The translations under genes and the position numbers were made by a program. The notes under the pieces are model-generated. The model did not search any database. It saw nothing but the letters and a program-made list of their open reading frames with translations, and was not told the origin of the DNA. A DNA stretch of 64,000 nt, taken from the IMG/VR virus record IMGVR_UViG_3300035210_000151; one strand, 5' to 3'. Positions within the stretch are counted from its first letter, which is position 1. The number at the start of each line of letters is the position of its first letter. Source of the DNA: a virus (lineage: Duplodnaviria > Heunggongvirae > Uroviricota > Caudoviricetes). Positions 1 through 64,000 of this stretch are shown piece by piece.

Positions 1-350
1 ATGTATATTTTTCCCAATTCTAATCCAACAACAAGGATTGAGAAAATGATAATGAAGATGCTCTTTGTTATGATGGCTGTTCCCAATATCGCCATCAATA
101 CAATCCAAAATTCAATCTTTACCAGCTTCTCTCTGGTGGTTTTCTTTTTGGCTTTGAATTCTAGTTGTTCTTTGAGTAATGATTCTAGTCTTTTAGGATT
201 TCCAATCAAGTTTTTGTAGATAACAATGCTCATTGCTAATTGAATAAATACTAATCCTAAAAAGAGACAAGTGAGGATAATATGGTTAGCGTGCATTAGC
301 ATTCCTATCAACACAATAAGTATCAATTCCAAACGGTATTTCAATAACAT
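1..350 (-). CDS. Multi-pass membrane protein, partial (runs off the window start)
   Basis: Read manually: ATG at 350 (MLLKYRLELILIVLIGMLMHANHIILTCLFLGLVFIQ...), GGAGG RBS upstream, open to position 1 with several hydrophobic segments. Not in the ORF track because no stop lies in the window. Confidence 0.7.
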   Translation of the reverse strand, partial: MLLKYRLELILIVLIGMLMHANHIILTCLFLGLVFIQLAMSIVIYKNLIGNPKRLESLLKEQLEFKAKKKTTREKLVKIEFWIVLMAILGTAIITKSIFIIIFSILVVGLELGKIY

Positions 351-443
351 TTTTTTTATTCCTCCAATTGACTAAAAACGCATAAAACGGTTGATTTTAT
401 TATATTCTATTATATACTATACATAGTTTATAGGAGAAGTAAA

Positions 444-674
444 ATGACGACAAATTTAGTATTAGAAAATGATGATGTTTTTTGTGGTGACACGTTTGTA
501 ATGACTATAGATCGCTTTGATGATATAGACATCAGTGTGAAAGAGGGGCGATTGTTTATTAATAATACTTTTGTAAAGAACTTCGATCATAATGAAGAAG
601 CTAAGAAGGCGATTACAGGGTTTTTAGAAACTCTGGAACATGAAGAAGTGGGTTTTGACTTGTATATTTCTTAA
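444..674 (+). CDS. Hypothetical acidic protein
   Basis: AGGAG RBS, TATACT -10 upstream, 76 aa ORF. Confidence 0.7.
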   Translation: MTTNLVLENDDVFCGDTFVMTIDRFDDIDISVKEGRLFINNTFVKNFDHNEEAKKAITGFLETLEHEEVGFDLYIS

Positions 675-683
675 TTGGTGTTT

Positions 684-1100
684 TTAGAACTTAGCAGCAT
701 TTGAATTAATCCATTTAAGTGCTGTTTCATTATCGTTTTGACATTGCTGTTTTGACATTAGAAAATCTTTAATTTGACACACTTGCAATGCCATCTTGAC
801 TTTAAACTCTTCGCAACTGGATAAAAATTCCACCTTCACTTCATAACCTCTGTTAACTTTTCGACAACTGGTCACTACAGAATTGCCACTAAACATCATA
901 TCGTCTAATTTTATATCTATTCTGACTTTTTTATTTTGTTGGATATAACTTGTATAATTAAATATGAGGCCATGACAGGTTTCATGACTTATCGGAGAGA
1001 TATCATCCTGCTCAGCTAACTCTTCTACAATTATCTGGATACTTTCAGGGTGTTTCACAAACTTTCTTTCGGGCATTTCAAGCTTTTGATTACCTAACAT
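684..1100 (-). CDS. PilZ-like domain protein with degenerate c-di-GMP motifs
   Basis: ERKFVKHP start, beta-barrel-like core (VVTSCRKVNRGYEVKVEF) and KMALQVCQI...WINSNAAKF tail recall stand-alone Pseudomonas-type PilZ proteins; AAGGAG RBS. Confidence 0.65.
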   Translation of the reverse strand: MLGNQKLEMPERKFVKHPESIQIIVEELAEQDDISPISHETCHGLIFNYTSYIQQNKKVRIDIKLDDMMFSGNSVVTSCRKVNRGYEVKVEFLSSCEEFKVKMALQVCQIKDFLMSKQQCQNDNETALKWINSNAAKF

Positions 1101-1147
1101 ACCAATCTCCTTATCATAGTATTATTATACCAAATTAAAATCTAGAA

Positions 1148-1372
1148 TCAAACCGCCACGGCTAGCTCTAGAATATCTTCCTTGATTTCAACATATGTCT
1201 TTCCAACAACAGACTCAAGACAACTCTTGTATTCTGATTTAAGGATTTTGCAACACTTCTTACATCCAGCATCAATGTTGTTCTCAGCAATAATATCCTT
1301 GACAGTTTTATTGTTGGCAACATCTCTTTCCAAATCCGATGTTTTGTAACCATTACATAAACAGATGTACAT
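1148..1372 (-). CDS. bfd: Bacterioferritin-associated ferredoxin-like [2Fe-2S] protein
   Basis: MYICLCNG N-terminus and GCKKC second Cys pair match the Bfd pattern MYVCLCxG...CGKC. Confidence 0.8.
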   Translation of the reverse strand: MYICLCNGYKTSDLERDVANNKTVKDIIAENNIDAGCKKCCKILKSEYKSCLESVVGKTYVEIKEDILELAVAV

Positions 1373-1528
1373 GTGCAGCTCCTTTTAATCTTTCAGAATT
1401 TCTTCCATAGTACATGAAAGCAGAAAAGAAATCAAGGCCATAAAAATAGATAAATTTGAAAATATTTGTAGACTTATTTTTCCATTTCTGTTAATCTGGC
1501 GTAATGATTTGAAATAGGAGGGTTTATC

Positions 1529-2005
1529 ATGAAATCCAAAAGATACAGTATTCTCAATTTCTATATTCGTGGCAGCAATGTCACACCACAGGTTTGTCAC
1601 GGACTCAATCGTTTGTGGGCAAATAAAGCAACAATGACACCAGCCGCAGATGCTCTTTTTTCTGAATGGGTTGACACATCCGAGACAGAAGTAATCTTGC
1701 AGGGTGGCAATCACAAAGATCTGGAAGAACTCTATTTGGCCCTTTCTTCTATTAATACTTTGCCGTCCGCTAAGTTTAATGAAGGTCAGGATGATTTGTG
1801 TGGCTCTTGCACTGTTGTTACGTTTGTTGCCAGTGATCGCATTGTGGCGGCTGGTAATTATTTGCGTAGTAACCGTATTACACCAGCAGAAGCTTTTGAT
1901 GTCTTAACGAAAACCTCTATCCTATTAAATGAACAGACTATTGTTCTGAATAGTTTTGAGGCGTTTGTTGCCAGTAAAATTGCTTATCTTCCTTTAGTAG
2001 CTTAA
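1529..2005 (+). CDS. Putative Pth2-fold (peptidyl-tRNA hydrolase II-like) phage-type protein
   Basis: Motif order Q-x-x-H, W...T-x-VILQGG, F-x-E...DL...T-V-V resembles phage Pth2-like proteins; AGGAGG RBS. Confidence 0.5.
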   Translation: MKSKRYSILNFYIRGSNVTPQVCHGLNRLWANKATMTPAADALFSEWVDTSETEVILQGGNHKDLEELYLALSSINTLPSAKFNEGQDDLCGSCTVVTFVASDRIVAAGNYLRSNRITPAEAFDVLTKTSILLNEQTIVLNSFEAFVASKIAYLPLVA

Positions 2006-2083
2006 TCTGGTTGGGCATTTCGGTGCCCTAATCAGTGCTTAATCGTTTCAGCTAAAAAGTTTTAAAATAATTGAAATTAGTGC

Positions 2084-2392
2084 TTGACCTAGTGACCACA
2101 TTTAGCATATACTAGCCACCTTGAAACGATGAACAGCTTAGAAAACAAAGTTGAACAGAGTTTAAAATAAAGCTTGCACCGAATGATGAAATGAGTTAAG
2201 ATTACACATCGAAAGCGACGAACAACTTGAAAGAAATTAAAGTTGAACGAAATGAAAAAAAAGCTTGACGATGGGTAGCCAGATAGACTATAATAGACAC
2301 ACAAACGAGAGAGACGGATTAGAAGTAAAGTCCGACTTAATCAAGGAAAAAAGAAAAAACTTGTTGTAAAAAGAAATAAACTTTGATATACT
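2084..2392 (+). promoter_or_regulatory. Four tandem sigma70 promoters about 90-100 bp apart
   Basis: TTGACC(2084)-18-TATACT, TTGCAC(2174)-17-TAAGAT, TTGACG(2265)-18-TATAAT, TTGTAA(2364)-17-TATACT, each with upstream A-tracts. Confidence 0.75.
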
Positions 2393-2423
2393 AACTAAAC
2401 ACACTCGATAGGAGATTCACAGA

Positions 2424-3758
2424 ATGACTACTAACAGCACAATGATTAAAGTTTCCCCAAAAGCACTGCGTAAACATGCACTGAACTGCATCCACTCTCA
2501 GACGCCATTCTTCGTTTGGGGTAATCCGGGTATCGGTAAGTCTCGCATCCTGCAAGCTCTTGTTGAGAAAATGGGTTTCCACTTTGAAGACATTCGCTTG
2601 TCTCAAATCGAAAGCGTTGACCTTCGTGGTCTGCCAGCAAAAGACGAAAAAGTTACCCTTGTTGCAGTCATGGGTGAAGATGGTAAACAAAAAACCAACG
2701 AAAAAGGCGAACTCATGTTCACCAACGGTAAAGAAACTACCGTAACTTGGGCAATGCCTGACTTCCTTCGCCGTGCGAAAGAACAATGGGATAAATATAA
2801 GAAGCCAACGGCTTACTTCTTCGACGAATTGAACTCCGGTTCACCTGCGACAATGGCTGCTGCTTACCAGTTCATCAACGACCGTCGTATCGGTTGCTTC
2901 GAACTCGGTTCTCAGGACGTGGTATTCGCGGCTGGTAACTTGGAATCCGATGGTGGTGTAACTAACTCCATGCCGTTGCCTTTGGCTAACCGTTTCCGTC
3001 ACTACTTGATGGACGTGAACACCGAACAATGGTTGAACTTCGCTTCTGAGGCTGGTATGCACCCTTACGTGTTGGCTTACCTTTCAATCGGTGCGAACGG
3101 TAGCAAGTTGCAAGACTTTAACGTTGACCGTCTGTTGGCTTCCGACGAAAAAGCGTTCGCAACCCCACGTTCATGGGAAATGTTGAGCAAGGCGTTGTTC
3201 GCAGCTTACGGTGAGCATCAAGCGATTGCTGGACACAAAACGCTTGCAGAAGAAAGCGAAGAATTTAACGTCTACGAAGAAGACGATAAAATCAACGAAA
3301 ACGACATTTCTGTAATCGCTGCATCGTGTGTTGGTAGCGGTATTGCGGTCGAGTTTGCTGGTTTCGTGAAGGAAGGTATGGACTTGCCAAAAGCCCGCGA
3401 CATTCTTGATGGTAAGAAGATGACTGTTGCGAACATGAAGGCTAAGACTTCCGCACAATACTTCATTGCGAACGATTGCTCTCACGCACTGAAAGAAATG
3501 AAAACGAAGTTGGAAGAAGTTAAGAAAGAAAGCGGTGATAAGACTGCCGAGTATGACAAAGTGTTGAAGTCCTATGTCAAAAGCATGGAGAACTACATCT
3601 TGTTCGCAAAAGAACACTTTGCTCGTGAGTTGTTCGTCTTCGGTATCATCACCGTGATGTTGAAGCGTTACAAGGTTATGCCAATGCCTAACCACATGGA
3701 CAAGAAAGTGTTTGACCTTGTGGCAACGGAGTTCAACGCGGCTCGCCTTAAAAACTAA
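2424..3758 (+). CDS. MoxR-like AAA+ ATPase
   Basis: Walker A GNPGIGKS, Walker B FFDE, sensor AAGN, LANRF arginine finger, TPRSWE motif. Confidence 0.9.
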   Translation: MTTNSTMIKVSPKALRKHALNCIHSQTPFFVWGNPGIGKSRILQALVEKMGFHFEDIRLSQIESVDLRGLPAKDEKVTLVAVMGEDGKQKTNEKGELMFTNGKETTVTWAMPDFLRRAKEQWDKYKKPTAYFFDELNSGSPATMAAAYQFINDRRIGCFELGSQDVVFAAGNLESDGGVTNSMPLPLANRFRHYLMDVNTEQWLNFASEAGMHPYVLAYLSIGANGSKLQDFNVDRLLASDEKAFATPRSWEMLSKALFAAYGEHQAIAGHKTLAEESEEFNVYEEDDKINENDISVIAASCVGSGIAVEFAGFVKEGMDLPKARDILDGKKMTVANMKAKTSAQYFIANDCSHALKEMKTKLEEVKKESGDKTAEYDKVLKSYVKSMENYILFAKEHFARELFVFGIITVMLKRYKVMPMPNHMDKKVFDLVATEFNAARLKN

Positions 3759-3787
3759 CACAGTCGAGTGTGTAACTGGCGAAAGCC

Positions 3788-3811
3788 AAAGCCCCGAAAG
3801 GGGCTTTTTTT
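3788..3811 (+). terminator. Intrinsic terminator
   Basis: GCCCC-GAAA-GGGGC followed by a T-run; preceded by a second GAAA hairpin (TGGC-GAAA-GCCA). Confidence 0.85.
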
Positions 3812-3893
3812 TGCTTACCATTTAAATTTCATTATCATTTTAGATCTAGTTGTGGTATAATGAATTTCATTTAAAGCGTGGAGAAAATATATT

Positions 3894-4370
3894 ATGAGTC
3901 TATCTGTTGGCGATTCTTACAAAGGGTTGGGCACCTATGCTGAACCTTTGGTTAATGTTAATCTTCTTAATCTGAACATTGAGCATTACGTTGATAGTCG
4001 TGTGAGTAACAAAGATTTAGCACTTATCCTGAAAGGTTATGGAAGGCGTGTTGATATATCTAGTTTCCCGGCTTCATTTGTTAGGCTTTTTGCTGATGAA
4101 CTTAAAGCTTATAATAGTCAATTTAGGGCTTCTAATGTTAAGAAAGATGCTGCTGTTTTTCAGGCCAGTATCCGTCATTACATGCATTTCATTAAAGCTA
4201 ATTTTTCTGATATTCTCTTTTTTGAAGCGGTTATTATTTGCATGACCAAGTATGCGAGAATTATTCAAATTGTACCTCATTGTCATGATGAAGTTTATTT
4301 GTTATCAGCTTCTCTTAATAAGTATAAACATCTTTATTATACTACTTATAAAGAATATTCTGTTTTATAA
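3894..4370 (+). CDS. Hypothetical protein between the AAA+ and vWA genes
   Basis: 158 aa ORF, GGAG RBS, own TGGTATAAT promoter at 3853. Confidence 0.75.
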   Translation: MSLSVGDSYKGLGTYAEPLVNVNLLNLNIEHYVDSRVSNKDLALILKGYGRRVDISSFPASFVRLFADELKAYNSQFRASNVKKDAAVFQASIRHYMHFIKANFSDILFFEAVIICMTKYARIIQIVPHCHDEVYLLSASLNKYKHLYYTTYKEYSVL

Positions 4371-4484
4371 ACAGATAATAGACAGTTGCAAAAATAGTTA
4401 CGATATTCGTTAAAAATAGATTGCTCTCAAGATATTTTTTTGGTATAATAGTCTCACTAAAACAGAACATGAGGAAATAAATAT

Positions 4485-5975
4485 ATGTCAATTCTCAAAG
4501 GAAAAAAGAAAGATGAAGTCAGCGAAAAGGGCGAAGAACTTTCCCCCATTTTGCAGGCTGTAAAAGAACGCACTAAGCCTTATACGCCAGAAGAAATTGC
4601 AATTGTTGAAGATAAAATCTATCAGGCACGTTCGAACTTTCTTATGCGTCAACCGTTCTTCGGCATCATGGCGATGAACCTTGAGCTTGTGGATGCTTCC
4701 AAATGGCTTGTAACGGCTGCTACCGATGGTAAACACTTCTACTACAACGTAGGTTTCTTCCTGTTGCTTGAACCAGAAGAAATTCAGTTCGTGTATGGTC
4801 ACGAAATCCTTCACGTTGCTTACGACCACTTTGGCCGTGCCATTGCGACTGTTAATGACTACGACCATTATGTTGAAAATGACATGACGTTTGACGAAAA
4901 AATTCGCCTTCATGCGAAATTGGCTAACATTGCCGCTGACTTCTGTGTAAACCGCGACTTGGTTACTTGCAAAGTGGGTACCCTTATTCGTAAAGAAGTT
5001 ATCAAATTGTTCTACGATAAAAAGTATGACGATATGAGCATGGAAGAAATTTACAAAGAATTGTTGAAAGACCCTAACGCGGCCCAAAGCGGCACTACGC
5101 TTGATGACCACTCAGTTGGTACAGGTGTTCCGCAAGAAGGTAACGAAAAACGTAAGGCTGATCCTAATGGTAAGGGCGAAGGCGAAAGTGATGGCGAAGG
5201 CGAAGGTCCAGAGAAAAGCGAAGGTGGTGCTGATTTCAAACCGCGTGATTTGACACCAGAAGAACGTGAAGAAATTATGCGTGACTTCAAAGATCGTATG
5301 ATTAACGCCTACGACCAGCAGAAGGACAACGAAGAAGCTCGCCGTTCATCCGGTGGTTCTGACGCGGGTTCCTTGCCTGCTGACTTGGAGCGTTTGATTG
5401 AACGTATGCGTCGTCCAGAGATTAACTGGCGTCAATACATCCGCACTCGCATTACTTCATTGTTCCGCGAGAGTGACGATTGGAGCCGTCCGTCACGCCG
5501 TTCTTTCGATGGCGAATTCATTATGCCGGGTTTCCGTCAAGTTGAAAAAGTGGACATTCACATTGCAATCGACTGTTCCGGTTCTATTGGTGAAGTTGAA
5601 ATGGCAGACTTCTTGTCAGAGATTGCCGGTATTACTCAGCAATACAAGCGTGACTTTAAGCTTCGCATTTGGACATTTGATGGTAAAGTGTATCCACAGA
5701 GCTTGAAAGAGTATACGCCTTCAAACATTCGTAGTTTGCCTAAATACGAGTTCTTTGGTGGTGGTGGCACATCTTTCCTTGCAAACTGGGCGTTCATGCG
5801 TGAAAAGCGTATCAAACCAAAGCTTTTCATCATGTTCACTGACGGTTACACTGGTGATGGTTTTGGCGTGCCGAACTTCTGTGATACCATTTACGTGGTT
5901 AACACCGAAGTGATTATTCCAAAAGAATACGGTGCAACAATTCGCTACAAACCGCGTTCACAACAAGCCTACTAA
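4485..5975 (+). CDS. DUF2201-type putative metallopeptidase plus vWA domain protein
   Basis: AATDG...YYN, HEILH (HExxH), G/E-rich linker, MIDAS DCSGS...GGGTSF...TDG. Confidence 0.9.
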   Translation: MSILKGKKKDEVSEKGEELSPILQAVKERTKPYTPEEIAIVEDKIYQARSNFLMRQPFFGIMAMNLELVDASKWLVTAATDGKHFYYNVGFFLLLEPEEIQFVYGHEILHVAYDHFGRAIATVNDYDHYVENDMTFDEKIRLHAKLANIAADFCVNRDLVTCKVGTLIRKEVIKLFYDKKYDDMSMEEIYKELLKDPNAAQSGTTLDDHSVGTGVPQEGNEKRKADPNGKGEGESDGEGEGPEKSEGGADFKPRDLTPEEREEIMRDFKDRMINAYDQQKDNEEARRSSGGSDAGSLPADLERLIERMRRPEINWRQYIRTRITSLFRESDDWSRPSRRSFDGEFIMPGFRQVEKVDIHIAIDCSGSIGEVEMADFLSEIAGITQQYKRDFKLRIWTFDGKVYPQSLKEYTPSNIRSLPKYEFFGGGGTSFLANWAFMREKRIKPKLFIMFTDGYTGDGFGVPNFCDTIYVVNTEVIIPKEYGATIRYKPRSQQAY

Positions 5976-5994
5976 GGTTTGAGTTACAGAAAAG

Positions 5995-6016
5995 GTCGCT
6001 TTCGGGCGACTTTTTT
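5995..6016 (+). terminator. Intrinsic terminator
   Basis: GTCGC-TTTCGG-GCGAC followed by TTTTTT. Confidence 0.85.
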
Positions 6017-6080
6017 ATTGCCTATGAAAAAGTATTATGGTATAATCCTACCATCTAAAATGATAGTGAAAGGTGCATTG

Positions 6081-6737
6081 ATGAAAGAAATCAGCAAGAT
6101 TGACAAGGCTACACAAAAGAAAATCGGTGATTTTCTTATGACCAACTATGGCTATGAAAAAATCGGCTACACACAAGGCAAAGCGAAATCTTACTTCATG
6201 TGTGGTTCTGATTTGTTGGAAGTGTCTCGCCGTCCTTTGATTGGTGCTGGTAAAGACGTATTCCACTATTCAATTTCATCCAATAGCCAGAGCTTGACAA
6301 AGAACTTCATTAAAAACCAGAAAGTTGTTGATTTTATCTTTAATGCCATTCGTGACATTAACGGTTTGAAGTATGATGTTGTGAGTAATGATAACCAAAC
6401 TATTTCTCGTATCAAGGTCATTGATTTTGTTATTCATGCTTTTGAAGGGCGTCTAGAAGACTTCCAGCGTGAGTATAAGCCCAGTGTAGGCTTTTGGGTG
6501 TCCACCACAGGGAGTGAACGACTATCGTATGTTATCGTTCATGCTGATGGCCGTGTGAACTATGCTGGTGCTGAAATCACGGCTAAACAGTTTGGTGAAT
6601 ACTTGATTAATGATTATGCCGCTTACATTGCAAAGATTGATGAATTTTTTGAGCATGATGGTCAACACAAAACGTTTGATGAACGTGTTGATGACTTAAA
6701 GAATACAATGATGACCAAAGAAATGTTTGCTATTTGA
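6081..6737 (+). CDS. Hypothetical protein with C-terminal MxxI tag (KEMFAI)
   Basis: Start reassigned to ATG 6081 after AAGG RBS and TGGTATAAT at 6038. Confidence 0.75.
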   Translation: MKEISKIDKATQKKIGDFLMTNYGYEKIGYTQGKAKSYFMCGSDLLEVSRRPLIGAGKDVFHYSISSNSQSLTKNFIKNQKVVDFIFNAIRDINGLKYDVVSNDNQTISRIKVIDFVIHAFEGRLEDFQREYKPSVGFWVSTTGSERLSYVIVHADGRVNYAGAEITAKQFGEYLINDYAAYIAKIDEFFEHDGQHKTFDERVDDLKNTMMTKEMFAI

Positions 6738-6783
6738 TTATGTGTAGAGAACAAAAAAGCCACTTGTGTGGCTTTTCATTTTT

Positions 6784-7614
6784 TTATGGATACAAGTCAT
6801 TTCTTAATGTATTCTTAAAATCAGCTTCATTGTCAAATGAATCTCTATATCTTTTAAAAATTTTATGTGGATCTAACATATTAGTACGACTAGAAAGTGT
6901 CATTGTAAATAAAGATGTGTTATGCAGAATCATATTTTTTACATGATCTTTTGTTGTGTTTTCGTTTAAATTAATAAATTTAAACAAATTTTCAGTAAAT
7001 CCAAATCTACCTGTTGCCTGCATTGAACAATAACCATATTGCTGTAAAACATCATATTCGGGTTCTTTAATTTCTTCTAAATCATACTTATAATACATCA
7101 TATCGAATAAATTTTTCACTTGTTCTTCGTGTTGCAAATGGTTTCTATAAATGACTTTTAATAAATCAGGAAAGCTCATCATACTGCGAAAACCTTGAAA
7201 TGTTTTTGGAATGTCAGACTTAATAAAAATGAAACATAATTTGTCTAGCCATGAGATAGCTCTGTCTCTCCAAAGTGAGTCTCCATTACTATAATCATCT
7301 ACTGGATCGATAAAGTTTTTTGTCATTTTTATAGACAACACATCATGATTTTCTATTTTGAAAATAGTTGTTAACTCGTTTAGATGAATGGTAGCGTCAT
7401 TGATAAAAGTTTTTAACATACTTAATCGTTCTGCCTGAGTATATATATTCTCTTTTTTTAAGATGACTGATTTATCAATGAGATCTGACCAACTATCGAA
7501 ATTGTTTTGTTTTGCAACAAGATTCAATGAGTCAGCATGATTTTTGATTGAGTTGTTATTTTTTCTTTCTTTTTTTGCCTGTTTTTTGAGATCGGCAATA
7601 GTAATGTAGTTCAT
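6784..7614 (-). CDS. Fusion of a Glyoxalase_8-like helical N-domain and an IcmO/DotL coupling-protein-like fragment without ATPase motifs
   Basis: N-term DLKKQAKKER...LNLVAKQNNFDSWSDL; GDSLWRDRAISW and VLQQYGYCSMQ resemble DotL GDMWKGRAIAF and VLEQHGFITMQ as recalled; GGAGG RBS before ATG 7614. Confidence 0.55.
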   Translation of the reverse strand: MNYITIADLKKQAKKERKNNNSIKNHADSLNLVAKQNNFDSWSDLIDKSVILKKENIYTQAERLSMLKTFINDATIHLNELTTIFKIENHDVLSIKMTKNFIDPVDDYSNGDSLWRDRAISWLDKLCFIFIKSDIPKTFQGFRSMMSFPDLLKVIYRNHLQHEEQVKNLFDMMYYKYDLEEIKEPEYDVLQQYGYCSMQATGRFGFTENLFKFINLNENTTKDHVKNMILHNTSLFTMTLSSRTNMLDPHKIFKRYRDSFDNEADFKNTLRNDLYP

Positions 7615-7768
7615 GGTAAATTCCTCCAATTATATAAGTCGATTATGTCGTGATAGCAAACGCCAACCGACTTTTTTGGTTGGAATTATGTAATTTGATG
7701 TTAATGATAATATTCAAACGAATTGTGCCTAAGACTATCAAGCGTGCAAATATCAGTTGCATTATTAA
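7615..7768 (-). promoter_or_regulatory. Candidate structured ~150-nt 5' leader
   Basis: Promoter TTGAAA-16-TG-extended TAAATT near 7770-7797; stems UGCAA/UUGCA, UGAUAGU/GCUAUCA, CCAACC/GGUUGG. Confidence 0.4.
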
Positions 7769-7885
7769 AATTTACACTATATTTTAGACTTTTCAATATT
7801 TAATGGTTGATTTTATTTTTTAACTATCTCTTTTATTTTATAGCAATAATGATAATATGAATAAAACAACTATATTATTAATGGA

Positions 7886-8269
7886 ATGAAAAATATAATC
7901 GGCGGATCTATCTTAGTCTTATTGGCTGGTTGTTCAAGTAATCAGGTCAATACCACTATGTATAATTTACATGCAATAAAAGGTAAGGAAGTTATTTGTT
8001 ACCAACAAGAAGAGGCTACTAGGCTTGTAAAAATGGGATTTACTGCCAGTGGTAAAGGTGACCAAGCTTTGATATTAGGTAATTCTATTAAGCAGTCAAA
8101 GTGTAAAATTGTTGAAAGAGAGCATGTCAGGAAAACGGGTGACCTTGTTATATTCCCTATCACTGACGAATTCCCTGAATCATTCAGAGGCGTTAAAAAA
8201 GCCGTTTACAAAGTTAATTATGAAAACAGCAGTTACTGGTTAGTGCCTACTGGTCATCCACGAAATTGA
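7886..8269 (+). CDS. Putative lipoprotein
   Basis: MKN + hydrophobic stretch + lipobox LAGC. Confidence 0.75.
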   Translation: MKNIIGGSILVLLAGCSSNQVNTTMYNLHAIKGKEVICYQQEEATRLVKMGFTASGKGDQALILGNSIKQSKCKIVEREHVRKTGDLVIFPITDEFPESFRGVKKAVYKVNYENSSYWLVPTGHPRN

Positions 8270-8328
8270 TTGAAAAATAAATCTATTTATGCTAAAATAA
8301 GCCATCTTTTAAAAGGGGCTTTTTTATT

Positions 8329-8949
8329 ATGTCATTATTCTTATTTGTTGTGTTTGCTTGCATTACACTTCCAATGCACTTGCTGTTGAATTATAAATTG
8401 TCGCCTGATTTTTCAAATGCCTATATGTTTAAAAGTCTTGCCATTACTGCTGCGTTGGCAATTGCTGCAATAGTTGAATACACGTATTTTACGAGTACAG
8501 TGTTTGCTTTGCTCTTTGCTTTTTCAATGGGGTATATTTTTCTTAAATTCTTGATGTTTGCAGCTATCACATCATTTGTTATCTTTAATGAGCAAGTTGA
8601 GAGTGACAGCCTTCCATCCTTGAAGTTATTTTTAAAGAACCTTAAAGTGAGAAGCTTTTATTTATCGAAAGGTCAATCTAATATTTATTTTCTCAACAAT
8701 GATGGTGTGAATATTTACTTTGATAAACACAGTTCTGATTTTGACACGCTTTCAAATGCCCATGTGACTTATTTTGCTAACTCTCTTGTTGATAAAACCT
8801 GTAAAAAAATAGAGCTTAATAAATTTGTCATCCTTAATGTTAAGGAAAGGTTCATGTCTGTTTCGTCAGATGAACTAAAAACGCTCGATGTTCCTATTGA
8901 GAAAATAACCAAAGAACATTTTGATTTGCTGCAGATGATGAAAATTTAA
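8329..8949 (+). CDS. Membrane protein, paralog 1 of 3, C-terminal MxxI tag (LLQMMKI)
   Basis: About 3 N-terminal TM segments; soluble domain shared with the next two genes (NIYFxxNxGVNIYFD...VSSDxL). Confidence 0.8.
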   Translation: MSLFLFVVFACITLPMHLLLNYKLSPDFSNAYMFKSLAITAALAIAAIVEYTYFTSTVFALLFAFSMGYIFLKFLMFAAITSFVIFNEQVESDSLPSLKLFLKNLKVRSFYLSKGQSNIYFLNNDGVNIYFDKHSSDFDTLSNAHVTYFANSLVDKTCKKIELNKFVILNVKERFMSVSSDELKTLDVPIEKITKEHFDLLQMMKI

Positions 8950-8969
8950 CATTACGGATAGAGGTTATT

Positions 8970-9587
8970 ATGTCACTTGAAACATTCCTGATTGTTCTCT
9001 TTATAGGTTTACCTGTTTCTTTGTTTTGGAATTATAAGTTTGCGTCTCAATTCACTAATGCTTACTTGTATAGAAAGTTAGCTGGACAATCTATTCTGGT
9101 TGTATTAGCCTTTGCTGAATATTTTTATTTTAACTCACTGGCGATGGGTATCGTTTTTACGTGTTTTATTGCTTGGGAGTTATTACAACTCATTATTGTG
9201 TTAAGTATTATTGGCTTTATTGCTTTTACAAAAAAACTTGATAAAAGAGAGTATGCAACGTTTGCCTTGTTTTTTACTCGTTTTAAAATGAGAACACTTT
9301 TTAAATCAGAAAATCCTAATATTTATTTCTTCAAGAATAATGGAGTGAATATTTACTTTGACGCCAATAGTGATGACTTTAAGTCTTTGTCAGAAGATTA
9401 CCTTAGTCGATTTAAAAACAACATCAAAGAAGAAAAATCAAAAAGTGTTGCATTTGAACATTTCTTGATATTGAATTGTGATGATAACTACCTTTCGGTG
9501 TCTTCTGATGATTTGCAGTTACTGAATGTGGATATATTCAACATAGATAGAAATCATTTTGATGTTTTGCGGATGTTGAAAATATAA
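8970..9587 (+). CDS. Membrane protein, paralog 2 of 3, C-terminal tag VLRMLKI
   Basis: Aligns by eye with 8329..8949 over its full length. Confidence 0.8.
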   Translation: MSLETFLIVLFIGLPVSLFWNYKFASQFTNAYLYRKLAGQSILVVLAFAEYFYFNSLAMGIVFTCFIAWELLQLIIVLSIIGFIAFTKKLDKREYATFALFFTRFKMRTLFKSENPNIYFFKNNGVNIYFDANSDDFKSLSEDYLSRFKNNIKEEKSKSVAFEHFLILNCDDNYLSVSSDDLQLLNVDIFNIDRNHFDVLRMLKI

Positions 9588-9660
9588 TATGATACTTTAA
9601 CACTGGTTTATGTGGCTGATATTTGTTATAATAAGGCTACTTATCTCAGGGGGTATTTTG

Positions 9661-10284
9661 ATGACATTTTCATTTATGGCAGCTATTGCAGTCATTGTTC
9701 AATTTCTAGTTGGTGTTTTGGAATACAAATATCCGAAGTCATTAACGCATGGACGAATGATCAAAAGGCTTATACCGCTGGCGTTTCTTTCTGTTTTGGC
9801 GTTTATGGAATATGTATTGACTGGGTACCATTATTTCACTTACTTCTTGGGTGCCTGTCTTGGCTTTATGTTTATTGCTACGCTGGGTGATGTGTGTAAA
9901 TATTTTTATATGCTTAATGCTAAAAGAAAAACTGATTTCAATGAGAATACAACAGATGCACTATTCTACTTGAATTGGAAGATTAAAAATTTCTGTTCAA
10001 CCGACCAAGTATCTAGAACGTTTTTCTTCAAACAAGATGGTCTTACTGTTTTTTTTGGAGAACCTGATTCTTCATTTGAAGCAATGGATAAAACAAAATT
10101 GCAATTGTTTAAAGACAGTCTTACACAATCAACGATGGGTCACATTAAATTTGGTGGATTTTTAGTTATCAAAAATAAAGATGATTATATCTCATTGTCG
10201 TCTGATGAATTTAAAATGCTCAACGTGCCAATTACAAAAATTAATCAAGATATTTTTAAAGCGATTGAAATGCTGAAAATTTGA
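9661..10284 (+). CDS. Membrane protein, paralog 3 of 3, C-terminal tag AIEMLKI
   Basis: Start reassigned to ATG 9661 (AGGGGG RBS, TGTTATAAT upstream); shared FFFKQDGLTVFF...LSSDEF domain. Confidence 0.8.
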   Translation: MTFSFMAAIAVIVQFLVGVLEYKYPKSLTHGRMIKRLIPLAFLSVLAFMEYVLTGYHYFTYFLGACLGFMFIATLGDVCKYFYMLNAKRKTDFNENTTDALFYLNWKIKNFCSTDQVSRTFFFKQDGLTVFFGEPDSSFEAMDKTKLQLFKDSLTQSTMGHIKFGGFLVIKNKDDYISLSSDEFKMLNVPITKINQDIFKAIEMLKI

Positions 10285-10358
10285 ATTTATTTTCAAAATA
10301 ACCTTCAGTTCTACATTTAATTATGGTATAATATTAAGATTAACTTTTGGGGTGTCTT

Positions 10359-10919
10359 ATGTTTGAAGCAGAAGAAATAGGCGAAAAAATCATGCTCGAA
10401 AAAGCTTCAGAGATCTCCGAAATTCGTGGTTTTTCTGGTGATTTTAGATGGTTATCTAACTTTTTCCCTATTGAACCCTTTGAATATGATGGTATCCAAT
10501 ACTTCACCACTGAAAACTATTATCAAGCCATGAAGACCAAAGATAAGGAAGAACGTAAACTTATTGCTGCTATGACACCCAACAAATCAAAACGTTATGC
10601 ATCGTCTCACAACTTGAAGTTTGTGGTTCGTGATGATTGGGATTACATTAAGCTTGAAGTTATGGAGTTTGCACTTCGTCGTAAGTTCTCACAACCTAAG
10701 TTTAAAGAATTCTTGTTGGCTACTCGTGATATCTTCATTGAAGAAACGAACAGTTGGGGTGATGTTTTCTGGGGTGCTTTGCCATCCGGCGAAGGTTTTA
10801 ACAACCTTGGGCTTATCATTATGAAACTACGCCAAGAACTTCGTGATGGAAAAGACCTGCTTGATTACAAACCAGAGATTGCTAAGCTGTTAAAAAAAAA
10901 GTCAAAATCCCAACCATAG
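10359..10919 (+). CDS. NADAR (YbiA/DUF1768) family protein
   Basis: WLSNFF, TTENYYQAMK, W..IK..VM...KFSQ, DVFWG...GxNxLG..IM..R motifs. Confidence 0.9.
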   Translation: MFEAEEIGEKIMLEKASEISEIRGFSGDFRWLSNFFPIEPFEYDGIQYFTTENYYQAMKTKDKEERKLIAAMTPNKSKRYASSHNLKFVVRDDWDYIKLEVMEFALRRKFSQPKFKEFLLATRDIFIEETNSWGDVFWGALPSGEGFNNLGLIIMKLRQELRDGKDLLDYKPEIAKLLKKKSKSQP

Positions 10920-10921
10920 CA

Positions 10922-11227
10922 GTGAATAAAAAGCTTGAACCCTTTGATGTGTATATTGGAAGGGGATCTAAATTTGGAAACCCATTCAGTATTTACACAG
11001 GTGAGTATACGCTTGAACAATCTATGTTTACATTTGAATACGAAATATCCAAAAAGCTTATTCTTGATAAAGAATTTAGAGCTGATGTTTTAGCCTTACG
11101 TGGTAAAAGACTAGGCTGCACTTGTAAAAAATGTCGTTCAGACCAAGACGCTTTTGCAACAGACTTAACAGACTGTCATGGTGAGTTCTATGCCAACTTT
11201 CTTAATTCTCTTGAAGGTCTTGTTTAA
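10922..11227 (+). CDS. DUF4326 family protein
   Basis: DVYIGRGSKFGNPF, LRGKRLGCTCK, CHG motifs. Confidence 0.85.
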   Translation: MNKKLEPFDVYIGRGSKFGNPFSIYTGEYTLEQSMFTFEYEISKKLILDKEFRADVLALRGKRLGCTCKKCRSDQDAFATDLTDCHGEFYANFLNSLEGLV

Positions 11228-11351
11228 AGACAGCTATGTTGACAACAATCCTTGATTTTGATAACATAACTGTTCGGAATGTAACTTAAAGCTTCATCAT
11301 CTGGTATTGATAATAGTTGATTGACACATTCCCACTCATTTTGGAGATATT

Positions 11352-12098
11352 ATGTCAGATCGCAACTTAGAATACCTTGTTAACTACATTGGCCCCGTTC
11401 TTTTTGTCAAAAAGAAAACCATTAAATACAAAGATAATAAGCGTGAAATCAATACATGTCCTAATAAGAAGTGCCCTGAGCATGGCAAAGAAGAATCATC
11501 AATACACAGTAATTATTGTGTGAAATGTGGACATGCAATAGACTATATCATGACAAATACTGGCAAACAATATGAAGTCTATCCTATCAGTCTGGATAAT
11601 TCATTCGATGAATACTATGTTCCTATAACACATAACCATTCTAATGGTGTTCATGCTTTTAATGAAGGTATTCAGTTGGCGAGTGATGAAGCCGTTTATG
11701 TTCCCTATTTCAAAGAAGATGAGTATAATTATGGTATTCTGGCTCATGTTGAACTCGGTCAGTATTGTCAAAATAAAGCATGTGAAGAATTTGATGAATG
11801 TGTTCCATTTGAGCATGTCTACTGTGGAGAATGTGGTAAAAAGAATAAAACACACAATGACAAAGATATTTACAGTGTTTTCGATAAGAAAAAAGCGAAG
11901 AAAATTCTTAAAGAATATGACCTTCAAACCAACTTATCGACTTGTGTATTTATTGCTCATTCTGATTTTGATGAATTTGTTGAGAAATTCGAAGAATCAA
12001 AACAATGTGAAAAAGGTATTAAAACGATTGAAAAAGCATATGGCAAAGGTTCCGCCATTGTGAGATTAGCTTATGTTCAATATCACCAAAATTATTAA
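11352..12098 (+). CDS. Double zinc-ribbon-containing hypothetical protein
   Basis: CPNKKC...CVKCGH and CQNKAC...CGECG clusters. Confidence 0.7.
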   Translation: MSDRNLEYLVNYIGPVLFVKKKTIKYKDNKREINTCPNKKCPEHGKEESSIHSNYCVKCGHAIDYIMTNTGKQYEVYPISLDNSFDEYYVPITHNHSNGVHAFNEGIQLASDEAVYVPYFKEDEYNYGILAHVELGQYCQNKACEEFDECVPFEHVYCGECGKKNKTHNDKDIYSVFDKKKAKKILKEYDLQTNLSTCVFIAHSDFDEFVEKFEESKQCEKGIKTIEKAYGKGSAIVRLAYVQYHQNY

Positions 12099-12192
12099 AA
12101 CAGTATTCAATATAGATTATTATTAAAAAAGTATTGATATCCTAGTATTAAATGTTATAATAATTGGCTACAAACACAACCAAGGAGTTTAT

Positions 12193-12429
12193 ATGCAGCA
12201 ACCAATTCTAATTCAAGAAGTATCTTATACAGGCTCCGTTGTTGATGGGAACGAAGCACCACAATATAAAGTCGATAATTTCGTAAACATTTACCTTGTT
12301 GAGCGTGTCCGACCTACTAAAAATCAAGAAGTAATGGCAGTTACGGTGACTGGTAAGGTTTCTTATGTTCTTCGTAAGGATATCGAACAGTATCTACCCG
12401 ATGAACAAGACACGCCTGTCACGGTTTAA
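12193..12429 (+). CDS. Hypothetical protein
   Basis: AAGGAG RBS, TGTTATAAT promoter. Confidence 0.75.
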   Translation: MQQPILIQEVSYTGSVVDGNEAPQYKVDNFVNIYLVERVRPTKNQEVMAVTVTGKVSYVLRKDIEQYLPDEQDTPVTV

Positions 12430-12504
12430 GCTTACAGTTTAAATCTTTCATATTTTTATTGTTTGTGTTATAATGCCTGTATAAGATATAGAAGGTTGAA
12501 TTTA

Positions 12505-13512
12505 ATGTTATTATATAGGCTAGACGCAATTAGAAACTACGTTGTTTCTAAATACAATAAACCCTACATTACTACGGAAGCTAGGAAAGAAGTCTCTGAC
12601 TTCTTTTCTCCTAGTTACATGGTTGATCGTTATGAAATGAAAGAAATGTTTTTCGAAAATCATTACATGACCTCATTCCTTGTCAATGAAGATGACATGA
12701 TGAAACACGTCTTGAATTTTAACCTTAAATTCAATCAAAATGTCGCTGCCCATAAAGTCATGAAGTTTGCTGATGAATTTCAACCTGAACAATATCATGT
12801 CTATAAAGTCGATAGCTATCCTGTTAACTACAACGAAATTGTTGAAAACCATTACATGAATGAAAGCATTCAACATTTGATTACGTTGAAAAAAGAAGCA
12901 GTGCGTATTGATAAAGAACGTAAATCTTATTTCAATTCCATTATGATGGACGACTTCCCAACCGACATTAAAACCAGTAAAGTTCTTTCACTGGACTTTG
13001 AGTATGACCAAGACCAGATTTATGAGCTTGGACTCAGTGTGTCTGACAATGGGGTTATATTTGACAAGTATCTGATTACTAACCTTAAAACAGGTAGCCG
13101 TGATAATCAGTTTCAATTTCAATTTGGTGAAACCAATATTGTACCTATACATACAATGGTGAATACACTGACACAATATCTATCTCAGGCTGATTACTTG
13201 CTTCTTCATGGTGGCTATAATGATATTGCTCTCTTAAATCGTTTTAATATTAAACTGGAAGATTTTCCAAATATTAAAGTGTTGGATACTTATCATTTCT
13301 ATCCTAAGTATTTCAATAATAACAGCCAAGATAATTCCACCTTGTTGGATATCTTAAATCGTTTCAGTGTTGATTATAAGCATTTGCATAATGCGGGTAA
13401 TGATGCTCACTACACTTTAGAACTTTTAATGAAGATGGATCACGCCATTGAAAATGGATTAACTGTTTCAAATCATCGAGCAAAAAAGGTTAAAAGCTCA
13501 AATCAAATGTAA
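12505..13512 (+). CDS. DEDDh 3'-5' exonuclease (Gfd2/YDR514C-like) with N-terminal extension, paralog 1
   Basis: ExoI SLDFEY, ExoII HGGYND, ExoIII HNAGNDA; FQFGE motif. Confidence 0.85.
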   Translation: MLLYRLDAIRNYVVSKYNKPYITTEARKEVSDFFSPSYMVDRYEMKEMFFENHYMTSFLVNEDDMMKHVLNFNLKFNQNVAAHKVMKFADEFQPEQYHVYKVDSYPVNYNEIVENHYMNESIQHLITLKKEAVRIDKERKSYFNSIMMDDFPTDIKTSKVLSLDFEYDQDQIYELGLSVSDNGVIFDKYLITNLKTGSRDNQFQFQFGETNIVPIHTMVNTLTQYLSQADYLLLHGGYNDIALLNRFNIKLEDFPNIKVLDTYHFYPKYFNNNSQDNSTLLDILNRFSVDYKHLHNAGNDAHYTLELLMKMDHAIENGLTVSNHRAKKVKSSNQM

Positions 13513-13577
13513 ATTAAGGTTGTAATTAATTGATAAGTTTAGTATAATAATACTATCCAGTTTAAGAAAAATTAATT

Positions 13578-14555
13578 ATGAACCTATATCGAATTTACTC
13601 AATCAAAGATGTCTTTATGAAGCAGTTCTCTCCTGATCTTAGGAAAATTGCTGCTCCATTTTTTCATCTGCAAAGTCTCTTTTCAAATCTTCACATTGAA
13701 AATTTGTATATGAGCACACACCACATCAATTCTATTTTGATTGACGAAGATGGCTTGTCAAAAATTCAGTTGTTTTCTAAAATGAAATTTGGCAAACATA
13801 CGAGTCTTGCTGAGATCTCAAAAGAAGCTTGTGTTTATAATGAGGATGAATTTACAAAATTCAAAATCAATAACCCACACGATGTGACGGCTATTATTAA
13901 AGACCATATGCGTCAAGACCATATTCAGAAAATTATTCGATTGAAAAAAGAATCGCTTCGGGAAGCTGCAGTTAAAAAAGAAATCTTGCGTTCACGTATT
14001 CATAATGATTATGACAAAAGTTTTCACAAGAAGAAAACAGTCTCTATTGATTTTGAATACATCAATCTTGATATTTTTGAGTTGGGTATTTCCGTCTATG
14101 AGAATGGTAAACAATCAAGCTATCATTATTTGATTAAAGAAAACTATGTCAAAAAGAAAACTAAACCAGAATTGCAATTTATGTTTAATTTTGGAGACAC
14201 TACTATTATTCCAGAAGCTTCTATTGCTTCCGTGATTAAAGAGCATCTGGTAGAGGCTGATTATCTTTTGCTTCATGGTCACAGTAATGATTATTTAATT
14301 CTCAGAAAATACGGTCTGGATATGGAAAAAGAAGAAAAGATGAAAATCATGGACACTATTCTTTATTACAAGAAGTTCTTTAATCCAGAGCAAGGTGACG
14401 CTCTTACATTGAAACGTATGTTGCATGTTTTTGATATTGAGCCATCCAATATGCATAACAGTGGTAATGATGCTGACTTCACATTAAAACTGTTTTCTGA
14501 AATGCATAATCGCTGCGATAAAAGGATGAAGATGTTAATGAAATCTGTTGCTTAA
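13578..14555 (+). CDS. DEDDh 3'-5' exonuclease, paralog 2
   Basis: SIDFEY, HGHSND, HNSGNDA. Confidence 0.85.
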   Translation: MNLYRIYSIKDVFMKQFSPDLRKIAAPFFHLQSLFSNLHIENLYMSTHHINSILIDEDGLSKIQLFSKMKFGKHTSLAEISKEACVYNEDEFTKFKINNPHDVTAIIKDHMRQDHIQKIIRLKKESLREAAVKKEILRSRIHNDYDKSFHKKKTVSIDFEYINLDIFELGISVYENGKQSSYHYLIKENYVKKKTKPELQFMFNFGDTTIIPEASIASVIKEHLVEADYLLLHGHSNDYLILRKYGLDMEKEEKMKIMDTILYYKKFFNPEQGDALTLKRMLHVFDIEPSNMHNSGNDADFTLKLFSEMHNRCDKRMKMLMKSVA

Positions 14556-14604
14556 ATAGTCTAATTTTGATATAATACTAACACAAATTTTGGAGATTAG
14601 TATT

Positions 14605-14997
14605 ATGTCAATTTTAAAAGATTCACTTAAAACCGCCCTGTTTAGTAAACCTATGGCAATCCTTGCTGTCATGATACTTATCTTCTTTGGAGCCGTGGGT
14701 TATTTTATTGGTTATCTTGCTACTTATAAAGAAACCATTGTTTCAACCACGCCTGTTGAACTTAATATTATTAAAGTAATGAAGCAAAACGTTGATGGTA
14801 AATATAATGTTTACTATCGTTATAAAGACAATGAAACGACTTATGCAATTAAATTATCATCTTGTGTTATCAAACCAAAACTTGACGGCACTGTTGTAAA
14901 GGCTGAAAACATTCAATACACTTATTCTACTGTCTTTAATGATGGAGCTGACAGTCGTTTATCTAAGCCTAGTCAAATCTTTTGCGTGCAGAAGTAA
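14605..14997 (+). CDS. Single-TM anchored hypothetical protein
   Basis: One N-terminal hydrophobic helix; GGAG RBS. Confidence 0.7.
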   Translation: MSILKDSLKTALFSKPMAILAVMILIFFGAVGYFIGYLATYKETIVSTTPVELNIIKVMKQNVDGKYNVYYRYKDNETTYAIKLSSCVIKPKLDGTVVKAENIQYTYSTVFNDGADSRLSKPSQIFCVQK

Positions 14998-15007
14998 GGA
15001 TAATTAT

Positions 15008-15490
15008 ATGATTTATCAATTTCCTGATTTTAAAGTCATTGCTCAACATAGAAACCTATTGAAAAATTCAACAGTGATTGGCAATCGTATTAAAATGTTT
15101 GAAGAACATGCTGACCGTACTATTTTTTCTGCTTGTCACTCTAATGACGGCTCAAAACTATCAGCCGAAAAACGTAAAGAAATTTTATCTTATCTTAATG
15201 AACCTACTCATGAGAAATGGGATAAGATTTATAAATTTCAGATGTTCCCAAATAAATCATTGTGGGACAGTTGGAACAAAGTATCGACTGATGTAGTGAC
15301 TTTTGTTGTGGATATTGAGAATGCTTATGCCAAATGGCGAAGAATTCCAACACCAGAAGAACTTGTTTTAGGCATTGCCGCCATTAAGAAAAATGAACTT
15401 GAAAAGCTTGTTAATATTAAGATTGCACTTGACAATAACACCCTTGATTTAGAGTTCAAATTCAAGAATTATCTGTTGAAATATGCTTGA
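15008..15490 (+). CDS. Hypothetical protein
   Basis: AAGGA RBS before ATG 15008; Trp-rich PT..KW...SLW motif. Confidence 0.7.
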   Translation: MIYQFPDFKVIAQHRNLLKNSTVIGNRIKMFEEHADRTIFSACHSNDGSKLSAEKRKEILSYLNEPTHEKWDKIYKFQMFPNKSLWDSWNKVSTDVVTFVVDIENAYAKWRRIPTPEELVLGIAAIKKNELEKLVNIKIALDNNTLDLEFKFKNYLLKYA

Positions 15491-15538
15491 TTTTTAGTGT
15501 ACTTTATGGTATTATTTGTGAAATCTTGGAGAAACAAC

Positions 15539-16066
15539 ATGAAGCAAACTCTTATATTTTTAATCGCTATTTTTTCAGGCTTTTCATATGCAAATCCTGT
15601 TATGACTGATGCTGAAAAACTGGGTGGTGTTAAATATTTGGTCAATGATGGCACTTTAGTTGCTGAATTTGATTATGTTAATCCAGAACAGTTAAAAGTC
15701 TTTGAAGACTATGACTTCACTGTAGAAAGTGCCCCTTGCACTGTGTTGGGTGATTACTACTCTCCTGCTGATGATAATAATACCGTTTACACTGTTAAAG
15801 TGGAAAGTAAAGATTTTAGATTCATGTGCCGTGCTGTTGTCGGTATGAAGGAGAATGAGCGTAGACTTTACATGGTGGGTTCTGTGTATGACTGTATGAG
15901 CCGTCCTTTTGATTTTAGTCAATCAACACTGGAAGACTACAAGCATTTTGGTTCTATGTGTGAAGACTCTAACCGTTCGAAATATATCAAGACAGTTGAC
16001 TATTCATACCTTGAATTATTCCATCCTGAAAAATACTTTAAAATAATCGCTTTTAACACAAAATAA
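15539..16066 (+). CDS. Exported hypothetical protein (signal peptide)
   Basis: MKQTLIFLIAIFSGFSYA signal peptide, four Cys. Confidence 0.75.
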   Translation: MKQTLIFLIAIFSGFSYANPVMTDAEKLGGVKYLVNDGTLVAEFDYVNPEQLKVFEDYDFTVESAPCTVLGDYYSPADDNNTVYTVKVESKDFRFMCRAVVGMKENERRLYMVGSVYDCMSRPFDFSQSTLEDYKHFGSMCEDSNRSKYIKTVDYSYLELFHPEKYFKIIAFNTK

Positions 16067-16192
16067 AACCTGCAATGCAGGTTTTGTTATATCTTATCTG
16101 CCAAAAATTTACACAAACCTTTCACTTCTACCACTTCCGTTTGTCGTTTTTCCTGCTATTATAACTAATAAGACAATTTAGGAGTTATATTT

Positions 16193-16576
16193 ATGAAAAA
16201 AATAACATTATCAATTATCATTGCTTCATTACTTCCGTTCTCTATGGCTATGGCTGGGACAACAGATGTGAAGACAGACGGTGGTGGTGATAGAGCCGAA
16301 ATGAGAGCTAAGCACGAAGCAAAATTTGCAGAAGAACTTGGTTTGACTGATGCTCAGAAAGCTAAGTTGGCTGAAATAAAAGCAAAAGGACAGGCTAATA
16401 GAGAAGCCCAAAAAGCAGAGTTTGACGCAGTATTGACACCAGAACAAAAAGCTAAGATGGAAACGATGAAAAAGAACCACGAAGGTTTCAAAGGTCGTAA
16501 AGGTGGACATGAAGGCCATCTAAAACCAGCCACTGACAAAGTTGTTCCAGCCGTTCCAGTAGAACAAGCTAAGTAA
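16193..16576 (+). CDS. Spy/CpxP family periplasmic chaperone (LTxxQ)
   Basis: Signal peptide plus two LTxxQ motifs (LGLTDAQK, VLTPEQK). Confidence 0.85.
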   Translation: MKKITLSIIIASLLPFSMAMAGTTDVKTDGGGDRAEMRAKHEAKFAEELGLTDAQKAKLAEIKAKGQANREAQKAEFDAVLTPEQKAKMETMKKNHEGFKGRKGGHEGHLKPATDKVVPAVPVEQAK

Positions 16577-16596
16577 TCAACTACAGTTGTTATATT

Positions 16597-16620
16597 AAAA
16601 TAGCCTTCGGGCTATTTTTT
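16597..16620 (+). terminator. Intrinsic terminator
   Basis: AAAATAGCC-TTCG-GGCTATTTT. Confidence 0.85.
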
Positions 16621-16672
16621 GTTGCTTCAATTTTTTAAATGTAGTATACTCTTCAAATTATTAGGAGCCACA

Positions 16673-17332
16673 ATGCATATTCTTTTTAAAAAATTCTTTA
16701 ACCTTGATGACACAGTTCAATTTCCTGATGATATGGAAACTGGCTTTCAGTCTCTTACTGGCTTCGGTTCTATTAAGAAGAAGACCGCTAGCGACTCATT
16801 CATTATTAAAAAATGCGAAGATCCTTTAATTATTCGTCTTCACAATGAAGCGGTTGAAAGTTATCATCAGTTTGTCATCGCTTTTAATAGTAATTTCACT
16901 AATGGTTATACTCATCATAAGACATTTAAATTATTAAGGTCAAAAATTGACTTAGTTCGTGAAGAAATTGAATTTCAGTTTATTAACAAAAACAAGATTT
17001 TTGTTCTGTATTCAAACCATTTTGAATTTAAAGGTAAGAACGGACAAAAAGAAGTGGTGAGCATTTGTTACCGTATTCCTATTAATGAAAGAGAACCCTC
17101 AGAATGCACTGTTAAATTCGATTTAATTAAAGTGCCTTGTAACTACAACTATTATTCAGAGTCGGCTCTTGATTTCAAATACACAGGAAAGTATTATTCA
17201 ACTAATCTGTTGACTATTGTGTTTATTGCCAATAATTTCCGCAAACAGATTGAAGAACAGTTCGAAAGCATTGATAAGTTTGTTGAGAATTTTGATGATA
17301 ATATTAAAATACTCACAATGTTAGTATTTTAA
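16673..17332 (+). CDS. Hypothetical protein, C-terminal tag ILTMLVF
   Basis: AGGAG RBS before ATG 16673. Confidence 0.75.
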   Translation: MHILFKKFFNLDDTVQFPDDMETGFQSLTGFGSIKKKTASDSFIIKKCEDPLIIRLHNEAVESYHQFVIAFNSNFTNGYTHHKTFKLLRSKIDLVREEIEFQFINKNKIFVLYSNHFEFKGKNGQKEVVSICYRIPINEREPSECTVKFDLIKVPCNYNYYSESALDFKYTGKYYSTNLLTIVFIANNFRKQIEEQFESIDKFVENFDDNIKILTMLVF

Positions 17333-17394
17333 ACATCAATTATTGACTATTTGTTTTTATAGTAGATAATATTTCTACTATTTTAGGAGCTGCT

Positions 17395-17919
17395 ATGAAG
17401 ACAGAAAATGATTTACAAGAATTGATGGATTCCATAATTAAAAACATACAAATAAAAGACAAAAAAGAAATCATTCACAGTAAGTTTGAAAGTGATTATG
17501 ATGACATTACATTTGAAGGTCATCAGAAATTATTCAATTATGATTATCCTGTAAAGTATCCATTTAGTGCATTGAAAGTGAACAATACAGTTGAAAACCA
17601 AATAATTGTTGAATACTTACATATTATCCCGAAAAGAGTCTTTAATGTAGAAAGTGTAGATTATAAATCTTTAATTGATTTAACAAGAAAGTTAAAACAT
17701 TCAGAAAAAAGAGAAGATTTAATTGTGATTTTAAACTTTTTAAAGCATGAAAACTTTACAGCCATTCAACCAGAAATGAGTGATGATGGATGGTTTATTA
17801 AATTTTTGTTCCGTAAAGATGAGTTCACTGTAAGAATGAACATAAAAGCAATATTTTATGACACTTGTGGATGGGATGTTGTTAAAATTTCAAGCAATTC
17901 TTTGATGGGAACTAATTAA
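17395..17919 (+). CDS. Hypothetical protein
   Basis: AGGAG RBS, 174 aa. Confidence 0.7.
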   Translation: MKTENDLQELMDSIIKNIQIKDKKEIIHSKFESDYDDITFEGHQKLFNYDYPVKYPFSALKVNNTVENQIIVEYLHIIPKRVFNVESVDYKSLIDLTRKLKHSEKREDLIVILNFLKHENFTAIQPEMSDDGWFIKFLFRKDEFTVRMNIKAIFYDTCGWDVVKISSNSLMGTN

Positions 17920-18004
17920 TTAAATCTCTTTATATCAATAATATTTGACCAAAAGCCATGATATGTAGTATAATACTCACTATTAAATCATATGAGACAA
18001 TATC

Positions 18005-18559
18005 ATGAACACACAAATTGCAGCGATTGCCAAATATTTCGGAGTGCCCGATTACACCATTGATAATTACTGTGGTATTGTCGGGGATATGAAAGTCAAA
18101 CTGTCTCGCTATGAAGATTCTGTGGTTGTTTTCAAATATTCACAAAAAGCGAACCCTGTTAAAAAAATGATTGCTGATCACCAAGACGCAGTTTTAAATA
18201 CGCTTGATGGTTTGTTTGCTTTTGATAAAAAGACATTTCTTCAAAAATACAGCATTACTCACTATATTGCTGTGGATAAAAAGAATGACAACAAAGTTTC
18301 TTTTTATACTACCTACACTAAAAAGACCAATGAACAATTCCCACTGGATATCCAAGTCTTCGGTAAAAATCAATTTTACGAAGTCAATTTCATTGTGGTG
18401 TCTAAGGATGATGAATTTTATATCTCTGGACTGGGTGATAAACACGTTGTCAACCTTAAAGAATATTTCTTGCTTAAAAATTGCCATTATGACATTAAAA
18501 AAATGTTTGGCGATGTTGAAGAATTGAATAAAGATCTTATCGACATGTGTTTTATTTAA
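18005..18559 (+). CDS. Hypothetical protein, C-terminal tag LIDMCFI
   Basis: TATAAT promoter, 184 aa. Confidence 0.75.
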   Translation: MNTQIAAIAKYFGVPDYTIDNYCGIVGDMKVKLSRYEDSVVVFKYSQKANPVKKMIADHQDAVLNTLDGLFAFDKKTFLQKYSITHYIAVDKKNDNKVSFYTTYTKKTNEQFPLDIQVFGKNQFYEVNFIVVSKDDEFYISGLGDKHVVNLKEYFLLKNCHYDIKKMFGDVEELNKDLIDMCFI

Positions 18560-18626
18560 GTGTTGATTTACAAAGTGAATACTGTTATAATTACCACATT
18601 AACTAATAAACAATAGGAGATTTAAT

Positions 18627-18827
18627 ATGATTGAAGATAACCCTAAAATGACTCATAAGATGGGCAATGGCGATTTGGTTGCAAGTCTTGACTTTGTTGG
18701 TAAGATTTGTTGCCGTTATTTTGATGAAGGTAAGCCGATGTATGTCGCTCGCTCGCTTGATGGTAAAGACCAGCGTACCTTCGGTGATAAATCATCTTTC
18801 CGCCGCACATCCGCAGGTGCTTCATAA
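18627..18827 (+). CDS. Small hypothetical protein
   Basis: AGGAG RBS, TGTTATAAT promoter. Confidence 0.7.
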   Translation: MIEDNPKMTHKMGNGDLVASLDFVGKICCRYFDEGKPMYVARSLDGKDQRTFGDKSSFRRTSAGAS

Positions 18828-18838
18828 GGGGAAATGTT

Positions 18839-19066
18839 ATGATTTATTCGGTTAAGGTGAAACACCGCCGTTTTCTTGATGGTAAAGAAGCGGCCAAGCT
18901 GAAAAGCTTTGGTGTGAAGGTTGTTGAGAACAATCATGTTTATGATGAGCATTCCTCCCATTTTATCTCGAAAGTTGAAATGGATGATGGTAAGCTTCAA
19001 GAACTTGAAAGCACGTTCAAATGCACTGTTGATGGCGATGCAATCACAATTGATATGGAGAAGTAA
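18839..19066 (+). CDS. Small hypothetical protein
   Basis: AGGGG RBS, operon continuity. Confidence 0.65.
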   Translation: MIYSVKVKHRRFLDGKEAAKLKSFGVKVVENNHVYDEHSSHFISKVEMDDGKLQELESTFKCTVDGDAITIDMEK

Positions 19067-19068
19067 GT

Positions 19069-19329
19069 ATGTTGATGAAAGAAGGCGAAGATTATTCTAT
19101 TCATGGTATTCATATTGATAACGCCAAGGAACTTGTGGTTGTCAGTGATTTCCTCAGTTATTCAAAGCGTTGGCCTACAACGCTTGATTATAAAGGCAAA
19201 TCTTATTCATTCAATGGTATTTCACCACTTCCACAGTGTTATGTTGGTCATTATTTTTCGATGGCTCTGTATCTTGAAAAAGAAGCAGTTGCTGTAAATT
19301 CCACGGACACTGTATATGGAAAGCATTGA
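19069..19329 (+). CDS. Small hypothetical protein
   Basis: GGAG RBS, abuts the previous stop. Confidence 0.65.
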   Translation: MLMKEGEDYSIHGIHIDNAKELVVVSDFLSYSKRWPTTLDYKGKSYSFNGISPLPQCYVGHYFSMALYLEKEAVAVNSTDTVYGKH

Positions 19330-20014
19330 CCTACTCAAATTAGCCTATAAACGTAATAGAGCACTGCATAGTCGATTAAAGAGAACTTACCAAGTCCTAG
19401 GATCTGGTAAGTTTCTTACCTCTTACTATGATGAAAAGAATGATGTGGTTATCAAAGCCTTTAAACTCTCTGTCATGAAAGATAAGAAGCATTCGTTACT
19501 GATTGGTGAAGATGCAGAAGAGTTATTCTATCAAGTCTTTAATGACATCGTGGATGACCCAGAACAAGTTAAACAAGCATTGACTGAATACATCTTTAAG
19601 ACAAATCTTGATTGGGCTTATTATTGTTTGGAAAACTGCAGTAAGAATAAACACTTACCGAAAGTCTATGAAGTGACTATCGACCCAGAACATTTTTCTT
19701 ACATTATAAAATGTGAGCGGTTATTTCATCTTAATCGACTTAATGATTATCGAATATATGAGTTCGCTAGTGAACTTTGTATCAATATTCATTCACATAT
19801 GAAGTCTAATATTAGTTATGACTACGAATATGAACTTGCAGATACCCCTTCTGAGATGTTTTCTGACTTTATTGAATACAATTTACTCAAAGCGTTAATA
19901 GCCGATATTTCGACTAAGTTTGCTTATTATACGTTAGACTTACATTCTAAAAATATTATGTTTAGGTTCGATGGCACTGATGTTAATTTAATACTAAACG
20001 ATCCCTTTTATTAA
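19316..20014 (+). CDS. T7 gp0.7-like serine/threonine protein kinase
   Basis: Gly loop LGSGKF, VVIK, LPKVYEV, catalytic loop DLHSKNIMF, NDPF; compare T7 gp0.7 DMHSGNIMF...TDPV as recalled. Confidence 0.75.
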   Translation: MESIDLLKLAYKRNRALHSRLKRTYQVLGSGKFLTSYYDEKNDVVIKAFKLSVMKDKKHSLLIGEDAEELFYQVFNDIVDDPEQVKQALTEYIFKTNLDWAYYCLENCSKNKHLPKVYEVTIDPEHFSYIIKCERLFHLNRLNDYRIYEFASELCINIHSHMKSNISYDYEYELADTPSEMFSDFIEYNLLKALIADISTKFAYYTLDLHSKNIMFRFDGTDVNLILNDPFY

Positions 20015-20081
20015 ATAATGATGTTAAAGGCTGTTGGAATATGGTATAATTGTTATTATTAATTAGAAAGGAAATACATAA

Positions 20082-20702
20082 TTGGACATAACAGAAGTAA
20101 TTGTGAATGGCATTGAGCCTAGTGCTTACTTTTTGAGAAATAACCCTGAATGGCGACATGTCAATCAGGGGATTTGCTTTAATGTGTTTGAAGATATTGG
20201 GACTAATCATATTTTTAAAGTTCAATCACTTAGTTGTGGCAGTGAGCAAATTAAAGAAATTAAATATTGGACACGCTATTGTCTTGACCATCAACATTTT
20301 AATTACCTTCCTCAATTAAACTCCTGTAAACTTTATAAATTCGATAAAAAATCCTTGTTCTGCATTGACTCTGAAAAGCTTGTTGATGTGGGTGTTGAAT
20401 TAATTGCTGAAATTAAATCTATTTTTGATGGCTATATTGCTAAGGCATTCATCGAATTGAGCGATCATGATATTTCTATTATTTTAGATCGAATTTATCA
20501 ATCTACTCACTTTTGCAAGCGTATTGGTACAGACTTTGAAGATTTTTTTGTGACATTGCTTAAAGATTTGCGTAAAATTGCTCGCCAACAAGGTGATACC
20601 ATCTTTAGTTTGGATCTCCATTTTAATAATTTTATGATTAGGCCAAGCACTGGACAACTGGTGATTGTGGATGCTTTTAGCTGCTCAATGTATAATGAAT
20701 AA
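20082..20702 (+). CDS. Second kinase-like paralog
   Basis: IFKV, LPQLNS, DLHFNNFM, VIVDAF; degenerate Gly loop (NQGICF); TTG start with AAGGA RBS. Confidence 0.65.
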   Translation: MDITEVIVNGIEPSAYFLRNNPEWRHVNQGICFNVFEDIGTNHIFKVQSLSCGSEQIKEIKYWTRYCLDHQHFNYLPQLNSCKLYKFDKKSLFCIDSEKLVDVGVELIAEIKSIFDGYIAKAFIELSDHDISIILDRIYQSTHFCKRIGTDFEDFFVTLLKDLRKIARQQGDTIFSLDLHFNNFMIRPSTGQLVIVDAFSCSMYNE

Positions 20703-20777
20703 TATTATAATAACATTGATTTTCTTTTCTTTTAAGCTAAACTGACTTCATCATTTACACAAACAAAGGAGAATGAG

Positions 20778-20972
20778 ATGTTAGACCCGCTAAGCATTAT
20801 GAAATTGGTACCCAAGGCAAAAATGTTGGTTGCATTGTTAACAGAAACCATGAAAGAATATGATGAAAACGTTAAGAAATACAATATCAAGCCAAACGAC
20901 ACCAAAGAATACAACAAATTAAAAGCTGAAATTGAAGTGATAATGGAAAAAGACAGCAAATCCAAAAAATAA
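20778..20972 (+). CDS. Small hypothetical protein
   Basis: AAGGAG RBS. Confidence 0.65.
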   Translation: MLDPLSIMKLVPKAKMLVALLTETMKEYDENVKKYNIKPNDTKEYNKLKAEIEVIMEKDSKSKK

Positions 20973-21044
20973 GGTTAAAACCTTATTTTTTATTGCTTTA
21001 TAGTCGTTATAGTTGTATAATTAAAAAAAATAAACAGGTGATTT

Positions 21045-21521
21045 ATGAAAAAGTTTCTAAAACAAATGGCGGGTTTTTTTAATGAGGAAGCTAAAAACTC
21101 ATTGAAATATGAACAATTTAAAAAAGACAATGAATTACTTGTTAACTCTTTCAATAACACTGTGCATGAACAAGCGTCTTCTGACCTTCGTGTTCGTGAA
21201 TTCACTTATAAGACATTAGGCTCAAGAGTCAAGAACTGTTATAAAAAGAATTGTTCGTTTGAAATTTCTTGTCCATTCTTTAAAGATGGTGAAGAACTGG
21301 GTCGTGCTAATATCGTATTTGTTACATCATCCCCATCAAAAAGCATTGAAAAGTTATACGATAACAAAACTCGTATTCTAGGCATCTATTTTGAAAATGG
21401 TTATATCGGTGGACTCTATGAAACCAAGAAAGGCACTATTGATTACTTCTATGATAAGGCTGTTCTGGAAATTGTTTCGCTGAAAGACGTTACGGTTGAT
21501 TTGTCCTTCTTAAAGATTTAA
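21045..21521 (+). CDS. Hypothetical protein
   Basis: AGGTG RBS, TGTATAAT promoter. Confidence 0.7.
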   Translation: MKKFLKQMAGFFNEEAKNSLKYEQFKKDNELLVNSFNNTVHEQASSDLRVREFTYKTLGSRVKNCYKKNCSFEISCPFFKDGEELGRANIVFVTSSPSKSIEKLYDNKTRILGIYFENGYIGGLYETKKGTIDYFYDKAVLEIVSLKDVTVDLSFLKI

Positions 21522-21646
21522 AGTTTTTTACTACAAAAAAACACTGAATCTTTCAGTGTTTTTTCATTTCTGTTTTCTGTCTAAAAGTTGTTGTAAAAAC
21601 CTCGATATTTTGCTATAATGGATTTATCAATTTGCAGAGGTTTCCT

Positions 21647-21970
21647 ATGAAAATAACCCCATATACCATTGTTCAATTAAAAGATGGCAATTATTTTTTT
21701 GTTCACTCAGTTGGTAACCGTCAAGTAGAAATTGGCGAACTGAAAGACAAAATAATTCGTGGTCTACCTATTAAGAAAAGTAAAGTTGTTTTAGAAGGTA
21801 AATCGACAAAAGATCTATTGAATGTTAAAGAGGCTAGTTTCAAAGAAATTGAAAAGTTCTTTTTCACACAAGGTCTTTTTGACCCTGAATGGGAATATGT
21901 TGAGGAAATCTCGAAAATCGTAAAAAGAAAAAATATTGAGTTCACTATCCCAGATATTGAGTTCATTTAA
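21647..21970 (+). CDS. Hypothetical protein
   Basis: GAGG RBS, TGCTATAAT promoter. Confidence 0.7.
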   Translation: MKITPYTIVQLKDGNYFFVHSVGNRQVEIGELKDKIIRGLPIKKSKVVLEGKSTKDLLNVKEASFKEIEKFFFTQGLFDPEWEYVEEISKIVKRKNIEFTIPDIEFI

Positions 21971-21986
21971 AGAAAAGGATATTATT

Positions 21987-22418
21987 ATGAAAGAATTAAC
22001 GTATGCAGTATTCATTGTTAAAGTGATCAATGGTGTTAAACACTTGTTTATGGCTCACTCAACTGGCAATAACTTTTGGGACGTTCCAAAAGGTGGTGCA
22101 GAAGATGATGAAACCCCAGTTCAGTCAGCCATTCGTGAGTTGAAGGAAGAAGCGGGTGTTGATTTTGTAGCAGAAGATCTCAAAGATTTGGGTGTCTTTG
22201 TTTACAACAATCGTAAAAACATGCACGTTTTCCTTTATACTGGCAGTGATTATCCTTTGCCATCGGCGTGTGAATGTGTTTCTACCTTCACTTGTCCGTA
22301 TACAAAAAGAGAAAAACCAGAAGTTGACGATTTTAAATATGTCGCTTTTGATGACGTTCCAACTCATTGTGCTAAAAGTTTCAACAAAGTTTTTGAAGCT
22401 TTTACAAATTTAAATTAA
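21987..22418 (+). CDS. NUDIX hydrolase
   Basis: Nudix box GGAEDDETPVQSAIRELKEEAGV preceded by WDVPKG. Confidence 0.9.
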   Translation: MKELTYAVFIVKVINGVKHLFMAHSTGNNFWDVPKGGAEDDETPVQSAIRELKEEAGVDFVAEDLKDLGVFVYNNRKNMHVFLYTGSDYPLPSACECVSTFTCPYTKREKPEVDDFKYVAFDDVPTHCAKSFNKVFEAFTNLN

Positions 22419-22430
22419 GAGGTATATAAC

Positions 22431-22628
22431 ATGCGTAACACTTTTGATAGCATACTCAATGCGAGTGCTGATATTACTGGTTGGACTGACGCCGATAAAC
22501 TATCAATTTTGTTAACTTATCTTGACTCTCATTGCAGCGATAAGATTGAGCATTTTATGATGTTTACTGACGCAGTGATTGACACAGAAGTTGATGAAAA
22601 AGAAGTTGACGAACTCATTGTCCGCTAA
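22431..22628 (+). CDS. Small acidic hypothetical protein
   Basis: GAGG RBS, terminator follows. Confidence 0.7.
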   Translation: MRNTFDSILNASADITGWTDADKLSILLTYLDSHCSDKIEHFMMFTDAVIDTEVDEKEVDELIVR

Positions 22629-22716
22629 CCTACATAACAATTAAGACTGGCTTCGGCCAGTTTTTTTTTATTCAAAAAAGTTATGGTATACTGTTAATAG
22701 AATATCGGACAATATT

Positions 22717-23727
22717 ATGAAATACTATGCCATCAATATGATTAAAGGACACATGAATGAAGTGTTTTTTAAAAATAACACAAGTAAAGAAGAAAGAAGA
22801 CAATTTAACGACCTCATTAATCTTGTTCACTTGAACGAAGTATTAGGTTTTGATAAAATTCATTTAGGTGCAGGTGCGGATATAAGAAATGTATTTGATG
22901 AAGACCAAATGGAAAAAGTGAATTTATACTTGATGATGAAAAACAAAGCCTTTTTAATTCCAGAAAAGACACTTAAAAAAGCTATCTATAAACAAGATAA
23001 CATTATGACATTTGAATATCAAACTCCTGAAGACTTAATAACTGCCAGAATAGCTGCCGAACAATCACCTGATTATATAATGAATCAATTAAAAGAAGAA
23101 CAGATAGCGGCTGAGAAGAAAGCATTGTATGCTATTTCTGGTGATGTTACTGGTGTCGATTTTGATAATAAAACCTATCTTTCTATTGATTTTGAGTTTA
23201 ATCCGATGGCTGTTGATAAGTTTCATATTAGACAAATTGTTGAAGTAGGATTAAGTTATATTAATGGTGACGATATAACAACTGAGCACTATATTGTCAA
23301 TGAACATAGAGATTTAAAATCAGATAGAAAAAAGAAACTTCAAGATTCTTTTAACTTTGGAACAAGTAAGTTTATTGATAGTGCTGATGTCATTGGTATT
23401 TTGGAGGACGCATTAACTAAATCAGGCAACCTTGTTTTCCACGATAAATCATGTGATATTAGATACTTTGAAAGAAATAAGATATCGTTGGATAATCATA
23501 GAATTTATGACACTCAAGCTGTCTACAAATACAATATTTCCCCAGATGGTGAATCGAGTAACAGTAAAAGACTTAAAGATTTTTTAGATGATAATATGAT
23601 AGATTCTAAAAACACTCATAATGCTGGTAATGATGCTCACTATACCTCAATGGTATTTAAAGCCCAAGTTTATGAGATACTTAATCAACCTAAAAAATTA
23701 GTTAAAACACATTCTATTCAACCATAA
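22717..23727 (+). CDS. DEDDh 3'-5' exonuclease, paralog 3
   Basis: SIDFEF, FHDKSCD, HNAGNDA; EHYIVNEH...SFNFG. Confidence 0.85.
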   Translation: MKYYAINMIKGHMNEVFFKNNTSKEERRQFNDLINLVHLNEVLGFDKIHLGAGADIRNVFDEDQMEKVNLYLMMKNKAFLIPEKTLKKAIYKQDNIMTFEYQTPEDLITARIAAEQSPDYIMNQLKEEQIAAEKKALYAISGDVTGVDFDNKTYLSIDFEFNPMAVDKFHIRQIVEVGLSYINGDDITTEHYIVNEHRDLKSDRKKKLQDSFNFGTSKFIDSADVIGILEDALTKSGNLVFHDKSCDIRYFERNKISLDNHRIYDTQAVYKYNISPDGESSNSKRLKDFLDDNMIDSKNTHNAGNDAHYTSMVFKAQVYEILNQPKKLVKTHSIQP

Positions 23728-23801
23728 TCAATTGGCTTCTGCCAGTTTTTTATTCTTTTTAAACTTATGATATAATAATATAAGAACAAGGAAATTTACG
23801 G

Positions 23802-24806
23802 ATGAAATATTACGCGATTAATAGTATTAAGGGAAACATGAATCTTCTCTTATTTAAAACATTAACCAAAGAAGAACGCACACCGTTCAGTCAATTTTTT
23901 AACATTGTACATCTTAATGAAGTATTAGGATTTAATACCATTCATATTGGTGGCGGATCTGACGTTAGAAACTTGTTTGATGAAGATCAAATATCAAAAA
24001 TAAACCTTTACCTCATGATGAAAGATAAGAGGTTTGTCATCCCCGATAATATTCTTGAAAAAGCTATTTATAAATCAGATAACATTATGACGTTCGATTA
24101 TAATACACCACGAGATTTAGATACTTCCAGAAAAATTGTTATGTCAACTCCATCTCACCTTATCGAGAAGATGAGAGCTGAAAAAACAAAAGCATCGAAA
24201 CGAGCTGTTCTTGATACTTATGGTGATATTAAAGATGTTGATTTTGATAAAAACACTTATTTATCTATCGACTTTGAATTTAATCCTAATGTTTCTGATG
24301 TATTTGATTTAAAACATATTACAGAAATGGGGTTAAGTTACATCAATGGTAAAACTATTACAACTGAACACTACATTGTGAATGAGCATAGAGAAAATAA
24401 AACAGACAAGCGAAAGACTCTTCAAGATTCTTTTAATTTTGGTGTTAGTCAGTTTATTTCAAGTGATGATGTTAGGGCCATTCTGGAAGAAGCTTTAACA
24501 AAAGTTCAGCACCTTGTCTTTCATGAGCAATCCTGTGATGTAAAGCATTTTGAAGAAAATAATATGAATTTAGACAAACATAGAATTTATGACACCCAAG
24601 AAATTTATAAAAAACACCTTGCTCCTGTTGGTCAAGAAGCAATGGGAAAAAAACTTAAAGCCTTTTTGGATGACAATATGATCATCTCAAAAAATATGCA
24701 CAATGCGGGCAATGATTCTCATTATACGGCTATGTTGTTTAAATCTCAGGTAAAAGAAGTATTAGCATTAGAACGCAGAAAAACCTACGCTCCAAAACTT
24801 AAATAA
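23802..24806 (+). CDS. DEDDh 3'-5' exonuclease, paralog 4 (close duplicate of paralog 3)
   Basis: Long identical stretches with 22717..23727; SIDFEF, FHEQSCD, HNAGNDS. Confidence 0.85.
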   Translation: MKYYAINSIKGNMNLLLFKTLTKEERTPFSQFFNIVHLNEVLGFNTIHIGGGSDVRNLFDEDQISKINLYLMMKDKRFVIPDNILEKAIYKSDNIMTFDYNTPRDLDTSRKIVMSTPSHLIEKMRAEKTKASKRAVLDTYGDIKDVDFDKNTYLSIDFEFNPNVSDVFDLKHITEMGLSYINGKTITTEHYIVNEHRENKTDKRKTLQDSFNFGVSQFISSDDVRAILEEALTKVQHLVFHEQSCDVKHFEENNMNLDKHRIYDTQEIYKKHLAPVGQEAMGKKLKAFLDDNMIISKNMHNAGNDSHYTAMLFKSQVKEVLALERRKTYAPKLK

Positions 24807-24816
24807 GAAAAGCCTA

Positions 24817-25578
24817 CTAGATTAAGTAGGCAAAATAAAGATCAAGATGGTTTTGTTCAAAACTCTCATATTCATATTCATTGTTTGAAAAGAATACCTG
24901 CAGTTCTTTTCTCCAGCAAAAATGAAAAATAACTTTTTCGAAATAAATTCTAATAAATTCACTGGCTTCTTCTATGCTATTGAACTCATCTTTCAGTACT
25001 GTTTTTGATCGAGCATGGGGATCGGTTGTAAATACTACAACTTTGTCACCTTTTAGATGATAAGCTACTGTAAATTTATGTTTTTGAATTTCTTGAACAA
25101 TTGAATTAACAATAGTAAACTCATTTTCATTCATATAAAAATATTTGAAAATTCTCATTGGTTTGTTGTAATAAGACTTTCCAGTTGTTTTTGTTTTAAG
25201 TTGATAGACATCATTATCAACAAAATGACTACTGAGCATAATATCACTCTTGTAAAAATCAATCTCAGCTTGACTATGTTTAATCAATCCCATTTTAATA
25301 TACGTGTTAAAAACAACATCAATAATTTTTTGTTCCATTTCTTTGGGCATCAGTGTAATTTGATCATTAAGTTTACTGATAATATGACGATATTTCTGGT
25401 TACTGTCGGCTGGAAATGCAGCAGATTTCTTTGCTGTAATTGTATAAATCTCATTTTTATCACTGACTGGGAATACTGCATAGTGTTTTAACATTTCAAA
25501 ATTATCAAAAATGTTTAGGAAATCTTTATTTTTGAGCATGGCTCTACCATGTTTTACAAACAGTTCGTTGACACTCAT
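24817..25578 (-). CDS. Hypothetical protein, variant C-terminal tag LYFAYLI
   Basis: AAGGAG RBS before ATG 25578. Confidence 0.7.
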   Translation of the reverse strand: MSVNELFVKHGRAMLKNKDFLNIFDNFEMLKHYAVFPVSDKNEIYTITAKKSAAFPADSNQKYRHIISKLNDQITLMPKEMEQKIIDVVFNTYIKMGLIKHSQAEIDFYKSDIMLSSHFVDNDVYQLKTKTTGKSYYNKPMRIFKYFYMNENEFTIVNSIVQEIQKHKFTVAYHLKGDKVVVFTTDPHARSKTVLKDEFNSIEEASEFIRIYFEKVIFHFCWRKELQVFFSNNEYEYESFEQNHLDLYFAYLI

Positions 25579-25699
25579 TTTTTGCTCCTTTAAATGACCA
25601 CAGAAAATTATAACATTAAGCAACACTATTTTCAAATATATTTTTCAATAGGGCTTTCATTTTCTGCTTTCTCTTGGTATTATATACTCAACATACTTA

Positions 25700-25951
25700 A
25701 TGGAGGTTGTTATGGTTATTCTATTCGTTTTACTTGCATTTTTAGCTGGTGTTCCATTGTATTTGGATTATAAGAAGAATCCAACTAACAACATTATTAC
25801 AAGATACACTGAAAAAGCCGCCAGCCATCCAGCATTGTCTGGTGTGTTGTCAAAGATTGAGCCTCATACAAAGCAATATGGTATTCACCCTGTTTACGCA
25901 TTAGGTGGGGGAATCCTTGTTCTCTTGTTCTTGATCATTCTTATTCTTTAA
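25700..25951 (+). CDS. Small two-TM membrane protein
   Basis: Hydrophobic N- and C-terminal helices. Confidence 0.7.
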   Translation: MEVVMVILFVLLAFLAGVPLYLDYKKNPTNNIITRYTEKAASHPALSGVLSKIEPHTKQYGIHPVYALGGGILVLLFLIILIL

Positions 25952-26060
25952 ATCTGTTCGCTATGTTCAAAGGCATCTATTCATAGGTGCTTTTTTATTG
26001 CTTAAATTTTAAAATTATGTTATAATCAAGGCTCATTAAAGAATCAATGAGGAATATTGT

Positions 26061-26429
26061 ATGAGCCGAGTGACTGATATTTTCGGAGAAGTGTATACCA
26101 ACGCTACCGAAGAACTTCAAAAACATCCAGAACAAGATGTTGAATACTCTTGTGTTGAATATTTTGGAACCAATCCAAAAGTTCGCAATGGTGATTTTTG
26201 TAAGTTTGTGGTTGATCTCTTCAATGTTGCCAGCATGAGAGCACCTGATACAATTAAAGAATTCTTCAAGAATCGAGATACTGTTGTTTTGGAATACGAC
26301 AAAGAAGATAAAGGAGCTGTGCTTTATATTTTGGCAAAAGGCACTTTTGGGGATTTTAACTATGTAGTGAAAGCAACATCTGCCAACAAGTATCATAAAG
26401 AGTTGTATATTTTAGAAGCCGTAGATTAA
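26061..26429 (+). CDS. Hypothetical protein
   Basis: GAGG RBS, TGTTATAAT promoter. Confidence 0.7.
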   Translation: MSRVTDIFGEVYTNATEELQKHPEQDVEYSCVEYFGTNPKVRNGDFCKFVVDLFNVASMRAPDTIKEFFKNRDTVVLEYDKEDKGAVLYILAKGTFGDFNYVVKATSANKYHKELYILEAVD

Positions 26430-26455
26430 AAAAAGAGCACTTAGGTGCTCTTTTT
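26428..26455. terminator. Bidirectional terminator between convergent genes
   Basis: A-run GAGCAC-TTAG-GTGCTC T-run. Confidence 0.85.
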
Positions 26456-26462
26456 ATTTGTT

Positions 26463-27623
26463 TTAAGGTTTTGACTTTTTAGTTTTTTTCTTTTCTACTT
26501 TCTCTACAGGCTTATCTTTATTTAACTCATCAACCAATTCATTCTTAAGATTTAATCGCCCTTTCATAAAATCGTTTAATGTGTAAGCAATTTGATACAT
26601 GCTCTTATCAGGGCTGGCCGCTTTTAACACGTTATGCAACTCAACACCACGGGTTACTTTAGCTTCGTTAATAGCTCCTTTTGAAAGTTCTTCGACAATA
26701 ATTTCAAAAGCATTCTTATCCGATGTTTGTTGACGAGACTTACTGAATGTAAACCCTTTCATGATAGGATTCTTTGCAATGAATCTTTGTGTTAATTTAT
26801 CTTCCAGTGGTGCGATTTCATAGTCAAACTTAATGGCTTCAATCGTATCAACGTCTTTGTATTTAGCTCTAATAATATCAGCAATTGCTTTTTCACTAAA
26901 CCCTTTGGATTGCATAGAGTATTGACTGTCAAAAGCAAATGAAGTCTCTACATCATAACGTCCAGATGGAGTGATTATTTTTTTAGCTATTTGACCAATA
27001 GCAAATCTCATACTGACACTGTGGTCATTAATTACTGAGAAATCAAATCCATTTCTATCGGCGGCTTTCAATGCAATAGCATAGATGTCATCAACTAATG
27101 TTTTTAATTCGACACCGTTTGATTGCTTAAATTGATCAGCATTCACAATCTGTGATAAAAAGTTAACCATTTCTGCTTTATAGTTTTTACTAAAATCTTT
27201 TTTCAATATTTTATTATGATAAGTTTCCAAGTCCTTTTCATAGTTTCTCATTTTGGCGAGTTGTTCTATTTTATCAGCTTTCAATTCTGCATTCACCACT
27301 TCTGACAAGCCGAAATTATACGCAGCCGCATCAATGCACTTATTATAGTAATCTTTTTCAGTGTCAGGAATGTATTTATAATTTTTAGTGCTGTATTCAT
27401 TAATTTTTTCTTTTAATGAATCCATTTTTGTTTTATCAAGTTCTTGTGAGACAAAAGCTCCATTTCCAAGATTTTCAAACTTATAGTCATTAAACGTCTT
27501 TACGAAGTCATCCACAAGTTTACTGTCTTTTTTGAAGACAACAAACATTACTTTATTGGATAAGTCATCGACTGTCTCATATCGCTCAGTTATTGCTTGT
27601 AGTAATTTTTTTACTTCTGTCAT
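26463..27623 (-). CDS. Hypothetical helical protein with Lys-rich tail (KKKTKKSKP)
   Basis: 386 aa ORF. Confidence 0.75.
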   Translation of the reverse strand: MTEVKKLLQAITERYETVDDLSNKVMFVVFKKDSKLVDDFVKTFNDYKFENLGNGAFVSQELDKTKMDSLKEKINEYSTKNYKYIPDTEKDYYNKCIDAAAYNFGLSEVVNAELKADKIEQLAKMRNYEKDLETYHNKILKKDFSKNYKAEMVNFLSQIVNADQFKQSNGVELKTLVDDIYAIALKAADRNGFDFSVINDHSVSMRFAIGQIAKKIITPSGRYDVETSFAFDSQYSMQSKGFSEKAIADIIRAKYKDVDTIEAIKFDYEIAPLEDKLTQRFIAKNPIMKGFTFSKSRQQTSDKNAFEIIVEELSKGAINEAKVTRGVELHNVLKAASPDKSMYQIAYTLNDFMKGRLNLKNELVDELNKDKPVEKVEKKKTKKSKP

Positions 27624-27775
27624 AAATTCACCATTTGTCTATTCATTCCTTCATTATAGCATTTTTTATCTTTTTTAAAAGGCTTATTTTTCACCTTTAA
27701 TCACCTATATTTTTACGTTGAATTGTTTTATTTTTTGTGATAAAATAAGGTAATTATTAACATAGGTGCGACCCC

Positions 27776-28420
27776 GTGAATATCAATGAATATTTAGAAG
27801 CCAACTTACATTTACCTGAACCTTTGAGAACACAAGAAGCTCAATTGCAGTTTACAGCGTTCTTTTATAAAACGAACAATAGAGATATGGCATACCTTTT
27901 TGAAAATGTTAGCTTAATTGATTTTGCTTACTTCACCTTTGAAGTTTACTTTAAAGAAATGTTTATGCATGGTTACCGATTATCACCTGTCAGATTGAAA
28001 AGTGGTTTTACTGGCTTGCCTTTGGATATCATCGTTGACCGCCTCATTCAACATGACTATGTTAAGATTGCTTATAGAGGATCAACTGTTGACGATTATG
28101 ATATGATTGCGGATGGTTTGGTGTACAGTCGTAATTTGGATAAATATCGTAAAGACTGTATGTACTTACCAGAAGTAATGAGAGATTTTCATTTTCAAAA
28201 ATCAATGTTTAAAATGTTACATGATAAATATAGATTGACGGTTGGAAATCTTTCATGGGTGGGTGCTCATGTGTTCATTACTGACTTTATCCATCATTAT
28301 TTAGCGTATTCTGGCTTGGTTTTAAGACGTGCAAGGAATAAGTTTGAGTTTAATGATTTAGAAGACAAAGTAAGCTCATTTGAAAGTGTTCTTCGCAGCA
28401 AACCTTTTCCATTAAATTGA
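27776..28420 (+). CDS. Hypothetical protein with a tandemly duplicated domain
   Basis: HLPEPLRT...MHGYRLSPVR and YLPEVMRDFHFQK...YSGLVLRRAR. Confidence 0.7.
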   Translation: MNINEYLEANLHLPEPLRTQEAQLQFTAFFYKTNNRDMAYLFENVSLIDFAYFTFEVYFKEMFMHGYRLSPVRLKSGFTGLPLDIIVDRLIQHDYVKIAYRGSTVDDYDMIADGLVYSRNLDKYRKDCMYLPEVMRDFHFQKSMFKMLHDKYRLTVGNLSWVGAHVFITDFIHHYLAYSGLVLRRARNKFEFNDLEDKVSSFESVLRSKPFPLN

Positions 28421-28426
28421 ATAAAC

Positions 28427-28452
28427 AAAAAAAGCCCTTGATGGGCTTTTTT
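28427..28452. terminator. Bidirectional terminator between convergent genes
   Basis: A-run GCCC-TTGAT-GGGC T-run. Confidence 0.8.
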
Positions 28453-28475
28453 GTTTTACGCTGTATGACTTTGGC

Positions 28476-29384
28476 TTATTTAACCAAGTCGATTTTAATG
28501 TCATAGTTTTCAGCAATAACTGCAGCCGTATTGCCAGATGAAATCATGGCTGTGTAAGCATCAATCAATGGCTTGTTTGTTTTGTTAGTGAAGTTAACAA
28601 CCAATGTTGATTTGTCAGTTTTGTAGAAATCTAATACTTTGGCTTGAGCACCGCCCGCCTCTGGGACGTTCTGTTTGATTTGAGCTTCAACATATTCATT
28701 CATTCTGGTCGCAAGTTCGCCATCGTTCATGCTTGGATCTTGTGACTTAGCAGATTCCATTAATGTGCTTTTAAGGAAACGATCATTATTTACTTTCAAT
28801 GTCAACGTATCAAGTTTAGCCCCACTCACTTTACCAATGTAAGCCATTGGATTTTCTGGTGGTGTGTTATGTACTAAAGATCTTGAAAGATCTTTGGTAA
28901 GTGTTTCATACAAATCACCTACGCCACTGATGTTAGCGTTATATTCTTGCGAAATATTTCCTTGTGTTTCTGAACCAAGAAAAGCAGAAGTCGCTTTGAG
29001 ATCAATTTTACCTTCACCGGATTTTGAAATTCCGAACGAGTTGTTGGATGTGTATTTCTGATCAGCAGTTGATTTGTAATCGTTTAAAGTGATTTCGACT
29101 TTATCAGAAAATACGTTTTCTTTGTTGTAGAACTTCAAACCTGTAATAGCCAAATTACCTTCTTGGGTCACTTCACCTGATTTGATCTTCATATTATCTA
29201 TTTTTAAGGTTCCCAACACAATGTTAGTGGATACATCGCCTTCAACTTTGGTTCCGTAACTTGATTCGTTTGCTTTTTTAATTGAAGCATTCAACTCATT
29301 TTCTACTTTTAGGTTAGCATAGTATAAACCGCCACCTACCGCAATTGCTAATCCCGCTACAACGTATATAACTTTATTCATCAA
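28476..29384 (-). CDS. N-terminally anchored periplasmic beta-rich protein
   Basis: Single TM anchor then soluble domain; AGAGG RBS. Confidence 0.7.
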   Translation of the reverse strand: MMNKVIYVVAGLAIAVGGGLYYANLKVENELNASIKKANESSYGTKVEGDVSTNIVLGTLKIDNMKIKSGEVTQEGNLAITGLKFYNKENVFSDKVEITLNDYKSTADQKYTSNNSFGISKSGEGKIDLKATSAFLGSETQGNISQEYNANISGVGDLYETLTKDLSRSLVHNTPPENPMAYIGKVSGAKLDTLTLKVNNDRFLKSTLMESAKSQDPSMNDGELATRMNEYVEAQIKQNVPEAGGAQAKVLDFYKTDKSTLVVNFTNKTNKPLIDAYTAMISSGNTAAVIAENYDIKIDLVK

Positions 29385-29520
29385 ATATCCTCTTTTTTAA
29401 ATTAATAACTTCTATTTGACCATTTTTTGTAAAAAAATCAAGATAGTAGATCAATAATATTTCATCGACATACATTGATGATTGTGGTATAATGGTTTTA
29501 TTCATTAGTGGAGCCGAACA

Positions 29521-30726
29521 ATGGACTTAAAAGATAAAATTAAGCAGCTAACAGAACGTTTAGACGCTGAAAAGCCTCAACCTTCTGTTGTTGCAAAAGA
29601 ACAACCAAAACCTGTTGAACGGGAATATTTTGTTACATTATCGTTTGATAAACGAAATGAACTTATGCAAGGCATGTTGCCAGATATGGTGGCTTTGGGT
29701 TTTGAGTTGGTTCATGAAACAGAAAAAACGCTACGTTATCATACCTCTCCACTTAAAAAAGATGATGCTGATGAACTGTTAAAGTTTATGGAAAAATTGA
29801 AAAAACAATCCTCTGATGTCTTTTATGATGTTGCTTTTGGCCGTCTACCCGAACATCCAGTGACGTATGCTGATGTTTGTAAATCTGGTGTTAGTCATGT
29901 TTATTCTTCTAAATATGTAACGGGTGAAGAAGCTAAGAATATTAGCGATCACATTAGCACAGAAAAATACCAACAAAGTCTTTTTGCTTTTGAAGAAAAA
30001 TTGATTTCACCTAGCTTTAAGTCTGAATTTTGTGATGCTTTGATTGTTACCATTAAGGACTCTGTTGATTTGGGTACCATGACAGCCGCATTCCTGACCG
30101 AAGACCCTGTTCGTTCTATGGTGTATGAAGCGTTTGATTTTACGTTGAAGCTTGGTCATAACGCTATGATGAACTTTCATTCAGAGCATTACCCACATAT
30201 GTATAGTGTGGACACTGCCATTGATAGAAGTGATACAGAGGCTCGTGAAGTTAAAGATTCTCTTCGTGAAGTTAAAGTGAATGATTACCATGAAGCTGTT
30301 GGTAAAATACTGGATGAGCGTTACTTGTTTTGTGATACAATGAAAGCGTTGAAAACGTTTAAAGAAATGAAACCATTTCCAAAAGAACTGGACACAGAAC
30401 AAACCTCAGATGATGGATTTAGTGCTCATTACTTTTTAAGCACTGACCATATGGATCGTGGTTATGGAAATGTAAAAGATGAAGTATGTAGAATTGTTGT
30501 AAAAACAGCTCTTGACTACATTAAAATGAATAAAGCTCATGAACTTCATATGAAAATGAATGCTATTAATGCTGGCAGTCGTGAAATGGGCGATATCATG
30601 ATAGACTCTTTCAAAGATCGGGCTAATGTGAGAGAATGGCGAACTATTGTAGGTAATCCTATTCAGGCTCCATCGGCACCCGATGCTTATGTTATGAAAC
30701 GTGTTAAAAAGTTTAAGCCTAGTTAA
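29521..30726 (+). CDS. Hypothetical protein with basic tail (KRVKKFKPS)
   Basis: GGAG RBS, TGGTATAAT promoter. Confidence 0.75.
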   Translation: MDLKDKIKQLTERLDAEKPQPSVVAKEQPKPVEREYFVTLSFDKRNELMQGMLPDMVALGFELVHETEKTLRYHTSPLKKDDADELLKFMEKLKKQSSDVFYDVAFGRLPEHPVTYADVCKSGVSHVYSSKYVTGEEAKNISDHISTEKYQQSLFAFEEKLISPSFKSEFCDALIVTIKDSVDLGTMTAAFLTEDPVRSMVYEAFDFTLKLGHNAMMNFHSEHYPHMYSVDTAIDRSDTEAREVKDSLREVKVNDYHEAVGKILDERYLFCDTMKALKTFKEMKPFPKELDTEQTSDDGFSAHYFLSTDHMDRGYGNVKDEVCRIVVKTALDYIKMNKAHELHMKMNAINAGSREMGDIMIDSFKDRANVREWRTIVGNPIQAPSAPDAYVMKRVKKFKPS

Positions 30727-30799
30727 GATGGCGATGTAAACGCATTAAAATGGAAGCCTGCAGAGGGCTTCTTTTGATCAAACTACTTGGAGATTAATT

Positions 30800-31651
30800 A
30801 TGATTGGTGGAATTATTGGTGACATTATTGGTTCAGTCTATGAAGGTAAACAATGGGATAAACGCGATCTTCCATTGTTTCAAGAATTTCCCTTTACTGA
30901 TGTCTCGGATGTATTAAAGAATACCAAATGGGTTCGTACTACGCCGGGTTGGACAGATGACAGCTTATGCACACTTGCCCTTTTTTCAGCCTATATTAAT
31001 AAAAGAAGCCCAGTAGATGAGTTAGTCCGTTTATGTAAGAAATACGCCACAGAAGCGACTGGTTTTGGCGGTAACTTTACAAAGTGGTTAGATAATCCCG
31101 TCCCTTATGGTTCTTATGCGAACGGATCTATCATGCGGATTGGTTTTATTAACCATCTTGATCTGCCACTTCAAGATAAACTGGATTTGGCTTATGATTA
31201 TACTGTTATTTCTCATAATCACGAAGACAGCACAACAGCCGTTCTTGATTTTGTTCTTTTGGTTGAAAACTTGAAGTTTCTTGAACTTGAAGACAAAAAG
31301 AATGTAATTGCTGCTTATCTTGAAAAATCTGGATGGACTGAAACTGTTGAAACGCTTCATGGCAAGAAAACATTTGATATGAATGCATTGGTGACTTTTA
31401 AGCAAGCATTGACCATTGTCTTAGAAAGCAACTCATTTGAAGAAGTGATGAAGCTATGTTGTTATGTGGGTGGTGATACCGATACGATTGCTTGTGTGGC
31501 TGGTAATATTGCTGAACATCTATGGGCTATTCCAACGGATTTGTTTAATTACATGTTTGATACCTTTTATACCAGTAATGTTGATGAAATGGAGTTATTT
31601 GCCTTAATTAACTTATTTGTATTAAACCATTCAGTGTCTGTTGTTAAATAG
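30800..31651 (+). CDS. ADP-ribosylglycohydrolase (DraG/ARH family)
   Basis: GDIIGS, WTDDS, SYANGSIMR, SHNH, GGDTDTIA motifs. Confidence 0.9.
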   Translation: MIGGIIGDIIGSVYEGKQWDKRDLPLFQEFPFTDVSDVLKNTKWVRTTPGWTDDSLCTLALFSAYINKRSPVDELVRLCKKYATEATGFGGNFTKWLDNPVPYGSYANGSIMRIGFINHLDLPLQDKLDLAYDYTVISHNHEDSTTAVLDFVLLVENLKFLELEDKKNVIAAYLEKSGWTETVETLHGKKTFDMNALVTFKQALTIVLESNSFEEVMKLCCYVGGDTDTIACVAGNIAEHLWAIPTDLFNYMFDTFYTSNVDEMELFALINLFVLNHSVSVVK

Positions 31652-31663
31652 GAGAATTATTCA

Positions 31664-32356
31664 ATGGCTAATTACGAAATAACAGCTCAATCAGCAACTG
31701 ACCTGAAAAGACACCTCTACCAAGATGAAGTGTTTATTAGTGTTCATCAACCTAATATGAGTTGGCTTAAAGAGATTGGCTTTACTGCTTACAAACCTTC
31801 TGAAATGAAGGTGTTTAGCCAAAATCCTAAGTTCTACAAGATTGAAGATGATCATATTTTCTTTATTTTGTTTAGGACTCAAGATCCTAACGCTGGCAAG
31901 TATGATGTTCGTGAAAAATACAAACTATTAAAAAGTAATAAGCTTATTCAGAAGCTTAAAATGAATGACGATATCTTTGATGATTTTTTACAATACATGA
32001 CGCCATCTGTTGATATTAAAAGTCCTAGTATGATTATGTATCTTTCTATCAAACGTGATTATATTTACTATGATAACAATAGGAATAAAAAGACGTTATC
32101 TTACTTTGTGAATGTCAACAGAGTTATGTTGAAAACTGATTCTGAGAATGATTTTTATCTCTCAACTGTTCAATTTGAAGAGGGTAAGCTGACCTATATA
32201 GAAGTCATGATTGATGGTGTTATTAAATCAGGCGAACCTTTAAAAAGTGTTTGGAACGAGTTGTCTGTGTTGACGCCTACATTGGAAGAGTTCTTTAATT
32301 TTGAAGTGGATTTAACAGATGAGATGAAGTTTTTGTTTCAGGCTGTGGCTATTTAA
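31664..32356 (+). CDS. Hypothetical protein, variant tag LFQAVAI
   Basis: AGGAG RBS, follows the ARH gene. Confidence 0.75.
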   Translation: MANYEITAQSATDLKRHLYQDEVFISVHQPNMSWLKEIGFTAYKPSEMKVFSQNPKFYKIEDDHIFFILFRTQDPNAGKYDVREKYKLLKSNKLIQKLKMNDDIFDDFLQYMTPSVDIKSPSMIMYLSIKRDYIYYDNNRNKKTLSYFVNVNRVMLKTDSENDFYLSTVQFEEGKLTYIEVMIDGVIKSGEPLKSVWNELSVLTPTLEEFFNFEVDLTDEMKFLFQAVAI

Positions 32357-32587
32357 CGATTTTACCAATAATCCGTTATTTTACATACAAAAACAAAATA
32401 TAGTTCTATTTTTACTTGTTTATTCTATTGTATTAAAAAAATGGCATGTAAAAACCCGTTCTATTTTAATAGCGGCTACTTGTAAAAAACCGTTTTAGCC
32501 AAGACAATTCACTATGTCTTGATTTTTTTTTGTAACATTTTGACATAAACCCGTTATAATAAAATACAAACTGTTAAATGAAGGCTC

Positions 32588-32615
32588 TTGACAACTTTTA
32601 AAAAAAATATATACT
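32588..32615 (+). promoter_or_regulatory. sigma70 promoter of dnaK
   Basis: TTGACA-16-TATACT. Confidence 0.7.
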
Positions 32616-32687
32616 TATTGATTGAAGAATGTCTTCGGAGTTCTTCACAATAAACTAAACTAAATCTGCCGAATGGGGGTATTAAAA

Positions 32688-34592
32688 ATGAGTAAAGTAA
32701 TTGGTATTGACTTGGGTACAACAAATTCTTGTGTATCTATATTTGAAAATGGTAAACAAAAAGTAATTGAGAACGCAGAAGGAGCAAGAACTACTCCATC
32801 TATCGTCTCTTATAGCAAAGAAGGTGAAACTTTGGTTGGGCAACCAGCAAAAAGACAATCTATCACCAACCCAACACAAACGTTCCACGCCATCAAACGA
32901 CTTATTGGTCGTAAATTTGATGAAGAGGCTGTACAAAAAGACATCAAGCTTGTCCCTTACAAAATTGTAAAGGCTGACAATGGTGATGCATGGGTAGAAG
33001 TTAAAGGTAAGAAGACTTCACCACAACAAATCTCAGCCGAAATTTTGATGAAAATGAAGAAAACTGCAGAAGACTACTTGGGTGAACCAGTAACAGAAGC
33101 TGTTATTACTGTGCCTGCTTACTTCAATGATAGTCAAAGACAAGCCACAAAAGATGCGGGTCGTATCGCTGGTTTAGATGTTAAACGTATTATTAACGAA
33201 CCAACAGCGGCTGCATTAGCTTATGGCATGGATAAATTTAAGAAAGATAGCACTATCATAGTTTATGACTTGGGTGGTGGTACTTTTGACGTATCCGTTA
33301 TTGAGATTGCAGGTGTTGATGGGGAATCTCAGTTCGAAGTGCTTGCAACCAATGGTGATACTTTCCTTGGTGGTGAAGACTTTGACAACTTGCTCATTGA
33401 ATACATTGTAAGTGAGTTTAAGAAAGAAAGTGGTATTGATATTAAACAAGACCCACTCGCTATGCAACGTATCAGAGACGCTGCTGAGAAAGCTAAAATT
33501 GAGTTGTCTTCAACACAACAAACTGATGTTAACTTACCTTATGTGACTGCTGATAGTTCTGGACCTAAGCACTTGAACGTTATTATCACCAGATCTAAGT
33601 TTGAAGGTTTAGTTGAAGAGTTAGTGGAAAGAACTATTCTTCCATGCAAAACAGCTCTAAAAGATGCTGGTATTGAATTGTCAGCGATTGATGAAGTTAT
33701 CTTGGTTGGTGGTCAGACTCGTATGCCACTTGTGCAAAAACGTGTTGCCGAGTTTTTTGGCAAAGAACCACGTAAAGATGTAAACCCTGATGAAGCTGTG
33801 GCTATTGGTGCAGCCATTCAAGCAGGTGTTATCACAGGTGCTGTGACTGACGTATTGTTGTTAGACGTAACGCCATTGACGTTAGGTATTGAAACAATGG
33901 GTGGTGTATTTACTCCATTGATTCCTAAGAACACCACTATTCCAACGAAGAAGACAGAAATGTGTTCAACAGCGGATGACAATCAAACTGCAGTAACTAT
34001 TCATGTGTTGCAAGGTGAACGTAAACAAGCGTCTGGTAACAAATCGTTGGGTCGTTTTGACTTAAGAGACATTGCACCAGCACCAAAAGGTCAACCTCAA
34101 ATTGAGATTACTTTTGATATTGATGCTAACGGTATTTTGAATGTGTCTGCTAAGGACAAGAATACTGGTAAGTCTCAATCTGTTGTCATTAAAGCTAACT
34201 CTGGTTTGAGTGAAGCTGAGATTCAACAAATGATTAATGACGCTGAAAAGAACAAATCAGATGATGAGAAGTTTGCTGCATTAGCTGATAGCCGTAACAA
34301 GGCTGACCATTTGGTTCACGAAGCTCGTAAAGTGATGAATGAGCCAACCTTGGATAGCACTGATAGATTGAATCTTGAAAACGCTATTTCCGATTTAGCT
34401 GGTTTGATTAAATCTGGATCTAAGGCAGAACTTGATTCTCGCTATGCCAGCCTTGAAAAAGTGCTTCACGGTATTACTTCTAAGCAATATCAGCCTGATC
34501 AAGCTCAACAGGCACAACAGCAACAAGGTCAAAATCAAGGCACTAGCCAAGATAATGATTATATTGACGCTGAGTTTACAGAGCAAAAGTAA
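32688..34592 (+). CDS. dnaK: Hsp70 chaperone DnaK
   Basis: [37 protein letters not shown] linker, Q-rich tail ending DAEFTE. Confidence 0.97.
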
Positions 34593-34606
34593 CATCGGTA
34601 GAAATG

Positions 34607-34636
34607 AAAACAGCCTCTTCGGAGGCTGTTTTTTTT
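34607..34636. terminator. Bidirectional terminator
   Basis: AAAACAGCCTC-TTCG-GAGGCTGTTTT. Confidence 0.9.
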
Positions 34637-35789
34637 ATATTTTGACCATCTTATATAATTCTAAATGATCCAAAGTTAATGGGGCATCATTTTTAATTGT
34701 TTCATTAACATGTTGTTTTATTATATTTAAGAAAGCATCATACAAGACAGCTAAATTTTCAGTGTCAATATAATCGTAATTGTCGATAACTATTTTACAA
34801 GTTATTGTTTTTTCATGACCACCAATATCAATTATTAAACAATTTTCAAAATTAAAACTATATATGGTTATTTTTTTTAAATTATTTAATTTTGTATGAT
34901 TTACTGGTATATTACTAATATCTATACTTAGTCTAGGGGCTTTATTTGATAATTCACAATAAAATATTATTAAATTAATTAACTGTGCCATTTCAGATGA
35001 CTCTCTGAAATGTGATTTCATTATTTTATCATATAACATAAGAGCAATTTTTTTATTTTCCTTCGAGTTCAATGAAATATTTAATGAGTCAGTTTCTTTA
35101 TTAGTGATAAAAAAATCTTCATTGATATTTTTATTTATGTATTTAACAAGATCTTCTGCATTAAAATATTCAAAGTTCAGTTGAGAAAACTGTTCAGTTA
35201 TAATATCAAAAATACTCTTATTTTTGAAGGTTATTACTTCTGGATGGTTTTCTTTGTAATGATCTAACCCAACCTCTTTTAACATTGCTAATTTCAATTC
35301 ATCTATCATTTTTCCTAAATTTATATTGATGTTATTGTTATTATGTTCATTTGAGGCAAGTATGTAATTTCCTTTTTTACAACATCTGATGCGAATTTCA
35401 ATATAATCGTTTGTTAATTTAAAGAACAACCCAATTTCAGGCCAGATCATTTCAATTTCATCAACAAATGAGATATTTATATTTCTAACAAAATTTATTT
35501 GATTAATTGTTATTTCTTGATCATATCCGTATAACATTAAATTACAAAATGTCTTAAACTCTTTTAATTTAAGTTTTGACTGGGGGTTCAGGTCTAAGAT
35601 ATCTTCTATATAAGTGATATTGTCATGTTTTATCAACATTATTTCATCATATCGAGAAACTTTGTCATAAAAATAAGCTTTATTTTTTTCATAGACTTGT
35701 GATATATTTATACAGATATTTTTTATATTTTTACATCTTATATAATTATCTATATTATCTGCTATTTTTTCTTCAATATCTTTAATCAT
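34635..35789 (-). CDS. AT-rich hypothetical protein, tag LYKMVKI
   Basis: Full-length paralog of 35786..36916. Confidence 0.75.
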   Translation of the reverse strand: MIKDIEEKIADNIDNYIRCKNIKNICINISQVYEKNKAYFYDKVSRYDEIMLIKHDNITYIEDILDLNPQSKLKLKEFKTFCNLMLYGYDQEITINQINFVRNINISFVDEIEMIWPEIGLFFKLTNDYIEIRIRCCKKGNYILASNEHNNNNININLGKMIDELKLAMLKEVGLDHYKENHPEVITFKNKSIFDIITEQFSQLNFEYFNAEDLVKYINKNINEDFFITNKETDSLNISLNSKENKKIALMLYDKIMKSHFRESSEMAQLINLIIFYCELSNKAPRLSIDISNIPVNHTKLNNLKKITIYSFNFENCLIIDIGGHEKTITCKIVIDNYDYIDTENLAVLYDAFLNIIKQHVNETIKNDAPLTLDHLELYKMVKI

Positions 35790-36916
35790 ATATTAATCAT
35801 CTCATAAACTTTTAAGTGATTTAATGTAATAGTATTGTTACCATTCATAAGCGTTTTATTAATATCTTCACGAATACTTTCCAGTAAGTAAATATAAACA
35901 TCGTTAAGAGTCTCTGATGTTTTTTCGTATTTCTCATCTTTCAATGGTGATTTATAAGTAAAAGTATGTTTATCTTTACCAATAAACAATTCCAATAGTT
36001 TATCAAAACAGTAGACATAAAAAATGCCATCTAGTTTTTGTAATTTATTTACTTTACCTTCAACATTAGAATAGTCAAAGTATATTGTAGGCGATTGATT
36101 TTTTATTTTAAAATAAAACATCATTAAACTCATTAATTGTCTCATTAAGTGTCGTTCGTTGTTTGATTTTATTAATTCATCGAAGATGGTTAGAACTTTT
36201 TTTTCATGATCATCTTTAAAAGTAAATATGCCAACTTTAACAAAATCACTTGTTAATTTCTTGTTAACAATTTCAACCAATTCTTCTTGGCTTTTATAAT
36301 TGTATTTTTTAGTTGAAAACTTTTCATTGGCAACTTCTATCGTACTTTTGTTCTTGAATGTTTTAAACTCTTCTGTATATTCCGCATTTAATGCATAGCC
36401 TGCTTTTGATATGAGAATGCCTTTCATTTCATCAAGCATATCTTGAAGATAATTATTTATATTATTGCAATTATAGTTTCTTGTTTTCCATCTAAGGTTC
36501 CCATTATTCACAGATAACATAACATTGTCTTCATAGCATTCAATCCATATACCGGATTCATTCCATTGGCATTTAACAGATATGATTTCTTTTGTTGTTG
36601 GCGAATATTCAAGCAATATCATATGGGTGTTGGTTTTGTTATTATTTCCGTAGAGCAATTGTGTACAGAAAGATTTAAATTCTTCAAACTTTACTTTAAG
36701 TGCTTTATTAGAAAATAAAATATCATCTAAGTAATTAATGTCAGTGTGCTTAATTACTAAATAGTCAACATGATTTACGTCCATATAAAATCTCATGAAA
36801 AAATTATCGACATTTTCTGGTATCTTTTGATAGCTGTTATATCTATTTTCAATTTTTTTAGAATCAATATAACTATCAATAGAGTTAAGTATTTTATTGG
36901 TGATTTTAGTAATCAT
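35786..36916 (-). CDS. AT-rich hypothetical protein, tag VYEMINI
   Basis: Shared TFKNKS..., L..Y.E..K.T..TL.HL..Y.M pattern; ATGA overlap with the next gene. Confidence 0.75.
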   Translation of the reverse strand: MITKITNKILNSIDSYIDSKKIENRYNSYQKIPENVDNFFMRFYMDVNHVDYLVIKHTDINYLDDILFSNKALKVKFEEFKSFCTQLLYGNNNKTNTHMILLEYSPTTKEIISVKCQWNESGIWIECYEDNVMLSVNNGNLRWKTRNYNCNNINNYLQDMLDEMKGILISKAGYALNAEYTEEFKTFKNKSTIEVANEKFSTKKYNYKSQEELVEIVNKKLTSDFVKVGIFTFKDDHEKKVLTIFDELIKSNNERHLMRQLMSLMMFYFKIKNQSPTIYFDYSNVEGKVNKLQKLDGIFYVYCFDKLLELFIGKDKHTFTYKSPLKDEKYEKTSETLNDVYIYLLESIREDINKTLMNGNNTITLNHLKVYEMINI

Positions 36917-37042
36917 ATGAAATTTCCTAATGAATAAATTGATTTTTATTGTAACATAAATTATTGATATATTCTATTGAACAAATATAAAATTAAAAAA
37001 ACAAAAAAGACACCTGCGTGCCTTTTTATTTTTTGTTAAATT

Positions 37043-37609
37043 TTACAATTTTGCAAGGTTTTCATTGTAATATTTATCAACGCCTGTGACTTCTTCACCA
37101 GCCCATTCAGGGATAGGAATAACATCACCGGGATTTTCATATTCAACTTCTGCAATTGGTTCTAGATGAGCATGTTTACCAGTAAATACGTCAACTTCAT
37201 ACACATAGTCACCTACTTTTACATAACTACGAATTTTTGTAATGAAGCTGGTGCAAACCGGAATGATAGCTTCAAACTCTTCTTTTGACAAACTAGGCTC
37301 AACCTCAACCTTGCTATCGACAATGCCAATATCAATTTTAAGTGTAATCATGTATTTACCCGATTTGTTTCTGATGCGTAATACTTTCTTTGGCTTATCC
37401 AAATGCTCGATGAGCAATTCAGTGTCTTTTGGTTCAATAGGTTTACGAAGTGTCATAAACCCAAAGTCGAGGATAAGCCAGTTAGGTTTGACAGAGATTT
37501 TAACTTTGCTCAAATCAATATAGCCTTGATGAATATCATCTTTGTTAGAGACACCTTTTTTCCAGTTATCATTCTTTAATAAGAACTTTCTTTCGTTTTC
37601 AAAAGCCAT
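37043..37609 (-). CDS. CYTH (triphosphate tunnel) domain protein
   Basis: ENERKFLL, LRIR, TLK, EVE, K.R, YEVDVF, AEVE, W.GEEVT...YYN. Confidence 0.9.
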   Translation of the reverse strand: MAFENERKFLLKNDNWKKGVSNKDDIHQGYIDLSKVKISVKPNWLILDFGFMTLRKPIEPKDTELLIEHLDKPKKVLRIRNKSGKYMITLKIDIGIVDSKVEVEPSLSKEEFEAIIPVCTSFITKIRSYVKVGDYVYEVDVFTGKHAHLEPIAEVEYENPGDVIPIPEWAGEEVTGVDKYYNENLAKL

Positions 37610-37669
37610 AAAATATCTCCTAATTGGTATACTTCTATTATAACCTATCCACAAAAATTAAACAAGAAA

Positions 37670-38269
37670 TCATTTTCCAATTAAATCTTTATACACATCT
37701 TTGTGTTCAATAGACATCTTATTAAGTATTTCTGAACGATTTTTACTGACTTGCTCAGTGAATTTTGGAGCTGTAAATGTTAACAAAATAGCTGATTCCT
37801 TACTGTCCTTAATATATTGAGTTTGATAATTATCTAGGGTAATAAAAACATTCATTTTTTCGAAATATCGAACTTTCTTGTTAAGCTTATCAGTGGTCAT
37901 TACAAAACCATTTGCTGTTAAACTGTCCGCTATGCCTGTCGCAATGGCAAGTTTTTCATACTGATCTTCAATTGACCATCTTGGCTTATCATAAGAACCA
38001 ATTCGAACTTCAACTGAATAAAGAATGTTGTTAAAGATAGTGTACCTGTAATCTAAATTAGAATTAAGTTCTTGGTAATCAATAGTTTTAACTACCTTAT
38101 CTGCGGTTTTTTCTTGTTGATTTAGGTTTAAAATCCACTCTGGTGCTGGCCCGCCTATGTAGGGCATGAAATCATACATAACTTTTGGATTGATATTTTC
38201 GACATCACTCGCTGACGACATCAGTGGCATGAGTAATAGCAGGGTGATCAAATATTTTTTAATGTTCAT
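37670..38269 (-). CDS. Exported hypothetical protein
   Basis: MNIKKYLITLLLLMPLMSSA signal peptide. Confidence 0.7.
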   Translation of the reverse strand: MNIKKYLITLLLLMPLMSSASDVENINPKVMYDFMPYIGGPAPEWILNLNQQEKTADKVVKTIDYQELNSNLDYRYTIFNNILYSVEVRIGSYDKPRWSIEDQYEKLAIATGIADSLTANGFVMTTDKLNKKVRYFEKMNVFITLDNYQTQYIKDSKESAILLTFTAPKFTEQVSKNRSEILNKMSIEHKDVYKDLIGK

Positions 38270-38285
38270 TTCTTTACTTCTCCTT

Positions 38286-39119
38286 TTAATTTACGATTCG
38301 AGTGCGGATTGCTTTTGGATAATCCAGTAGTTTTTTGTTCAACTGCATGGACAGTGTTAATTTTTTAGACTGCAAAGTTTCCTCAGCCTTCTTTTTAGCC
38401 TTTTCTTTCACAGCCACATCTTCTTTCTTATTGAGCAATACTTTCTTGTTGGTCAATACTTTATCTAAACGTGCAAGACGTTCTAACAACGCTTCGCGTT
38501 CTTTATAAGCTTCGGAAGCTTTCAATGCTGCATCCACATTAGCCGTAGCAGTTGAATGTGATTCACGAGTGATCTTCGCAACATCTTCTGCATCTTTAAT
38601 ATCAAGCTCAGCAGTTTTTTCAGCCACAAATTGTTTGATTTTTTCACTTGCCTTTTCGATATCAGCAGCCAAACTAAATGTCGTTTGCAAGAACGCTTCG
38701 CTGAATAAATTGATGATTTCGTCGTAGCTTTTGTTTTCAATCATTGTTAGCTTTTTATTTAATGCATTCAATGATTCTTTGAATTTTTCAAGTGGCATAG
38801 GTTCACCGTAACGAGTTTGATCCAACTCATCACCAAATTTAACAGAACCACAGACCAATTGTTCTTCTTGTGCTTTATCCATGTAAGTAAAGGTCAAAGC
38901 AAATGAGAAACCTTTATTTTCTAAGCATTCGAAGATCATGATGAAATCACATTCCACGCCTTTGGTTTCGTATTTGTCACCGCGTGCAAAAACCCACGGA
39001 ATTCTTCTGGATTCTGCTTTGTTTAAGGTGAACTCATGAGAATGTCCACGAACTTGTGAACGCAAGTTATCAATGGCTGTTTTATAACGCTTCATTGGAG
39101 TAAGATCTTTCATGGTCAA
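38286..39119 (-). CDS. Hypothetical coiled-coil protein
   Basis: K/E/A-rich C-terminal half. Confidence 0.7.
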   Translation of the reverse strand: MTMKDLTPMKRYKTAIDNLRSQVRGHSHEFTLNKAESRRIPWVFARGDKYETKGVECDFIMIFECLENKGFSFALTFTYMDKAQEEQLVCGSVKFGDELDQTRYGEPMPLEKFKESLNALNKKLTMIENKSYDEIINLFSEAFLQTTFSLAADIEKASEKIKQFVAEKTAELDIKDAEDVAKITRESHSTATANVDAALKASEAYKEREALLERLARLDKVLTNKKVLLNKKEDVAVKEKAKKKAEETLQSKKLTLSMQLNKKLLDYPKAIRTRIVN

Positions 39120-39309
39120 CCTCTTCGTTTAATTTGCATTATTGTATCATCTTTTTCACCATTTTGGAATATCTTTTTTCACTTTTACTGTTTTTATAAG
39201 AAAATAAAACAAAATGTATTGATAGATTGTTGAAATATATTTATTAAACGCTATTTTTTAAATTTTTAAAACTGCTAAGATGGTAGTACAAACAATTAAA
39301 GATAATCAT

Positions 39310-40251
39310 ATGAAAAAAAGTATATTGACATTAATGATTGCTTCCACATTTGGTATTTCAATAGCTGATTATCGCATAGCTATGCCAATGGAAGTGCAAA
39401 ATGGTGGAGGATTACAAAATGGCAGCATTTCTTTTACGGGTGGTACACCACCTGTTGAAGAACCAGAAGTTCCTGTCACGCCACCAGCAGCTAAAGATGA
39501 ATGTATGCCATTAAATGTTGGTGTATATGTCTGGCGTGTGAACAAAAACACTGGTGCAGGAACTGTTATTTGGAATGGAACTACAGTTGGATCGATTGTA
39601 GCAGGTAGTTCTTCTCTTTCAGGGGCTAATGGAATTGTTTACACTCGAAATGAATCAAGTGCCGCTGTTCCGCAAGGCCCACAAAACTTACAATCTGGTG
39701 TATGTAGAAATATACCCGGAAACTTCAACGGTGGTTCATGGGTCAGCATTGCTCCTGTTGTGACGGCATGGACAAACTCAGGATCAGCCTATAATTGCAC
39801 ATGGACACCTGATTCAAACAATTATCTACCAAGTCAGTCAGTAGACCAAACAGGTATTAATTGTAAACAAAAACAGGTAAGCACATCACAAGCAAGAGAG
39901 CAGAACGATTCGACATTAGATATTAGAAATGTTGGTTCACCTACTAATCTAAATAGAGATATTGATAGCGATGAAAACCCGACAAGAACAATTGCAGGTA
40001 CAGATATGACCACAGCACCAGAAACTTGTGGCTATGATAGATTAAGTGGTTGGTATTGGGCTGTTAGTATTACTGAAAACCAAACATCTTATGTTTCATG
40101 GAAAGGCACACAAGTGTTCGATTATCAAAATTCTCCACAAGTTGGTAATGCAACACAAATTACTGTTGCTGGCATAACATATAAGCGATCTACATTCCAA
40201 GATGGTGATTCAAACACCAGTAACTATGCACTTTGTCGTGTCAATAAATAA
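39310..40251 (+). CDS. Exported Cys-containing modular beta protein, paralog 1
   Basis: Signal peptide, Pro linker, two copies of C..Y.W.V...W.G...G..Y.R...VCR module. Confidence 0.8.
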   Translation: MKKSILTLMIASTFGISIADYRIAMPMEVQNGGGLQNGSISFTGGTPPVEEPEVPVTPPAAKDECMPLNVGVYVWRVNKNTGAGTVIWNGTTVGSIVAGSSSLSGANGIVYTRNESSAAVPQGPQNLQSGVCRNIPGNFNGGSWVSIAPVVTAWTNSGSAYNCTWTPDSNNYLPSQSVDQTGINCKQKQVSTSQAREQNDSTLDIRNVGSPTNLNRDIDSDENPTRTIAGTDMTTAPETCGYDRLSGWYWAVSITENQTSYVSWKGTQVFDYQNSPQVGNATQITVAGITYKRSTFQDGDSNTSNYALCRVNK

Positions 40252-40449
40252 TAACAATTATAGTTTAAAAACTTAACTTCGGTTAAGTTTTTTTATTAAA
40301 AAAATAACTAATTCTAATAAATTTATAATTTATATTTATGATTTTTTTTAAAACAAAATAATCATATAAAAATATTTATAATAATATATTTGATTATTAA
40401 AAAAAAATGATACTATAATGATATACAAACAATTAAAAGATGTATCAAA

Positions 40450-41436
40450 ATGAAAAAAAATATAATAACACTATTGATAGCATCTACCTTTGGTATTTCT
40501 GCTGCCGATTATAAAATAGAAATACCTATGGAAGTTTCAAATGGTGGAGCACTTCAAAATGGAAGTATTTCTTTCAAAACCAATACTGTGGTGACACCAC
40601 CAGTTGTAACACCACCTGTCACACCTCCCGTGACTCCACCAATAGTTCCACCACCAGAAGCAATTGATGAGTGTATGCCATTAACGATTGGTTCTTATGT
40701 TTGGCGTGTGAATAAAAATACAGGAGCTGGTTCTGTTATTTGGAATGGCAATACAGTAGGAACGATTGCAGCCGGTGCATCTTCTATGTCAGGAGCCAAT
40801 GGCATTGTGTATACTAGAAATACATCAAGTGCAGCAGTTCCTCAAGGCCCACAAAATTTACAATCTGGTGTATGTAGAAATATACCAGCAGACTTCAATG
40901 GTGGTGCATGGATCAGTATTGCTCCTACCCTTTCTGCTTGGGTTGATAAAGGTGCCGCTTATAATTGTACATGGACGCCTGATCCTAGTGGTTTTTTTAC
41001 AACACAAAGCGTTGAGCAACATGGCTCAGATTGTAGTCAAGATCAAGAAAGGACTTCACAAACAAGAGAACAAAACGATTCTACTTTTGCTATTCGAAAT
41101 GTAGGCACAGCCTCAATACTAACTCAGACCATTCCAAGTCAGGCTTATCCATCGAGAACAGTTTCAGGTACTGAAATTGCTTCATCAGGCGAAACTTGTA
41201 TTAATGAGGCATATAGTTCAACTTCATGGAATGTTGATAAAACAAATAATGATAATGTTTATAATATTTCTTGGAAGGGTGGTAATATATCAATTAATGA
41301 AAACTTAGGTAGTATAACTACATTTACTTATCAAGGTGTTGTTTATAAAAGAGGTGCATTTCTTAATGACCTTGTAACAGGTGTAGAGGATACTGTGTAT
41401 GCCAAAAGTTATGGCGTTTGTCGCGTAGTTAATTAA
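40450..41436 (+). CDS. Exported Cys-containing modular beta protein, paralog 2
   Basis: Near-identical first module to paralog 1, divergent last module. Confidence 0.8.
   Translation: MKKNIITLLIASTFGISAADYKIEIPMEVSNGGALQNGSISFKTNTVVTPPVVTPPVTPPVTPPIVPPPEAIDECMPLTIGSYVWRVNKNTGAGSVIWNGNTVGTIAAGASSMSGANGIVYTRNTSSAAVPQGPQNLQSGVCRNIPADFNGGAWISIAPTLSAWVDKGAAYNCTWTPDPSGFFTTQSVEQHGSDCSQDQERTSQTREQNDSTFAIRNVGTASILTQTIPSQAYPSRTVSGTEIASSGETCINEAYSSTSWNVDKTNNDNVYNISWKGGNISINENLGSITTFTYQGVVYKRGAFLNDLVTGVEDTVYAKSYGVCRVVN
40588..40656 (+). repeat. Coding (V)TPP tandem repeat, Pro-rich linker
   Basis: Encodes VVTPPVVTPPVTPPVTPPIVPPP. Confidence 0.8.
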
Positions 41437-41619
41437 ATTAAAAAACTTTAAAAAGGCTTAACTTCTGTTAAGTTTTTTTTATTTTAATAGATATAATTAT
41501 TTATATTTTTAAAATCCGACAAACGTTCATTAAATAGTCTTATTTATTATTGGTTGTCTATATATTATTTTCAAAAATATGCTAATATTTTAATATTAAC
41601 TAACTCATTTGAGACAACT

Positions 41620-42024
41620 ATGAAAAAAATAGCTTTGATAATAATCACCACAAGTTTTTTTTCTTTAACGCAAGCTGAATATATTTTAACATCTCCACTT
41701 ACTGGACCAAAAGGTATTATGGATGATAGCTCTATTATTATGAGAGCAGCCCCTATTGAAACCGTTCCAGATGCCGCCCCTGTTGCAGATACTTGCGAGT
41801 ATGATCGTTTAAACGGCCTTTACTGGATGGTTGTTACTAATGAGGGGCCAAGACAAGTCGCTCATGTAAGTTGGAATGGAACAACGCTTTATGATTATAA
41901 TGATCAAGCCCATATCAATGATGCTACAGAAGTGACCTTTAATGGCATTACCTATAAGCGTGGTGAACAGAAAATGGTTGATTACTATTCTGTGACTTAT
42001 GGCGTTTGTCGTGTCAACAGTTAA
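41620..42024 (+). CDS. Exported single-module protein, paralog 3
   Basis: Signal peptide plus one module resembling the last module of paralog 1 (TCEYDRLNGLYW vs TCGYDRLSGWYW). Confidence 0.8.
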   Translation: MKKIALIIITTSFFSLTQAEYILTSPLTGPKGIMDDSSIIMRAAPIETVPDAAPVADTCEYDRLNGLYWMVVTNEGPRQVAHVSWNGTTLYDYNDQAHINDATEVTFNGITYKRGEQKMVDYYSVTYGVCRVNS

Positions 42025-42146
42025 GTTCTAGATAATAACAAAAGACCTAACATCTGTTGGGTCTTTTTTTGTCTTGAATTATATTATTTTATTGGTTTTT
42101 ATACATAAATTATGCTATAATATCAGCATTAAATTGAGGTTAATAA

Positions 42147-43097
42147 GTGATTATGCTTACGATTGAAGAAATTAAAAATTACTTAAATATGCCAGAACTC
42201 CCTATTGCCCATACTAATAGTGAGCGGAATTTTTATGTTAAAAAAATATATGATGATTATTATTGTTCAAATCACGATCAATCTATCATTATTCGAGCCT
42301 TTGACGATTTTGAACCCATTAGTGTTTCAACGTCTCGCTATTTTACTGTATACCTTAATGATGTTGTCATTTTGACGTATGCGGGCGATCACTCTTATAA
42401 TTCAGATGTCTTCAAGATTTTTGATGGATTACCCTTTATGACATTAATACCAGAACATTTTGATTTTTTCGTTAATGAAGTCAATACAAAAGGTCAAGAT
42501 TGCATTGTATATTTTGATCGAATGTCTGAAAAATCTATTGACTATGAAGGTGATCAAAATATCTCCATTCTTTATGTATCGTTGAAGGAAAAAAAATATA
42601 AGGATAAATCTTTTTACAAAATTGTGAAGGGTGAACTGTTGCACTCGTATGGCTTTTACACCAATCAATATTTTGGCAATAATGAATATAAGAAATATTT
42701 TAATAAAATAGCTTATCTGAAACAATATTATCAGTTATACACACTTATGATTTATCAATCTATTGATGCTCAGAACGTTCGCTTTCTACTCAATAATTAT
42801 GATTTTGAAATCATACTGAACAATTCAGCAAATAATACTCAATTGTTTACTGAACCTAACCATTCGGTAGCTTATCAATATGAAAAAAATAAACGTCACT
42901 CTGCTATTTCTGTTGACACCACAGGTGCTACTGATTGTATTGAAGCGTTGATGGATCAATTGATTAATATTTTATTCAAAGAATACCCATGTGCTGAATT
43001 CTCCCAGTTTTTGTCAGAAGCAGGGCGTTATCATTCATCGTTGACGGATCACGAATTTGATGACTATATCCAATTATTCAGGATGAGCACTATCTAA
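42147..43097 (+). CDS. Hypothetical protein, tag LFRMSTI
   Basis: GAGG RBS, TGCTATAAT promoter. Confidence 0.75.
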   Translation: MIMLTIEEIKNYLNMPELPIAHTNSERNFYVKKIYDDYYCSNHDQSIIIRAFDDFEPISVSTSRYFTVYLNDVVILTYAGDHSYNSDVFKIFDGLPFMTLIPEHFDFFVNEVNTKGQDCIVYFDRMSEKSIDYEGDQNISILYVSLKEKKYKDKSFYKIVKGELLHSYGFYTNQYFGNNEYKKYFNKIAYLKQYYQLYTLMIYQSIDAQNVRFLLNNYDFEIILNNSANNTQLFTEPNHSVAYQYEKNKRHSAISVDTTGATDCIEALMDQLINILFKEYPCAEFSQFLSEAGRYHSSLTDHEFDDYIQLFRMSTI

Positions 43098-43124
43098 TGG
43101 TTCTCATACATTAATTGAAGGCGT

Positions 43125-43303
43125 AAAAAAAGACCTAACATCACTGATAGGTCTTTAAGTTTAAGGGAAGCGATCAGGTATATCAGCCAATAGAGTTAGA
43201 AGGAACCGTGATCATAGCCTTGAATAAGTAGATATGGAAAGCGAATAGGTAAATCGTCATTTAAAAGAATGTTTAGAAGGAACCTGCTTCATAGCCTTAT
43301 CTA
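43125..43303 (-). ncRNA. Putative structured ncRNA A, tandem dimer of stem-loop units
   Basis: TTGACT (43332-37) and TG-extended TAATAT (43310-15) promoter; two AAGGCUAUGA-N4-GGUUCCUUCUAA motifs (43273-98, 43196-221); terminator AGACCUA/UAGGUCU plus U-run at 43125-54. Confidence 0.7.
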
Positions 43304-43413
43304 AGTACAATATTAGCATATTATTTTTAAAAGTCAATACTTTTGTTTGTTTTTTCTTTTAAATTATGCTAAAATTATTTTTATTAAAAAAACTTAATTG
43401 AAGGATTACTATT

Positions 43414-43809
43414 TTGAGCGACTACGAAGAATTTGATAAGAGAGCAGTCTTAAATAATATTATGATTGTTGACCAATTGTTTAAAGCTAATGGAGCCATC
43501 CATAAAATTTGCTTTGATATGCAACGTGATTATGAGACTAATCGTGAAGATGGCTATAATGGTTTTAGTTTTAGCCTAGATCCTGATATTTATAATTTTC
43601 ATCTTTATGCAAATGATTTCACATTAAGTGTTGATCATAATAGTGTTTTTTGTTTTTATGGAGGATTTGGTGTTCAATTTAAGCCATCACCGTCATCAAC
43701 AATAGAGCAATTTAAACAGTTACTGCTTATTGTGATTAATATGAATTCAGAACAAAAATTTGATAATATTGAGCAGTTCATTGACCTGCATAACATGATA
43801 TACATCTAA
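43414..43809 (+). CDS. Hypothetical protein, tag LHNMIYI
   Basis: TTG start with GAAGGA RBS. Confidence 0.7.
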   Translation: MSDYEEFDKRAVLNNIMIVDQLFKANGAIHKICFDMQRDYETNREDGYNGFSFSLDPDIYNFHLYANDFTLSVDHNSVFCFYGGFGVQFKPSPSSTIEQFKQLLLIVINMNSEQKFDNIEQFIDLHNMIYI

Positions 43810-43826
43810 CGCATTAAGGTGATTAT

Positions 43827-44597
43827 ATGCTTTTAACAAATGCTTCACGTTTACTGGAAGTTTATTTTCACATTAGCGATTTGGCTAAATTTGAGATTGA
43901 TACGACATTCGCCAGTGAATTACTCTCACCCAGCGAAAAACGTTTTTTAATGGACGCTGTTCGTGCATTAGCAAACGACATATTATCAGTTTCAGAAGAC
44001 TTTAAAACCAGTATTAATTTTTATATCCGTCAATCAGGTTGCTTGATTGAGATGGATTCTTCTTATCCGTTTTTAATCCAATCATCTTTTAATTTTGAAC
44101 TGTATGAACCTTTAATTAAACATAAGTCGCTTGATCAGTATGTGAACGATTTAATTTATCAAAATGATAGATATCGAACCTATGGAAGTTATTTGACTCT
44201 TGTTGATTTTAGATCTTTCTTTGAAAATATTAGATTTATTGATAACTTATTTGAATTTGATGGCAAATTTTATTCGTTTTATCAAGACATTGATTTTACA
44301 TTAGGGGCACGAGAAGTTAAATTTGATTCTTTTAATTCTTTTGTACATTGTGGTGAAAACCCTCTGTTAAAAATTCAATTTGGGGATCTTCTGGTCACCA
44401 TCTCACCTGATGAATTTTCTTTTGCTATTATGGGTGGTTCCGCTATTTTGACCATATCTAAGCAAAGCAGACGGAGTTATCAACAGAAAAAAGATAACTT
44501 AGCAACACTTATTATAGATATGTATAATATGGAGTTAATGACAGAAGCTGACACCATGAAAAATTTATTACTATTGATTAGAATGAAGGCTATTTAG
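43827..44597 (+). CDS. Tandem family member 1 (YPF-domain), tag LIRMKAI
   Basis: SDL...LANDIL...SYPF motif. Confidence 0.75.
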   Translation: MLLTNASRLLEVYFHISDLAKFEIDTTFASELLSPSEKRFLMDAVRALANDILSVSEDFKTSINFYIRQSGCLIEMDSSYPFLIQSSFNFELYEPLIKHKSLDQYVNDLIYQNDRYRTYGSYLTLVDFRSFFENIRFIDNLFEFDGKFYSFYQDIDFTLGAREVKFDSFNSFVHCGENPLLKIQFGDLLVTISPDEFSFAIMGGSAILTISKQSRRSYQQKKDNLATLIIDMYNMELMTEADTMKNLLLLIRMKAI

Positions 44598-44627
44598 TCT
44601 TCATTTTTTTGTTGCTTTATTCTAGGC

Positions 44628-44813
44628 AAAAAAAAACCTGTATCGCTACAAGTTTGTTTTATTTGAGGGAATTGACAAGGTTTAATCAGTTTAATATTTA
44701 CAAGTTAAGTTAGAAGGAACCTTAATGCTAGCCTCGGTGAAATAGTTGGTATGGAAATCGAAATGGTGAATCTTAGAATGAGTTAGAAGGAACCAACTTC
44801 ATAGCCTTACCGT
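44628..44813 (-). ncRNA. Putative structured ncRNA B, paralog of A
   Basis: TTGACT (44843-48)-17-TACTAT promoter; motifs at 44783-808 and 44710-735; terminator AAACUUGUA/UACAGGUUU plus U-run. Confidence 0.7.
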
Positions 44814-44910
44814 TTGTATATAGTATGATATTCGGACTAAAAAGTCAAGCGTTTTTTTCTTGATTTAATGATTTTAAACTGTTAAAGTGTTTACATAATG
44901 GAGATGTTCG

Positions 44911-45753
44911 ATGTTTGATGAAAATCTGCCATATCAGTTAAAAACTGGTAGGCAATTAATAAAGTTGTCTGATTTAAAAAATGCTGAACTCATTGGTGTT
45001 CAGGATGAACACAATTTAAAAATTTCTCGTTTTTTAACGATTCTTGCTGATGATATTTTGTGTATGCGTGATGATGTGAAAACTTATGCTTTTATAGAAA
45101 TTGTTGATGATGTATTTTCTATATGTCTAGACTATTCTTATCCTTTTTTGGAGTTTTTAAACAGCACTCACCCTATTAAGATAAATAAATCATTAAATAG
45201 AGTTTATTTTCGTTTAAATCTAAATCTATCAATAGATTTAATCACTCCCACATTGTTGGCGATATTCCTTGATGAATTAAAAGCTGATGGTTGGTATAAG
45301 TTTAATGATGATGATGAGCGAGAGTCGGAAACTGGTTTGATGGAACAGTTTATTCACATCAATGCATTGGATACTTTTTATGTATTTGATATCATCGATC
45401 AGTCATTGGGCTATGATGGAAAACTGTCCAAACTGGTTAAAAATAATATTTACTATGTAATGCCATTCTCAGAAGAAGATGAGTTCTCAATGTTTGAATT
45501 TAGAAACTTTAATTCAAGTAATATTGAGTTGACACTCACTAACCATGATTTCTACATTAAAGTTATCAATAACACAATTAGATTTGAATATTTATATGAT
45601 TCGATGGAGTTTAATTTAAATAAAAAACATCCAGTTGCCTTTAATATTAAAAAATTTACTAAATTCTTTTTAAGTTTTTACAATATTCAACACGACACGG
45701 ACCATGATGATTTACCACGCTGGATTAAACTTCAGGAAATGATAGCCATATAA
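44911..45753 (+). CDS. Tandem family member 2, tag LQEMIAI
   Basis: LSDL...LADDIL...SYPF; II..SLGYDG.L motif. Confidence 0.8.
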   Translation: MFDENLPYQLKTGRQLIKLSDLKNAELIGVQDEHNLKISRFLTILADDILCMRDDVKTYAFIEIVDDVFSICLDYSYPFLEFLNSTHPIKINKSLNRVYFRLNLNLSIDLITPTLLAIFLDELKADGWYKFNDDDERESETGLMEQFIHINALDTFYVFDIIDQSLGYDGKLSKLVKNNIYYVMPFSEEDEFSMFEFRNFNSSNIELTLTNHDFYIKVINNTIRFEYLYDSMEFNLNKKHPVAFNIKKFTKFFLSFYNIQHDTDHDDLPRWIKLQEMIAI

Positions 45754-45855
45754 CTTATATTATTTTTCCAATTAATTTTATGATTTCATTGAAAATGAAG
45801 TATATTTAATGGTTTTAATATGTTATAATAATCTATTATTTTAGAGGCTCTGCAC

Positions 45856-46695
45856 ATGGCTAAATCAAAAAAAGATGACGAACTTATTATTCTTTCCAAT
45901 CATGATAACCATACTGTTATGTTAACCGACTTGCGTCGAGTAAACATTGAAGGAATCAGCAAGCAAAAAAATAATAGAATGTTAGCCTACTTTGACCTTC
46001 TTGTTGACGATCTTTTAATTTACAATGGCGATTTTGAGTTGGATGTCGAAATTTCGATGAGTGCTGATGACATGTTTATGAGTGTCATGTTAGAGAAATC
46101 ATATCCTTATTATGATGATTGTATTTTTCTTTGTTTTGATCTAAAAGAAAAAGCAAGTATTCAGAATTTAGCAAGAGCACTTTCTAATCTTGACACTGAT
46201 GATCGGGAACATTGGGATGACAAAGATGATATTGTGAAATACATTGACTGTAGTTTTGGTTATGAGCATGAATTGATGTTGAGTGATTATCCACCTATGT
46301 TTATTGAGTATGGTTGTGGGCTGATGCGTAATGTTCGCCTCGTTGATAAAGCACTCTATTTTGACAATCAACTGGTTAAAACTTTTCGTAATAATAACAT
46401 AACAACAAGTAATGATATACGCATTGATTCATCATCCTTTACATTCACGATGCAGGGAACAAAAGAACCTGACATCTTTGTGAATTCCGCTTACCTTGAT
46501 ATTAGAATTGAAAATGATGGTGTGAAGTTTACGTTTGATAAGGATAATACATTTACTTTTACCACAACGACTAATTTTGAACGTGATTTTAATATGTTAC
46601 AGATGTTTATTAAAATGTTTATTGAAAAAAAGAAAGATCACGATATTCATGATTTGAAAAGTGAACTTTTGTTGATTGAGATGGAAAATATTTGA
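45856..46695 (+). CDS. Tandem family member 3, tag LIEMENI
   Basis: LTDL...LVDDLL...SYPY. Confidence 0.8.
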   Translation: MAKSKKDDELIILSNHDNHTVMLTDLRRVNIEGISKQKNNRMLAYFDLLVDDLLIYNGDFELDVEISMSADDMFMSVMLEKSYPYYDDCIFLCFDLKEKASIQNLARALSNLDTDDREHWDDKDDIVKYIDCSFGYEHELMLSDYPPMFIEYGCGLMRNVRLVDKALYFDNQLVKTFRNNNITTSNDIRIDSSSFTFTMQGTKEPDIFVNSAYLDIRIENDGVKFTFDKDNTFTFTTTTNFERDFNMLQMFIKMFIEKKKDHDIHDLKSELLLIEMENI

Positions 46696-46696
46696 T

Positions 46697-47752
46697 ATGA
46701 ATAAATATAAATATTTACTTAATGCCGATAATTTTTACATGTGTTCCATGACAGACTTAAAAACAACCACATTTAAAAAATTAAAAGATGAACATAAACG
46801 AACATTGTTAAATCGGTATTTAAGCCTGTTAGTTGATGATGCTTTATCTAATAATAAACCGGACTTCAAAATAGAAATTCGGATGGATATCAATGATGAT
46901 ATTGTCGATATAAGCATTGGAACCGCTTATCCGTTTATAGGACAATTTGATTTGTCTCAACCATTTAACAAGTCTTGTGTACTGGATTATTTGAATAATA
47001 CTAATTTAGTACTGAGTGACAATGGGACAGAAGGTACCTTAAATGAATTTAGGAAAACGCAAGTATTGTTTACTACTGCATCATTTAATAAAAAGCTATC
47101 TGAATATTTATCATTTATTGCAGATGATGTTTTCCCTTTTGTTGAAGATAATAAAATTTATTATAGTATTAAAGCTCATGAAACAAGTTTTGACTTGCTG
47201 TTGGGCCATGCTTATCCTTTTTTTGAGACAAATGTTCTTCGTTTTAAAATTGATTTGGAGCAAGATTTCAATAGTCTTTTGATAGTTGAACAATTGAATG
47301 TTTATGCTCAAGAGCAATTAAAAGATCCAAAAACTAACTTTTTTGTTTTAATTAAAGATGGTTTACAATTTTTAGAAACTATTAAGATTTTAGAAAATGT
47401 TTTAGGGTTTGGCAATCAATTAACAAGTCTTTACTATAATAATTCTATTTTAAAACCTATTAATGAAATTTCATTTCTTTCTATTGAGCATCAAAAACGT
47501 CAATTATCTTTAGAAATGGTGTCTAAGGGTGAACTTGCTCTAGATATTCATATTAGCCAATCTAATCTTGCTTTTCTTTTTGGTAAAAGAGATGGCACAT
47601 CTGAGAATTTTACATGGCTACGTACTGAATGTATGGATCATGATACATTAATGGTTCATCAATTTTTTATTATTTATCTTGAAAAATGGCTTGGGCATAA
47701 GATTACAGATTTAGCAAGGGAAATAAAATTACTTGAAATGGAGGCTATTTAA
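46697..47752 (+). CDS. Tandem family member 4 (two N-domain copies), tag LLEMEAI
   Basis: Two LVDD/IADD...AYPF repeats. Confidence 0.8.
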   Translation: MNKYKYLLNADNFYMCSMTDLKTTTFKKLKDEHKRTLLNRYLSLLVDDALSNNKPDFKIEIRMDINDDIVDISIGTAYPFIGQFDLSQPFNKSCVLDYLNNTNLVLSDNGTEGTLNEFRKTQVLFTTASFNKKLSEYLSFIADDVFPFVEDNKIYYSIKAHETSFDLLLGHAYPFFETNVLRFKIDLEQDFNSLLIVEQLNVYAQEQLKDPKTNFFVLIKDGLQFLETIKILENVLGFGNQLTSLYYNNSILKPINEISFLSIEHQKRQLSLEMVSKGELALDIHISQSNLAFLFGKRDGTSENFTWLRTECMDHDTLMVHQFFIIYLEKWLGHKITDLAREIKLLEMEAI

Positions 47753-48780
47753 TGCCAGATAAGTATATTTTAAGTGGAGCTAAGGTTAATGGACTAATCT
47801 CAGAATTAAAAAATTTGAAATTTTGTGATGACATTAACAATTACAACGAAGCAATTCGAAGATATATAAATCTTCTGGTGGATTCAGCTCTTTTACAGGT
47901 AAAAGATGTCAAAATTCAGTATTGTATTACGATTAATTTTAATATAATGACTATCCATTTATGTGATAAATTCCCATTCATGGCAACTTTCGATCTTGAC
48001 GCTCCATTCAATGAAAATAATGTATTAGAACATCTTAATAACGAAAATCTCGTAATGAATAATGCCCGATATTTATGTGATATAGATGAATTAAGATATC
48101 AAAAAGTTTTATTTGTTGGCACTGAGGACAATAAGAAAATATCAGCATATTTAAGTATGATTGTTGATGACATATTGGTTTTTGGTGAACACTTTGAAAC
48201 TGAGTTTAGTCTTAGCGTTAATAATAATATGTTTACTATTGAAATGACAAAATCATATCCCTTTGTTGGTTCTTATATTGAACTTAAGTTCGATTTAAAC
48301 GAGCCAGTTGATATTAATAACATATCAAGTCAATTGGATGAACTTAGAAAACATCATATTTATCTTGAACGTGTTAATTATTATGTAAGCTTAGATGTTG
48401 GCAAAAAGTTTTTAAACCGTATTGATATTATTGAAAAAGCTCTGGGTTATGATGGCAGATTAAAGGATGTTTATCTTAATCGTTCAATTTACAAGACGAA
48501 AGAAAAATTTTCTTTCTTTGATTTTGAAGTCAAAAATAGGAGTTTCTTAGAACTAACACTTCACTCATCAGAAACAGACATGACTATTGAAATTGAGTCT
48601 AATTATATTTTCATTGGATTTAGTGATTATGATAGATTCTCTTGGACATTTACAGATGATGAGGCATCTGATGTTTCTATTATTCGAAAAATGTTTATAA
48701 TTTACCTTGAAAAGAAATTGGATAAAAAAATAGTAGACTTGAAAAGAGAAATACAACTAATTGAAATGGAGCATATTTAA
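47752..48780 (+). CDS. Tandem family member 5 (two N-domain copies), tag LIEMEHI
   Basis: TAATG overlap; LVDS...KFPF and IVDD...SYPF. Confidence 0.8.
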   Translation: MPDKYILSGAKVNGLISELKNLKFCDDINNYNEAIRRYINLLVDSALLQVKDVKIQYCITINFNIMTIHLCDKFPFMATFDLDAPFNENNVLEHLNNENLVMNNARYLCDIDELRYQKVLFVGTEDNKKISAYLSMIVDDILVFGEHFETEFSLSVNNNMFTIEMTKSYPFVGSYIELKFDLNEPVDINNISSQLDELRKHHIYLERVNYYVSLDVGKKFLNRIDIIEKALGYDGRLKDVYLNRSIYKTKEKFSFFDFEVKNRSFLELTLHSSETDMTIEIESNYIFIGFSDYDRFSWTFTDDEASDVSIIRKMFIIYLEKKLDKKIVDLKREIQLIEMEHI

Positions 48781-49541
48781 TGGTAGAAAATTCTAATAAA
48801 AAAATAGAAATTGAAAGTGCTCGAAGTTATGAGTTAAACCTTAGTGAGTTAAAATATATCTCCATTATTAAAGGTAATCATACTTCTTTTGACCATTTGC
48901 AAATGATTCAATATATTAATATGATTGTTGATGATGTTATGGTTTATGGGGAGGATTTCAAAGTTATATTTAATGTATCTATTACAGAGCATATACTTGA
49001 TTTTGAATTTAAATCTCTTTATCCCTTCATTAACGGTCTAGTCATGTTTAGTATAGATCTTCGGGAAGATGTTAATTTTCAACGTATTGCTAGAACACTG
49101 GATCATCTGATTGATATTAATATCAGGCATGGTCAGCGGATTAATTATACAGATCTAAGTCATCATACGATGTTTAGTAACATTAATATCGTTGATCAAG
49201 CCTTATTTTATGAGGGTAAATTAAAAGAAGTGTTTTCTAAGCGTTCACTTTTTGAAGAAAGTGTTAAATTTTCCTTCTTTGACTTAAATTTTTTGAATAA
49301 TGGGGCGACGAGAATTCAACTTCTTTCTCTCAGTGCTGGTGTATCTATTTGGATTGATATTAATAAGGTTTCATTTAGCTTTGATAGCAAAGATTCATCT
49401 ATTTGGTGTTTTACTGATGATGCTTCATTTGATATGTTATCAATACGTCAATTATTTGTACTCTACCTTGGCAAAAAATTGAATAAACCCATTATAGACG
49501 TTCGAAGAGAAATCCAATTGATTGAAATGCAAACTATTTAG
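48780..49541 (+). CDS. Tandem family member 6, tag LIEMQTI
   Basis: TAATG overlap; IVDD...LYPF. Confidence 0.8.
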   Translation: MVENSNKKIEIESARSYELNLSELKYISIIKGNHTSFDHLQMIQYINMIVDDVMVYGEDFKVIFNVSITEHILDFEFKSLYPFINGLVMFSIDLREDVNFQRIARTLDHLIDINIRHGQRINYTDLSHHTMFSNINIVDQALFYEGKLKEVFSKRSLFEESVKFSFFDLNFLNNGATRIQLLSLSAGVSIWIDINKVSFSFDSKDSSIWCFTDDASFDMLSIRQLFVLYLGKKLNKPIIDVRREIQLIEMQTI

Positions 49542-49549
49542 TAGACAAC

Positions 49550-49573
49550 AAAAAAGTCCCGAAGGACTTTTTT
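49550..49573. terminator. Bidirectional terminator between convergent genes
   Basis: AAAAAAGTCC-CGAA-GGACTTTTTT. Confidence 0.85.
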
Positions 49574-50846
49574 ATTGTTTATTTTTTAATCTAATATTAT
49601 CAATGTTATGATCAGTAAAGTATTTCTCTTGTATTTTTTTACTAACAATTAAATTTAATACTTTTTGAATTTTAACCGATCTATCAAAGCCGTAAGCACT
49701 TTTCACTCGACCTAATTCTAAAACCGCTAATACGCCAGTGCTATTGCCAAAAATAGCTTCTATACTGCCATTAACATAATTATGCACCCAAATATCTTTA
49801 AGCCCCTTGGATTCAAGGTGAATAACCACTTCTTTGATTTTTTTATGATGTTCATTAACTACAAATTCATATTTATCAAGTTTTTCTTTGATTTCATGAT
49901 TTTTAGGTTCTTGTTTAATAGCATATTGCACACCGTTGTAAGGCAGTGCATACATGTTTTTTGTAAGATCACATTTACCATTCAGATCGACTAGTTTAGC
50001 TCCAAATTCTTTATAGTGAATATTTAGTTCATCCATTGTTAATCCATCATTTAAAAAATAATCAATTTTATATAGTAAGAACATTACTTCATTAAGTCTA
50101 CCTTTGTATTCGTCAACGGCATTACTTAAATAAGCACTCACCAGTGTACGTTCTTTTTTAGCTAGTTTTTTCAAATTAGAAGTATAAGCTAAAACCTCAT
50201 CAGATGTTGTTGCTTTTTTTAATTTATGTTCTTTCATGAAACTTTCTTCAGTTCTGGTAAAGGAAAATTCATGTTCCATTGGAATAAATGGGTCAGATTT
50301 CGATGTAGATTCTTTGAATAGTTTATTCGATGTGGGCACTTCAAAAAAACGAACATCAACAATATCAAGTGTTTTCGAGGTGTCTTTTAAGTTTGAGTAG
50401 TAACTCGTAAAAGCACTGGATGTTTTTTCCATTGAATGAGATTCTCCAGCCGCTTGATAAATACTCTTTAAATTCGCAGCAAATTCTTTCGCTCTCTCTA
50501 CTAACTCATTAACAACTTTTAAAGGTGGATTTTCATCAAAGAAAAAAACTATAGAATTATAGCTCGTATGACAGCGATATAAGAAATCCGTTGGTAATTC
50601 TGCATAAGGTCTTTGAAAAATATCAGAATAGGTAAATCTCGTGACATCATCATACCGCACCATTTTTTCAACAAAATGTTTATCAAGCCATCCTTGATGT
50701 TTAACTTTACCATGAGCCTGCTTTGCAAATGCATAACCCCTATAAGAATCAATAACCTTTCCGGTTACATAAGCCGACATTTCACGATGAAAGTTACCTG
50801 TGTATTGGGTCGTATCAATGGCTAATGCATAATGTTTTTCTTTCAT
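49572..50846 (-). CDS. Hypothetical protein
   Basis: 424 aa; N-terminal AIDTTQYTGNFHREMSAYVTG motif; GAGG RBS. Confidence 0.75.
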   Translation of the reverse strand: MKEKHYALAIDTTQYTGNFHREMSAYVTGKVIDSYRGYAFAKQAHGKVKHQGWLDKHFVEKMVRYDDVTRFTYSDIFQRPYAELPTDFLYRCHTSYNSIVFFFDENPPLKVVNELVERAKEFAANLKSIYQAAGESHSMEKTSSAFTSYYSNLKDTSKTLDIVDVRFFEVPTSNKLFKESTSKSDPFIPMEHEFSFTRTEESFMKEHKLKKATTSDEVLAYTSNLKKLAKKERTLVSAYLSNAVDEYKGRLNEVMFLLYKIDYFLNDGLTMDELNIHYKEFGAKLVDLNGKCDLTKNMYALPYNGVQYAIKQEPKNHEIKEKLDKYEFVVNEHHKKIKEVVIHLESKGLKDIWVHNYVNGSIEAIFGNSTGVLAVLELGRVKSAYGFDRSVKIQKVLNLIVSKKIQEKYFTDHNIDNIRLKNKQ

Positions 50847-50931
50847 GTTATGGCCTCTTAATTATCATGAGACTTTATCATATTGTAATGTTTTTATCAA
50901 TGATTTTTTCATTAAGATAATAAAAAACCCC

Positions 50932-51576
50932 TTAGTTGGGGTTTTCTTTTTGCGTATTTTTTGCTACTGCTCGCCTAACAGGAGCCTTCCTTAGTGGTTT
51001 GATAACCAGATTATCTTTGGCTTCTTTTTCTTGTGATTCTATAATTGATTTAATCTTCATTAAATTCAATTTAGGCTTATTGATGTCAGCCATAGGACAA
51101 TGAGGAAACTCTTCTGAATGATCAGGATTCTTGTCTTCTGGTAACAATTGTTTTAGTTTCTTCTCTTTGATTTTCTTAATCTTGTTAGTTTCAACTAATG
51201 AAATCAGATTACCATTAATATCATCAGCTATAATACCAATGGAATCTTTGTCCATAATGAGGCATCTTACCTTCCATTCGTTCTCACTCATCTTATCAAA
51301 TATCTTGGATGGTTCAGTTAGCGATATTTTAATTTTGATGGCACCATCATTGGTATCGCTCTCATAATAAAAGCCTCTGAGTATAAAAGATTTTTCTTTG
51401 TCTTTTACTTTCTCTATTTTTGTACCATGAAAAGAATATTCAAAGTTATGGGGTAACTTGATTTTAACAATGTCATCCAGTTTTGAAAGATCTTTTTCTT
51501 TCTTGAAAAATGCTGCAACACCTCGGCCATTATTCTTTTTTATCAAGTTTAGTAGTTTTTTAATTTTTGTCTTCAT
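50932..51576 (-). CDS. Lys-rich hypothetical protein
   Basis: AGGTG RBS, 214 aa. Confidence 0.7.
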   Translation of the reverse strand: MKTKIKKLLNLIKKNNGRGVAAFFKKEKDLSKLDDIVKIKLPHNFEYSFHGTKIEKVKDKEKSFILRGFYYESDTNDGAIKIKISLTEPSKIFDKMSENEWKVRCLIMDKDSIGIIADDINGNLISLVETNKIKKIKEKKLKQLLPEDKNPDHSEEFPHCPMADINKPKLNLMKIKSIIESQEKEAKDNLVIKPLRKAPVRRAVAKNTQKENPN

Positions 51577-51616
51577 AATTCACCTGTCGTATAATTTATT
51601 TGTTTATAAAAAAAAC

Positions 51617-54013
51617 TCACTTTAGCAGTGAGTTGATTTCAATTTTTTCGTAACTGTTTTCTGTATTCCTACTGGTAAATACATAAGCACTATCAGTCGT
51701 AATCGCTACATCTGTATCGTCGTTCAATATCGGGGTTTCACCGACTTTAACACTTTCAAACAAATCAAACACTGACGGCAATGTGTTCAAATACTCAACA
51801 AATGCTGGCATTCTCTCAGACAGCAAAGTGCCGTTGGTTTCGGCGGAATGCACATGACCATACAAGTTAGCATCCATGTAAACTACTTTCCTTTCAACCA
51901 AGTCGAGGTAAGCCACATACTTGGTCAAATTCTTACCTTTTACTTCAAAGACAAATTGAGCACGGCTTGGTTCGTAAAGATTACCTTCCTCAGCGTTCTC
52001 ACCCATTTGCAATGTGCCCACTAAATCATCAGCCGCATCGAAAGGTTGGCTGTTGAATGACAAGATATTCCAAACAGCATAACGCACACCAGAATTAACC
52101 AGTTTGTCGATATACAAGTCAATCATCTGGCAACCACGACCTTGCGTATCTTGACTGATAACAGGGTCACCCGAGAAGACAGCACCAGCGTCTTGGGTTA
52201 AATAGGTATCTTGACCTGTATAAGAATAAGCAGCATTCCAGCAGCAAGCACCTTTTGAACCCCAATTTTCATCAAAGAAGTTCCAGCTATTATCAAACCA
52301 GATGTTACCCGAATCTTTCATCTGCCAGTAACTTGCACTTCGAATGAAATTGATATTTTCAGGCATATCAAATACGGTACCACGACCATAATTAGCCGCA
52401 AGGTTTTGATCATTGGTTTGAAGCTTAATCTTACTTGTAGCTTTATCCAGCATAACGCCTTTTGGAAAGAGAACTTCCATACGCTTAGCAATCTCTGTAT
52501 TGACAGCAGTTACGATAGTTTCTACAGCTTCTGCAGACAACATGACTTTGCCATTTTTAATAGGCTTATATATTTTTTTCTCAGGTGCTACATAACGTTG
52601 ATACATAGGCTTTGGTGAAGGAATAAACATAGGCTCAGGAGCAGGCTCAAGATTACCTTTGAACTTTTCAATCAACATCGCTAAGGCGTCACTGGATGGG
52701 ATTCCAGACTTAACTTCTGTAATAGCCGGTTGATCAACCTCAGTTTTTACGACTTCGACAATAACTGGTTCCATAACATCAACTGCTTTTACTTTTTGTT
52801 TCTTTTCTGCTTTCACAGGTGCTACGAATTCTTTTTCCACTGATGTGTCTTTTTCAACACGTTGAATAAAGTGGGCATTTGTCCAGTTACCTTTTGGGGC
52901 ATAGATAAAGTGCTGACGATCATTAATAGTGGTTACATACTTTTTCAACTTCAACAGTTGCAACGTATCAAATTGATCAATCTTAGCCACAATCGCATCC
53001 ACAGCTTTCTCACCAAACACTTCGTAAAGCTTGTGGAAACGACGCATCAAGTCACCTTGACGGTTTGAAAGCATATCAAACACTGTGTCATCTTTGGTCA
53101 ACACTTTGTTTTCAACCTTGGCGTTGAAGCTTTTAAGCTCACCATTGCACAAAGTGCCATAGACAGCCGTTACTTTCGGGAAGTTGTAATCTTTTGGGTG
53201 AAGCTGGAACATAAATTTCTTCCAGTCTTGTTGACGCATAGCCACATCATCAGCCAAGTTATTAGACTTATTTAACAAAGACAACAAAGCCTTACGTTCT
53301 TTACGAGAGAATTTTTTGAATTTTACTTTGGTGCGAAGTGAAACATCCGCATCGGACATTGCAGCAGCCAAACGCATGACATCGGTAGCGTCTTTAATAG
53401 TGAAATTAAGGCCGCTTTCAATCGCTTGCTTGATAATTACGATACCGTTCTCTTTGAAGCCGAAATCGCTCAAATTGATGGTTTCTTGATTGTTGTTAGT
53501 CACCAACTGGATTGCGAAATCCTTTTGTTGGTCATTCCAACGGTTTTTAGATTGAATAAGAGTTTCCTTGATGTTATTCAAGGTGTCTTCTTTTTCAAGG
53601 TGCAGCACTTTCAAGTTCTTTTGATCTTTGAGAGCTGGACGCTCTACTTTGTCATCAGCAAAATAGTCTGGACTAAACCCAACATACATCAAAATTTGGC
53701 AGAACCAGTATTCAGCTTCAGATTTATCAAGCACTTCTTTTGGGAAGTTTTTGTAAACAACAGCCGAATCCATATCACGATCAGAAGCAGTCACCTCTTT
53801 GAAAGCAGGTTCCACAGACAACCAGAAGGATTCTAGATCTTGTGCTGAATAGGTTTGAAGTTGTTCGATGACTTCTCTGGATGGAGTCCAGCCATAGTGA
53901 ACCATGTTGGCAAATACAGTAGACAGTTCTTCTTTGCTCGCAGGTGTGCTGGCAACAACGCGAGTTGCTTGCACAAAATTGTTTGCCAAAAGAATTGTGT
54001 TTGTATTTATCAT
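51617..54013 (-). CDS. Large helical N-domain plus TerD-like C-terminal domain protein
   Basis: VYKNFP..V, TDVMRLAAAMS.ADVSL, NRQGDLMRR; C-term GRGT...SYW...AVFSGD...QMIDL...YAVWNI.SF...PF...EP; AGGAG RBS before ATG 54013; TTGACT-17-TATTAT promoter. Confidence 0.65.
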   Translation of the reverse strand: MINTNTILLANNFVQATRVVASTPASKEELSTVFANMVHYGWTPSREVIEQLQTYSAQDLESFWLSVEPAFKEVTASDRDMDSAVVYKNFPKEVLDKSEAEYWFCQILMYVGFSPDYFADDKVERPALKDQKNLKVLHLEKEDTLNNIKETLIQSKNRWNDQQKDFAIQLVTNNNQETINLSDFGFKENGIVIIKQAIESGLNFTIKDATDVMRLAAAMSDADVSLRTKVKFKKFSRKERKALLSLLNKSNNLADDVAMRQQDWKKFMFQLHPKDYNFPKVTAVYGTLCNGELKSFNAKVENKVLTKDDTVFDMLSNRQGDLMRRFHKLYEVFGEKAVDAIVAKIDQFDTLQLLKLKKYVTTINDRQHFIYAPKGNWTNAHFIQRVEKDTSVEKEFVAPVKAEKKQKVKAVDVMEPVIVEVVKTEVDQPAITEVKSGIPSSDALAMLIEKFKGNLEPAPEPMFIPSPKPMYQRYVAPEKKIYKPIKNGKVMLSAEAVETIVTAVNTEIAKRMEVLFPKGVMLDKATSKIKLQTNDQNLAANYGRGTVFDMPENINFIRSASYWQMKDSGNIWFDNSWNFFDENWGSKGACCWNAAYSYTGQDTYLTQDAGAVFSGDPVISQDTQGRGCQMIDLYIDKLVNSGVRYAVWNILSFNSQPFDAADDLVGTLQMGENAEEGNLYEPSRAQFVFEVKGKNLTKYVAYLDLVERKVVYMDANLYGHVHSAETNGTLLSERMPAFVEYLNTLPSVFDLFESVKVGETPILNDDTDVAITTDSAYVFTSRNTENSYEKIEINSLLK

Positions 54014-54168
54014 GTTCAATATTTCTCCTAATTGATTTAATGTAACATCAAATAATACGCTCATAAAGCACTTAAGTCAAGCACCTTTATGCTTTTTTTT
54101 TTGATTTTTTGATAGCATATCTTCTTATATTATGATATCATTAGCCATCAATAATGTGGAGAGTATTT

Positions 54169-54873
54169 ATGGCGTTTTTAAATTTTACAACCAAAGAAGA
54201 ATTCATGGCTATTGTTTATTCTGCTAATGATACCGTTCGTTTAACTAATTCGAAAGACAGTCCTTCAGAAATCAGCCTTATTGAGTCGTTTGGTTTTGAA
54301 AGAATAGAGCGTGGCAGTATTGAACACGCTATTTCTTTGCATGGTATTACCTATCGTTTTATTGATGAGACGACAGACACTACCATTTATATTTCATTCA
54401 GTAACCCTGTGAAGTTGTATACGGGCATCTCGTATATGCTAAATAAACATTTTTTCTCAACGTCCAAGAAAGTGTATCACAGAGAAAATAGCCAGCCAGC
54501 TTTTATTAGTTATCATGGTAGTGGTAAACCACATATTCAAAACTATGCAATCTATGGTAAAACACCACCAATCACTATTATTGATGACAAAGAATACTCT
54601 TATCTGACCACTGTTACATCGACCAGAACGACTAAAGATTATCTATTCGAAAAACAAAAATGGCACGCTACTCAATATCGGTTTAATAATAAATCAATGT
54701 CTCCATTACAGGTTACCTATTATAACGATAAATTTCCGACGAGCTTTATTGAATTCCATGCTTTAAAACGACTTTATCCTGATTTAGCTCGACTGGTTGG
54801 GTATGACCGCATTAATTTGAACAAAAGTCTGACACCCGAAGAAATAACGCTGCTTGAAATGATGATGTTTTAA
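54169..54873 (+). CDS. Hypothetical protein with HRE..PA-type repeat motif, tag LLEMMMF
   Basis: YHRENSQPAFISY...YAIYGK; GGAG RBS. Confidence 0.7.
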   Translation: MAFLNFTTKEEFMAIVYSANDTVRLTNSKDSPSEISLIESFGFERIERGSIEHAISLHGITYRFIDETTDTTIYISFSNPVKLYTGISYMLNKHFFSTSKKVYHRENSQPAFISYHGSGKPHIQNYAIYGKTPPITIIDDKEYSYLTTVTSTRTTKDYLFEKQKWHATQYRFNNKSMSPLQVTYYNDKFPTSFIEFHALKRLYPDLARLVGYDRINLNKSLTPEEITLLEMMMF

Positions 54874-54959
54874 AAAACGAATTTCGTTATTCAATGTCAT
54901 ATTCGTTGACCTAATCATCTTTTTTTGATATAATATTAAAATAAATTAAGGAGTTAAAC

Positions 54960-56144
54960 ATGTATCCAGTTATCAAGCACGGCTCAGAAGATTCTTTGGA
55001 CATTGATGCGTATATCATCATTCCAGAACCACTCACTATGCAAGAAGCAAAAAAACTTTGCGATTCTTACAAAGAAGTGAACGGCAACCTTTTGAGCGTT
55101 AAAGACGGTGTGGTTAACTGGTGCTATAAAGGTACAGTGGATGAGTGTAACAACTCTATTCTGGCAACCTATGCTCTGCACAAACAAGCAGCAGCCAACC
55201 CGATTACTGCAGCTTTGCCGCGTTCTTATGCATTGAAAATGATTCGTACTGTTCGTGGATTGCTTTCTTATCATTCTCGCACTGAAAAGCGTGAAGAAGT
55301 TAAAAAAGCATTACAATCTGCTGATATGTTGTTCAAGTTGGATGTGTTGACTGGCATTGATTTGCGTGATGTGGCTGACTATCAAAAATCTTCGTTGGTT
55401 GAAACCTACAAGTTCTTTGCTTTTCAGTTGGGTCAAACTATGGCACTGTTGAAAGACAACGTAGAGCTGTTTACTAAAAGCTCAGTGGCCGAATACTACC
55501 CAGAGTTGAGTGGTTACTTGCAGCGTAAAGAAGGCGAACCTGTAGACGCATTGCAAAAAATGTGGGCTGATTTTGGCACTTACTTGAAAGAAACTGTTCG
55601 TAAAGTTGAAAAGCATGAATTATATGCCACTGATTATCAGGGTGTTCGTGAAGTGTTCGATTGTAAAAAAGAAATCATCTTGCCTCCAGTGGTTGTATTC
55701 GATATTGATGGCACTTTGCTGGATGAAAAACACCGTGCTCAATACCGTGATGTGAAAGATTGGGATAACTATTTTGACTTGTGTCACTTGGATACCCCTA
55801 TTCAACACATTATTGATTTGACCAAAGAGTATCGTGCTAAAGGTTTCGAAATTTGGTTGATGAGTGGGCGAGTGGATCGAATCATGGACAAAACAATTAA
55901 ATCTATGGAAGATTATGGGGTTTGTTATGACCGTATCAAATTGCGTAGCCCTGAAAACCGTGTTCCAGATTTTGTTATCAAGCCTGCTTGGATTTCAAAA
56001 TACATCGGACTGGAACGTGTTGTAGCTGTTTATGATGACACTGACCGTGTAATTGAAGGATTCCGTAAAAAAGGATTGAATGTTATTGATGTCAAGTTGA
56101 TGGCGGCTCCTGTTCAAGCAAAGAAGCCAAAATTAAAGCCTTGA
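54960..56144 (+). CDS. Fusion of a putative nucleotidyltransferase-like N-domain and a HAD phosphatase (PNKP 3'-phosphatase-like) C-domain
   Basis: N-term HGSEDSLDID; C-term DIDGT, SGR, K, YDD motifs like the T4 Pnkp phosphatase domain. Confidence 0.7.
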   Translation: MYPVIKHGSEDSLDIDAYIIIPEPLTMQEAKKLCDSYKEVNGNLLSVKDGVVNWCYKGTVDECNNSILATYALHKQAAANPITAALPRSYALKMIRTVRGLLSYHSRTEKREEVKKALQSADMLFKLDVLTGIDLRDVADYQKSSLVETYKFFAFQLGQTMALLKDNVELFTKSSVAEYYPELSGYLQRKEGEPVDALQKMWADFGTYLKETVRKVEKHELYATDYQGVREVFDCKKEIILPPVVVFDIDGTLLDEKHRAQYRDVKDWDNYFDLCHLDTPIQHIIDLTKEYRAKGFEIWLMSGRVDRIMDKTIKSMEDYGVCYDRIKLRSPENRVPDFVIKPAWISKYIGLERVVAVYDDTDRVIEGFRKKGLNVIDVKLMAAPVQAKKPKLKP

Positions 56145-56239
56145 TGTTCAATTGAAATGTTTAATATATTAAGCCATCTATAGTGATATAGTTGGCTTTT
56201 TTTTTCTAATTGTGATAAAATATTGATGTTATTTTATAA

Positions 56240-57298
56240 GTGGAGAAATTCAAAGTGACACAACCTTATGATTTACTTTTATCAGAGATAAAATCCTTTT
56301 ATGATTTAGACAATTGCTCTGTCATTCAAGGCAGTCGATCAAATGTTTATTTACTGGATAGAAGTCCACGAGATTATCAATTTATGGTGAATCTCTTCAA
56401 ACCTGAGACTGCCAATTATAATATTTCAAAAATAAAACAAATGTCATCGTTATATGATTTACTTCATCATGTTGACACAGAATATTCAACCATCAGTAAT
56501 AAACAGTTAAGAATTGAGATTTATGATGTTTCTGACACCAATGACAGAGGTCTTGTGCAAGTTTCTTTTGGAAATGTTCTTTATTTTTCAATAGAAAAAA
56601 AAGCAAAAACGACACCTGAAGATATTTATTTTAGTTCACTATTTTTGAAGGATAGCTCACGTATTGATAACAAAAAATTTGAAGCCCATTATTCTGAATT
56701 ATTAGAAAAACTTGCTCTATTTATTGATAAAGATATGACCATGCAGGAATTTAATGATCGAGATAAAAAAACACTGGATGAGATACGAACCGAGAATTTG
56801 AGTAATAAAGACCTTATTTATTGCAGTAAAGCGGATTGTGCTACCTATTTCCATAGTTTTTCACGACCCCCAGAAGATTTTTTTGTTCCGTTAACAAGAG
56901 CATTTAGTAAAAATCTTATGCAACAAGTTAAAACGATTGAAGCTTTGCTTCGTTTTGAATCGAATCTTAAACATAATCGATCTGTTTATGAGTTGGTATT
57001 TAACACTAATCTCTCTAATTATAAATTTATACTTCCAAATCTCTTGTATTCTATAGTTTTTGAATATGAACAGGATTTAAATTTAAGTGTTACACTTTAC
57101 TTTCAATTTAAAACAGATGTGCTTCGTTATCTTGAAATTGATCATCATACACACGAGAAGGTTGATATATTGGGTTATGAAGCGATCTACAATTATATTT
57201 CAAATCGTATTAAAACATTTATTACTGCCAATCTTGGAGTGTCACAGGAAGAGATCACAAACGAATCAATTTTGCTTTATAGAATGATGGCAATATGA
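56240..57298 (+). CDS. Hypothetical protein, tag LYRMMAI
   Basis: 352 aa, GTG start, internally repeated YDLL/YEL pattern. Confidence 0.7.
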   Translation: MEKFKVTQPYDLLLSEIKSFYDLDNCSVIQGSRSNVYLLDRSPRDYQFMVNLFKPETANYNISKIKQMSSLYDLLHHVDTEYSTISNKQLRIEIYDVSDTNDRGLVQVSFGNVLYFSIEKKAKTTPEDIYFSSLFLKDSSRIDNKKFEAHYSELLEKLALFIDKDMTMQEFNDRDKKTLDEIRTENLSNKDLIYCSKADCATYFHSFSRPPEDFFVPLTRAFSKNLMQQVKTIEALLRFESNLKHNRSVYELVFNTNLSNYKFILPNLLYSIVFEYEQDLNLSVTLYFQFKTDVLRYLEIDHHTHEKVDILGYEAIYNYISNRIKTFITANLGVSQEEITNESILLYRMMAI

Positions 57299-57303
57299 TT
57301 AAC

Positions 57304-57329
57304 AAAAAAAGACCTTCTCAGGTCTTTTT
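57304..57329. terminator. Bidirectional terminator between convergent genes
   Basis: A-run GACCT-TCTC-AGGTC T-run. Confidence 0.8.
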
Positions 57330-57343
57330 GTTTATTTCAATTA

Positions 57344-58180
57344 TTACTTTTTGGCGGGTGTTTCTGCAATAACTTCACCATCCCCAATTCTAACTCTTAA
57401 CTGATTGATAATATCTTGCAGTTGTTCTTTACTGGCTGCTTGCATTAAGACCAGTGTATTGTCGTCATTTTGATTGCTGGTTGGCATAAAGATAAAGGCT
57501 GGTGTTCCATGAATCCCAATTTTTTTAGCCAATTCCATATTTTTATCAATTTTATCTTTGTATTCATTAGGTTTTAATTTTGGATTTACACCAACAAGTT
57601 TTGCGGCCTTTTCAACATCAGCCACTGTTAACTCACCTTCAAAATGTTTTGTTTCATAAATAGCATCATGGTATTTAAGGTAGGCTTCATTACCTTTTTC
57701 TTGTAATACTTTGTTGGCTAATTGTGCAGCTAATTTAGAGGTTGGGAAGCTATCTTCAAAAATAGGCATCTCTTTAAACACAAATTTTATATCAGGGTTG
57801 TTTTTCATAATCACTTTTAATTCTGGTGCAACTCTGGAACAATATATGCAGTTATAGTCAAAAAATTCAATGACAGCAATTTTTGCATTTTCAGGCCCGA
57901 TAAATGGGGTGTCTTTATCGTTTAATATTTGGTCTTGTAATTCAATAGCTATTTGTGCGGCATCTTTTAATTGAGACGCCTGTGCCTGTTCTTGTTTTGC
58001 TTTTAAACCATTTGACATCTCAATTAATACTTCTGGGTTTGCTACCATGTAATCTCTGGCTATTTTACCTATTTCTTCTTTGTCTTGTGCGGTTAATTTT
58101 GAGAAGTCGATTGATTCTGCCTGTGCGTTAAATGTTAAGGCACCTAATAATGCGATACCTAATACTAATTTCTTTTTCAT
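57344..58180 (-). CDS. DsbA-family thioredoxin-fold oxidoreductase (ScsC/Com1-like)
   Basis: Signal peptide, DYMVANPEVL helix, EFFDYNCIYC active site, GTPA cis-Pro. Confidence 0.9.
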   Translation of the reverse strand: MKKKLVLGIALLGALTFNAQAESIDFSKLTAQDKEEIGKIARDYMVANPEVLIEMSNGLKAKQEQAQASQLKDAAQIAIELQDQILNDKDTPFIGPENAKIAVIEFFDYNCIYCSRVAPELKVIMKNNPDIKFVFKEMPIFEDSFPTSKLAAQLANKVLQEKGNEAYLKYHDAIYETKHFEGELTVADVEKAAKLVGVNPKLKPNEYKDKIDKNMELAKKIGIHGTPAFIFMPTSNQNDDNTLVLMQAASKEQLQDIINQLRVRIGDGEVIAETPAKK

Positions 58181-58258
58181 TGATAAACCCCTGATGTTAA
58201 TTCGTATTACTATAACACCAAGTAGTTTTTTATCAAGGATATCACTTAAAAATAATAT

Positions 58259-59050
58259 TTAACATTTTAATTTTTCGAGCAGTAATTCCATTTCAGTGAC
58301 TATCTTAGCCACATCAGACTTATACAAACCAGCCGAACTGATGTTATTCACTTCAATAATTTTTGGACCTTTATCAGTTAAAGCAATGTCTATAACAAAC
58401 GCTTGGCTTGGCGTCCATAAATCAACCATTTCCTGTGCAAATATTAAGGCTTCTTTGTCAATAGCATCCGAAGTGATGAGTTGTCCACGTATTTTGTATA
58501 AGCTGCCTGTCACTATCTTTCCATCAATAACAAAGAATCGGTATTCAGCCAATATGGTTTTCTTTTCAGAGATGATTAAGAACTTATCTTTATGAGCATC
58601 AGTTATTTTAGTTGAAAGTGCCATTAACAAGTCTTCTTTCTTAAATAATCCACCTGTGATTAATTTATCATCTTCCAAGGGGCGAGCAAAAACAGAATCC
58701 CAATCTTCTGGTATTTTTATGTCAGTTACCTTTTGTTTAAGGTATTCACCGTTTAACATGTGCTCTTTTGTCCAGTTTTGTGTCCAACTGGCATAGTTGA
58801 AGTTGTCATTTGAAAATGAACCGGGTGAAAACCCTTTCTCAGTCGCCATTCTGGATAGTCGATAAGACCCTAACACGAATATGTTCTTTGTGTCCATAGG
58901 GTCAAATTTATCAAAAGTGTCTTTAAAATACATATTTTCATCATTTTTGTAAATATCAATTTCGACCAATTCAATATTGTTAGATTTCAAGATATTTTTT
59001 ATATTATCAATACCAACTTCAAAGTTTAAATTGTTTTGTATAACCCACAT
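58259..59050 (-). CDS. ATP-grasp domain protein (DUF4343/R2K-like)
   Basis: FARP..DK..TG, EYRFFVIDGKIVTGS.Y, FVIDIA...KIIEVN...AGLY. Confidence 0.85.
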   Translation of the reverse strand: MWVIQNNLNFEVGIDNIKNILKSNNIELVEIDIYKNDENMYFKDTFDKFDPMDTKNIFVLGSYRLSRMATEKGFSPGSFSNDNFNYASWTQNWTKEHMLNGEYLKQKVTDIKIPEDWDSVFARPLEDDKLITGGLFKKEDLLMALSTKITDAHKDKFLIISEKKTILAEYRFFVIDGKIVTGSLYKIRGQLITSDAIDKEALIFAQEMVDLWTPSQAFVIDIALTDKGPKIIEVNNISSAGLYKSDVAKIVTEMELLLEKLKC

Positions 59051-59151
59051 TTTAGCACCTCACGCAATCTTCAAATTATACATTAAATTATTTTTTATTC
59101 AATTATTATTTTTACTATTGACTTTTATTTTATTATATCTATATTGATATT

Positions 59152-59285
59152 AGTGGTATACAAAAAAAAGCATAGTGGCAGTTTCTCATATCGACTGAAT
59201 CCGCGAACTTATACCACATTACAGAAAAATTCATTTGAACATTGTTCAAATTGGAAACTATCCCCACCACTTGGTGGGTTTTTTA
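59152..59285 (+). ncRNA. Putative stand-alone structured small RNA C
   Basis: TTGACT (59118)-16-TATATT promoter; GUGGUAUA/UAUACCAC stem enclosing GUGG-CAGU/ACUG-CCGC; AUUUGAAC/GUUCAAAU hairpin; terminator CCCACC/GGUGGG plus U-run; no ORF. Confidence 0.6.
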
Positions 59286-59742
59286 CATCTACACTTTCTC
59301 ATAAAAAAAATCAATCTTAATTATATTAGTTCGGAAAAATGACGCATCTTTGTATTATAGTAATAACAGAACTTTAAAAATGTACATTAAATCACATTTT
59401 TTGAAATTTTAGTCTTATTTTTTGCCTTCATTTAGAAAATGGCTATTTATAATTTAACGGAAATTTGTACATCAATCGCCTGAATAACGTGTATTTACAG
59501 GTTACAGTTTTTAAATAATTATATCAAAATCTATATATAAATTTAAAGGTAACTTTAGTAAAAAACCTCTATTAAAAGGGGGTTTTCTATAGCGATCATT
59601 CACCTTAACTTTTCAATATTACATGATGTTGACATATATCAAATAAGCATGCTTTTTATATGGTTTTTCCTTTTTAATGTACATTTTAAAGTCTAGAAGT
59701 GGGTACCATTTTTAATGTGTTTATGTTATAATAGCTATAAAT

Positions 59743-60201
59743 ATGGAGTACATCATGACGACCAATACTGAAAGCCTAGTCTTTGAAAAAAAATTGAAAT
59801 ATATCTCTGATGTGCTTGGATATCTTGCTGCTGGTCTTTATTCAGGTTCAGCTTTTTTATATTTTTTTAATGATTCCCATTTGGCTCGTTGTGTTTACCT
59901 TATTATGACTGTTTATTTTGTGGTAATGTCTTCTTTGATGATTTATCGTATGGCGACCATCGACAGTGCCTCAGAACGAGTAAAATATGCACTATTGTCT
60001 TCAATTCCAGAAGCGTTGACTATTAATTTTAGCTTTTTGTTCTACCATTGGTTATTGATTATTGGTCTAGTGCTTCCATTTGTCATGCCACAAGCTGGTT
60101 CATTATCACAAACATTTGCTGTCATTGTTGGTTTGCTTGAAGTCATCATGTTAGCCACAGCAAAAACACTTCAAAAAAAGATAAAAAAAGAGCAACCTTA
60201 G
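59743..60201 (+). CDS. Four-TM membrane protein
   Basis: Four hydrophobic segments; TGTTATAAT promoter. Confidence 0.75.
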   Translation: MEYIMTTNTESLVFEKKLKYISDVLGYLAAGLYSGSAFLYFFNDSHLARCVYLIMTVYFVVMSSLMIYRMATIDSASERVKYALLSSIPEALTINFSFLFYHWLLIIGLVLPFVMPQAGSLSQTFAVIVGLLEVIMLATAKTLQKKIKKEQP

Positions 60202-60214
60202 TTGCTCTTATCTT

Positions 60215-61330
60215 TTAATACTCTCTTGGTTTTGGTTCTTCATCCAGTAGACAACCACGTAAACGACGATCTTTTACAGGATCTTCATCTATCACACCAA
60301 TCATAATATTGCTTTTATCCACTAGACTGGTGATGTATTCCCACTCTTGCCCTTCTCGTTCAAAGTGTTGACCAATAGAACTGAATGCACCATCAGCAAC
60401 TTTAACTTCCATTCTTTTTTCACCATGTTCGTCAAGATCTTCTTCATCATCGTCATTGTTGACAAGTTCGCCATCCGAAGCAACCACTTTTAGTTTTGGT
60501 TTTGCGTCTTCGATTTCTTGGGCTTGCTTATCATCTTCACGTTGAGCATCAAGTTCATCTATTGAAGCAAGAAGCATTTCTTTTTGAATGGCTGCACTTT
60601 GTGGAGAATAGCTCCATAGTCCATCACTGAACACAGCTTGCATGATTTCAAGAAGCGTTACACTGTCTTCTTTTGAACTTTCAACATAGTTAATATAATC
60701 GTAATGATTAACGCCAACAGTTTCTTTATTGATAACTAAACCTTTATCTTCGGCATTGCGGCTTTCGAACTCGATGAGTACAATGGATCTGTTAAGAATA
60801 AGTGGGACGTTCTTAAGTTCATCAATGCTAGTCATAGACATTGAGTAATTACTTGGATCGCCATCTTTATAGCCATTAATATCAAAAGATGATTCTAATT
60901 CGAAGAAATTAAGATACTCAGGTTCTTTTGGGGTGTTAAGCCACTCAATAAAGTCCATACCTTCTGGCATTTTACCATAATCAACTTCACGACTCACTGA
61001 TATGTTACGTCTAACTTCGATTCGATCAAAAGCGTTTTTGGCGGCAGATGGTTTACGAGCTTCTTTAATATACGCTTCTACGTTCATATCGAGAATATCA
61101 CCAGCCGCTTCTGCCCAAGGCTCTAAGCAAATCATGAATGAACCCAACGTTGTGCCTTTTTCAAGTAGAATGACTTTCTTCACATTCTGGATAAAGAACT
61201 TATACCCATCAAGTCCTAGTGCTTTTTGAATAGCGAGCATAGGCACAAGACGTTTGTGGTCAACGTCTGATTGAAACCTTAGTATTCCATCTTTACAAAA
61301 AACTATTTTTCCATCCATAATAAGCCTCAT
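60215..61330 (-). CDS. Hypothetical protein with acidic C-terminal region
   Basis: 371 aa ORF. Confidence 0.75.
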   Translation of the reverse strand: MRLIMDGKIVFCKDGILRFQSDVDHKRLVPMLAIQKALGLDGYKFFIQNVKKVILLEKGTTLGSFMICLEPWAEAAGDILDMNVEAYIKEARKPSAAKNAFDRIEVRRNISVSREVDYGKMPEGMDFIEWLNTPKEPEYLNFFELESSFDINGYKDGDPSNYSMSMTSIDELKNVPLILNRSIVLIEFESRNAEDKGLVINKETVGVNHYDYINYVESSKEDSVTLLEIMQAVFSDGLWSYSPQSAAIQKEMLLASIDELDAQREDDKQAQEIEDAKPKLKVVASDGELVNNDDDEEDLDEHGEKRMEVKVADGAFSSIGQHFEREGQEWEYITSLVDKSNIMIGVIDEDPVKDRRLRGCLLDEEPKPREY

Positions 61331-61457
61331 AATTAAGGTTTATAAAATACAACATTCTTCAAAAATAGTCAATCTTTTTTAAAAAACTCTTTAAATCTAG
61401 ATTGTCTTGTGTTATTATAGTGTCTACATATTAATAACCAGATGGAGTTTTAAAATT

Positions 61458-61622
61458 ATGAACAAATCATTGATGGCTGATATTGCCGAATCTTCTGTGA
61501 CCGAAGCAGAAATTGAAGATCTTGATTATGATGTCAAGGAAGCTACTTTGCCGCGTGATGGCTGGGTAGAGCTTGAAGTGCCCTGCTCAGGTGCATTAAA
61601 GCATCCTACTGATGTTGCCTAA
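61458..61622 (+). CDS. Small acidic hypothetical protein
   Basis: GGAG RBS before ATG 61458. Confidence 0.6.
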   Translation: MNKSLMADIAESSVTEAEIEDLDYDVKEATLPRDGWVELEVPCSGALKHPTDVA

Positions 61623-61626
61623 TTAG

Positions 61627-62298
61627 GTGTTTCCTATTGTGAATGAGAACCATTTGCCCAATAATATGATTACAGATCATAGGGCATTTGTTCCATCATT
61701 GGATTCTTTATTGAGTGCTGATAGGTTGTTGTCTAATAATCTTTATTTTTCTATGGATAAAGAAACATTTTGCCCATTCATGGAAATGCATGGATATCAG
61801 GTAGATAAGACAGTTATGCCAGCAAAAAGCACCACATTAAAATTCACCAACAAAACGACAACTATCCTTTTTCAAAAGGTGACCATAGACAATAAACGTC
61901 TTTTTACTGTTTTAATGATCTCTTACAAAGAGGGCGATGTTCGATCCATCGTCTTTAATTATGACGGAAGTTTTTATGAGATTACTTATAGAAGTGATAA
62001 AGATTTTCATATAGTTAAGAAAACCTCATTATCTCGTTATAATGATGGCACCATTTATTATCAGTTTTTTGTTCATAATAGTCTTCACTCAAAATGCTAT
62101 TTATCTTCTTTTTGTTTAAATAAAGGCGTTATTAAAGACGTTTTATACTTTATAAATAACAAATGCTATCCATTGAACAAACTGTTAAATGCATTAGGTA
62201 GACCAGAAATAGATGTCAGTGCTGAAAGCGATTATTTGAAATTAGTTAATTTATTTACTGATGATGACGCGATTCTTATCGAAATGGCTATGTGTTAA
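61627..62298 (+). CDS. Hypothetical protein, tag LIEMAMC
   Basis: GTG start; paralog-like to the next gene. Confidence 0.7.
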   Translation: MFPIVNENHLPNNMITDHRAFVPSLDSLLSADRLLSNNLYFSMDKETFCPFMEMHGYQVDKTVMPAKSTTLKFTNKTTTILFQKVTIDNKRLFTVLMISYKEGDVRSIVFNYDGSFYEITYRSDKDFHIVKKTSLSRYNDGTIYYQFFVHNSLHSKCYLSSFCLNKGVIKDVLYFINNKCYPLNKLLNALGRPEIDVSAESDYLKLVNLFTDDDAILIEMAMC

Positions 62299-62320
62299 TA
62301 TTGCCAAACAGGAGAAATTT

Positions 62321-63130
62321 ATGAAATTGGAACCATTATTTAAACCAGAAGACTATGTTAAAAAACCTTTGACAGAGTATGTTATTACACCTGAGATTGC
62401 AGAGACATTAAATGAAGTAATGTTTCTTGATATGTTGAAAACAGATTATTTTTTTATGCTCTTTCTTTTGCCGCTTGGCGATATTGATTCATTTCTTAAT
62501 AAGTTAGGTTTTAAACGACAAGAAAGATCTGTTTATAAGAATAGTTTAGGTTATCACTTAACTCTATCTGTCCGTACATCACCTAAACATAAACAGGGTT
62601 ATTATTTATCAACCCTTAACTACCCTGATAATGTTAAAAGAATTTCTTTTGAATTTGAGCATATGTATAGAATTGACATCTATTACAAGAGTCAAGATGA
62701 GCGTTATTCTGAGGGTACATACCCGGTAGACTTTAACTATGTCATAAAACTCGATAAAGAAACTTATAATATCATAAGCATTCATCATTCATGCGATCTA
62801 TTTAATTTAAATCATGTTGAATTGCATACATCTAACTCGCTTAAAACATTTGCACATAAGCTTGACTATAATATTCATCGTATTGAAGAAGAACCATTAT
62901 CAAGTATTACTATTGATGAACAGTTATTCAACAATGTCTCACTATTTGATGTTGTTTATATTATTACTTCTGAAACAGATCGTATTCGATCTTTTACCTT
63001 ATCTGATATTGTTCAAACATGTGGGTTTAGCTTTGATAGGATGATTGGTAATAATATGGAGCACTTCATGAACATTGAGAACATCTTTGATGAAGATGAA
63101 CTGAAAGTCATTGAAATGGTTTATATCTAA
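62321..63130 (+). CDS. Hypothetical protein, tag VIEMVYI
   Basis: AGGAG RBS before ATG 62321. Confidence 0.75.
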   Translation: MKLEPLFKPEDYVKKPLTEYVITPEIAETLNEVMFLDMLKTDYFFMLFLLPLGDIDSFLNKLGFKRQERSVYKNSLGYHLTLSVRTSPKHKQGYYLSTLNYPDNVKRISFEFEHMYRIDIYYKSQDERYSEGTYPVDFNYVIKLDKETYNIISIHHSCDLFNLNHVELHTSNSLKTFAHKLDYNIHRIEEEPLSSITIDEQLFNNVSLFDVVYIITSETDRIRSFTLSDIVQTCGFSFDRMIGNNMEHFMNIENIFDEDELKVIEMVYI

Positions 63131-63131
63131 T

Positions 63132-63875
63132 CTAGTATCCAAATAAGTTGTCTATCTTTTTGGCAAGATTTAATCTCATTTTTATGTTTTCATTGTATTC
63201 GCTTTTCATGAGTTCTTCTATTGAAAAATCATAAGCCTTTTCACGATCATTAAAGATATGATAACCTTCTGCTGGTGAGTAGTAGTTGTCTGTAAATTTT
63301 AGATTTATCAGTTCTATATTGTCTACATTAAACGCTCTTATGTTAGTTTTTATGCTAATGTTGTTTTCACTATCGAAAAAAGGCGTCAAGGATTCTATAT
63401 AAACAGTTTCAAGATTGATTTTCGCTTTATTTCTTAAATCAACAATGTGGATGTAATCATGCACCTTCATTTCAGATTCATGTATATTCACCATCTTAGT
63501 TGTATCATAAATATAAATATCTTTTTTAAAGTAATCGTAGACTTTATTTAACTCTTGTATTCTGTCTTGATGGTATTTAATTTTATCTTTTTTATCTTTA
63601 TTTATAAGTGTTGATAAGAAACCTTTGCTCAATTGAGCTATTTCTTCACTGTGATAATCGACTAAATTTTTGTGATCCTCTTTGATTAACGAATCAAATT
63701 CAGAAATAATATCATTTATTAACCAAAATGAATTTTTATTGCTAGATTGATGGCGTCCAAACTTTTTCTCAATTTCAAAGATAATACCTTTTTCTATGCT
63801 GGCATGATATTTCACAACATAATGAGAGCCATAGGCTTCAAACACGTCTGATAATTTAACTTTTTTCATATTCAT
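63132..63875 (-). CDS. Hypothetical protein
   Basis: AAGGA RBS before ATG 63875 (alternative start 63899). Confidence 0.7.
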   Translation of the reverse strand: MNMKKVKLSDVFEAYGSHYVVKYHASIEKGIIFEIEKKFGRHQSSNKNSFWLINDIISEFDSLIKEDHKNLVDYHSEEIAQLSKGFLSTLINKDKKDKIKYHQDRIQELNKVYDYFKKDIYIYDTTKMVNIHESEMKVHDYIHIVDLRNKAKINLETVYIESLTPFFDSENNISIKTNIRAFNVDNIELINLKFTDNYYSPAEGYHIFNDREKAYDFSIEELMKSEYNENIKMRLNLAKKIDNLFGY

Positions 63876-64000
63876 GGGCGGTATCCTTTTCTTAGGCATA
63901 GGATAACAAATTAAAAAATAAAATCAACATTTCAATTGATTTATTAAGTAAAATAGTATAATATGGAGTGAATTATTGGGTGACCATTTTCTATGAATAC

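Follow-up and report, generated by a model that had tools for sequence, protein, structure and literature searches.

Roughly one in four genes of the window, the 64,000-nucleotide stretch of DNA analyzed here, encodes a fast-evolving orphan protein with a common C-terminal tail, a short predicted helix of the form L-x-x-M-x-x-I-stop. The tail is real, acts at the protein level, and is strictly in register with the C-terminus. We found no published description of it in the literature. The best explanation, to which we give about an even chance, is that the carriers form one hyper-diverged, lineage-specific class of proteins, in which the terminal helix serves as a handle that a single conserved partner docks onto. 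As no partner was found, we infer docking from the conservation pattern alone.

Among the 81 window ORFs (a greedy, non-overlapping set of at least 50 aa each), the C-terminal motif M-x-x-[IFC]-stop occurs in 20, against 0.35 expected from composition, and [LVI]xxMxx[IFC] is found inside proteins at a background rate of 10 per 18,653 internal positions. An earlier note had reported this count of 20 with Met at -4 and Ile, Phe, or Cys at -1, which we reproduced, and had listed 22 C-termini on both strands, all of which were recovered in place. Of these proteins, three are encoded by the minus strand. In two variant tails, LYFAYLI and LFQAVAI, Ala replaces Met at -4. BLASTP and HMM iteration sort the 22 proteins into 13 sequence groups, namely families A (n = 3), B (n = 2), and C (n = 7) and 10 singletons, and the enrichment remains far above chance after this collapse of paralogues. 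The carriers are listed here together with their counterparts in a syntenic relative of 437,043 bp (hereafter G001).

5979..6737, plus strand: carrier, 252 aa, KEMFAI (weak tail, no Leu at -7), directly 3' of the VWA/DUF2201 gene; G001 orthologue TKEMFSI
8329..8949, plus strand: family A carrier, 206 aa, LLQMMKI; three hydrophobic N-terminal segments, a soluble domain of ~110 aa, then the tail
8970..9587, plus strand: family A carrier, 205 aa, VLRMLKI
9610..10284, plus strand: family A carrier, 224 aa, AIEMLKI
16619..17332, plus strand: singleton carrier, 237 aa, ILTMLVF; G001 orthologue (34% identity) ILIMQTF
18005..18559, plus strand: singleton carrier, 184 aa, LIDMCFI; G001 orthologue (32% identity) LLDMYFL
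24817..25635, minus strand: variant carrier, 272 aa, LYFAYLI (Ala at -4); G001 orthologue LLEAYRV, also Ala at -4
31664..32356, plus strand: variant carrier, 230 aa, LFQAVAI (Ala at -4); Ala kept in G001 (IIRALLI) and on a 1.85-Mb contig (LFEAVSI)
34635..35789, minus strand: family B carrier, 384 aa, LYKMVKI; orthologue 91% identical on the 1.85-Mb contig
35786..36916, minus strand: family B carrier, 376 aa, VYEMINI
42147..43097, plus strand: singleton carrier, 316 aa, LFRMSTI
43414..43809, plus strand: family C carrier, 131 aa (C-terminal half only), LHNMIYI
43827..44597, plus strand: family C carrier, 256 aa, LIRMKAI
44911..45753, plus strand: family C carrier, 280 aa, LQEMIAI
45856..46695, plus strand: family C carrier, 279 aa, LIEMENI
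46676..47752, plus strand: family C carrier, 358 aa, duplicated N-terminal module, LLEMEAI
47752..48780, plus strand: family C carrier, 342 aa, duplicated N-terminal module, LIEMEHI
48780..49541, plus strand: family C carrier, 253 aa, LIEMQTI; AF2-modelled
54154..54873, plus strand: singleton carrier, 239 aa, LLEMMMF; G001 orthologue (42% identity) LIEMLTF
56240..57298, plus strand: singleton carrier, 352 aa, LYRMMAI; AF2-modelled
61627..62298, plus strand: singleton carrier, 223 aa, LIEMAMC; the G001 positional counterpart is tailed, its body barely alignable (z 2.7)
62261..63130, plus strand: singleton carrier, 289 aa, VIEMVYI

The only invariant columns of family C are L-7, M-4, and I-1. 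Across the C-termini of 106 carriers, the information content is highest at -7, -5, -4, and -1; Leu, Val, or Ile occupies -7 in 101 of them, the last residue is Ile, Tyr, Leu, or Phe, acidic residues predominate at -5 and -11, and -2 and -3 vary. Met is found at -4 in about 85% of the tail-like proteins. Since the Leu, Ile, and Glu codons of the tail differ synonymously between carriers and the DNA 3' of the tails is unrelated, the constraint on the tail acts at the level of the protein.

Comparison with relatives reveals that the tail outlasts the body. In G001, 102 of the 569 ORFs have Met at -4, compared with 8 to 17 at the other positions from -10 to -1. Reciprocal best hits in this genome were obtained for 7 of 19 carriers (mean 33% identity) versus 38 of 49 non-carriers (mean 49%), and the tail is kept between genomes where the carrier bodies are 22-52% identical or have diverged past detection. 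The 352-aa carrier has 16 homologues, and its tail, LLYxMxxI, is invariant in the 13 that were aligned. Between the window and a relative of ~90% identity, tail substitutions occur only at -2, -5, -8, and -9. The dN/dS values of carriers are 0.12-0.37 (0.88 in one near-identical pair), versus mostly 0.04-0.15 in non-carriers, and the copy number of carriers varies between relatives. Purifying selection on the tail is strong, in contrast to the fast turnover of the bodies.

With the tail masked, the 106 carriers fall into 73 jackhmmer groups, and the tail crosses every family boundary that sequence methods draw; to this extent, the earlier claim that it spans unrelated families stands. However, fold, size, and the absence of Pfam domains all suggest that the carriers are related. 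None of the 106 carriers has a Pfam match (E ≤ 0.001), versus 47 families among 106 size-matched non-carriers, in agreement with the earlier remark that recognizable enzymes do not carry the tail. Carrier lengths are confined to 188-365 aa (5-95%), and tails are absent from all 76 ORFs of 60-100 aa and from the 13 ORFs of at least 600 aa. The carriers are not a random sample of proteins and look like one new kind of scaffold with a common handle.

AF2 models were obtained for two of the 13 sequence groups, represented by the 253-aa family C protein (48780..49541; mean pLDDT 85.6, with terminal helix 241-252 at ~94) and the 352-aa singleton (56240..57298), whose model is mediocre (mean pLDDT 68). 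The two families show no sequence likeness (hhalign probability 0.9%). Both models have the same order of elements, in which a C-terminal alpha/beta sandwich is followed by a long helix and a 12-residue terminal helix, and their C-terminal domains match the same PDB chains, those of Med17C (Z 6.7 and 8.0), CyaY/frataxin, the T4 MotA CTD, Fbxo7 FP, and TriTu, although such matches are generic (Z ≤ 8). Since two families unlike in sequence have the same C-terminal domain in their models, a larger common C-terminal domain, which according to the earlier note would speak against its reading, is present in 8 of the 22 proteins and plausible for most others. The tail-proximal domain of family A, on the other hand, seems to have a different element order, and the "one class" may therefore be several.

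A portable sorting or docking tag on truly unrelated proteins, such as a signal for secretion or for import into a virion or compartment, seems improbable to us. It would account for the 73 groups, for the tail-less homologues of a carrier family, and for the occurrence of both soluble and membrane-anchored carriers, a point made earlier and confirmed by the three strongly hydrophobic N-terminal segments of family A; the acidic residues upstream and the hydrophobic -4 position also loosely recall Dot/Icm signals. However, known domains are frequent in the size-matched neighbors and absent from the carriers, the size range is narrow, and a common fold is predicted in two sequence-unrelated families. 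The machinery for secretion is likewise unmatched in the 437 kb of G001, which may be part of a larger genome: neither the type IV coupling protein (PF02534) nor the ABC exporter ATPase (ABC_tran) gave a match there, though an HlyD-like gene, of the kind expected for the membrane fusion protein of type I secretion, is present, and PF00437, the family of secretion ATPases, gave a single match that falls below the cut-off. A type IV secretion reader, as suggested in the earlier note, finds no backing in that sequence.

Sequence comparison indicates that the tail helix is separable from the body. Five distant family C clusters terminate right after the penultimate helix and do not have the tail helix; two of these clusters were looked up, and both are on contigs without tails nearby. 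Since such helix-less relatives exist, the sandwich appears independent of the terminal helix. Most structural alignments of both models stop before this helix, and in family A the tail is located behind the three hydrophobic segments and a smaller domain. In the family C model, the tail helix begins six residues after the long helix of the folded domain, and its high pLDDT (~94) would fit packing on its own domain equally well as an exposed handle.

We therefore considered a reading with no outside reader, in which the terminal helix caps the fold structurally or serves as an interface for self- or cross-pairing; in the latter case, the tail would be frozen because all paralogues must stay compatible. 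The confident placement of the helix in a monomer model is consistent with this reading, as is its surface, more than half of which is hydrophobic. A PSSM that disregards position -4 brings in ~15 further tail-like proteins of G001 whose -4 residue is Ile, Leu, or Ala, and the tolerance of these residues in about 15% of the tail-like proteins is the pattern expected of an ordinary buried hydrophobic position. The fold matches also include type III secretion chaperones and the Fbxo7 FP domain, which have a similar alpha/beta sandwich shape, and sandwiches of this kind are often dimers. On the other hand, more than 100 paralogues show almost no variation at three tail positions while the core of the fold is otherwise unconserved, the stop is kept exactly three residues past Met, a precision not required of a helix that only packs, and the helix-less relatives argue that the sandwich does without it. 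Taken together, we consider a cap or pairing interface possible but rather unlikely.

The strict register, the persistence of the tail across diverged bodies, and its separability fit a shared partner, as proposed before, but none of the receptors proposed earlier gained support; DnaK and MoxR/VWA are just well-conserved neighbor genes. No reader of the tail was found, and G001 (437 kb, possibly part of a larger genome) has no recognizable clamp, type IV coupling protein, ABC exporter, or terminase; capsid and terminase genes were not found in the sequence searched.

It is very unlikely that the tail is a C-terminal degron or a motif for a protease adaptor, by which the lifetime of an early protein repertoire would be set. 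In favor of such a role, bacterial proteolysis can be triggered by non-polar C-termini, the tail conserves both its free C-terminus and its hydrophobic last residues, and G001 encodes M48, S49, and S26 peptidases. However, the variable -2 and -3 and acidic -5 and -11 positions are unlike the ssrA-type (...LAA) or MuA-type (basic, ...KAI) ClpX signals, and a structured helix abutting a folded domain would be atypical of a degron. Even less credible, to the point of being nearly negligible, is the idea that the tail binds a sliding clamp as in RB69 gp43 and so tethers many proteins to DNA. The C-terminus of RB69 DNA polymerase, KKASLFDMFDF, does present L-7, M-4, and F-1 in the same register, but RB69 gp55 does not have this register, and the tail of the carriers is predicted to form a helix, flanked by acidic residues, near a folded domain. 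Neither PF09116 (gp45 C-terminal domain) nor PF02768 (beta-clamp domain 3) matches in G001, possibly a fragment, and BLASTP of 12 RB69 proteins, mostly of the replisome and recombination and including gp45, found nothing there. More than 100 clamp clients without a replication domain would also be implausible.

Returning to a docking handle on one diverged class, we picture a typical member of ~250 aa as follows. A variable N-terminal part, either a soluble alpha/beta module or, in family A, membrane segments, would be followed by the C-terminal two-layer alpha/beta sandwich, the long helix, and a short acidic linker with a helix N-cap. The last part would be an amphipathic helix of 12-14 residues with the stop exactly three residues past the near-invariant Met. 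Its variable hydrophobic stripe (-9, -6, and -2) may pack on the protein's own body, and the handle itself may consist of the free C-terminus and the near-constant stripe of L-7, M-4, and I/Y-1, with E-5 and D/E-11 at its flanks; one conserved partner, from the element or the host, would recognize it. With a constant handle and one reader, a large diversifying repertoire could be plugged into one machine. The full version of this proposal, that one reader of a megabase-scale phage-like element or its host recognizes a free L-x-x-M-x-x-I helix on ~100 fast-evolving proteins per genome, is tentative, and we think it more apt to be wrong than right. If true, 15-25% of the proteome would be under one address-label system, which has no described counterpart in bacterial viruses and could serve, for example, to package a diversifying set of effectors into the particle or to attach it to a single host machine.

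Several known systems invite comparison with this arrangement. In fold, compared here by the alpha-beta(5-6)-alpha two-layer sandwich, the C-terminal domains of both models align with frataxin/CyaY-like and Med17C-like sandwiches over 83-99 residues (Z 4.7-8.0). The frataxin/CyaY chains 4jpd_A and 4hs5_A give Z of 6.8 and 6.7 with the family C model and 5.3 and 4.7 with the 56240 model; such scores are typical of generic architecture, identity is 4-10%, and the terminal helix is extra in the carriers. The ssrA and MuA degrons of ClpX have a small non-polar end or a basic stretch, neither of which is seen in the tail. Short C-terminal peptides of encapsulin cargo and the HK97 prohead protease dock diverse cargo inside an HK97-fold shell and offer a possible mechanism if carriers are packaged, but these peptides have different motifs and are extended, whereas the tail is predicted to be helical. 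The Legionella Dot/Icm signals, an analogy drawn in the earlier note, likewise mark a large orphan repertoire by a C-terminal signal with hydrophobic -3/-4 and acidic upstream residues; however, they are degenerate, while the tail is nearly invariant (Met-4 in ~85%), helical by prediction, and found in an element with a phage-like rather than a cellular look.

The nearest known motif is the clamp-binding tail of RB69 gp43, whose C-terminal peptide binds gp45 and which follows the same expression, L(-7)-x-x-M(-4)-x-x-F(-1)-COOH, in the same register. That tail is flexible, has basic flanks, and is present on one replication enzyme, whereas the tail described here is a predicted acidic helix (pLDDT ~94) near a folded domain on ~100 orphan proteins. 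As a working analogy for the logic of a handle, we use the poxvirus ankyrin/PRANC proteins, likewise a large viral multigene family that evolves fast and joins variable bodies to a constant C-terminal element, the F-box-like PRANC module, which plugs all members into one host machine. There is no sequence or Pfam relation between the two (0 of 106 carriers, E ≤ 0.001), and PRANC is a domain of ~50 residues, whereas the carriers have a single predicted helix of 12-14 residues that would need its free C-terminus.

In a greedy, non-overlapping set of 81 ORFs of at least 50 aa in the window, all 22 C-termini reported in the earlier note were recovered at their positions. Twenty ORFs end in M-x-x-[I/F/C] and two variants have Ala at -4, while 0.35 such endings per 81 ORFs are expected from the amino-acid composition. 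The complete seven-residue pattern [LVI]-x-x-M-x-x-[IFC] (hereafter the tail) occurs internally at 10 of 18,653 positions. Since synonymous variation occurs at the Leu, Ile, and Glu codons of the tail, and the DNA 3' of the stop codons is unrelated between the proteins ending in the tail (hereafter carriers), the constraint acts on the protein, and a DNA-level signal was rejected as the source of the tail. No upstream motif peculiar to carrier genes survives multiple testing. The window carriers form 13 sequence groups, comprising ten singletons and three families:

Starts at 8329, 8970, and 9610: family A, three carriers
34635..35789 and 35786..36916, minus strand: family B, two carriers
43414 to 49541: family C, seven carriers

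In the family C alignment, L-7, M-4, and I-1 are the only invariant columns. No Pfam domain was found in the window carriers. The proposal that recognizable enzymes lack the tail holds for those identified in the window: the MoxR-like ATPase, VWA/DUF2201 protein, DnaK, PNKP-type phosphatase, DEDDh exonucleases, and NADAR protein are tail-free, as are the ADP-ribosylglycohydrolase, CYTH, DsbA-like, ATP-grasp, and NUDIX proteins.

A position-by-position count of Met over the last ten residues gave a clear peak at -4 in IMGVR_UViG_3300031133_000383 (hereafter G001), a syntenic relative of 437,043 bp. Met occupies -4 in 102 of 569 ORFs (at least 60 aa), against 15 expected, and each other position of the last ten in 8-17 ORFs. 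Since a position matrix blind to -4 finds about 15 more tail-like G001 proteins, in which this position holds Ile, Leu, or Ala, Met is strongly preferred (~85%) but not absolute. The information content of the tail is highest at -7 (L/V/I), -5 (E/K), -4, and -1 (I/Y/L/F), followed by -11 (D/E/N) and -9 (L/I/F). Loop-forming residues are rare from -1 to -8, reach a maximum around -16, and are rare again around -30, a distribution compatible with a class-wide helix-linker-helix ending of the carriers.

When the last 15 residues are masked, 87 carriers separate into 74 BLAST components, and 106 carriers from G001 and the window into 73 jackhmmer components. HMM iteration, A2/A3 profiles, hhalign, and tail-masked jackhmmer revealed no sequence links beyond families A, B, and C. 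None of the 106 carriers matches Pfam at E ≤ 0.001, versus 47 families among 106 size-matched G001 non-carriers. Carriers have a median length of 247 aa (5-95%, 188-365 aa) and account for 37% of the ORFs of 200-250 aa, but for 0 of 76 at 60-100 aa and 0 of 13 at 600 aa or more. One member of family C and one singleton were modelled:

48780..49541 (+), family C protein, 253 aa, mean pLDDT 85.6: helix, three strands, helix, two helices, six strands, long helix (215-234), terminal helix (241-252)
56240..57298 (+), singleton, 352 aa, mean pLDDT 68: longer N-terminal part, helix (224-245), five strands, long helix (313-332), terminal helix (342-351)

The secondary-structure elements of the two families follow the same order, and their profile-profile comparison (hhalign) gave a probability of 0.9%, which indicates no likeness. 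In an exhaustive structural comparison of both models with 48,161 PDB chains, the two C-terminal domains matched largely the same list, including:

4h62_Q (Z 6.7 and 8.0), 7emf_Q, and 5n9j_W: Med17C
4jpd_A, 4hs5_A, 7n9i_A, and 2fql_A: CyaY/frataxin
5jlt_A and 6k4y_M: T4 MotA C-terminal domain
4l9c_A: Fbxo7 FP domain
7zhm_D: TriTu

Such Z values are typical of generic two-layer α/β sandwiches and are therefore uninformative on function. However, the largely overlapping match lists of the two models argue for one predicted fold. Neither model had a clear match in Foldseek against the PDB or in a shape search of the ESM Atlas, ESM Atlas feature searches with two carriers returned nothing usable, and PDB sequence profiles yielded no match. 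The earlier view of the carriers as unrelated families thus stands with respect to sequence boundaries, as in the 13 groups of the window, while the absence of Pfam matches, the narrow size range, and the shared predicted fold of the two modelled families speak against unrelatedness. That unrelated proteins bear a truly portable tag, as the sequence boundaries might suggest, seems quite unlikely to us.

The tail is separable from the body to a degree. Most structural alignments of both models do not extend into the terminal helix. The family C profile, scored against 1.84 billion representative proteins, found only 55 relatives; Met stands at -4 in about 40 of these, Ile or Leu takes its place in five with the register unchanged, and two have one extra residue. 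Five distant family C clusters end directly after the penultimate helix and are therefore without the tail. The two tail-less clusters that were checked are on small low-GC contigs where the neighboring genes have no tails, and a member of one adjoins a tail-less tandem paralogue. In family A, three segments of strong hydrophobicity and then a soluble domain of ~110 residues precede the tail; the order of elements in this domain looks different. From the tail-less relatives and the layout of family A, we regard the tail as an extra element attached to a shared scaffold: the fold can do without it, yet it is more than a label fixed to any protein at random.

No near DNA match to the window was found among IMG/VR, deposited phages, and plasmids, and G001, whose 158-200 kb region is syntenic with the window, was the only related virus record found. 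Reciprocal best hits between the two were obtained for 38 of 49 non-carriers (mean identity 49%) but only 7 of 19 carriers (mean identity 33%); among the non-carriers, DnaK is 84%, PNKP 81%, VWA 77%, and MoxR 73% identical. Families A and B are absent at the syntenic G001 positions, and family C has seven copies in the window and three in G001. The positional G001 counterpart of 61627-62298 has the tail, with a body alignment of z 2.7 only, and in the two variants Ala at -4 is retained in both genomes. For the singleton at 56240-57298, 16 homologues were found on contigs up to 604 kb, and the tail LLYxMxxI is invariant in 13 aligned homologues. Computed against a ~90% identical relative, dN/dS is 0.12-0.37 for carriers (0.88 for one near-identical pair) versus mostly 0.04-0.15 for non-carriers, which indicates that carriers are real genes under relaxed or diversifying, yet still purifying, selection. 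Tail changes relative to this relative are confined to -2, -5, -8, and -9. The gene order at window 2424-6737 (MoxR-like ATPase, 158-aa protein, VWA/DUF2201 protein, and a weak-tail carrier at 5979-6737) is kept in G001 at 159.7-163.4 kb, with the ATPase 73% and the VWA protein 77% identical. Xanthomonas phage XacN1 was rejected as a cultured model, since it has no tail excess and the 24 proteins in common with G001 are mostly accessory.

Homologues of families A and B with 70-91% identity are located on contigs of 1.84-1.92 Mb, and positions 648088-669242 of one contig (JGI 3300028584 Ga0308423_1259934, 1,851,360 bp) are syntenic with ~26-47 kb of the window. Since orthologues of ~90% identity lie on such contigs, the window replicon may be megabase-sized. 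The largest phage genome that we found in print is 841 kb (bioRxiv 10.1101/2025.01.14.633092), and the genome of the window may be well above this size. G001 is rated 98% complete. However, no terminase large subunit was detected in it with two domain models (Terminase_6N/6C), and it contains no ORF longer than 800 aa, either in code 11 or with TAG/TGA read through. An alternative genetic code in G001 was rejected, since TAG or TGA readthrough yields hardly any long frames. PHROG matches are almost absent from ten of the largest G001 ORFs, and G001 shares only the 24 proteins with XacN1. G001 is a fragment, or else it is no conventional tailed phage. With 26 tRNAs, many orphans, and few housekeeping domains, its gene content appears phage-like rather than cellular. 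The tRNAs at L027:15947-16020 and L028:9162-9237 comprise an amber-suppressor-like one (anticodon CUA) and one whose anticodon was called as four bases (agaa). G001 also encodes M48, S49, and S26 peptidases, a LysR-type regulator, and an HlyD-like membrane fusion protein (114870-115562, minus strand), with no ABC transporter ATPase in the 437 kb.

Other C-terminal patterns and paralogues were also observed. A second, Lys-rich pattern on non-carriers ends in K-x-K-P or similar and is present in 11 of 650 ORFs, versus 0.4 expected from internal positions. It is found on recognizable enzymes, including the NADAR protein; the PNKP-type phosphatase has a similar ending below the scripted rule. Several G001 ORFs carry the Lys-rich pattern in addition to window ORFs. 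The window loci with the Lys-rich ending, those of a paralogue trio, and those of four exonuclease genes are:

10347-10919: Lys-rich ending
26463-27623, minus strand: Lys-rich ending
29521-30726: Lys-rich ending
54960-56144: Lys-rich ending
59743-60201: Lys-rich ending
39280-40251, 40450-41436, and 41554-42024: paralogue trio without the Met tail, with its own ending Y-[AG]-[LV]-C-R-V-[NV]-x
12463-13512, 13578-14555, 22717-23727, and 23802-24806: four paralogous DEDDh-type exonuclease genes

The largest G001 BLAST paralogue group, of nine ORFs, includes orthologues of two of these DEDDh genes.

On a helical wheel of the tail, -9, -6, and -2 would form a stripe of hydrophobic but changing residues that presumably packs against the variable body, and a constant stripe would consist of -7, -4, and -1, with -5 and -11 at its sides. 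An invariant outside partner would grip the constant face and the free carboxylate. Since a constant stripe and a strict stop three residues after Met are as expected for such a partner, we see an even chance, judged from the sequences, that the tail helix is a docking handle gripped by it. A purely structural or self-association role of the helix is rather unlikely. A homodimer prediction for the family C protein, which speaks neither for nor against binding, scored 0.43 versus 0.27 for the best control, a margin under the required one. Searches found no candidate for a partner reading the tail. In G001, type IV coupling protein and ABC exporter ATPase families gave no match, and the secretion-ATPase family gave only a match below the cut-off. 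We give little weight to the reading of the tail as a degron.

Full-text literature searches and papers on jumbo and huge phages yielded no description of the tail or family. Should the helix prove to be a docking handle, one interaction would govern much of the proteome in phage-like genomes that are among the largest on record. Identification of the reader would give roles to hundreds of orphan genes together, and would also yield a simple 14-residue tag to follow or redirect proteins. The class is instructive even before its reader is identified, with three tail residues fixed while the bodies diverge past detection, and the Met excess at -4 is a marker for the lineage in metagenomes.

Clamp binding by the tail has a precedent in its nearest known motif, the C-terminus of RB69 DNA polymerase (KKASLFDMFDF), but it is a highly improbable explanation here: G001 has no match to the gp45 C-terminal domain or beta-clamp domain 3 models of the sliding clamp, and BLASTP of twelve RB69 proteins, mostly of the replisome and recombination, against G001 also gave no match. 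The RB69 polymerase places L at -7, M at -4, and F at -1, as in the tail, while the register of the RB69 gp55 C-terminus differs. Unlike the motif of the RB69 DNA polymerase, the tail is an acidic helix that follows the folded domain by six residues, on ~100 orphan proteins.

What the first reader, a model, noticed from the sequence alone, without database searches (positions are those of the whole stretch)
43125..44813. Two paralogous, independently transcribed ncRNAs, each a tandem dimer of a covarying stem-loop (candidate Y-RNA-like RNP component)
Seen: two gaps between + strand genes each carry a minus-strand TTGACT promoter, two copies of AAGGCUAUGA-N4-GGUUCCUUCUAA (period 77 and 73 nt; the copy at 44710-735 is more diverged) and an intrinsic terminator. 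The variable centre of each copy pairs with a segment about 33-40 nt downstream: GAAGCAGG/CCUAUUC (43283-302 with 43230-49), GAUCACGG/CCUGAUC (43206-24 with 43161-78), GAAGUUGG/CCAUUUC (44793-811 with 44748-66), UAAGG/CCUUG (44720-35 with 44665-80). Closing stems also covary (AGAUA/UAUCU in A, GGUA/UACC in B). The loop UUCCUUCUAA and a 3' UUUCC/UUCCC bulge stay nearly invariant. This is the signature of a structure-selected RNA repeated four times. Inference: a bulged protein-binding stem with a pyrimidine loop resembles the layout of bacterial Y RNAs that bind Ro60/TROVE. The helical+TerD protein at 51617-54013 is a candidate partner. I have an unverified recollection that its homologs lie next to similar AAGGCTAT...TTCCTTCTA...GCTTTCC elements. 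Alternatives: anti-Shine-Dalgarno sRNA (loop is complementary to AGAAGGAA), decoy for a host RNA-sensing defence, or 9-11 aa peptides (MKQVPS, MITVPS, MKLVPS; the fourth copy lacks ATG).
Basis: partly seen in the sequence, partly recalled or inferred. Interest (0 to 1): 0.9.

Follow-up and report, generated by a model that had tools for sequence, protein, structure and literature searches.

The report
Y-RNA-like small RNAs, huge phage
Two short minus-strand genes in this huge phage each encode a pair of folded RNA hairpins from a widespread, uncatalogued RNA family that almost always sits beside one ~700-residue protein with a Ro60-like ring, so they look like the RNA half of an undescribed cousin of the Ro60/Y-RNA particle.

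Summary
Four copies of AGGCTA-N7-GGTTCCTTCTAA lie on the minus strand, none expected by chance. They form two promoter-to-terminator units of about 180 nt, each with two hairpins.

A covariance model built from them found 248 distinct relatives in phages and bacteria. Stems P1 and P2 covary strongly (95-97% of cells paired against 61-63% in shuffles). GGCUAU, CUUCCUUCU and UUUCC are nearly invariant. No Rfam 15 family matches, and I found no paper describing it.

The family is tied to one protein. Loci fetched by protein homology alone carried the RNA in 80 of 80 bacterial and 70 of 75 viral cases, and all 273 units lay on the gene's strand.

Its N-terminal domain most resembles Ro60 in two structure aligners. 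Its C-terminal domain is TerD rather than vWA. Pfam TROVE does not match.

Longer relatives elsewhere carry a YrlA-like tRNA-shaped insert. The window's units are the short hairpin type with a pyrimidine loop.

The micropeptide, DNA-site, anti-Shine-Dalgarno and toxin-antitoxin readings are disfavoured. Expression and binding are untested.

This scan has reported the same RNA-protein pair on other genomes at least eight times.

The parts
43310..43337 (-). Predicted sigma-70-type promoter of RNA-A (TTGACT, 16 nt, TGcTAATAT extended -10)
   Evidence: Sequence, consensus scan, coordinates. The same TTGACT box precedes RNA-B and the partner gene. Not tested by RNA data.
43230..43302 (-). Unit A1: hairpin RNA unit. 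P1 is AGAUAAGG/CCAUAUCU, the internal loop is CUAU/GCUUU, P2 has an internal mismatch, and the loop opens with UUCCUUCUAA.
   Evidence: CM R2 core hit 43236-43296, E 1.1e-5; pattern match; coordinates.
43162..43222 (-). Unit A2: hairpin RNA unit. P1 is AAGG/CCUU and P2 is GAUCA(C)GGU/ACCUGAUC.
   Evidence: CM R2 hit 43152-43234, 68.9 bits, E 2.5e-13.
43125..43156 (-). Intrinsic terminator of RNA-A (9-bp stem followed by U7)
   Evidence: Sequence and MFE fold; coordinates.
44820..44848 (-). Predicted sigma-70-type promoter of RNA-B (TTGACT, 17 nt, TACTAT)
44748..44811 (-). Unit B1: hairpin RNA unit. P1 is GGUAAGG/CCAUACC and P2 is GAAGU(U)GGU/ACCAUUUC.
   Evidence: CM R2 hit 44740-44822, 53 bits, E 1.3e-9.
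44664..44736 (-). Unit B2: the more diverged unit. P1 is GAGG/CCUC, there is no AUG, and the apical loop is longer.
   Evidence: CM R2 hit 44654-44739, 39.1 bits, E 2.2e-6.
44628..44655 (-). Intrinsic terminator of RNA-B (stem followed by U9)
51617..54013 (-). Partner protein gene (798 aa): Ro60-like alpha-helical N-domain, a low-complexity insert, and a C-terminal TerD beta-sandwich. The true start is ATG 54013 behind an AGGAG Shine-Dalgarno sequence. The longer ORF reaching 54064 starts inside the promoter.
   Evidence: BLASTP to the RNA-flanked 706-aa protein of L015, E 5e-42; phrog_33734 E 8.6e-149; NF041916 E 4e-46, below cutoff; fold searches run on the L015 homologue; start codon.
54052..54080 (-). 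Predicted promoter of the partner gene (TTGACT, 17 nt, TATTAT), the same type as the RNA promoters
   Evidence: Sequence.

Best explanation
RNA-A (about 43303 to 43126) and RNA-B (about 44813 to 44628) are stand-alone minus-strand genes for small non-coding RNAs. Each is made from a host-type promoter and ends at an intrinsic terminator. Each holds two hairpin units of a widespread RNA family with four parts: a closing stem P1 ending in GG/CC; a conserved internal loop (CUAU opposite N-UUU); a freely covarying 7-9 bp stem P2; and an apical loop that opens with the invariant UUCCUUCUA. These RNAs are most likely the RNA subunits of a ribonucleoprotein formed with the phage's 798-aa protein at 51617-54013, which has a Ro60-like helical ring capped by a TerD domain. 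By analogy with Ro60 and Y RNAs, the conserved 'handle' (P1, internal loop, P2 base and the pyrimidine stretch) would dock on the protein. The apical part would then gate the protein or link it to other factors such as host exoribonucleases, acting on structured RNAs (tRNA, rRNA) during infection. Shown here: the RNA structure, family membership and the strict gene linkage. Inferred: physical binding and the Ro60-like mode of action. Speculative: which RNAs or enzymes the particle acts on.
For: Structure. Among 46 distinct homologues, 95.3% of cells pair against 60.9% in shuffles, the covariation score is 0.852 against 0.184, and slid controls give about 0.09-0.10. Among 100 distinct bacterial homologues found through the protein, the figures are 97.2% against 63.1%, 0.832 against 0.152, and slid controls 0.12-0.16. 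Conserved nucleotides are GGCUAU, CUUCCUUCU, uAG and UUUCC at 90% or more.

Linkage. Loci fetched by protein homology alone carry the RNA in 70/75 viral contigs (170 units) and 80/80 bacterial contigs (103 units). All 273 units are on the gene's strand, directly upstream and/or downstream of it. Two of the five viral exceptions (L182, L183) have the units in tRNA arrays about 10 kb away. All three near-complete RNA-bearing phage genomes that were tested encode the protein.

A discrete RNA rather than only a leader. The window and L002 have their own promoter and terminator. Brevibacillus has a stand-alone unit ending in P1 plus U8. Units abut tRNA genes on the same strand in L024, L025 and L032.

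Protein. The TerD fold has Foldseek probability 1.0. For the N-domain model (pLDDT 87), the top Foldseek PDB hit is phage phiLo Ro60. VIA-align ranks phiLo Ro60 first (Z 8.6, 245 aa) and D. radiodurans Rsr second (Z 7.7, 244 aa), with Xenopus Ro60 at rank 10 (267 aa). Nearly all other rows align only about 60-110 aa. Rsr has the highest probability in the AFDB Swiss-Prot search.

Y-RNA parallels. Long family members carry a permuted T-arm, hairpin and D-arm insert that the Rfam YrlA model hits at 32-38 bits. [quoted passage not shown] Phage phiLo has two Y-like RNA genes just upstream of its Ro60 gene (PMC12135203).
Against: There is no expression or binding data for this window. Pfam TROVE matches none of 34 N-domains even at E<=1, and no PDB Ro60 sequence is hit by the profiles. 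The fold match is modest for a helical repeat protein, where Z below about 13 can arise by chance (note). The RNA lacks GNCGAAN0-1G (0 of 248 units) and the window's units have no tRNA-like module. In the window the RNA genes lie 7-10 kb from the protein gene rather than beside it. In bacterial chromosomes the unit always sits in the gene's 5' region, which also fits a purely regulatory leader.
Confidence: 0.7

Rival explanations
1. Cis-acting operator or leader. The hairpin is the site where the TerD-domain protein (or a ligand) binds its own mRNA leader to control termination or translation. Stand-alone copies such as those in this window would act as decoys that titrate the protein.
For: In 80/80 bacterial loci a unit lies 5' of the gene on the same strand. 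In several, P1 is followed by a U-run (L225, L251, L263, L247), or by a separate terminator-like hairpin (L257), or directly by the Shine-Dalgarno sequence (L226, L211). This is the layout of attenuators and translational operators.
Against: The window's protein gene has its own promoter and a short leader without a unit. The window's units are followed by terminators and then by convergent genes, with nothing to regulate in cis. Elsewhere, units also lie 3' of the gene (38 viral loci) and inside tRNA arrays, and long forms carry a tRNA-like module. A decoy role would still require binding to the protein, so this rival overlaps the main reading.
Confidence: 0.17
2. Trans-acting anti-Shine-Dalgarno sRNA. 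The loop UUCCUUCU pairs with AGAAGGAA-like ribosome-binding sites to repress host or phage mRNAs, independently of the TerD protein.
For: The loop is complementary to AAGGA/GAAGGA-type Shine-Dalgarno sequences, which this phage uses (for example upstream of 43414). In some loci the adjacent gene's SD (AAAGGAGA) could pair with the loop.
Against: The loop is invariant across phyla. That includes members of Bacteroidota (L253, L258, L273, L274, L276), a phylum that from general knowledge largely does not use Shine-Dalgarno pairing. This reading does not explain the equally conserved GGCUAU/UUUCC internal loop or the strict linkage to one protein.
Confidence: 0.05
3. Type III toxin-antitoxin-like module. 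Tandem RNA repeats would neutralise a toxic protein, and the phage's extra stand-alone copies would serve as additional antitoxin.
For: The layout in many loci is promoter, tandem RNA repeats, terminator, then protein gene.
Against: The protein matches no PADLOC model, and none of the family or fold searches found a nuclease-like domain. Most chromosomal loci have a single unit rather than a repeat array. The RNA sequence is conserved across phyla, whereas type III antitoxin RNAs are, from general knowledge, fast-evolving and specific to their cognate toxin.
Confidence: 0.03
4. Translated micropeptides (MKQVPS..., MITVPS..., MKLVPS...) or DNA-level protein-binding repeats.
For: Three of the four window units contain AUG followed by a 9-11 codon frame.
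Against: Only 99 of 248 distinct family members have AUG at that position. AAGG lies only 2 nt before the AUG. GGUUCCUUCU shows no synonymous variation, while the flanking stems change by compensatory pairs. All 273 units share the strand of the partner gene, which a double-stranded DNA site would not require.
Confidence: 0.01

Closest known systems
Ro60 (Rsr) with bacterial and phage Y RNAs: YrlA (Rfam RF02553), and the hairpin-type YrlB/Yrn2 (Chen et al. 2014, PMC4201824; phage phiLo Ro60 with Yrl1/Yrl2, PMC12135203)
   Same: Small RNAs are encoded next to, and co-oriented with, a ring-shaped helical-repeat protein, often in several copies upstream of the gene. The RNA has a terminal stem with a conserved internal loop or bulge as the presumed protein handle. 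Two RNA types exist: a long form with a permuted tRNA-like module and a long hairpin with a pyrimidine-rich loop, which is the window's type. The pair occurs in both bacteria and large phages. The N-domain's best structural matches are Ro60 structures.
   Different: The protein has no detectable TROVE sequence signature and carries a TerD domain where Ro60 has vWA/MIDAS. The handle sequence is GGCUAU...CUUCCUUCU...UUUCC rather than GNCGAAN0-1G. The Rfam YrlA model hits only the tRNA-like insert of long forms, below threshold, and nothing in the window. Binding, PNPase tethering and the like have not been shown.
Small stable RNAs in phage tRNA clusters (T4 species 1 and 2 RNAs, rnaC/rnaD; from my own knowledge)
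   Same: In some relatives the units occupy slots between tRNA genes on the same strand, so they would be released by tRNA-processing enzymes.
   Different: The T4 RNAs have no known protein partner or shared motif. The window's RNAs have their own promoters and terminators and are not in a tRNA array.
Type III toxin-antitoxin RNA antitoxins (ToxI, CptI; from my own knowledge)
   Same: Tandem RNA repeats lie upstream of a protein gene with a terminator between them.
   Different: The protein here is a 700-800 aa helical-plus-TerD protein, not a small endoRNase. The RNA is conserved across phyla and is usually single-copy in chromosomes.

Membership tests
TerD-protein-associated handle RNA family (defined here by covariance model R2) | P1 closing in GG/CC, internal loop CUAU opposite N-UUU, covarying P2, loop opening with (C/G)UUCCUUCUA; match to the covariance model | tested here: met
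   All four window units match with filters off, at E 2.5e-13, 1.3e-9, 2.2e-6 and 1.1e-5. Caveat: R2 descends from a model seeded with these four units. The conserved columns hold in 218 other distinct sequences.
TerD-protein-associated handle RNA family (defined here by covariance model R2) | Encoded in the same genome as, and co-oriented with, the ~700-aa helical+TerD protein | tested here: met
   The protein gene lies at 51617-54013(-), the same strand as the RNAs and 7-10 kb away. Adjacency is looser than in most loci.
Y RNA, YrlA type (Rfam RF02553) | Match to the Rfam model at its gathering score | tested here: not met
   There is no hit in the window at gathering score or at E<=10. Long relatives elsewhere reach 32-38 bits against a gathering score of 69, and only over model positions 23-87.
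Y RNA, YrlA type (Rfam RF02553) | Ro60-binding motif GNCGAAN0-1G near the 5' end (PMC4201824) | tested here: not met
   The motif is absent from RNA-A and RNA-B and from all 248 distinct family units.
Y RNA, YrlA type (Rfam RF02553) | tRNA-like module (T-arm and D-arm) | tested here: not met
   The window has no T-loop motif and ARAGORN finds nothing. The module is present in 11 long relatives elsewhere.
Y RNA, hairpin type (YrlB/Yrn2) | [quoted passage not shown] | tested here: inconclusive
   The shape fits, with a hairpin and a loop beginning UUCCUUCU. However, the loop is 25-37 nt rather than small, and binding cannot be tested here.
Ro60/TROVE protein family (for the partner protein) | TROVE domain detectable by sequence (Pfam PF05731) | tested here: not met
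   No Pfam hit for the window protein or its homologues. None among 34 N-domains at E<=1. No Ro60 chain among PDB sequence hits.
Ro60/TROVE protein family (for the partner protein) | HEAT-repeat ring fold | tested here: inconclusive
   Ro60 structures are the best and longest matches (Z 8.6, 7.7 and 6.7 over 244-267 aa; Foldseek top hit with probability 1.0 and TM 0.38; Rsr has the highest probability). These values lie within the range that helical repeats can reach by chance. The model is of the L015 homologue, not the window protein.
Ro60/TROVE protein family (for the partner protein) | C-terminal vWA domain with MIDAS | tested here: not met
   The C-terminal domain is a TerD beta-sandwich (3ibz, 2kxt, 2qz7; Foldseek probability 1.0).
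Type III toxin-antitoxin | ToxN/AbiQ-like endoRNase toxin encoded after the RNA repeats | tested here: not met
   No PADLOC model matches, and the protein is helical plus TerD.
Riboswitch or cis-regulatory leader | A regulated gene lies downstream on the same strand | tested here: not met
   In the window each RNA ends at a terminator and faces the 3' end of a convergent gene. This feature is met in many bacterial loci.
tRNA | Cloverleaf recognised by ARAGORN or the Rfam tRNA model | tested here: not met

The most novel reading that the evidence does not exclude
A second lineage of Ro60/Y-RNA-type particles exists across many bacterial phyla and large phages. It has a ring protein capped by a Ca-binding TerD domain instead of vWA, with its own RNA handle (GGCUAU / CUUCCUUCU / UUUCC). 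Huge phages express extra stand-alone hairpin RNAs early in infection to load this particle. The particle then redirects host RNA decay or RNA quality control, or protects phage tRNAs.
Probability: 0.45. Interest if true: 0.85.

Novelty: new variant of a known kind. Interest (0 to 1): 0.75.

Why it matters
Ro60 with its Y RNAs is a conserved RNA-surveillance particle, and its bacterial functions are only partly understood. A parallel RNA-protein pair would widen the known range of such particles. This pair occurs in Bacillota, cyanobacteria, Bacteroidota, Alphaproteobacteria, Saccharibacteria, Acidobacteriota and many 100-480 kb phages, and is absent from Rfam 15 and the literature I could search. 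It would also add a large new structured-RNA family. It may explain the function of a protein family with thousands of members that is currently named only 'TerD family' or 'hypothetical'. Tractable systems exist: Xanthomonas phage XacN1 (two units upstream of ORF396), Priestia megaterium, Brevibacillus and Paenibacillus.

Tried and rejected
- My first collection scan used a mistyped spacer (N8 instead of N7) and found nothing. The corrected pattern worked.
- The looser pattern returned 119+ loci, but most single hits were chance matches without a CM hit.
- Rfam found nothing at gathering score. At E<=10 over the locus it gave only sub-threshold noise, for example a suhB/mmgR hit over the terminator. 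No family matched at the motif in L003 or in three bacterial loci.
- ARAGORN found no tRNA in the window.
- Megablast of 42000-46000 against plasmids and phages, and distant blastn of gap A against phages, gave no match.
- No whole genome is held for the window.
- Pfam and PHROGs found no family for any of the flanking ORFs searched. PADLOC found none for the protein.
- PDB sequence searches with protein profiles gave no meaningful hit.
- The ESM Atlas feature search returned only unnamed or 'TerD family' clusters.
- Single-sequence folding z-scores were not significant.
An alternative GG:CC contact cannot be excluded.
- Anticodon-loop mimicry (CUUCUAA resembles the tRNA-Arg UCU loop) and mimicry of the 16S 3' tail were both considered. 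No closing stem or exact match supports either.
- The look-up of encoding contigs has no record of two window proteins, so I could not walk out of the window.
- Literature searches for TerD with TROVE, Ro60, RNA motif, riboswitch, SCO0854 and the motif strings found no description.
- Complex prediction was not used, because it cannot take RNA.
Full report
**What is in the window.** The window is AT-rich (about 31% GC). It has PHROG-type phage genes and many small paralogue arrays. Its nearest cultured relatives are the Xanthomonas jumbo phages XacN1 and Xoo-sp13, and only at the protein level. No whole genome is held for it.

Two gaps between + strand ORFs, 43098-43413 and 44598-44910, align at 77% identity. 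Read on the minus strand, each contains the following:
- a TTGACT box, a 16-17 nt spacer and a -10 box;
- two copies of AGGCUA-N7-GGUUCCUUCUAA, spaced 77 and 73 nt apart;
- a hairpin followed by U7-U9.

The 25-nt pattern occurs four times against zero in 100 shuffles.

**It is a structured RNA with many relatives.** Exact-pattern scans of IMG/VR found related loci. My first scan used a mistyped spacer and failed. A covariance model seeded with the four units (R1), then rebuilt from its 53 hits (R2), recovers all four window units with filters off and nothing else convincing in 64 kb.

Across 248 distinct units the consensus is as follows:
- P1, variable, closing in GG/CC;
- CUAU;
- P2, 7-9 bp with no sequence conservation, closed by C-G (G-C in the window) and U-A;
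- UCCUUCUA, then a variable apical region of 10 to about 100 nt;
- the 3' strand of P2, then N-UUU and the 3' strand of P1.

Covariation is strong:

| Set | Cells paired | Shuffled | Covariation score | Shuffled | Slid controls |
|---|---|---|---|---|---|
| 46 distinct, mostly viral | 95.3% | 60.9% | 0.852 | 0.184 | about 0.09-0.10 |
| 100 distinct, bacterial, reached only through the protein | 97.2% | 63.1% | 0.832 | 0.152 | 0.12-0.16 |

Both alignments were fitted to the model, which flatters these numbers. Even so, the many A-U, G-C, U-A and C-G exchanges at single pairs are unambiguous.

Rfam 15 has no family for the motif, and literature searches found none.

**Readings that fail.**
- Micropeptide: AUG at the GGCUAUG position is present in only 99 of 248 units. 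The invariant GGUUCCUUCU shows no synonymous change.
- DNA site: this cannot explain compensatory changes, or the fact that all units share one strand.
- tRNA: ARAGORN finds none.

**The partner protein.** In many loci the gene directly 3' of the units encodes a protein of about 700 aa. That protein is homologous over its full length to the window's ORF at 51617-54013(-) (E 5e-42). The true start is ATG 54013 behind AGGAG. The longer ORF begins inside the gene's own TTGACT-17-TATTAT promoter.

I tested the linkage without using the RNA to choose loci:
- Viral contigs: 75 loci fetched by protein homology held 170 units in 70 loci. All units were on the gene's strand, with 57 loci having units just upstream and 38 just downstream.
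- Bacterial contigs: 80 loci held 103 units in 80 of 80 loci, again all on the gene's strand. These included Paenibacillus, Brevibacillus, Priestia, cyanobacteria, Bacteroidota, Alphaproteobacteria, Saccharibacteria and Acidobacteriota.
- Two of the five viral exceptions are contigs whose units sit in tRNA arrays about 10 kb away.
- All three near-complete RNA-bearing phage genomes tested encode the protein.
- In a close relative of this phage (L002, 437 kb), the RNA dimers lie directly after the gene.

In bacterial chromosomes the gene is otherwise solitary. The conserved module is therefore the RNA plus this one protein.

**What the protein looks like.** Pfam finds nothing. NCBIfam NF041916, a RING-bearing cellular family, matches below its cutoff. 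Some sources name relatives 'TerD family protein'.

An AlphaFold model of the L015 homologue has a C-terminal TerD beta-sandwich (Foldseek probability 1.0 to 3ibz, 2kxt and 2qz7). A better model of the N-terminal 430 residues (34 sequences, pLDDT 87) gives these matches:
- Foldseek PDB: the top hit is Ro60 of Thermus phage phiLo (probability 1.0, TM 0.38, 323 columns).
- VIA-align against 48,161 PDB representatives: phiLo Ro60 is first (Z 8.6, 245 aa) and D. radiodurans Rsr second (Z 7.7, 244 aa). Xenopus Ro60 is at rank 10 (Z 6.7, 267 aa). Nearly all other rows align only about 60-110 residues.
- AlphaFold DB Swiss-Prot: Rsr has the highest probability of any hit.

These scores are modest for helical repeats, so I take the Ro60-like ring as likely but not proven. 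The domain that follows is TerD, not vWA.

**Parallels with Y RNAs.** Long members of the RNA family (135-163 nt) carry a T-arm, a hairpin and a D-arm in permuted order inside the apical loop. The Rfam YrlA model hits exactly that insert, at 32-38 bits against a gathering score of 69, over model positions 23-87. It does not hit the stem.

Chen et al. (PMC4201824) report two points. [quoted passage not shown] Y RNA genes lie within about 2 kb of rsr. Phage phiLo has two Y-like RNA genes directly upstream of its Ro60 gene (PMC12135203).

The window's four units are the short hairpin type. They lack the Ro60-binding motif GNCGAAN0-1G, as do all 248 units. The family is therefore built like Y RNAs but is not a member of the YrlA family.

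**A discrete RNA or a cis leader?** In bacterial chromosomes one unit always precedes the gene. It is sometimes followed by a U-run or a terminator-like hairpin, and sometimes directly by the Shine-Dalgarno sequence. Some cis regulation is plausible there.

Several facts argue that the unit is a stable RNA in its own right:
- The window's units have their own promoters and terminators, and they face convergent genes.
- The protein gene's leader in the window has no unit.
- Brevibacillus has a stand-alone unit ending in P1 plus U8.
- Units abut tRNA genes on the same strand in L024, L025 and L032, where tRNA processing would release them.

**Mechanism, with its status.**
- Shown: the fold, family membership and gene linkage.
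- Inferred: the conserved handle binds the Ro60-like/TerD protein, and the stand-alone dimers raise the supply of RNA subunits from host-type promoters.
- Speculative: the particle gates or tethers RNA-decay enzymes, or acts on tRNA or rRNA. Nearby RNA-end-repair genes fit an RNA-repair or surveillance setting but prove nothing. These are a PNKP-type phosphatase at 54960-56144 and a Thg1-like gene after the units in L052.

**Novelty and the scan's own record.** Earlier notes of this scan describe the same RNA-protein pair on at least eight other genomes and reach the same comparison. I found them only after my own Ro60 result. One note gave me the lead to look for tRNA-like long forms, which I then confirmed. 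Outside this scan I found no description. I rate it a new variant of a known kind, namely Ro60/Y-RNA-type particles. What is specific to this window is that the RNA genes are two stand-alone dimers placed 7-10 kb from the protein gene.

**Limits.** There is no binding test. The rest of this phage genome could not be reached.

Noticed in passing
window 54013-54080: The longest ORF of the TerD-domain gene (start 54064) begins inside its own TTGACT-17-TATTAT promoter. The real start is ATG 54013 behind AGGAG, which gives 798 aa rather than 815 aa.
   Followed up: yes
L266:5138-5286, L270:5138-5285, L275:2498-2801, L218:4531-4693, L220:5256-5417, L144:19-156, L156:5721-5881: Long members of the RNA family carry a permuted T-arm, hairpin and D-arm (tRNA-like) insert in the apical loop. 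The Rfam YrlA model hits this insert below threshold. The window has only short forms.
   Followed up: yes
L024 195-2727, L025 1680-1921, L032 2191-2945: In some huge phages the units sit in tRNA arrays and directly abut tRNA genes on the same strand, as if occupying tRNA slots.
   Followed up: partly
L277 (Xanthomonas phage XacN1, AP018399.1 288985-289386, minus strand): The cultured jumbo phage XacN1 has two unannotated units in the roughly 500-nt gap upstream of ORF396, the TerD-domain homologue annotated as a hypothetical protein. This makes it a tractable system.
   Followed up: partly
L247:2899-3000 (Brevibacillus formosus): The unit's P1 is followed by U6, and the start codon comes 8 nt later with no visible Shine-Dalgarno sequence. 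How this gene is translated is unclear.
   Followed up: no
L052:6999-7850: A Thg1-like tRNA-His guanylyltransferase gene (Pfam E 2.6e-28) directly follows three units downstream of the TerD-domain gene.
   Followed up: no
contig of L002 (G001), 18381-20570 and 191550-193841: A 437-kb relative of this phage encodes two paralogues of the TerD-domain protein. Only the second was seen next to RNA units.
   Followed up: no
window 43827-49541 and 39280-42024: The RNA loci are embedded in two tandem arrays of diverged paralogous ORFs (BLASTP E 1e-6 to 1e-118). None of these ORFs has a Pfam match, and those also searched in PHROGs have none there.
   Followed up: partly
window 32673-34592; 2424-5975; 12463-14555 and 22717-24806: The phage encodes a full-length Hsp70/DnaK (Pfam E 3.6e-253), a MoxR-like AAA ATPase beside a DUF2201 metallopeptidase/VWA protein, and four DEDDh-type exonuclease paralogues.
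   Followed up: no
cellular relatives (NCBIfam NF041916): The phage and Bacillota proteins match the 'MXAN_6230/SCO0854 family RING domain-containing protein' model below its cutoff. The best-scoring stretch reported starts at model position 383-487, so the model may include an extra N-terminal RING domain. Whether proteins of that family also travel with the RNA was not tested.
   Followed up: no
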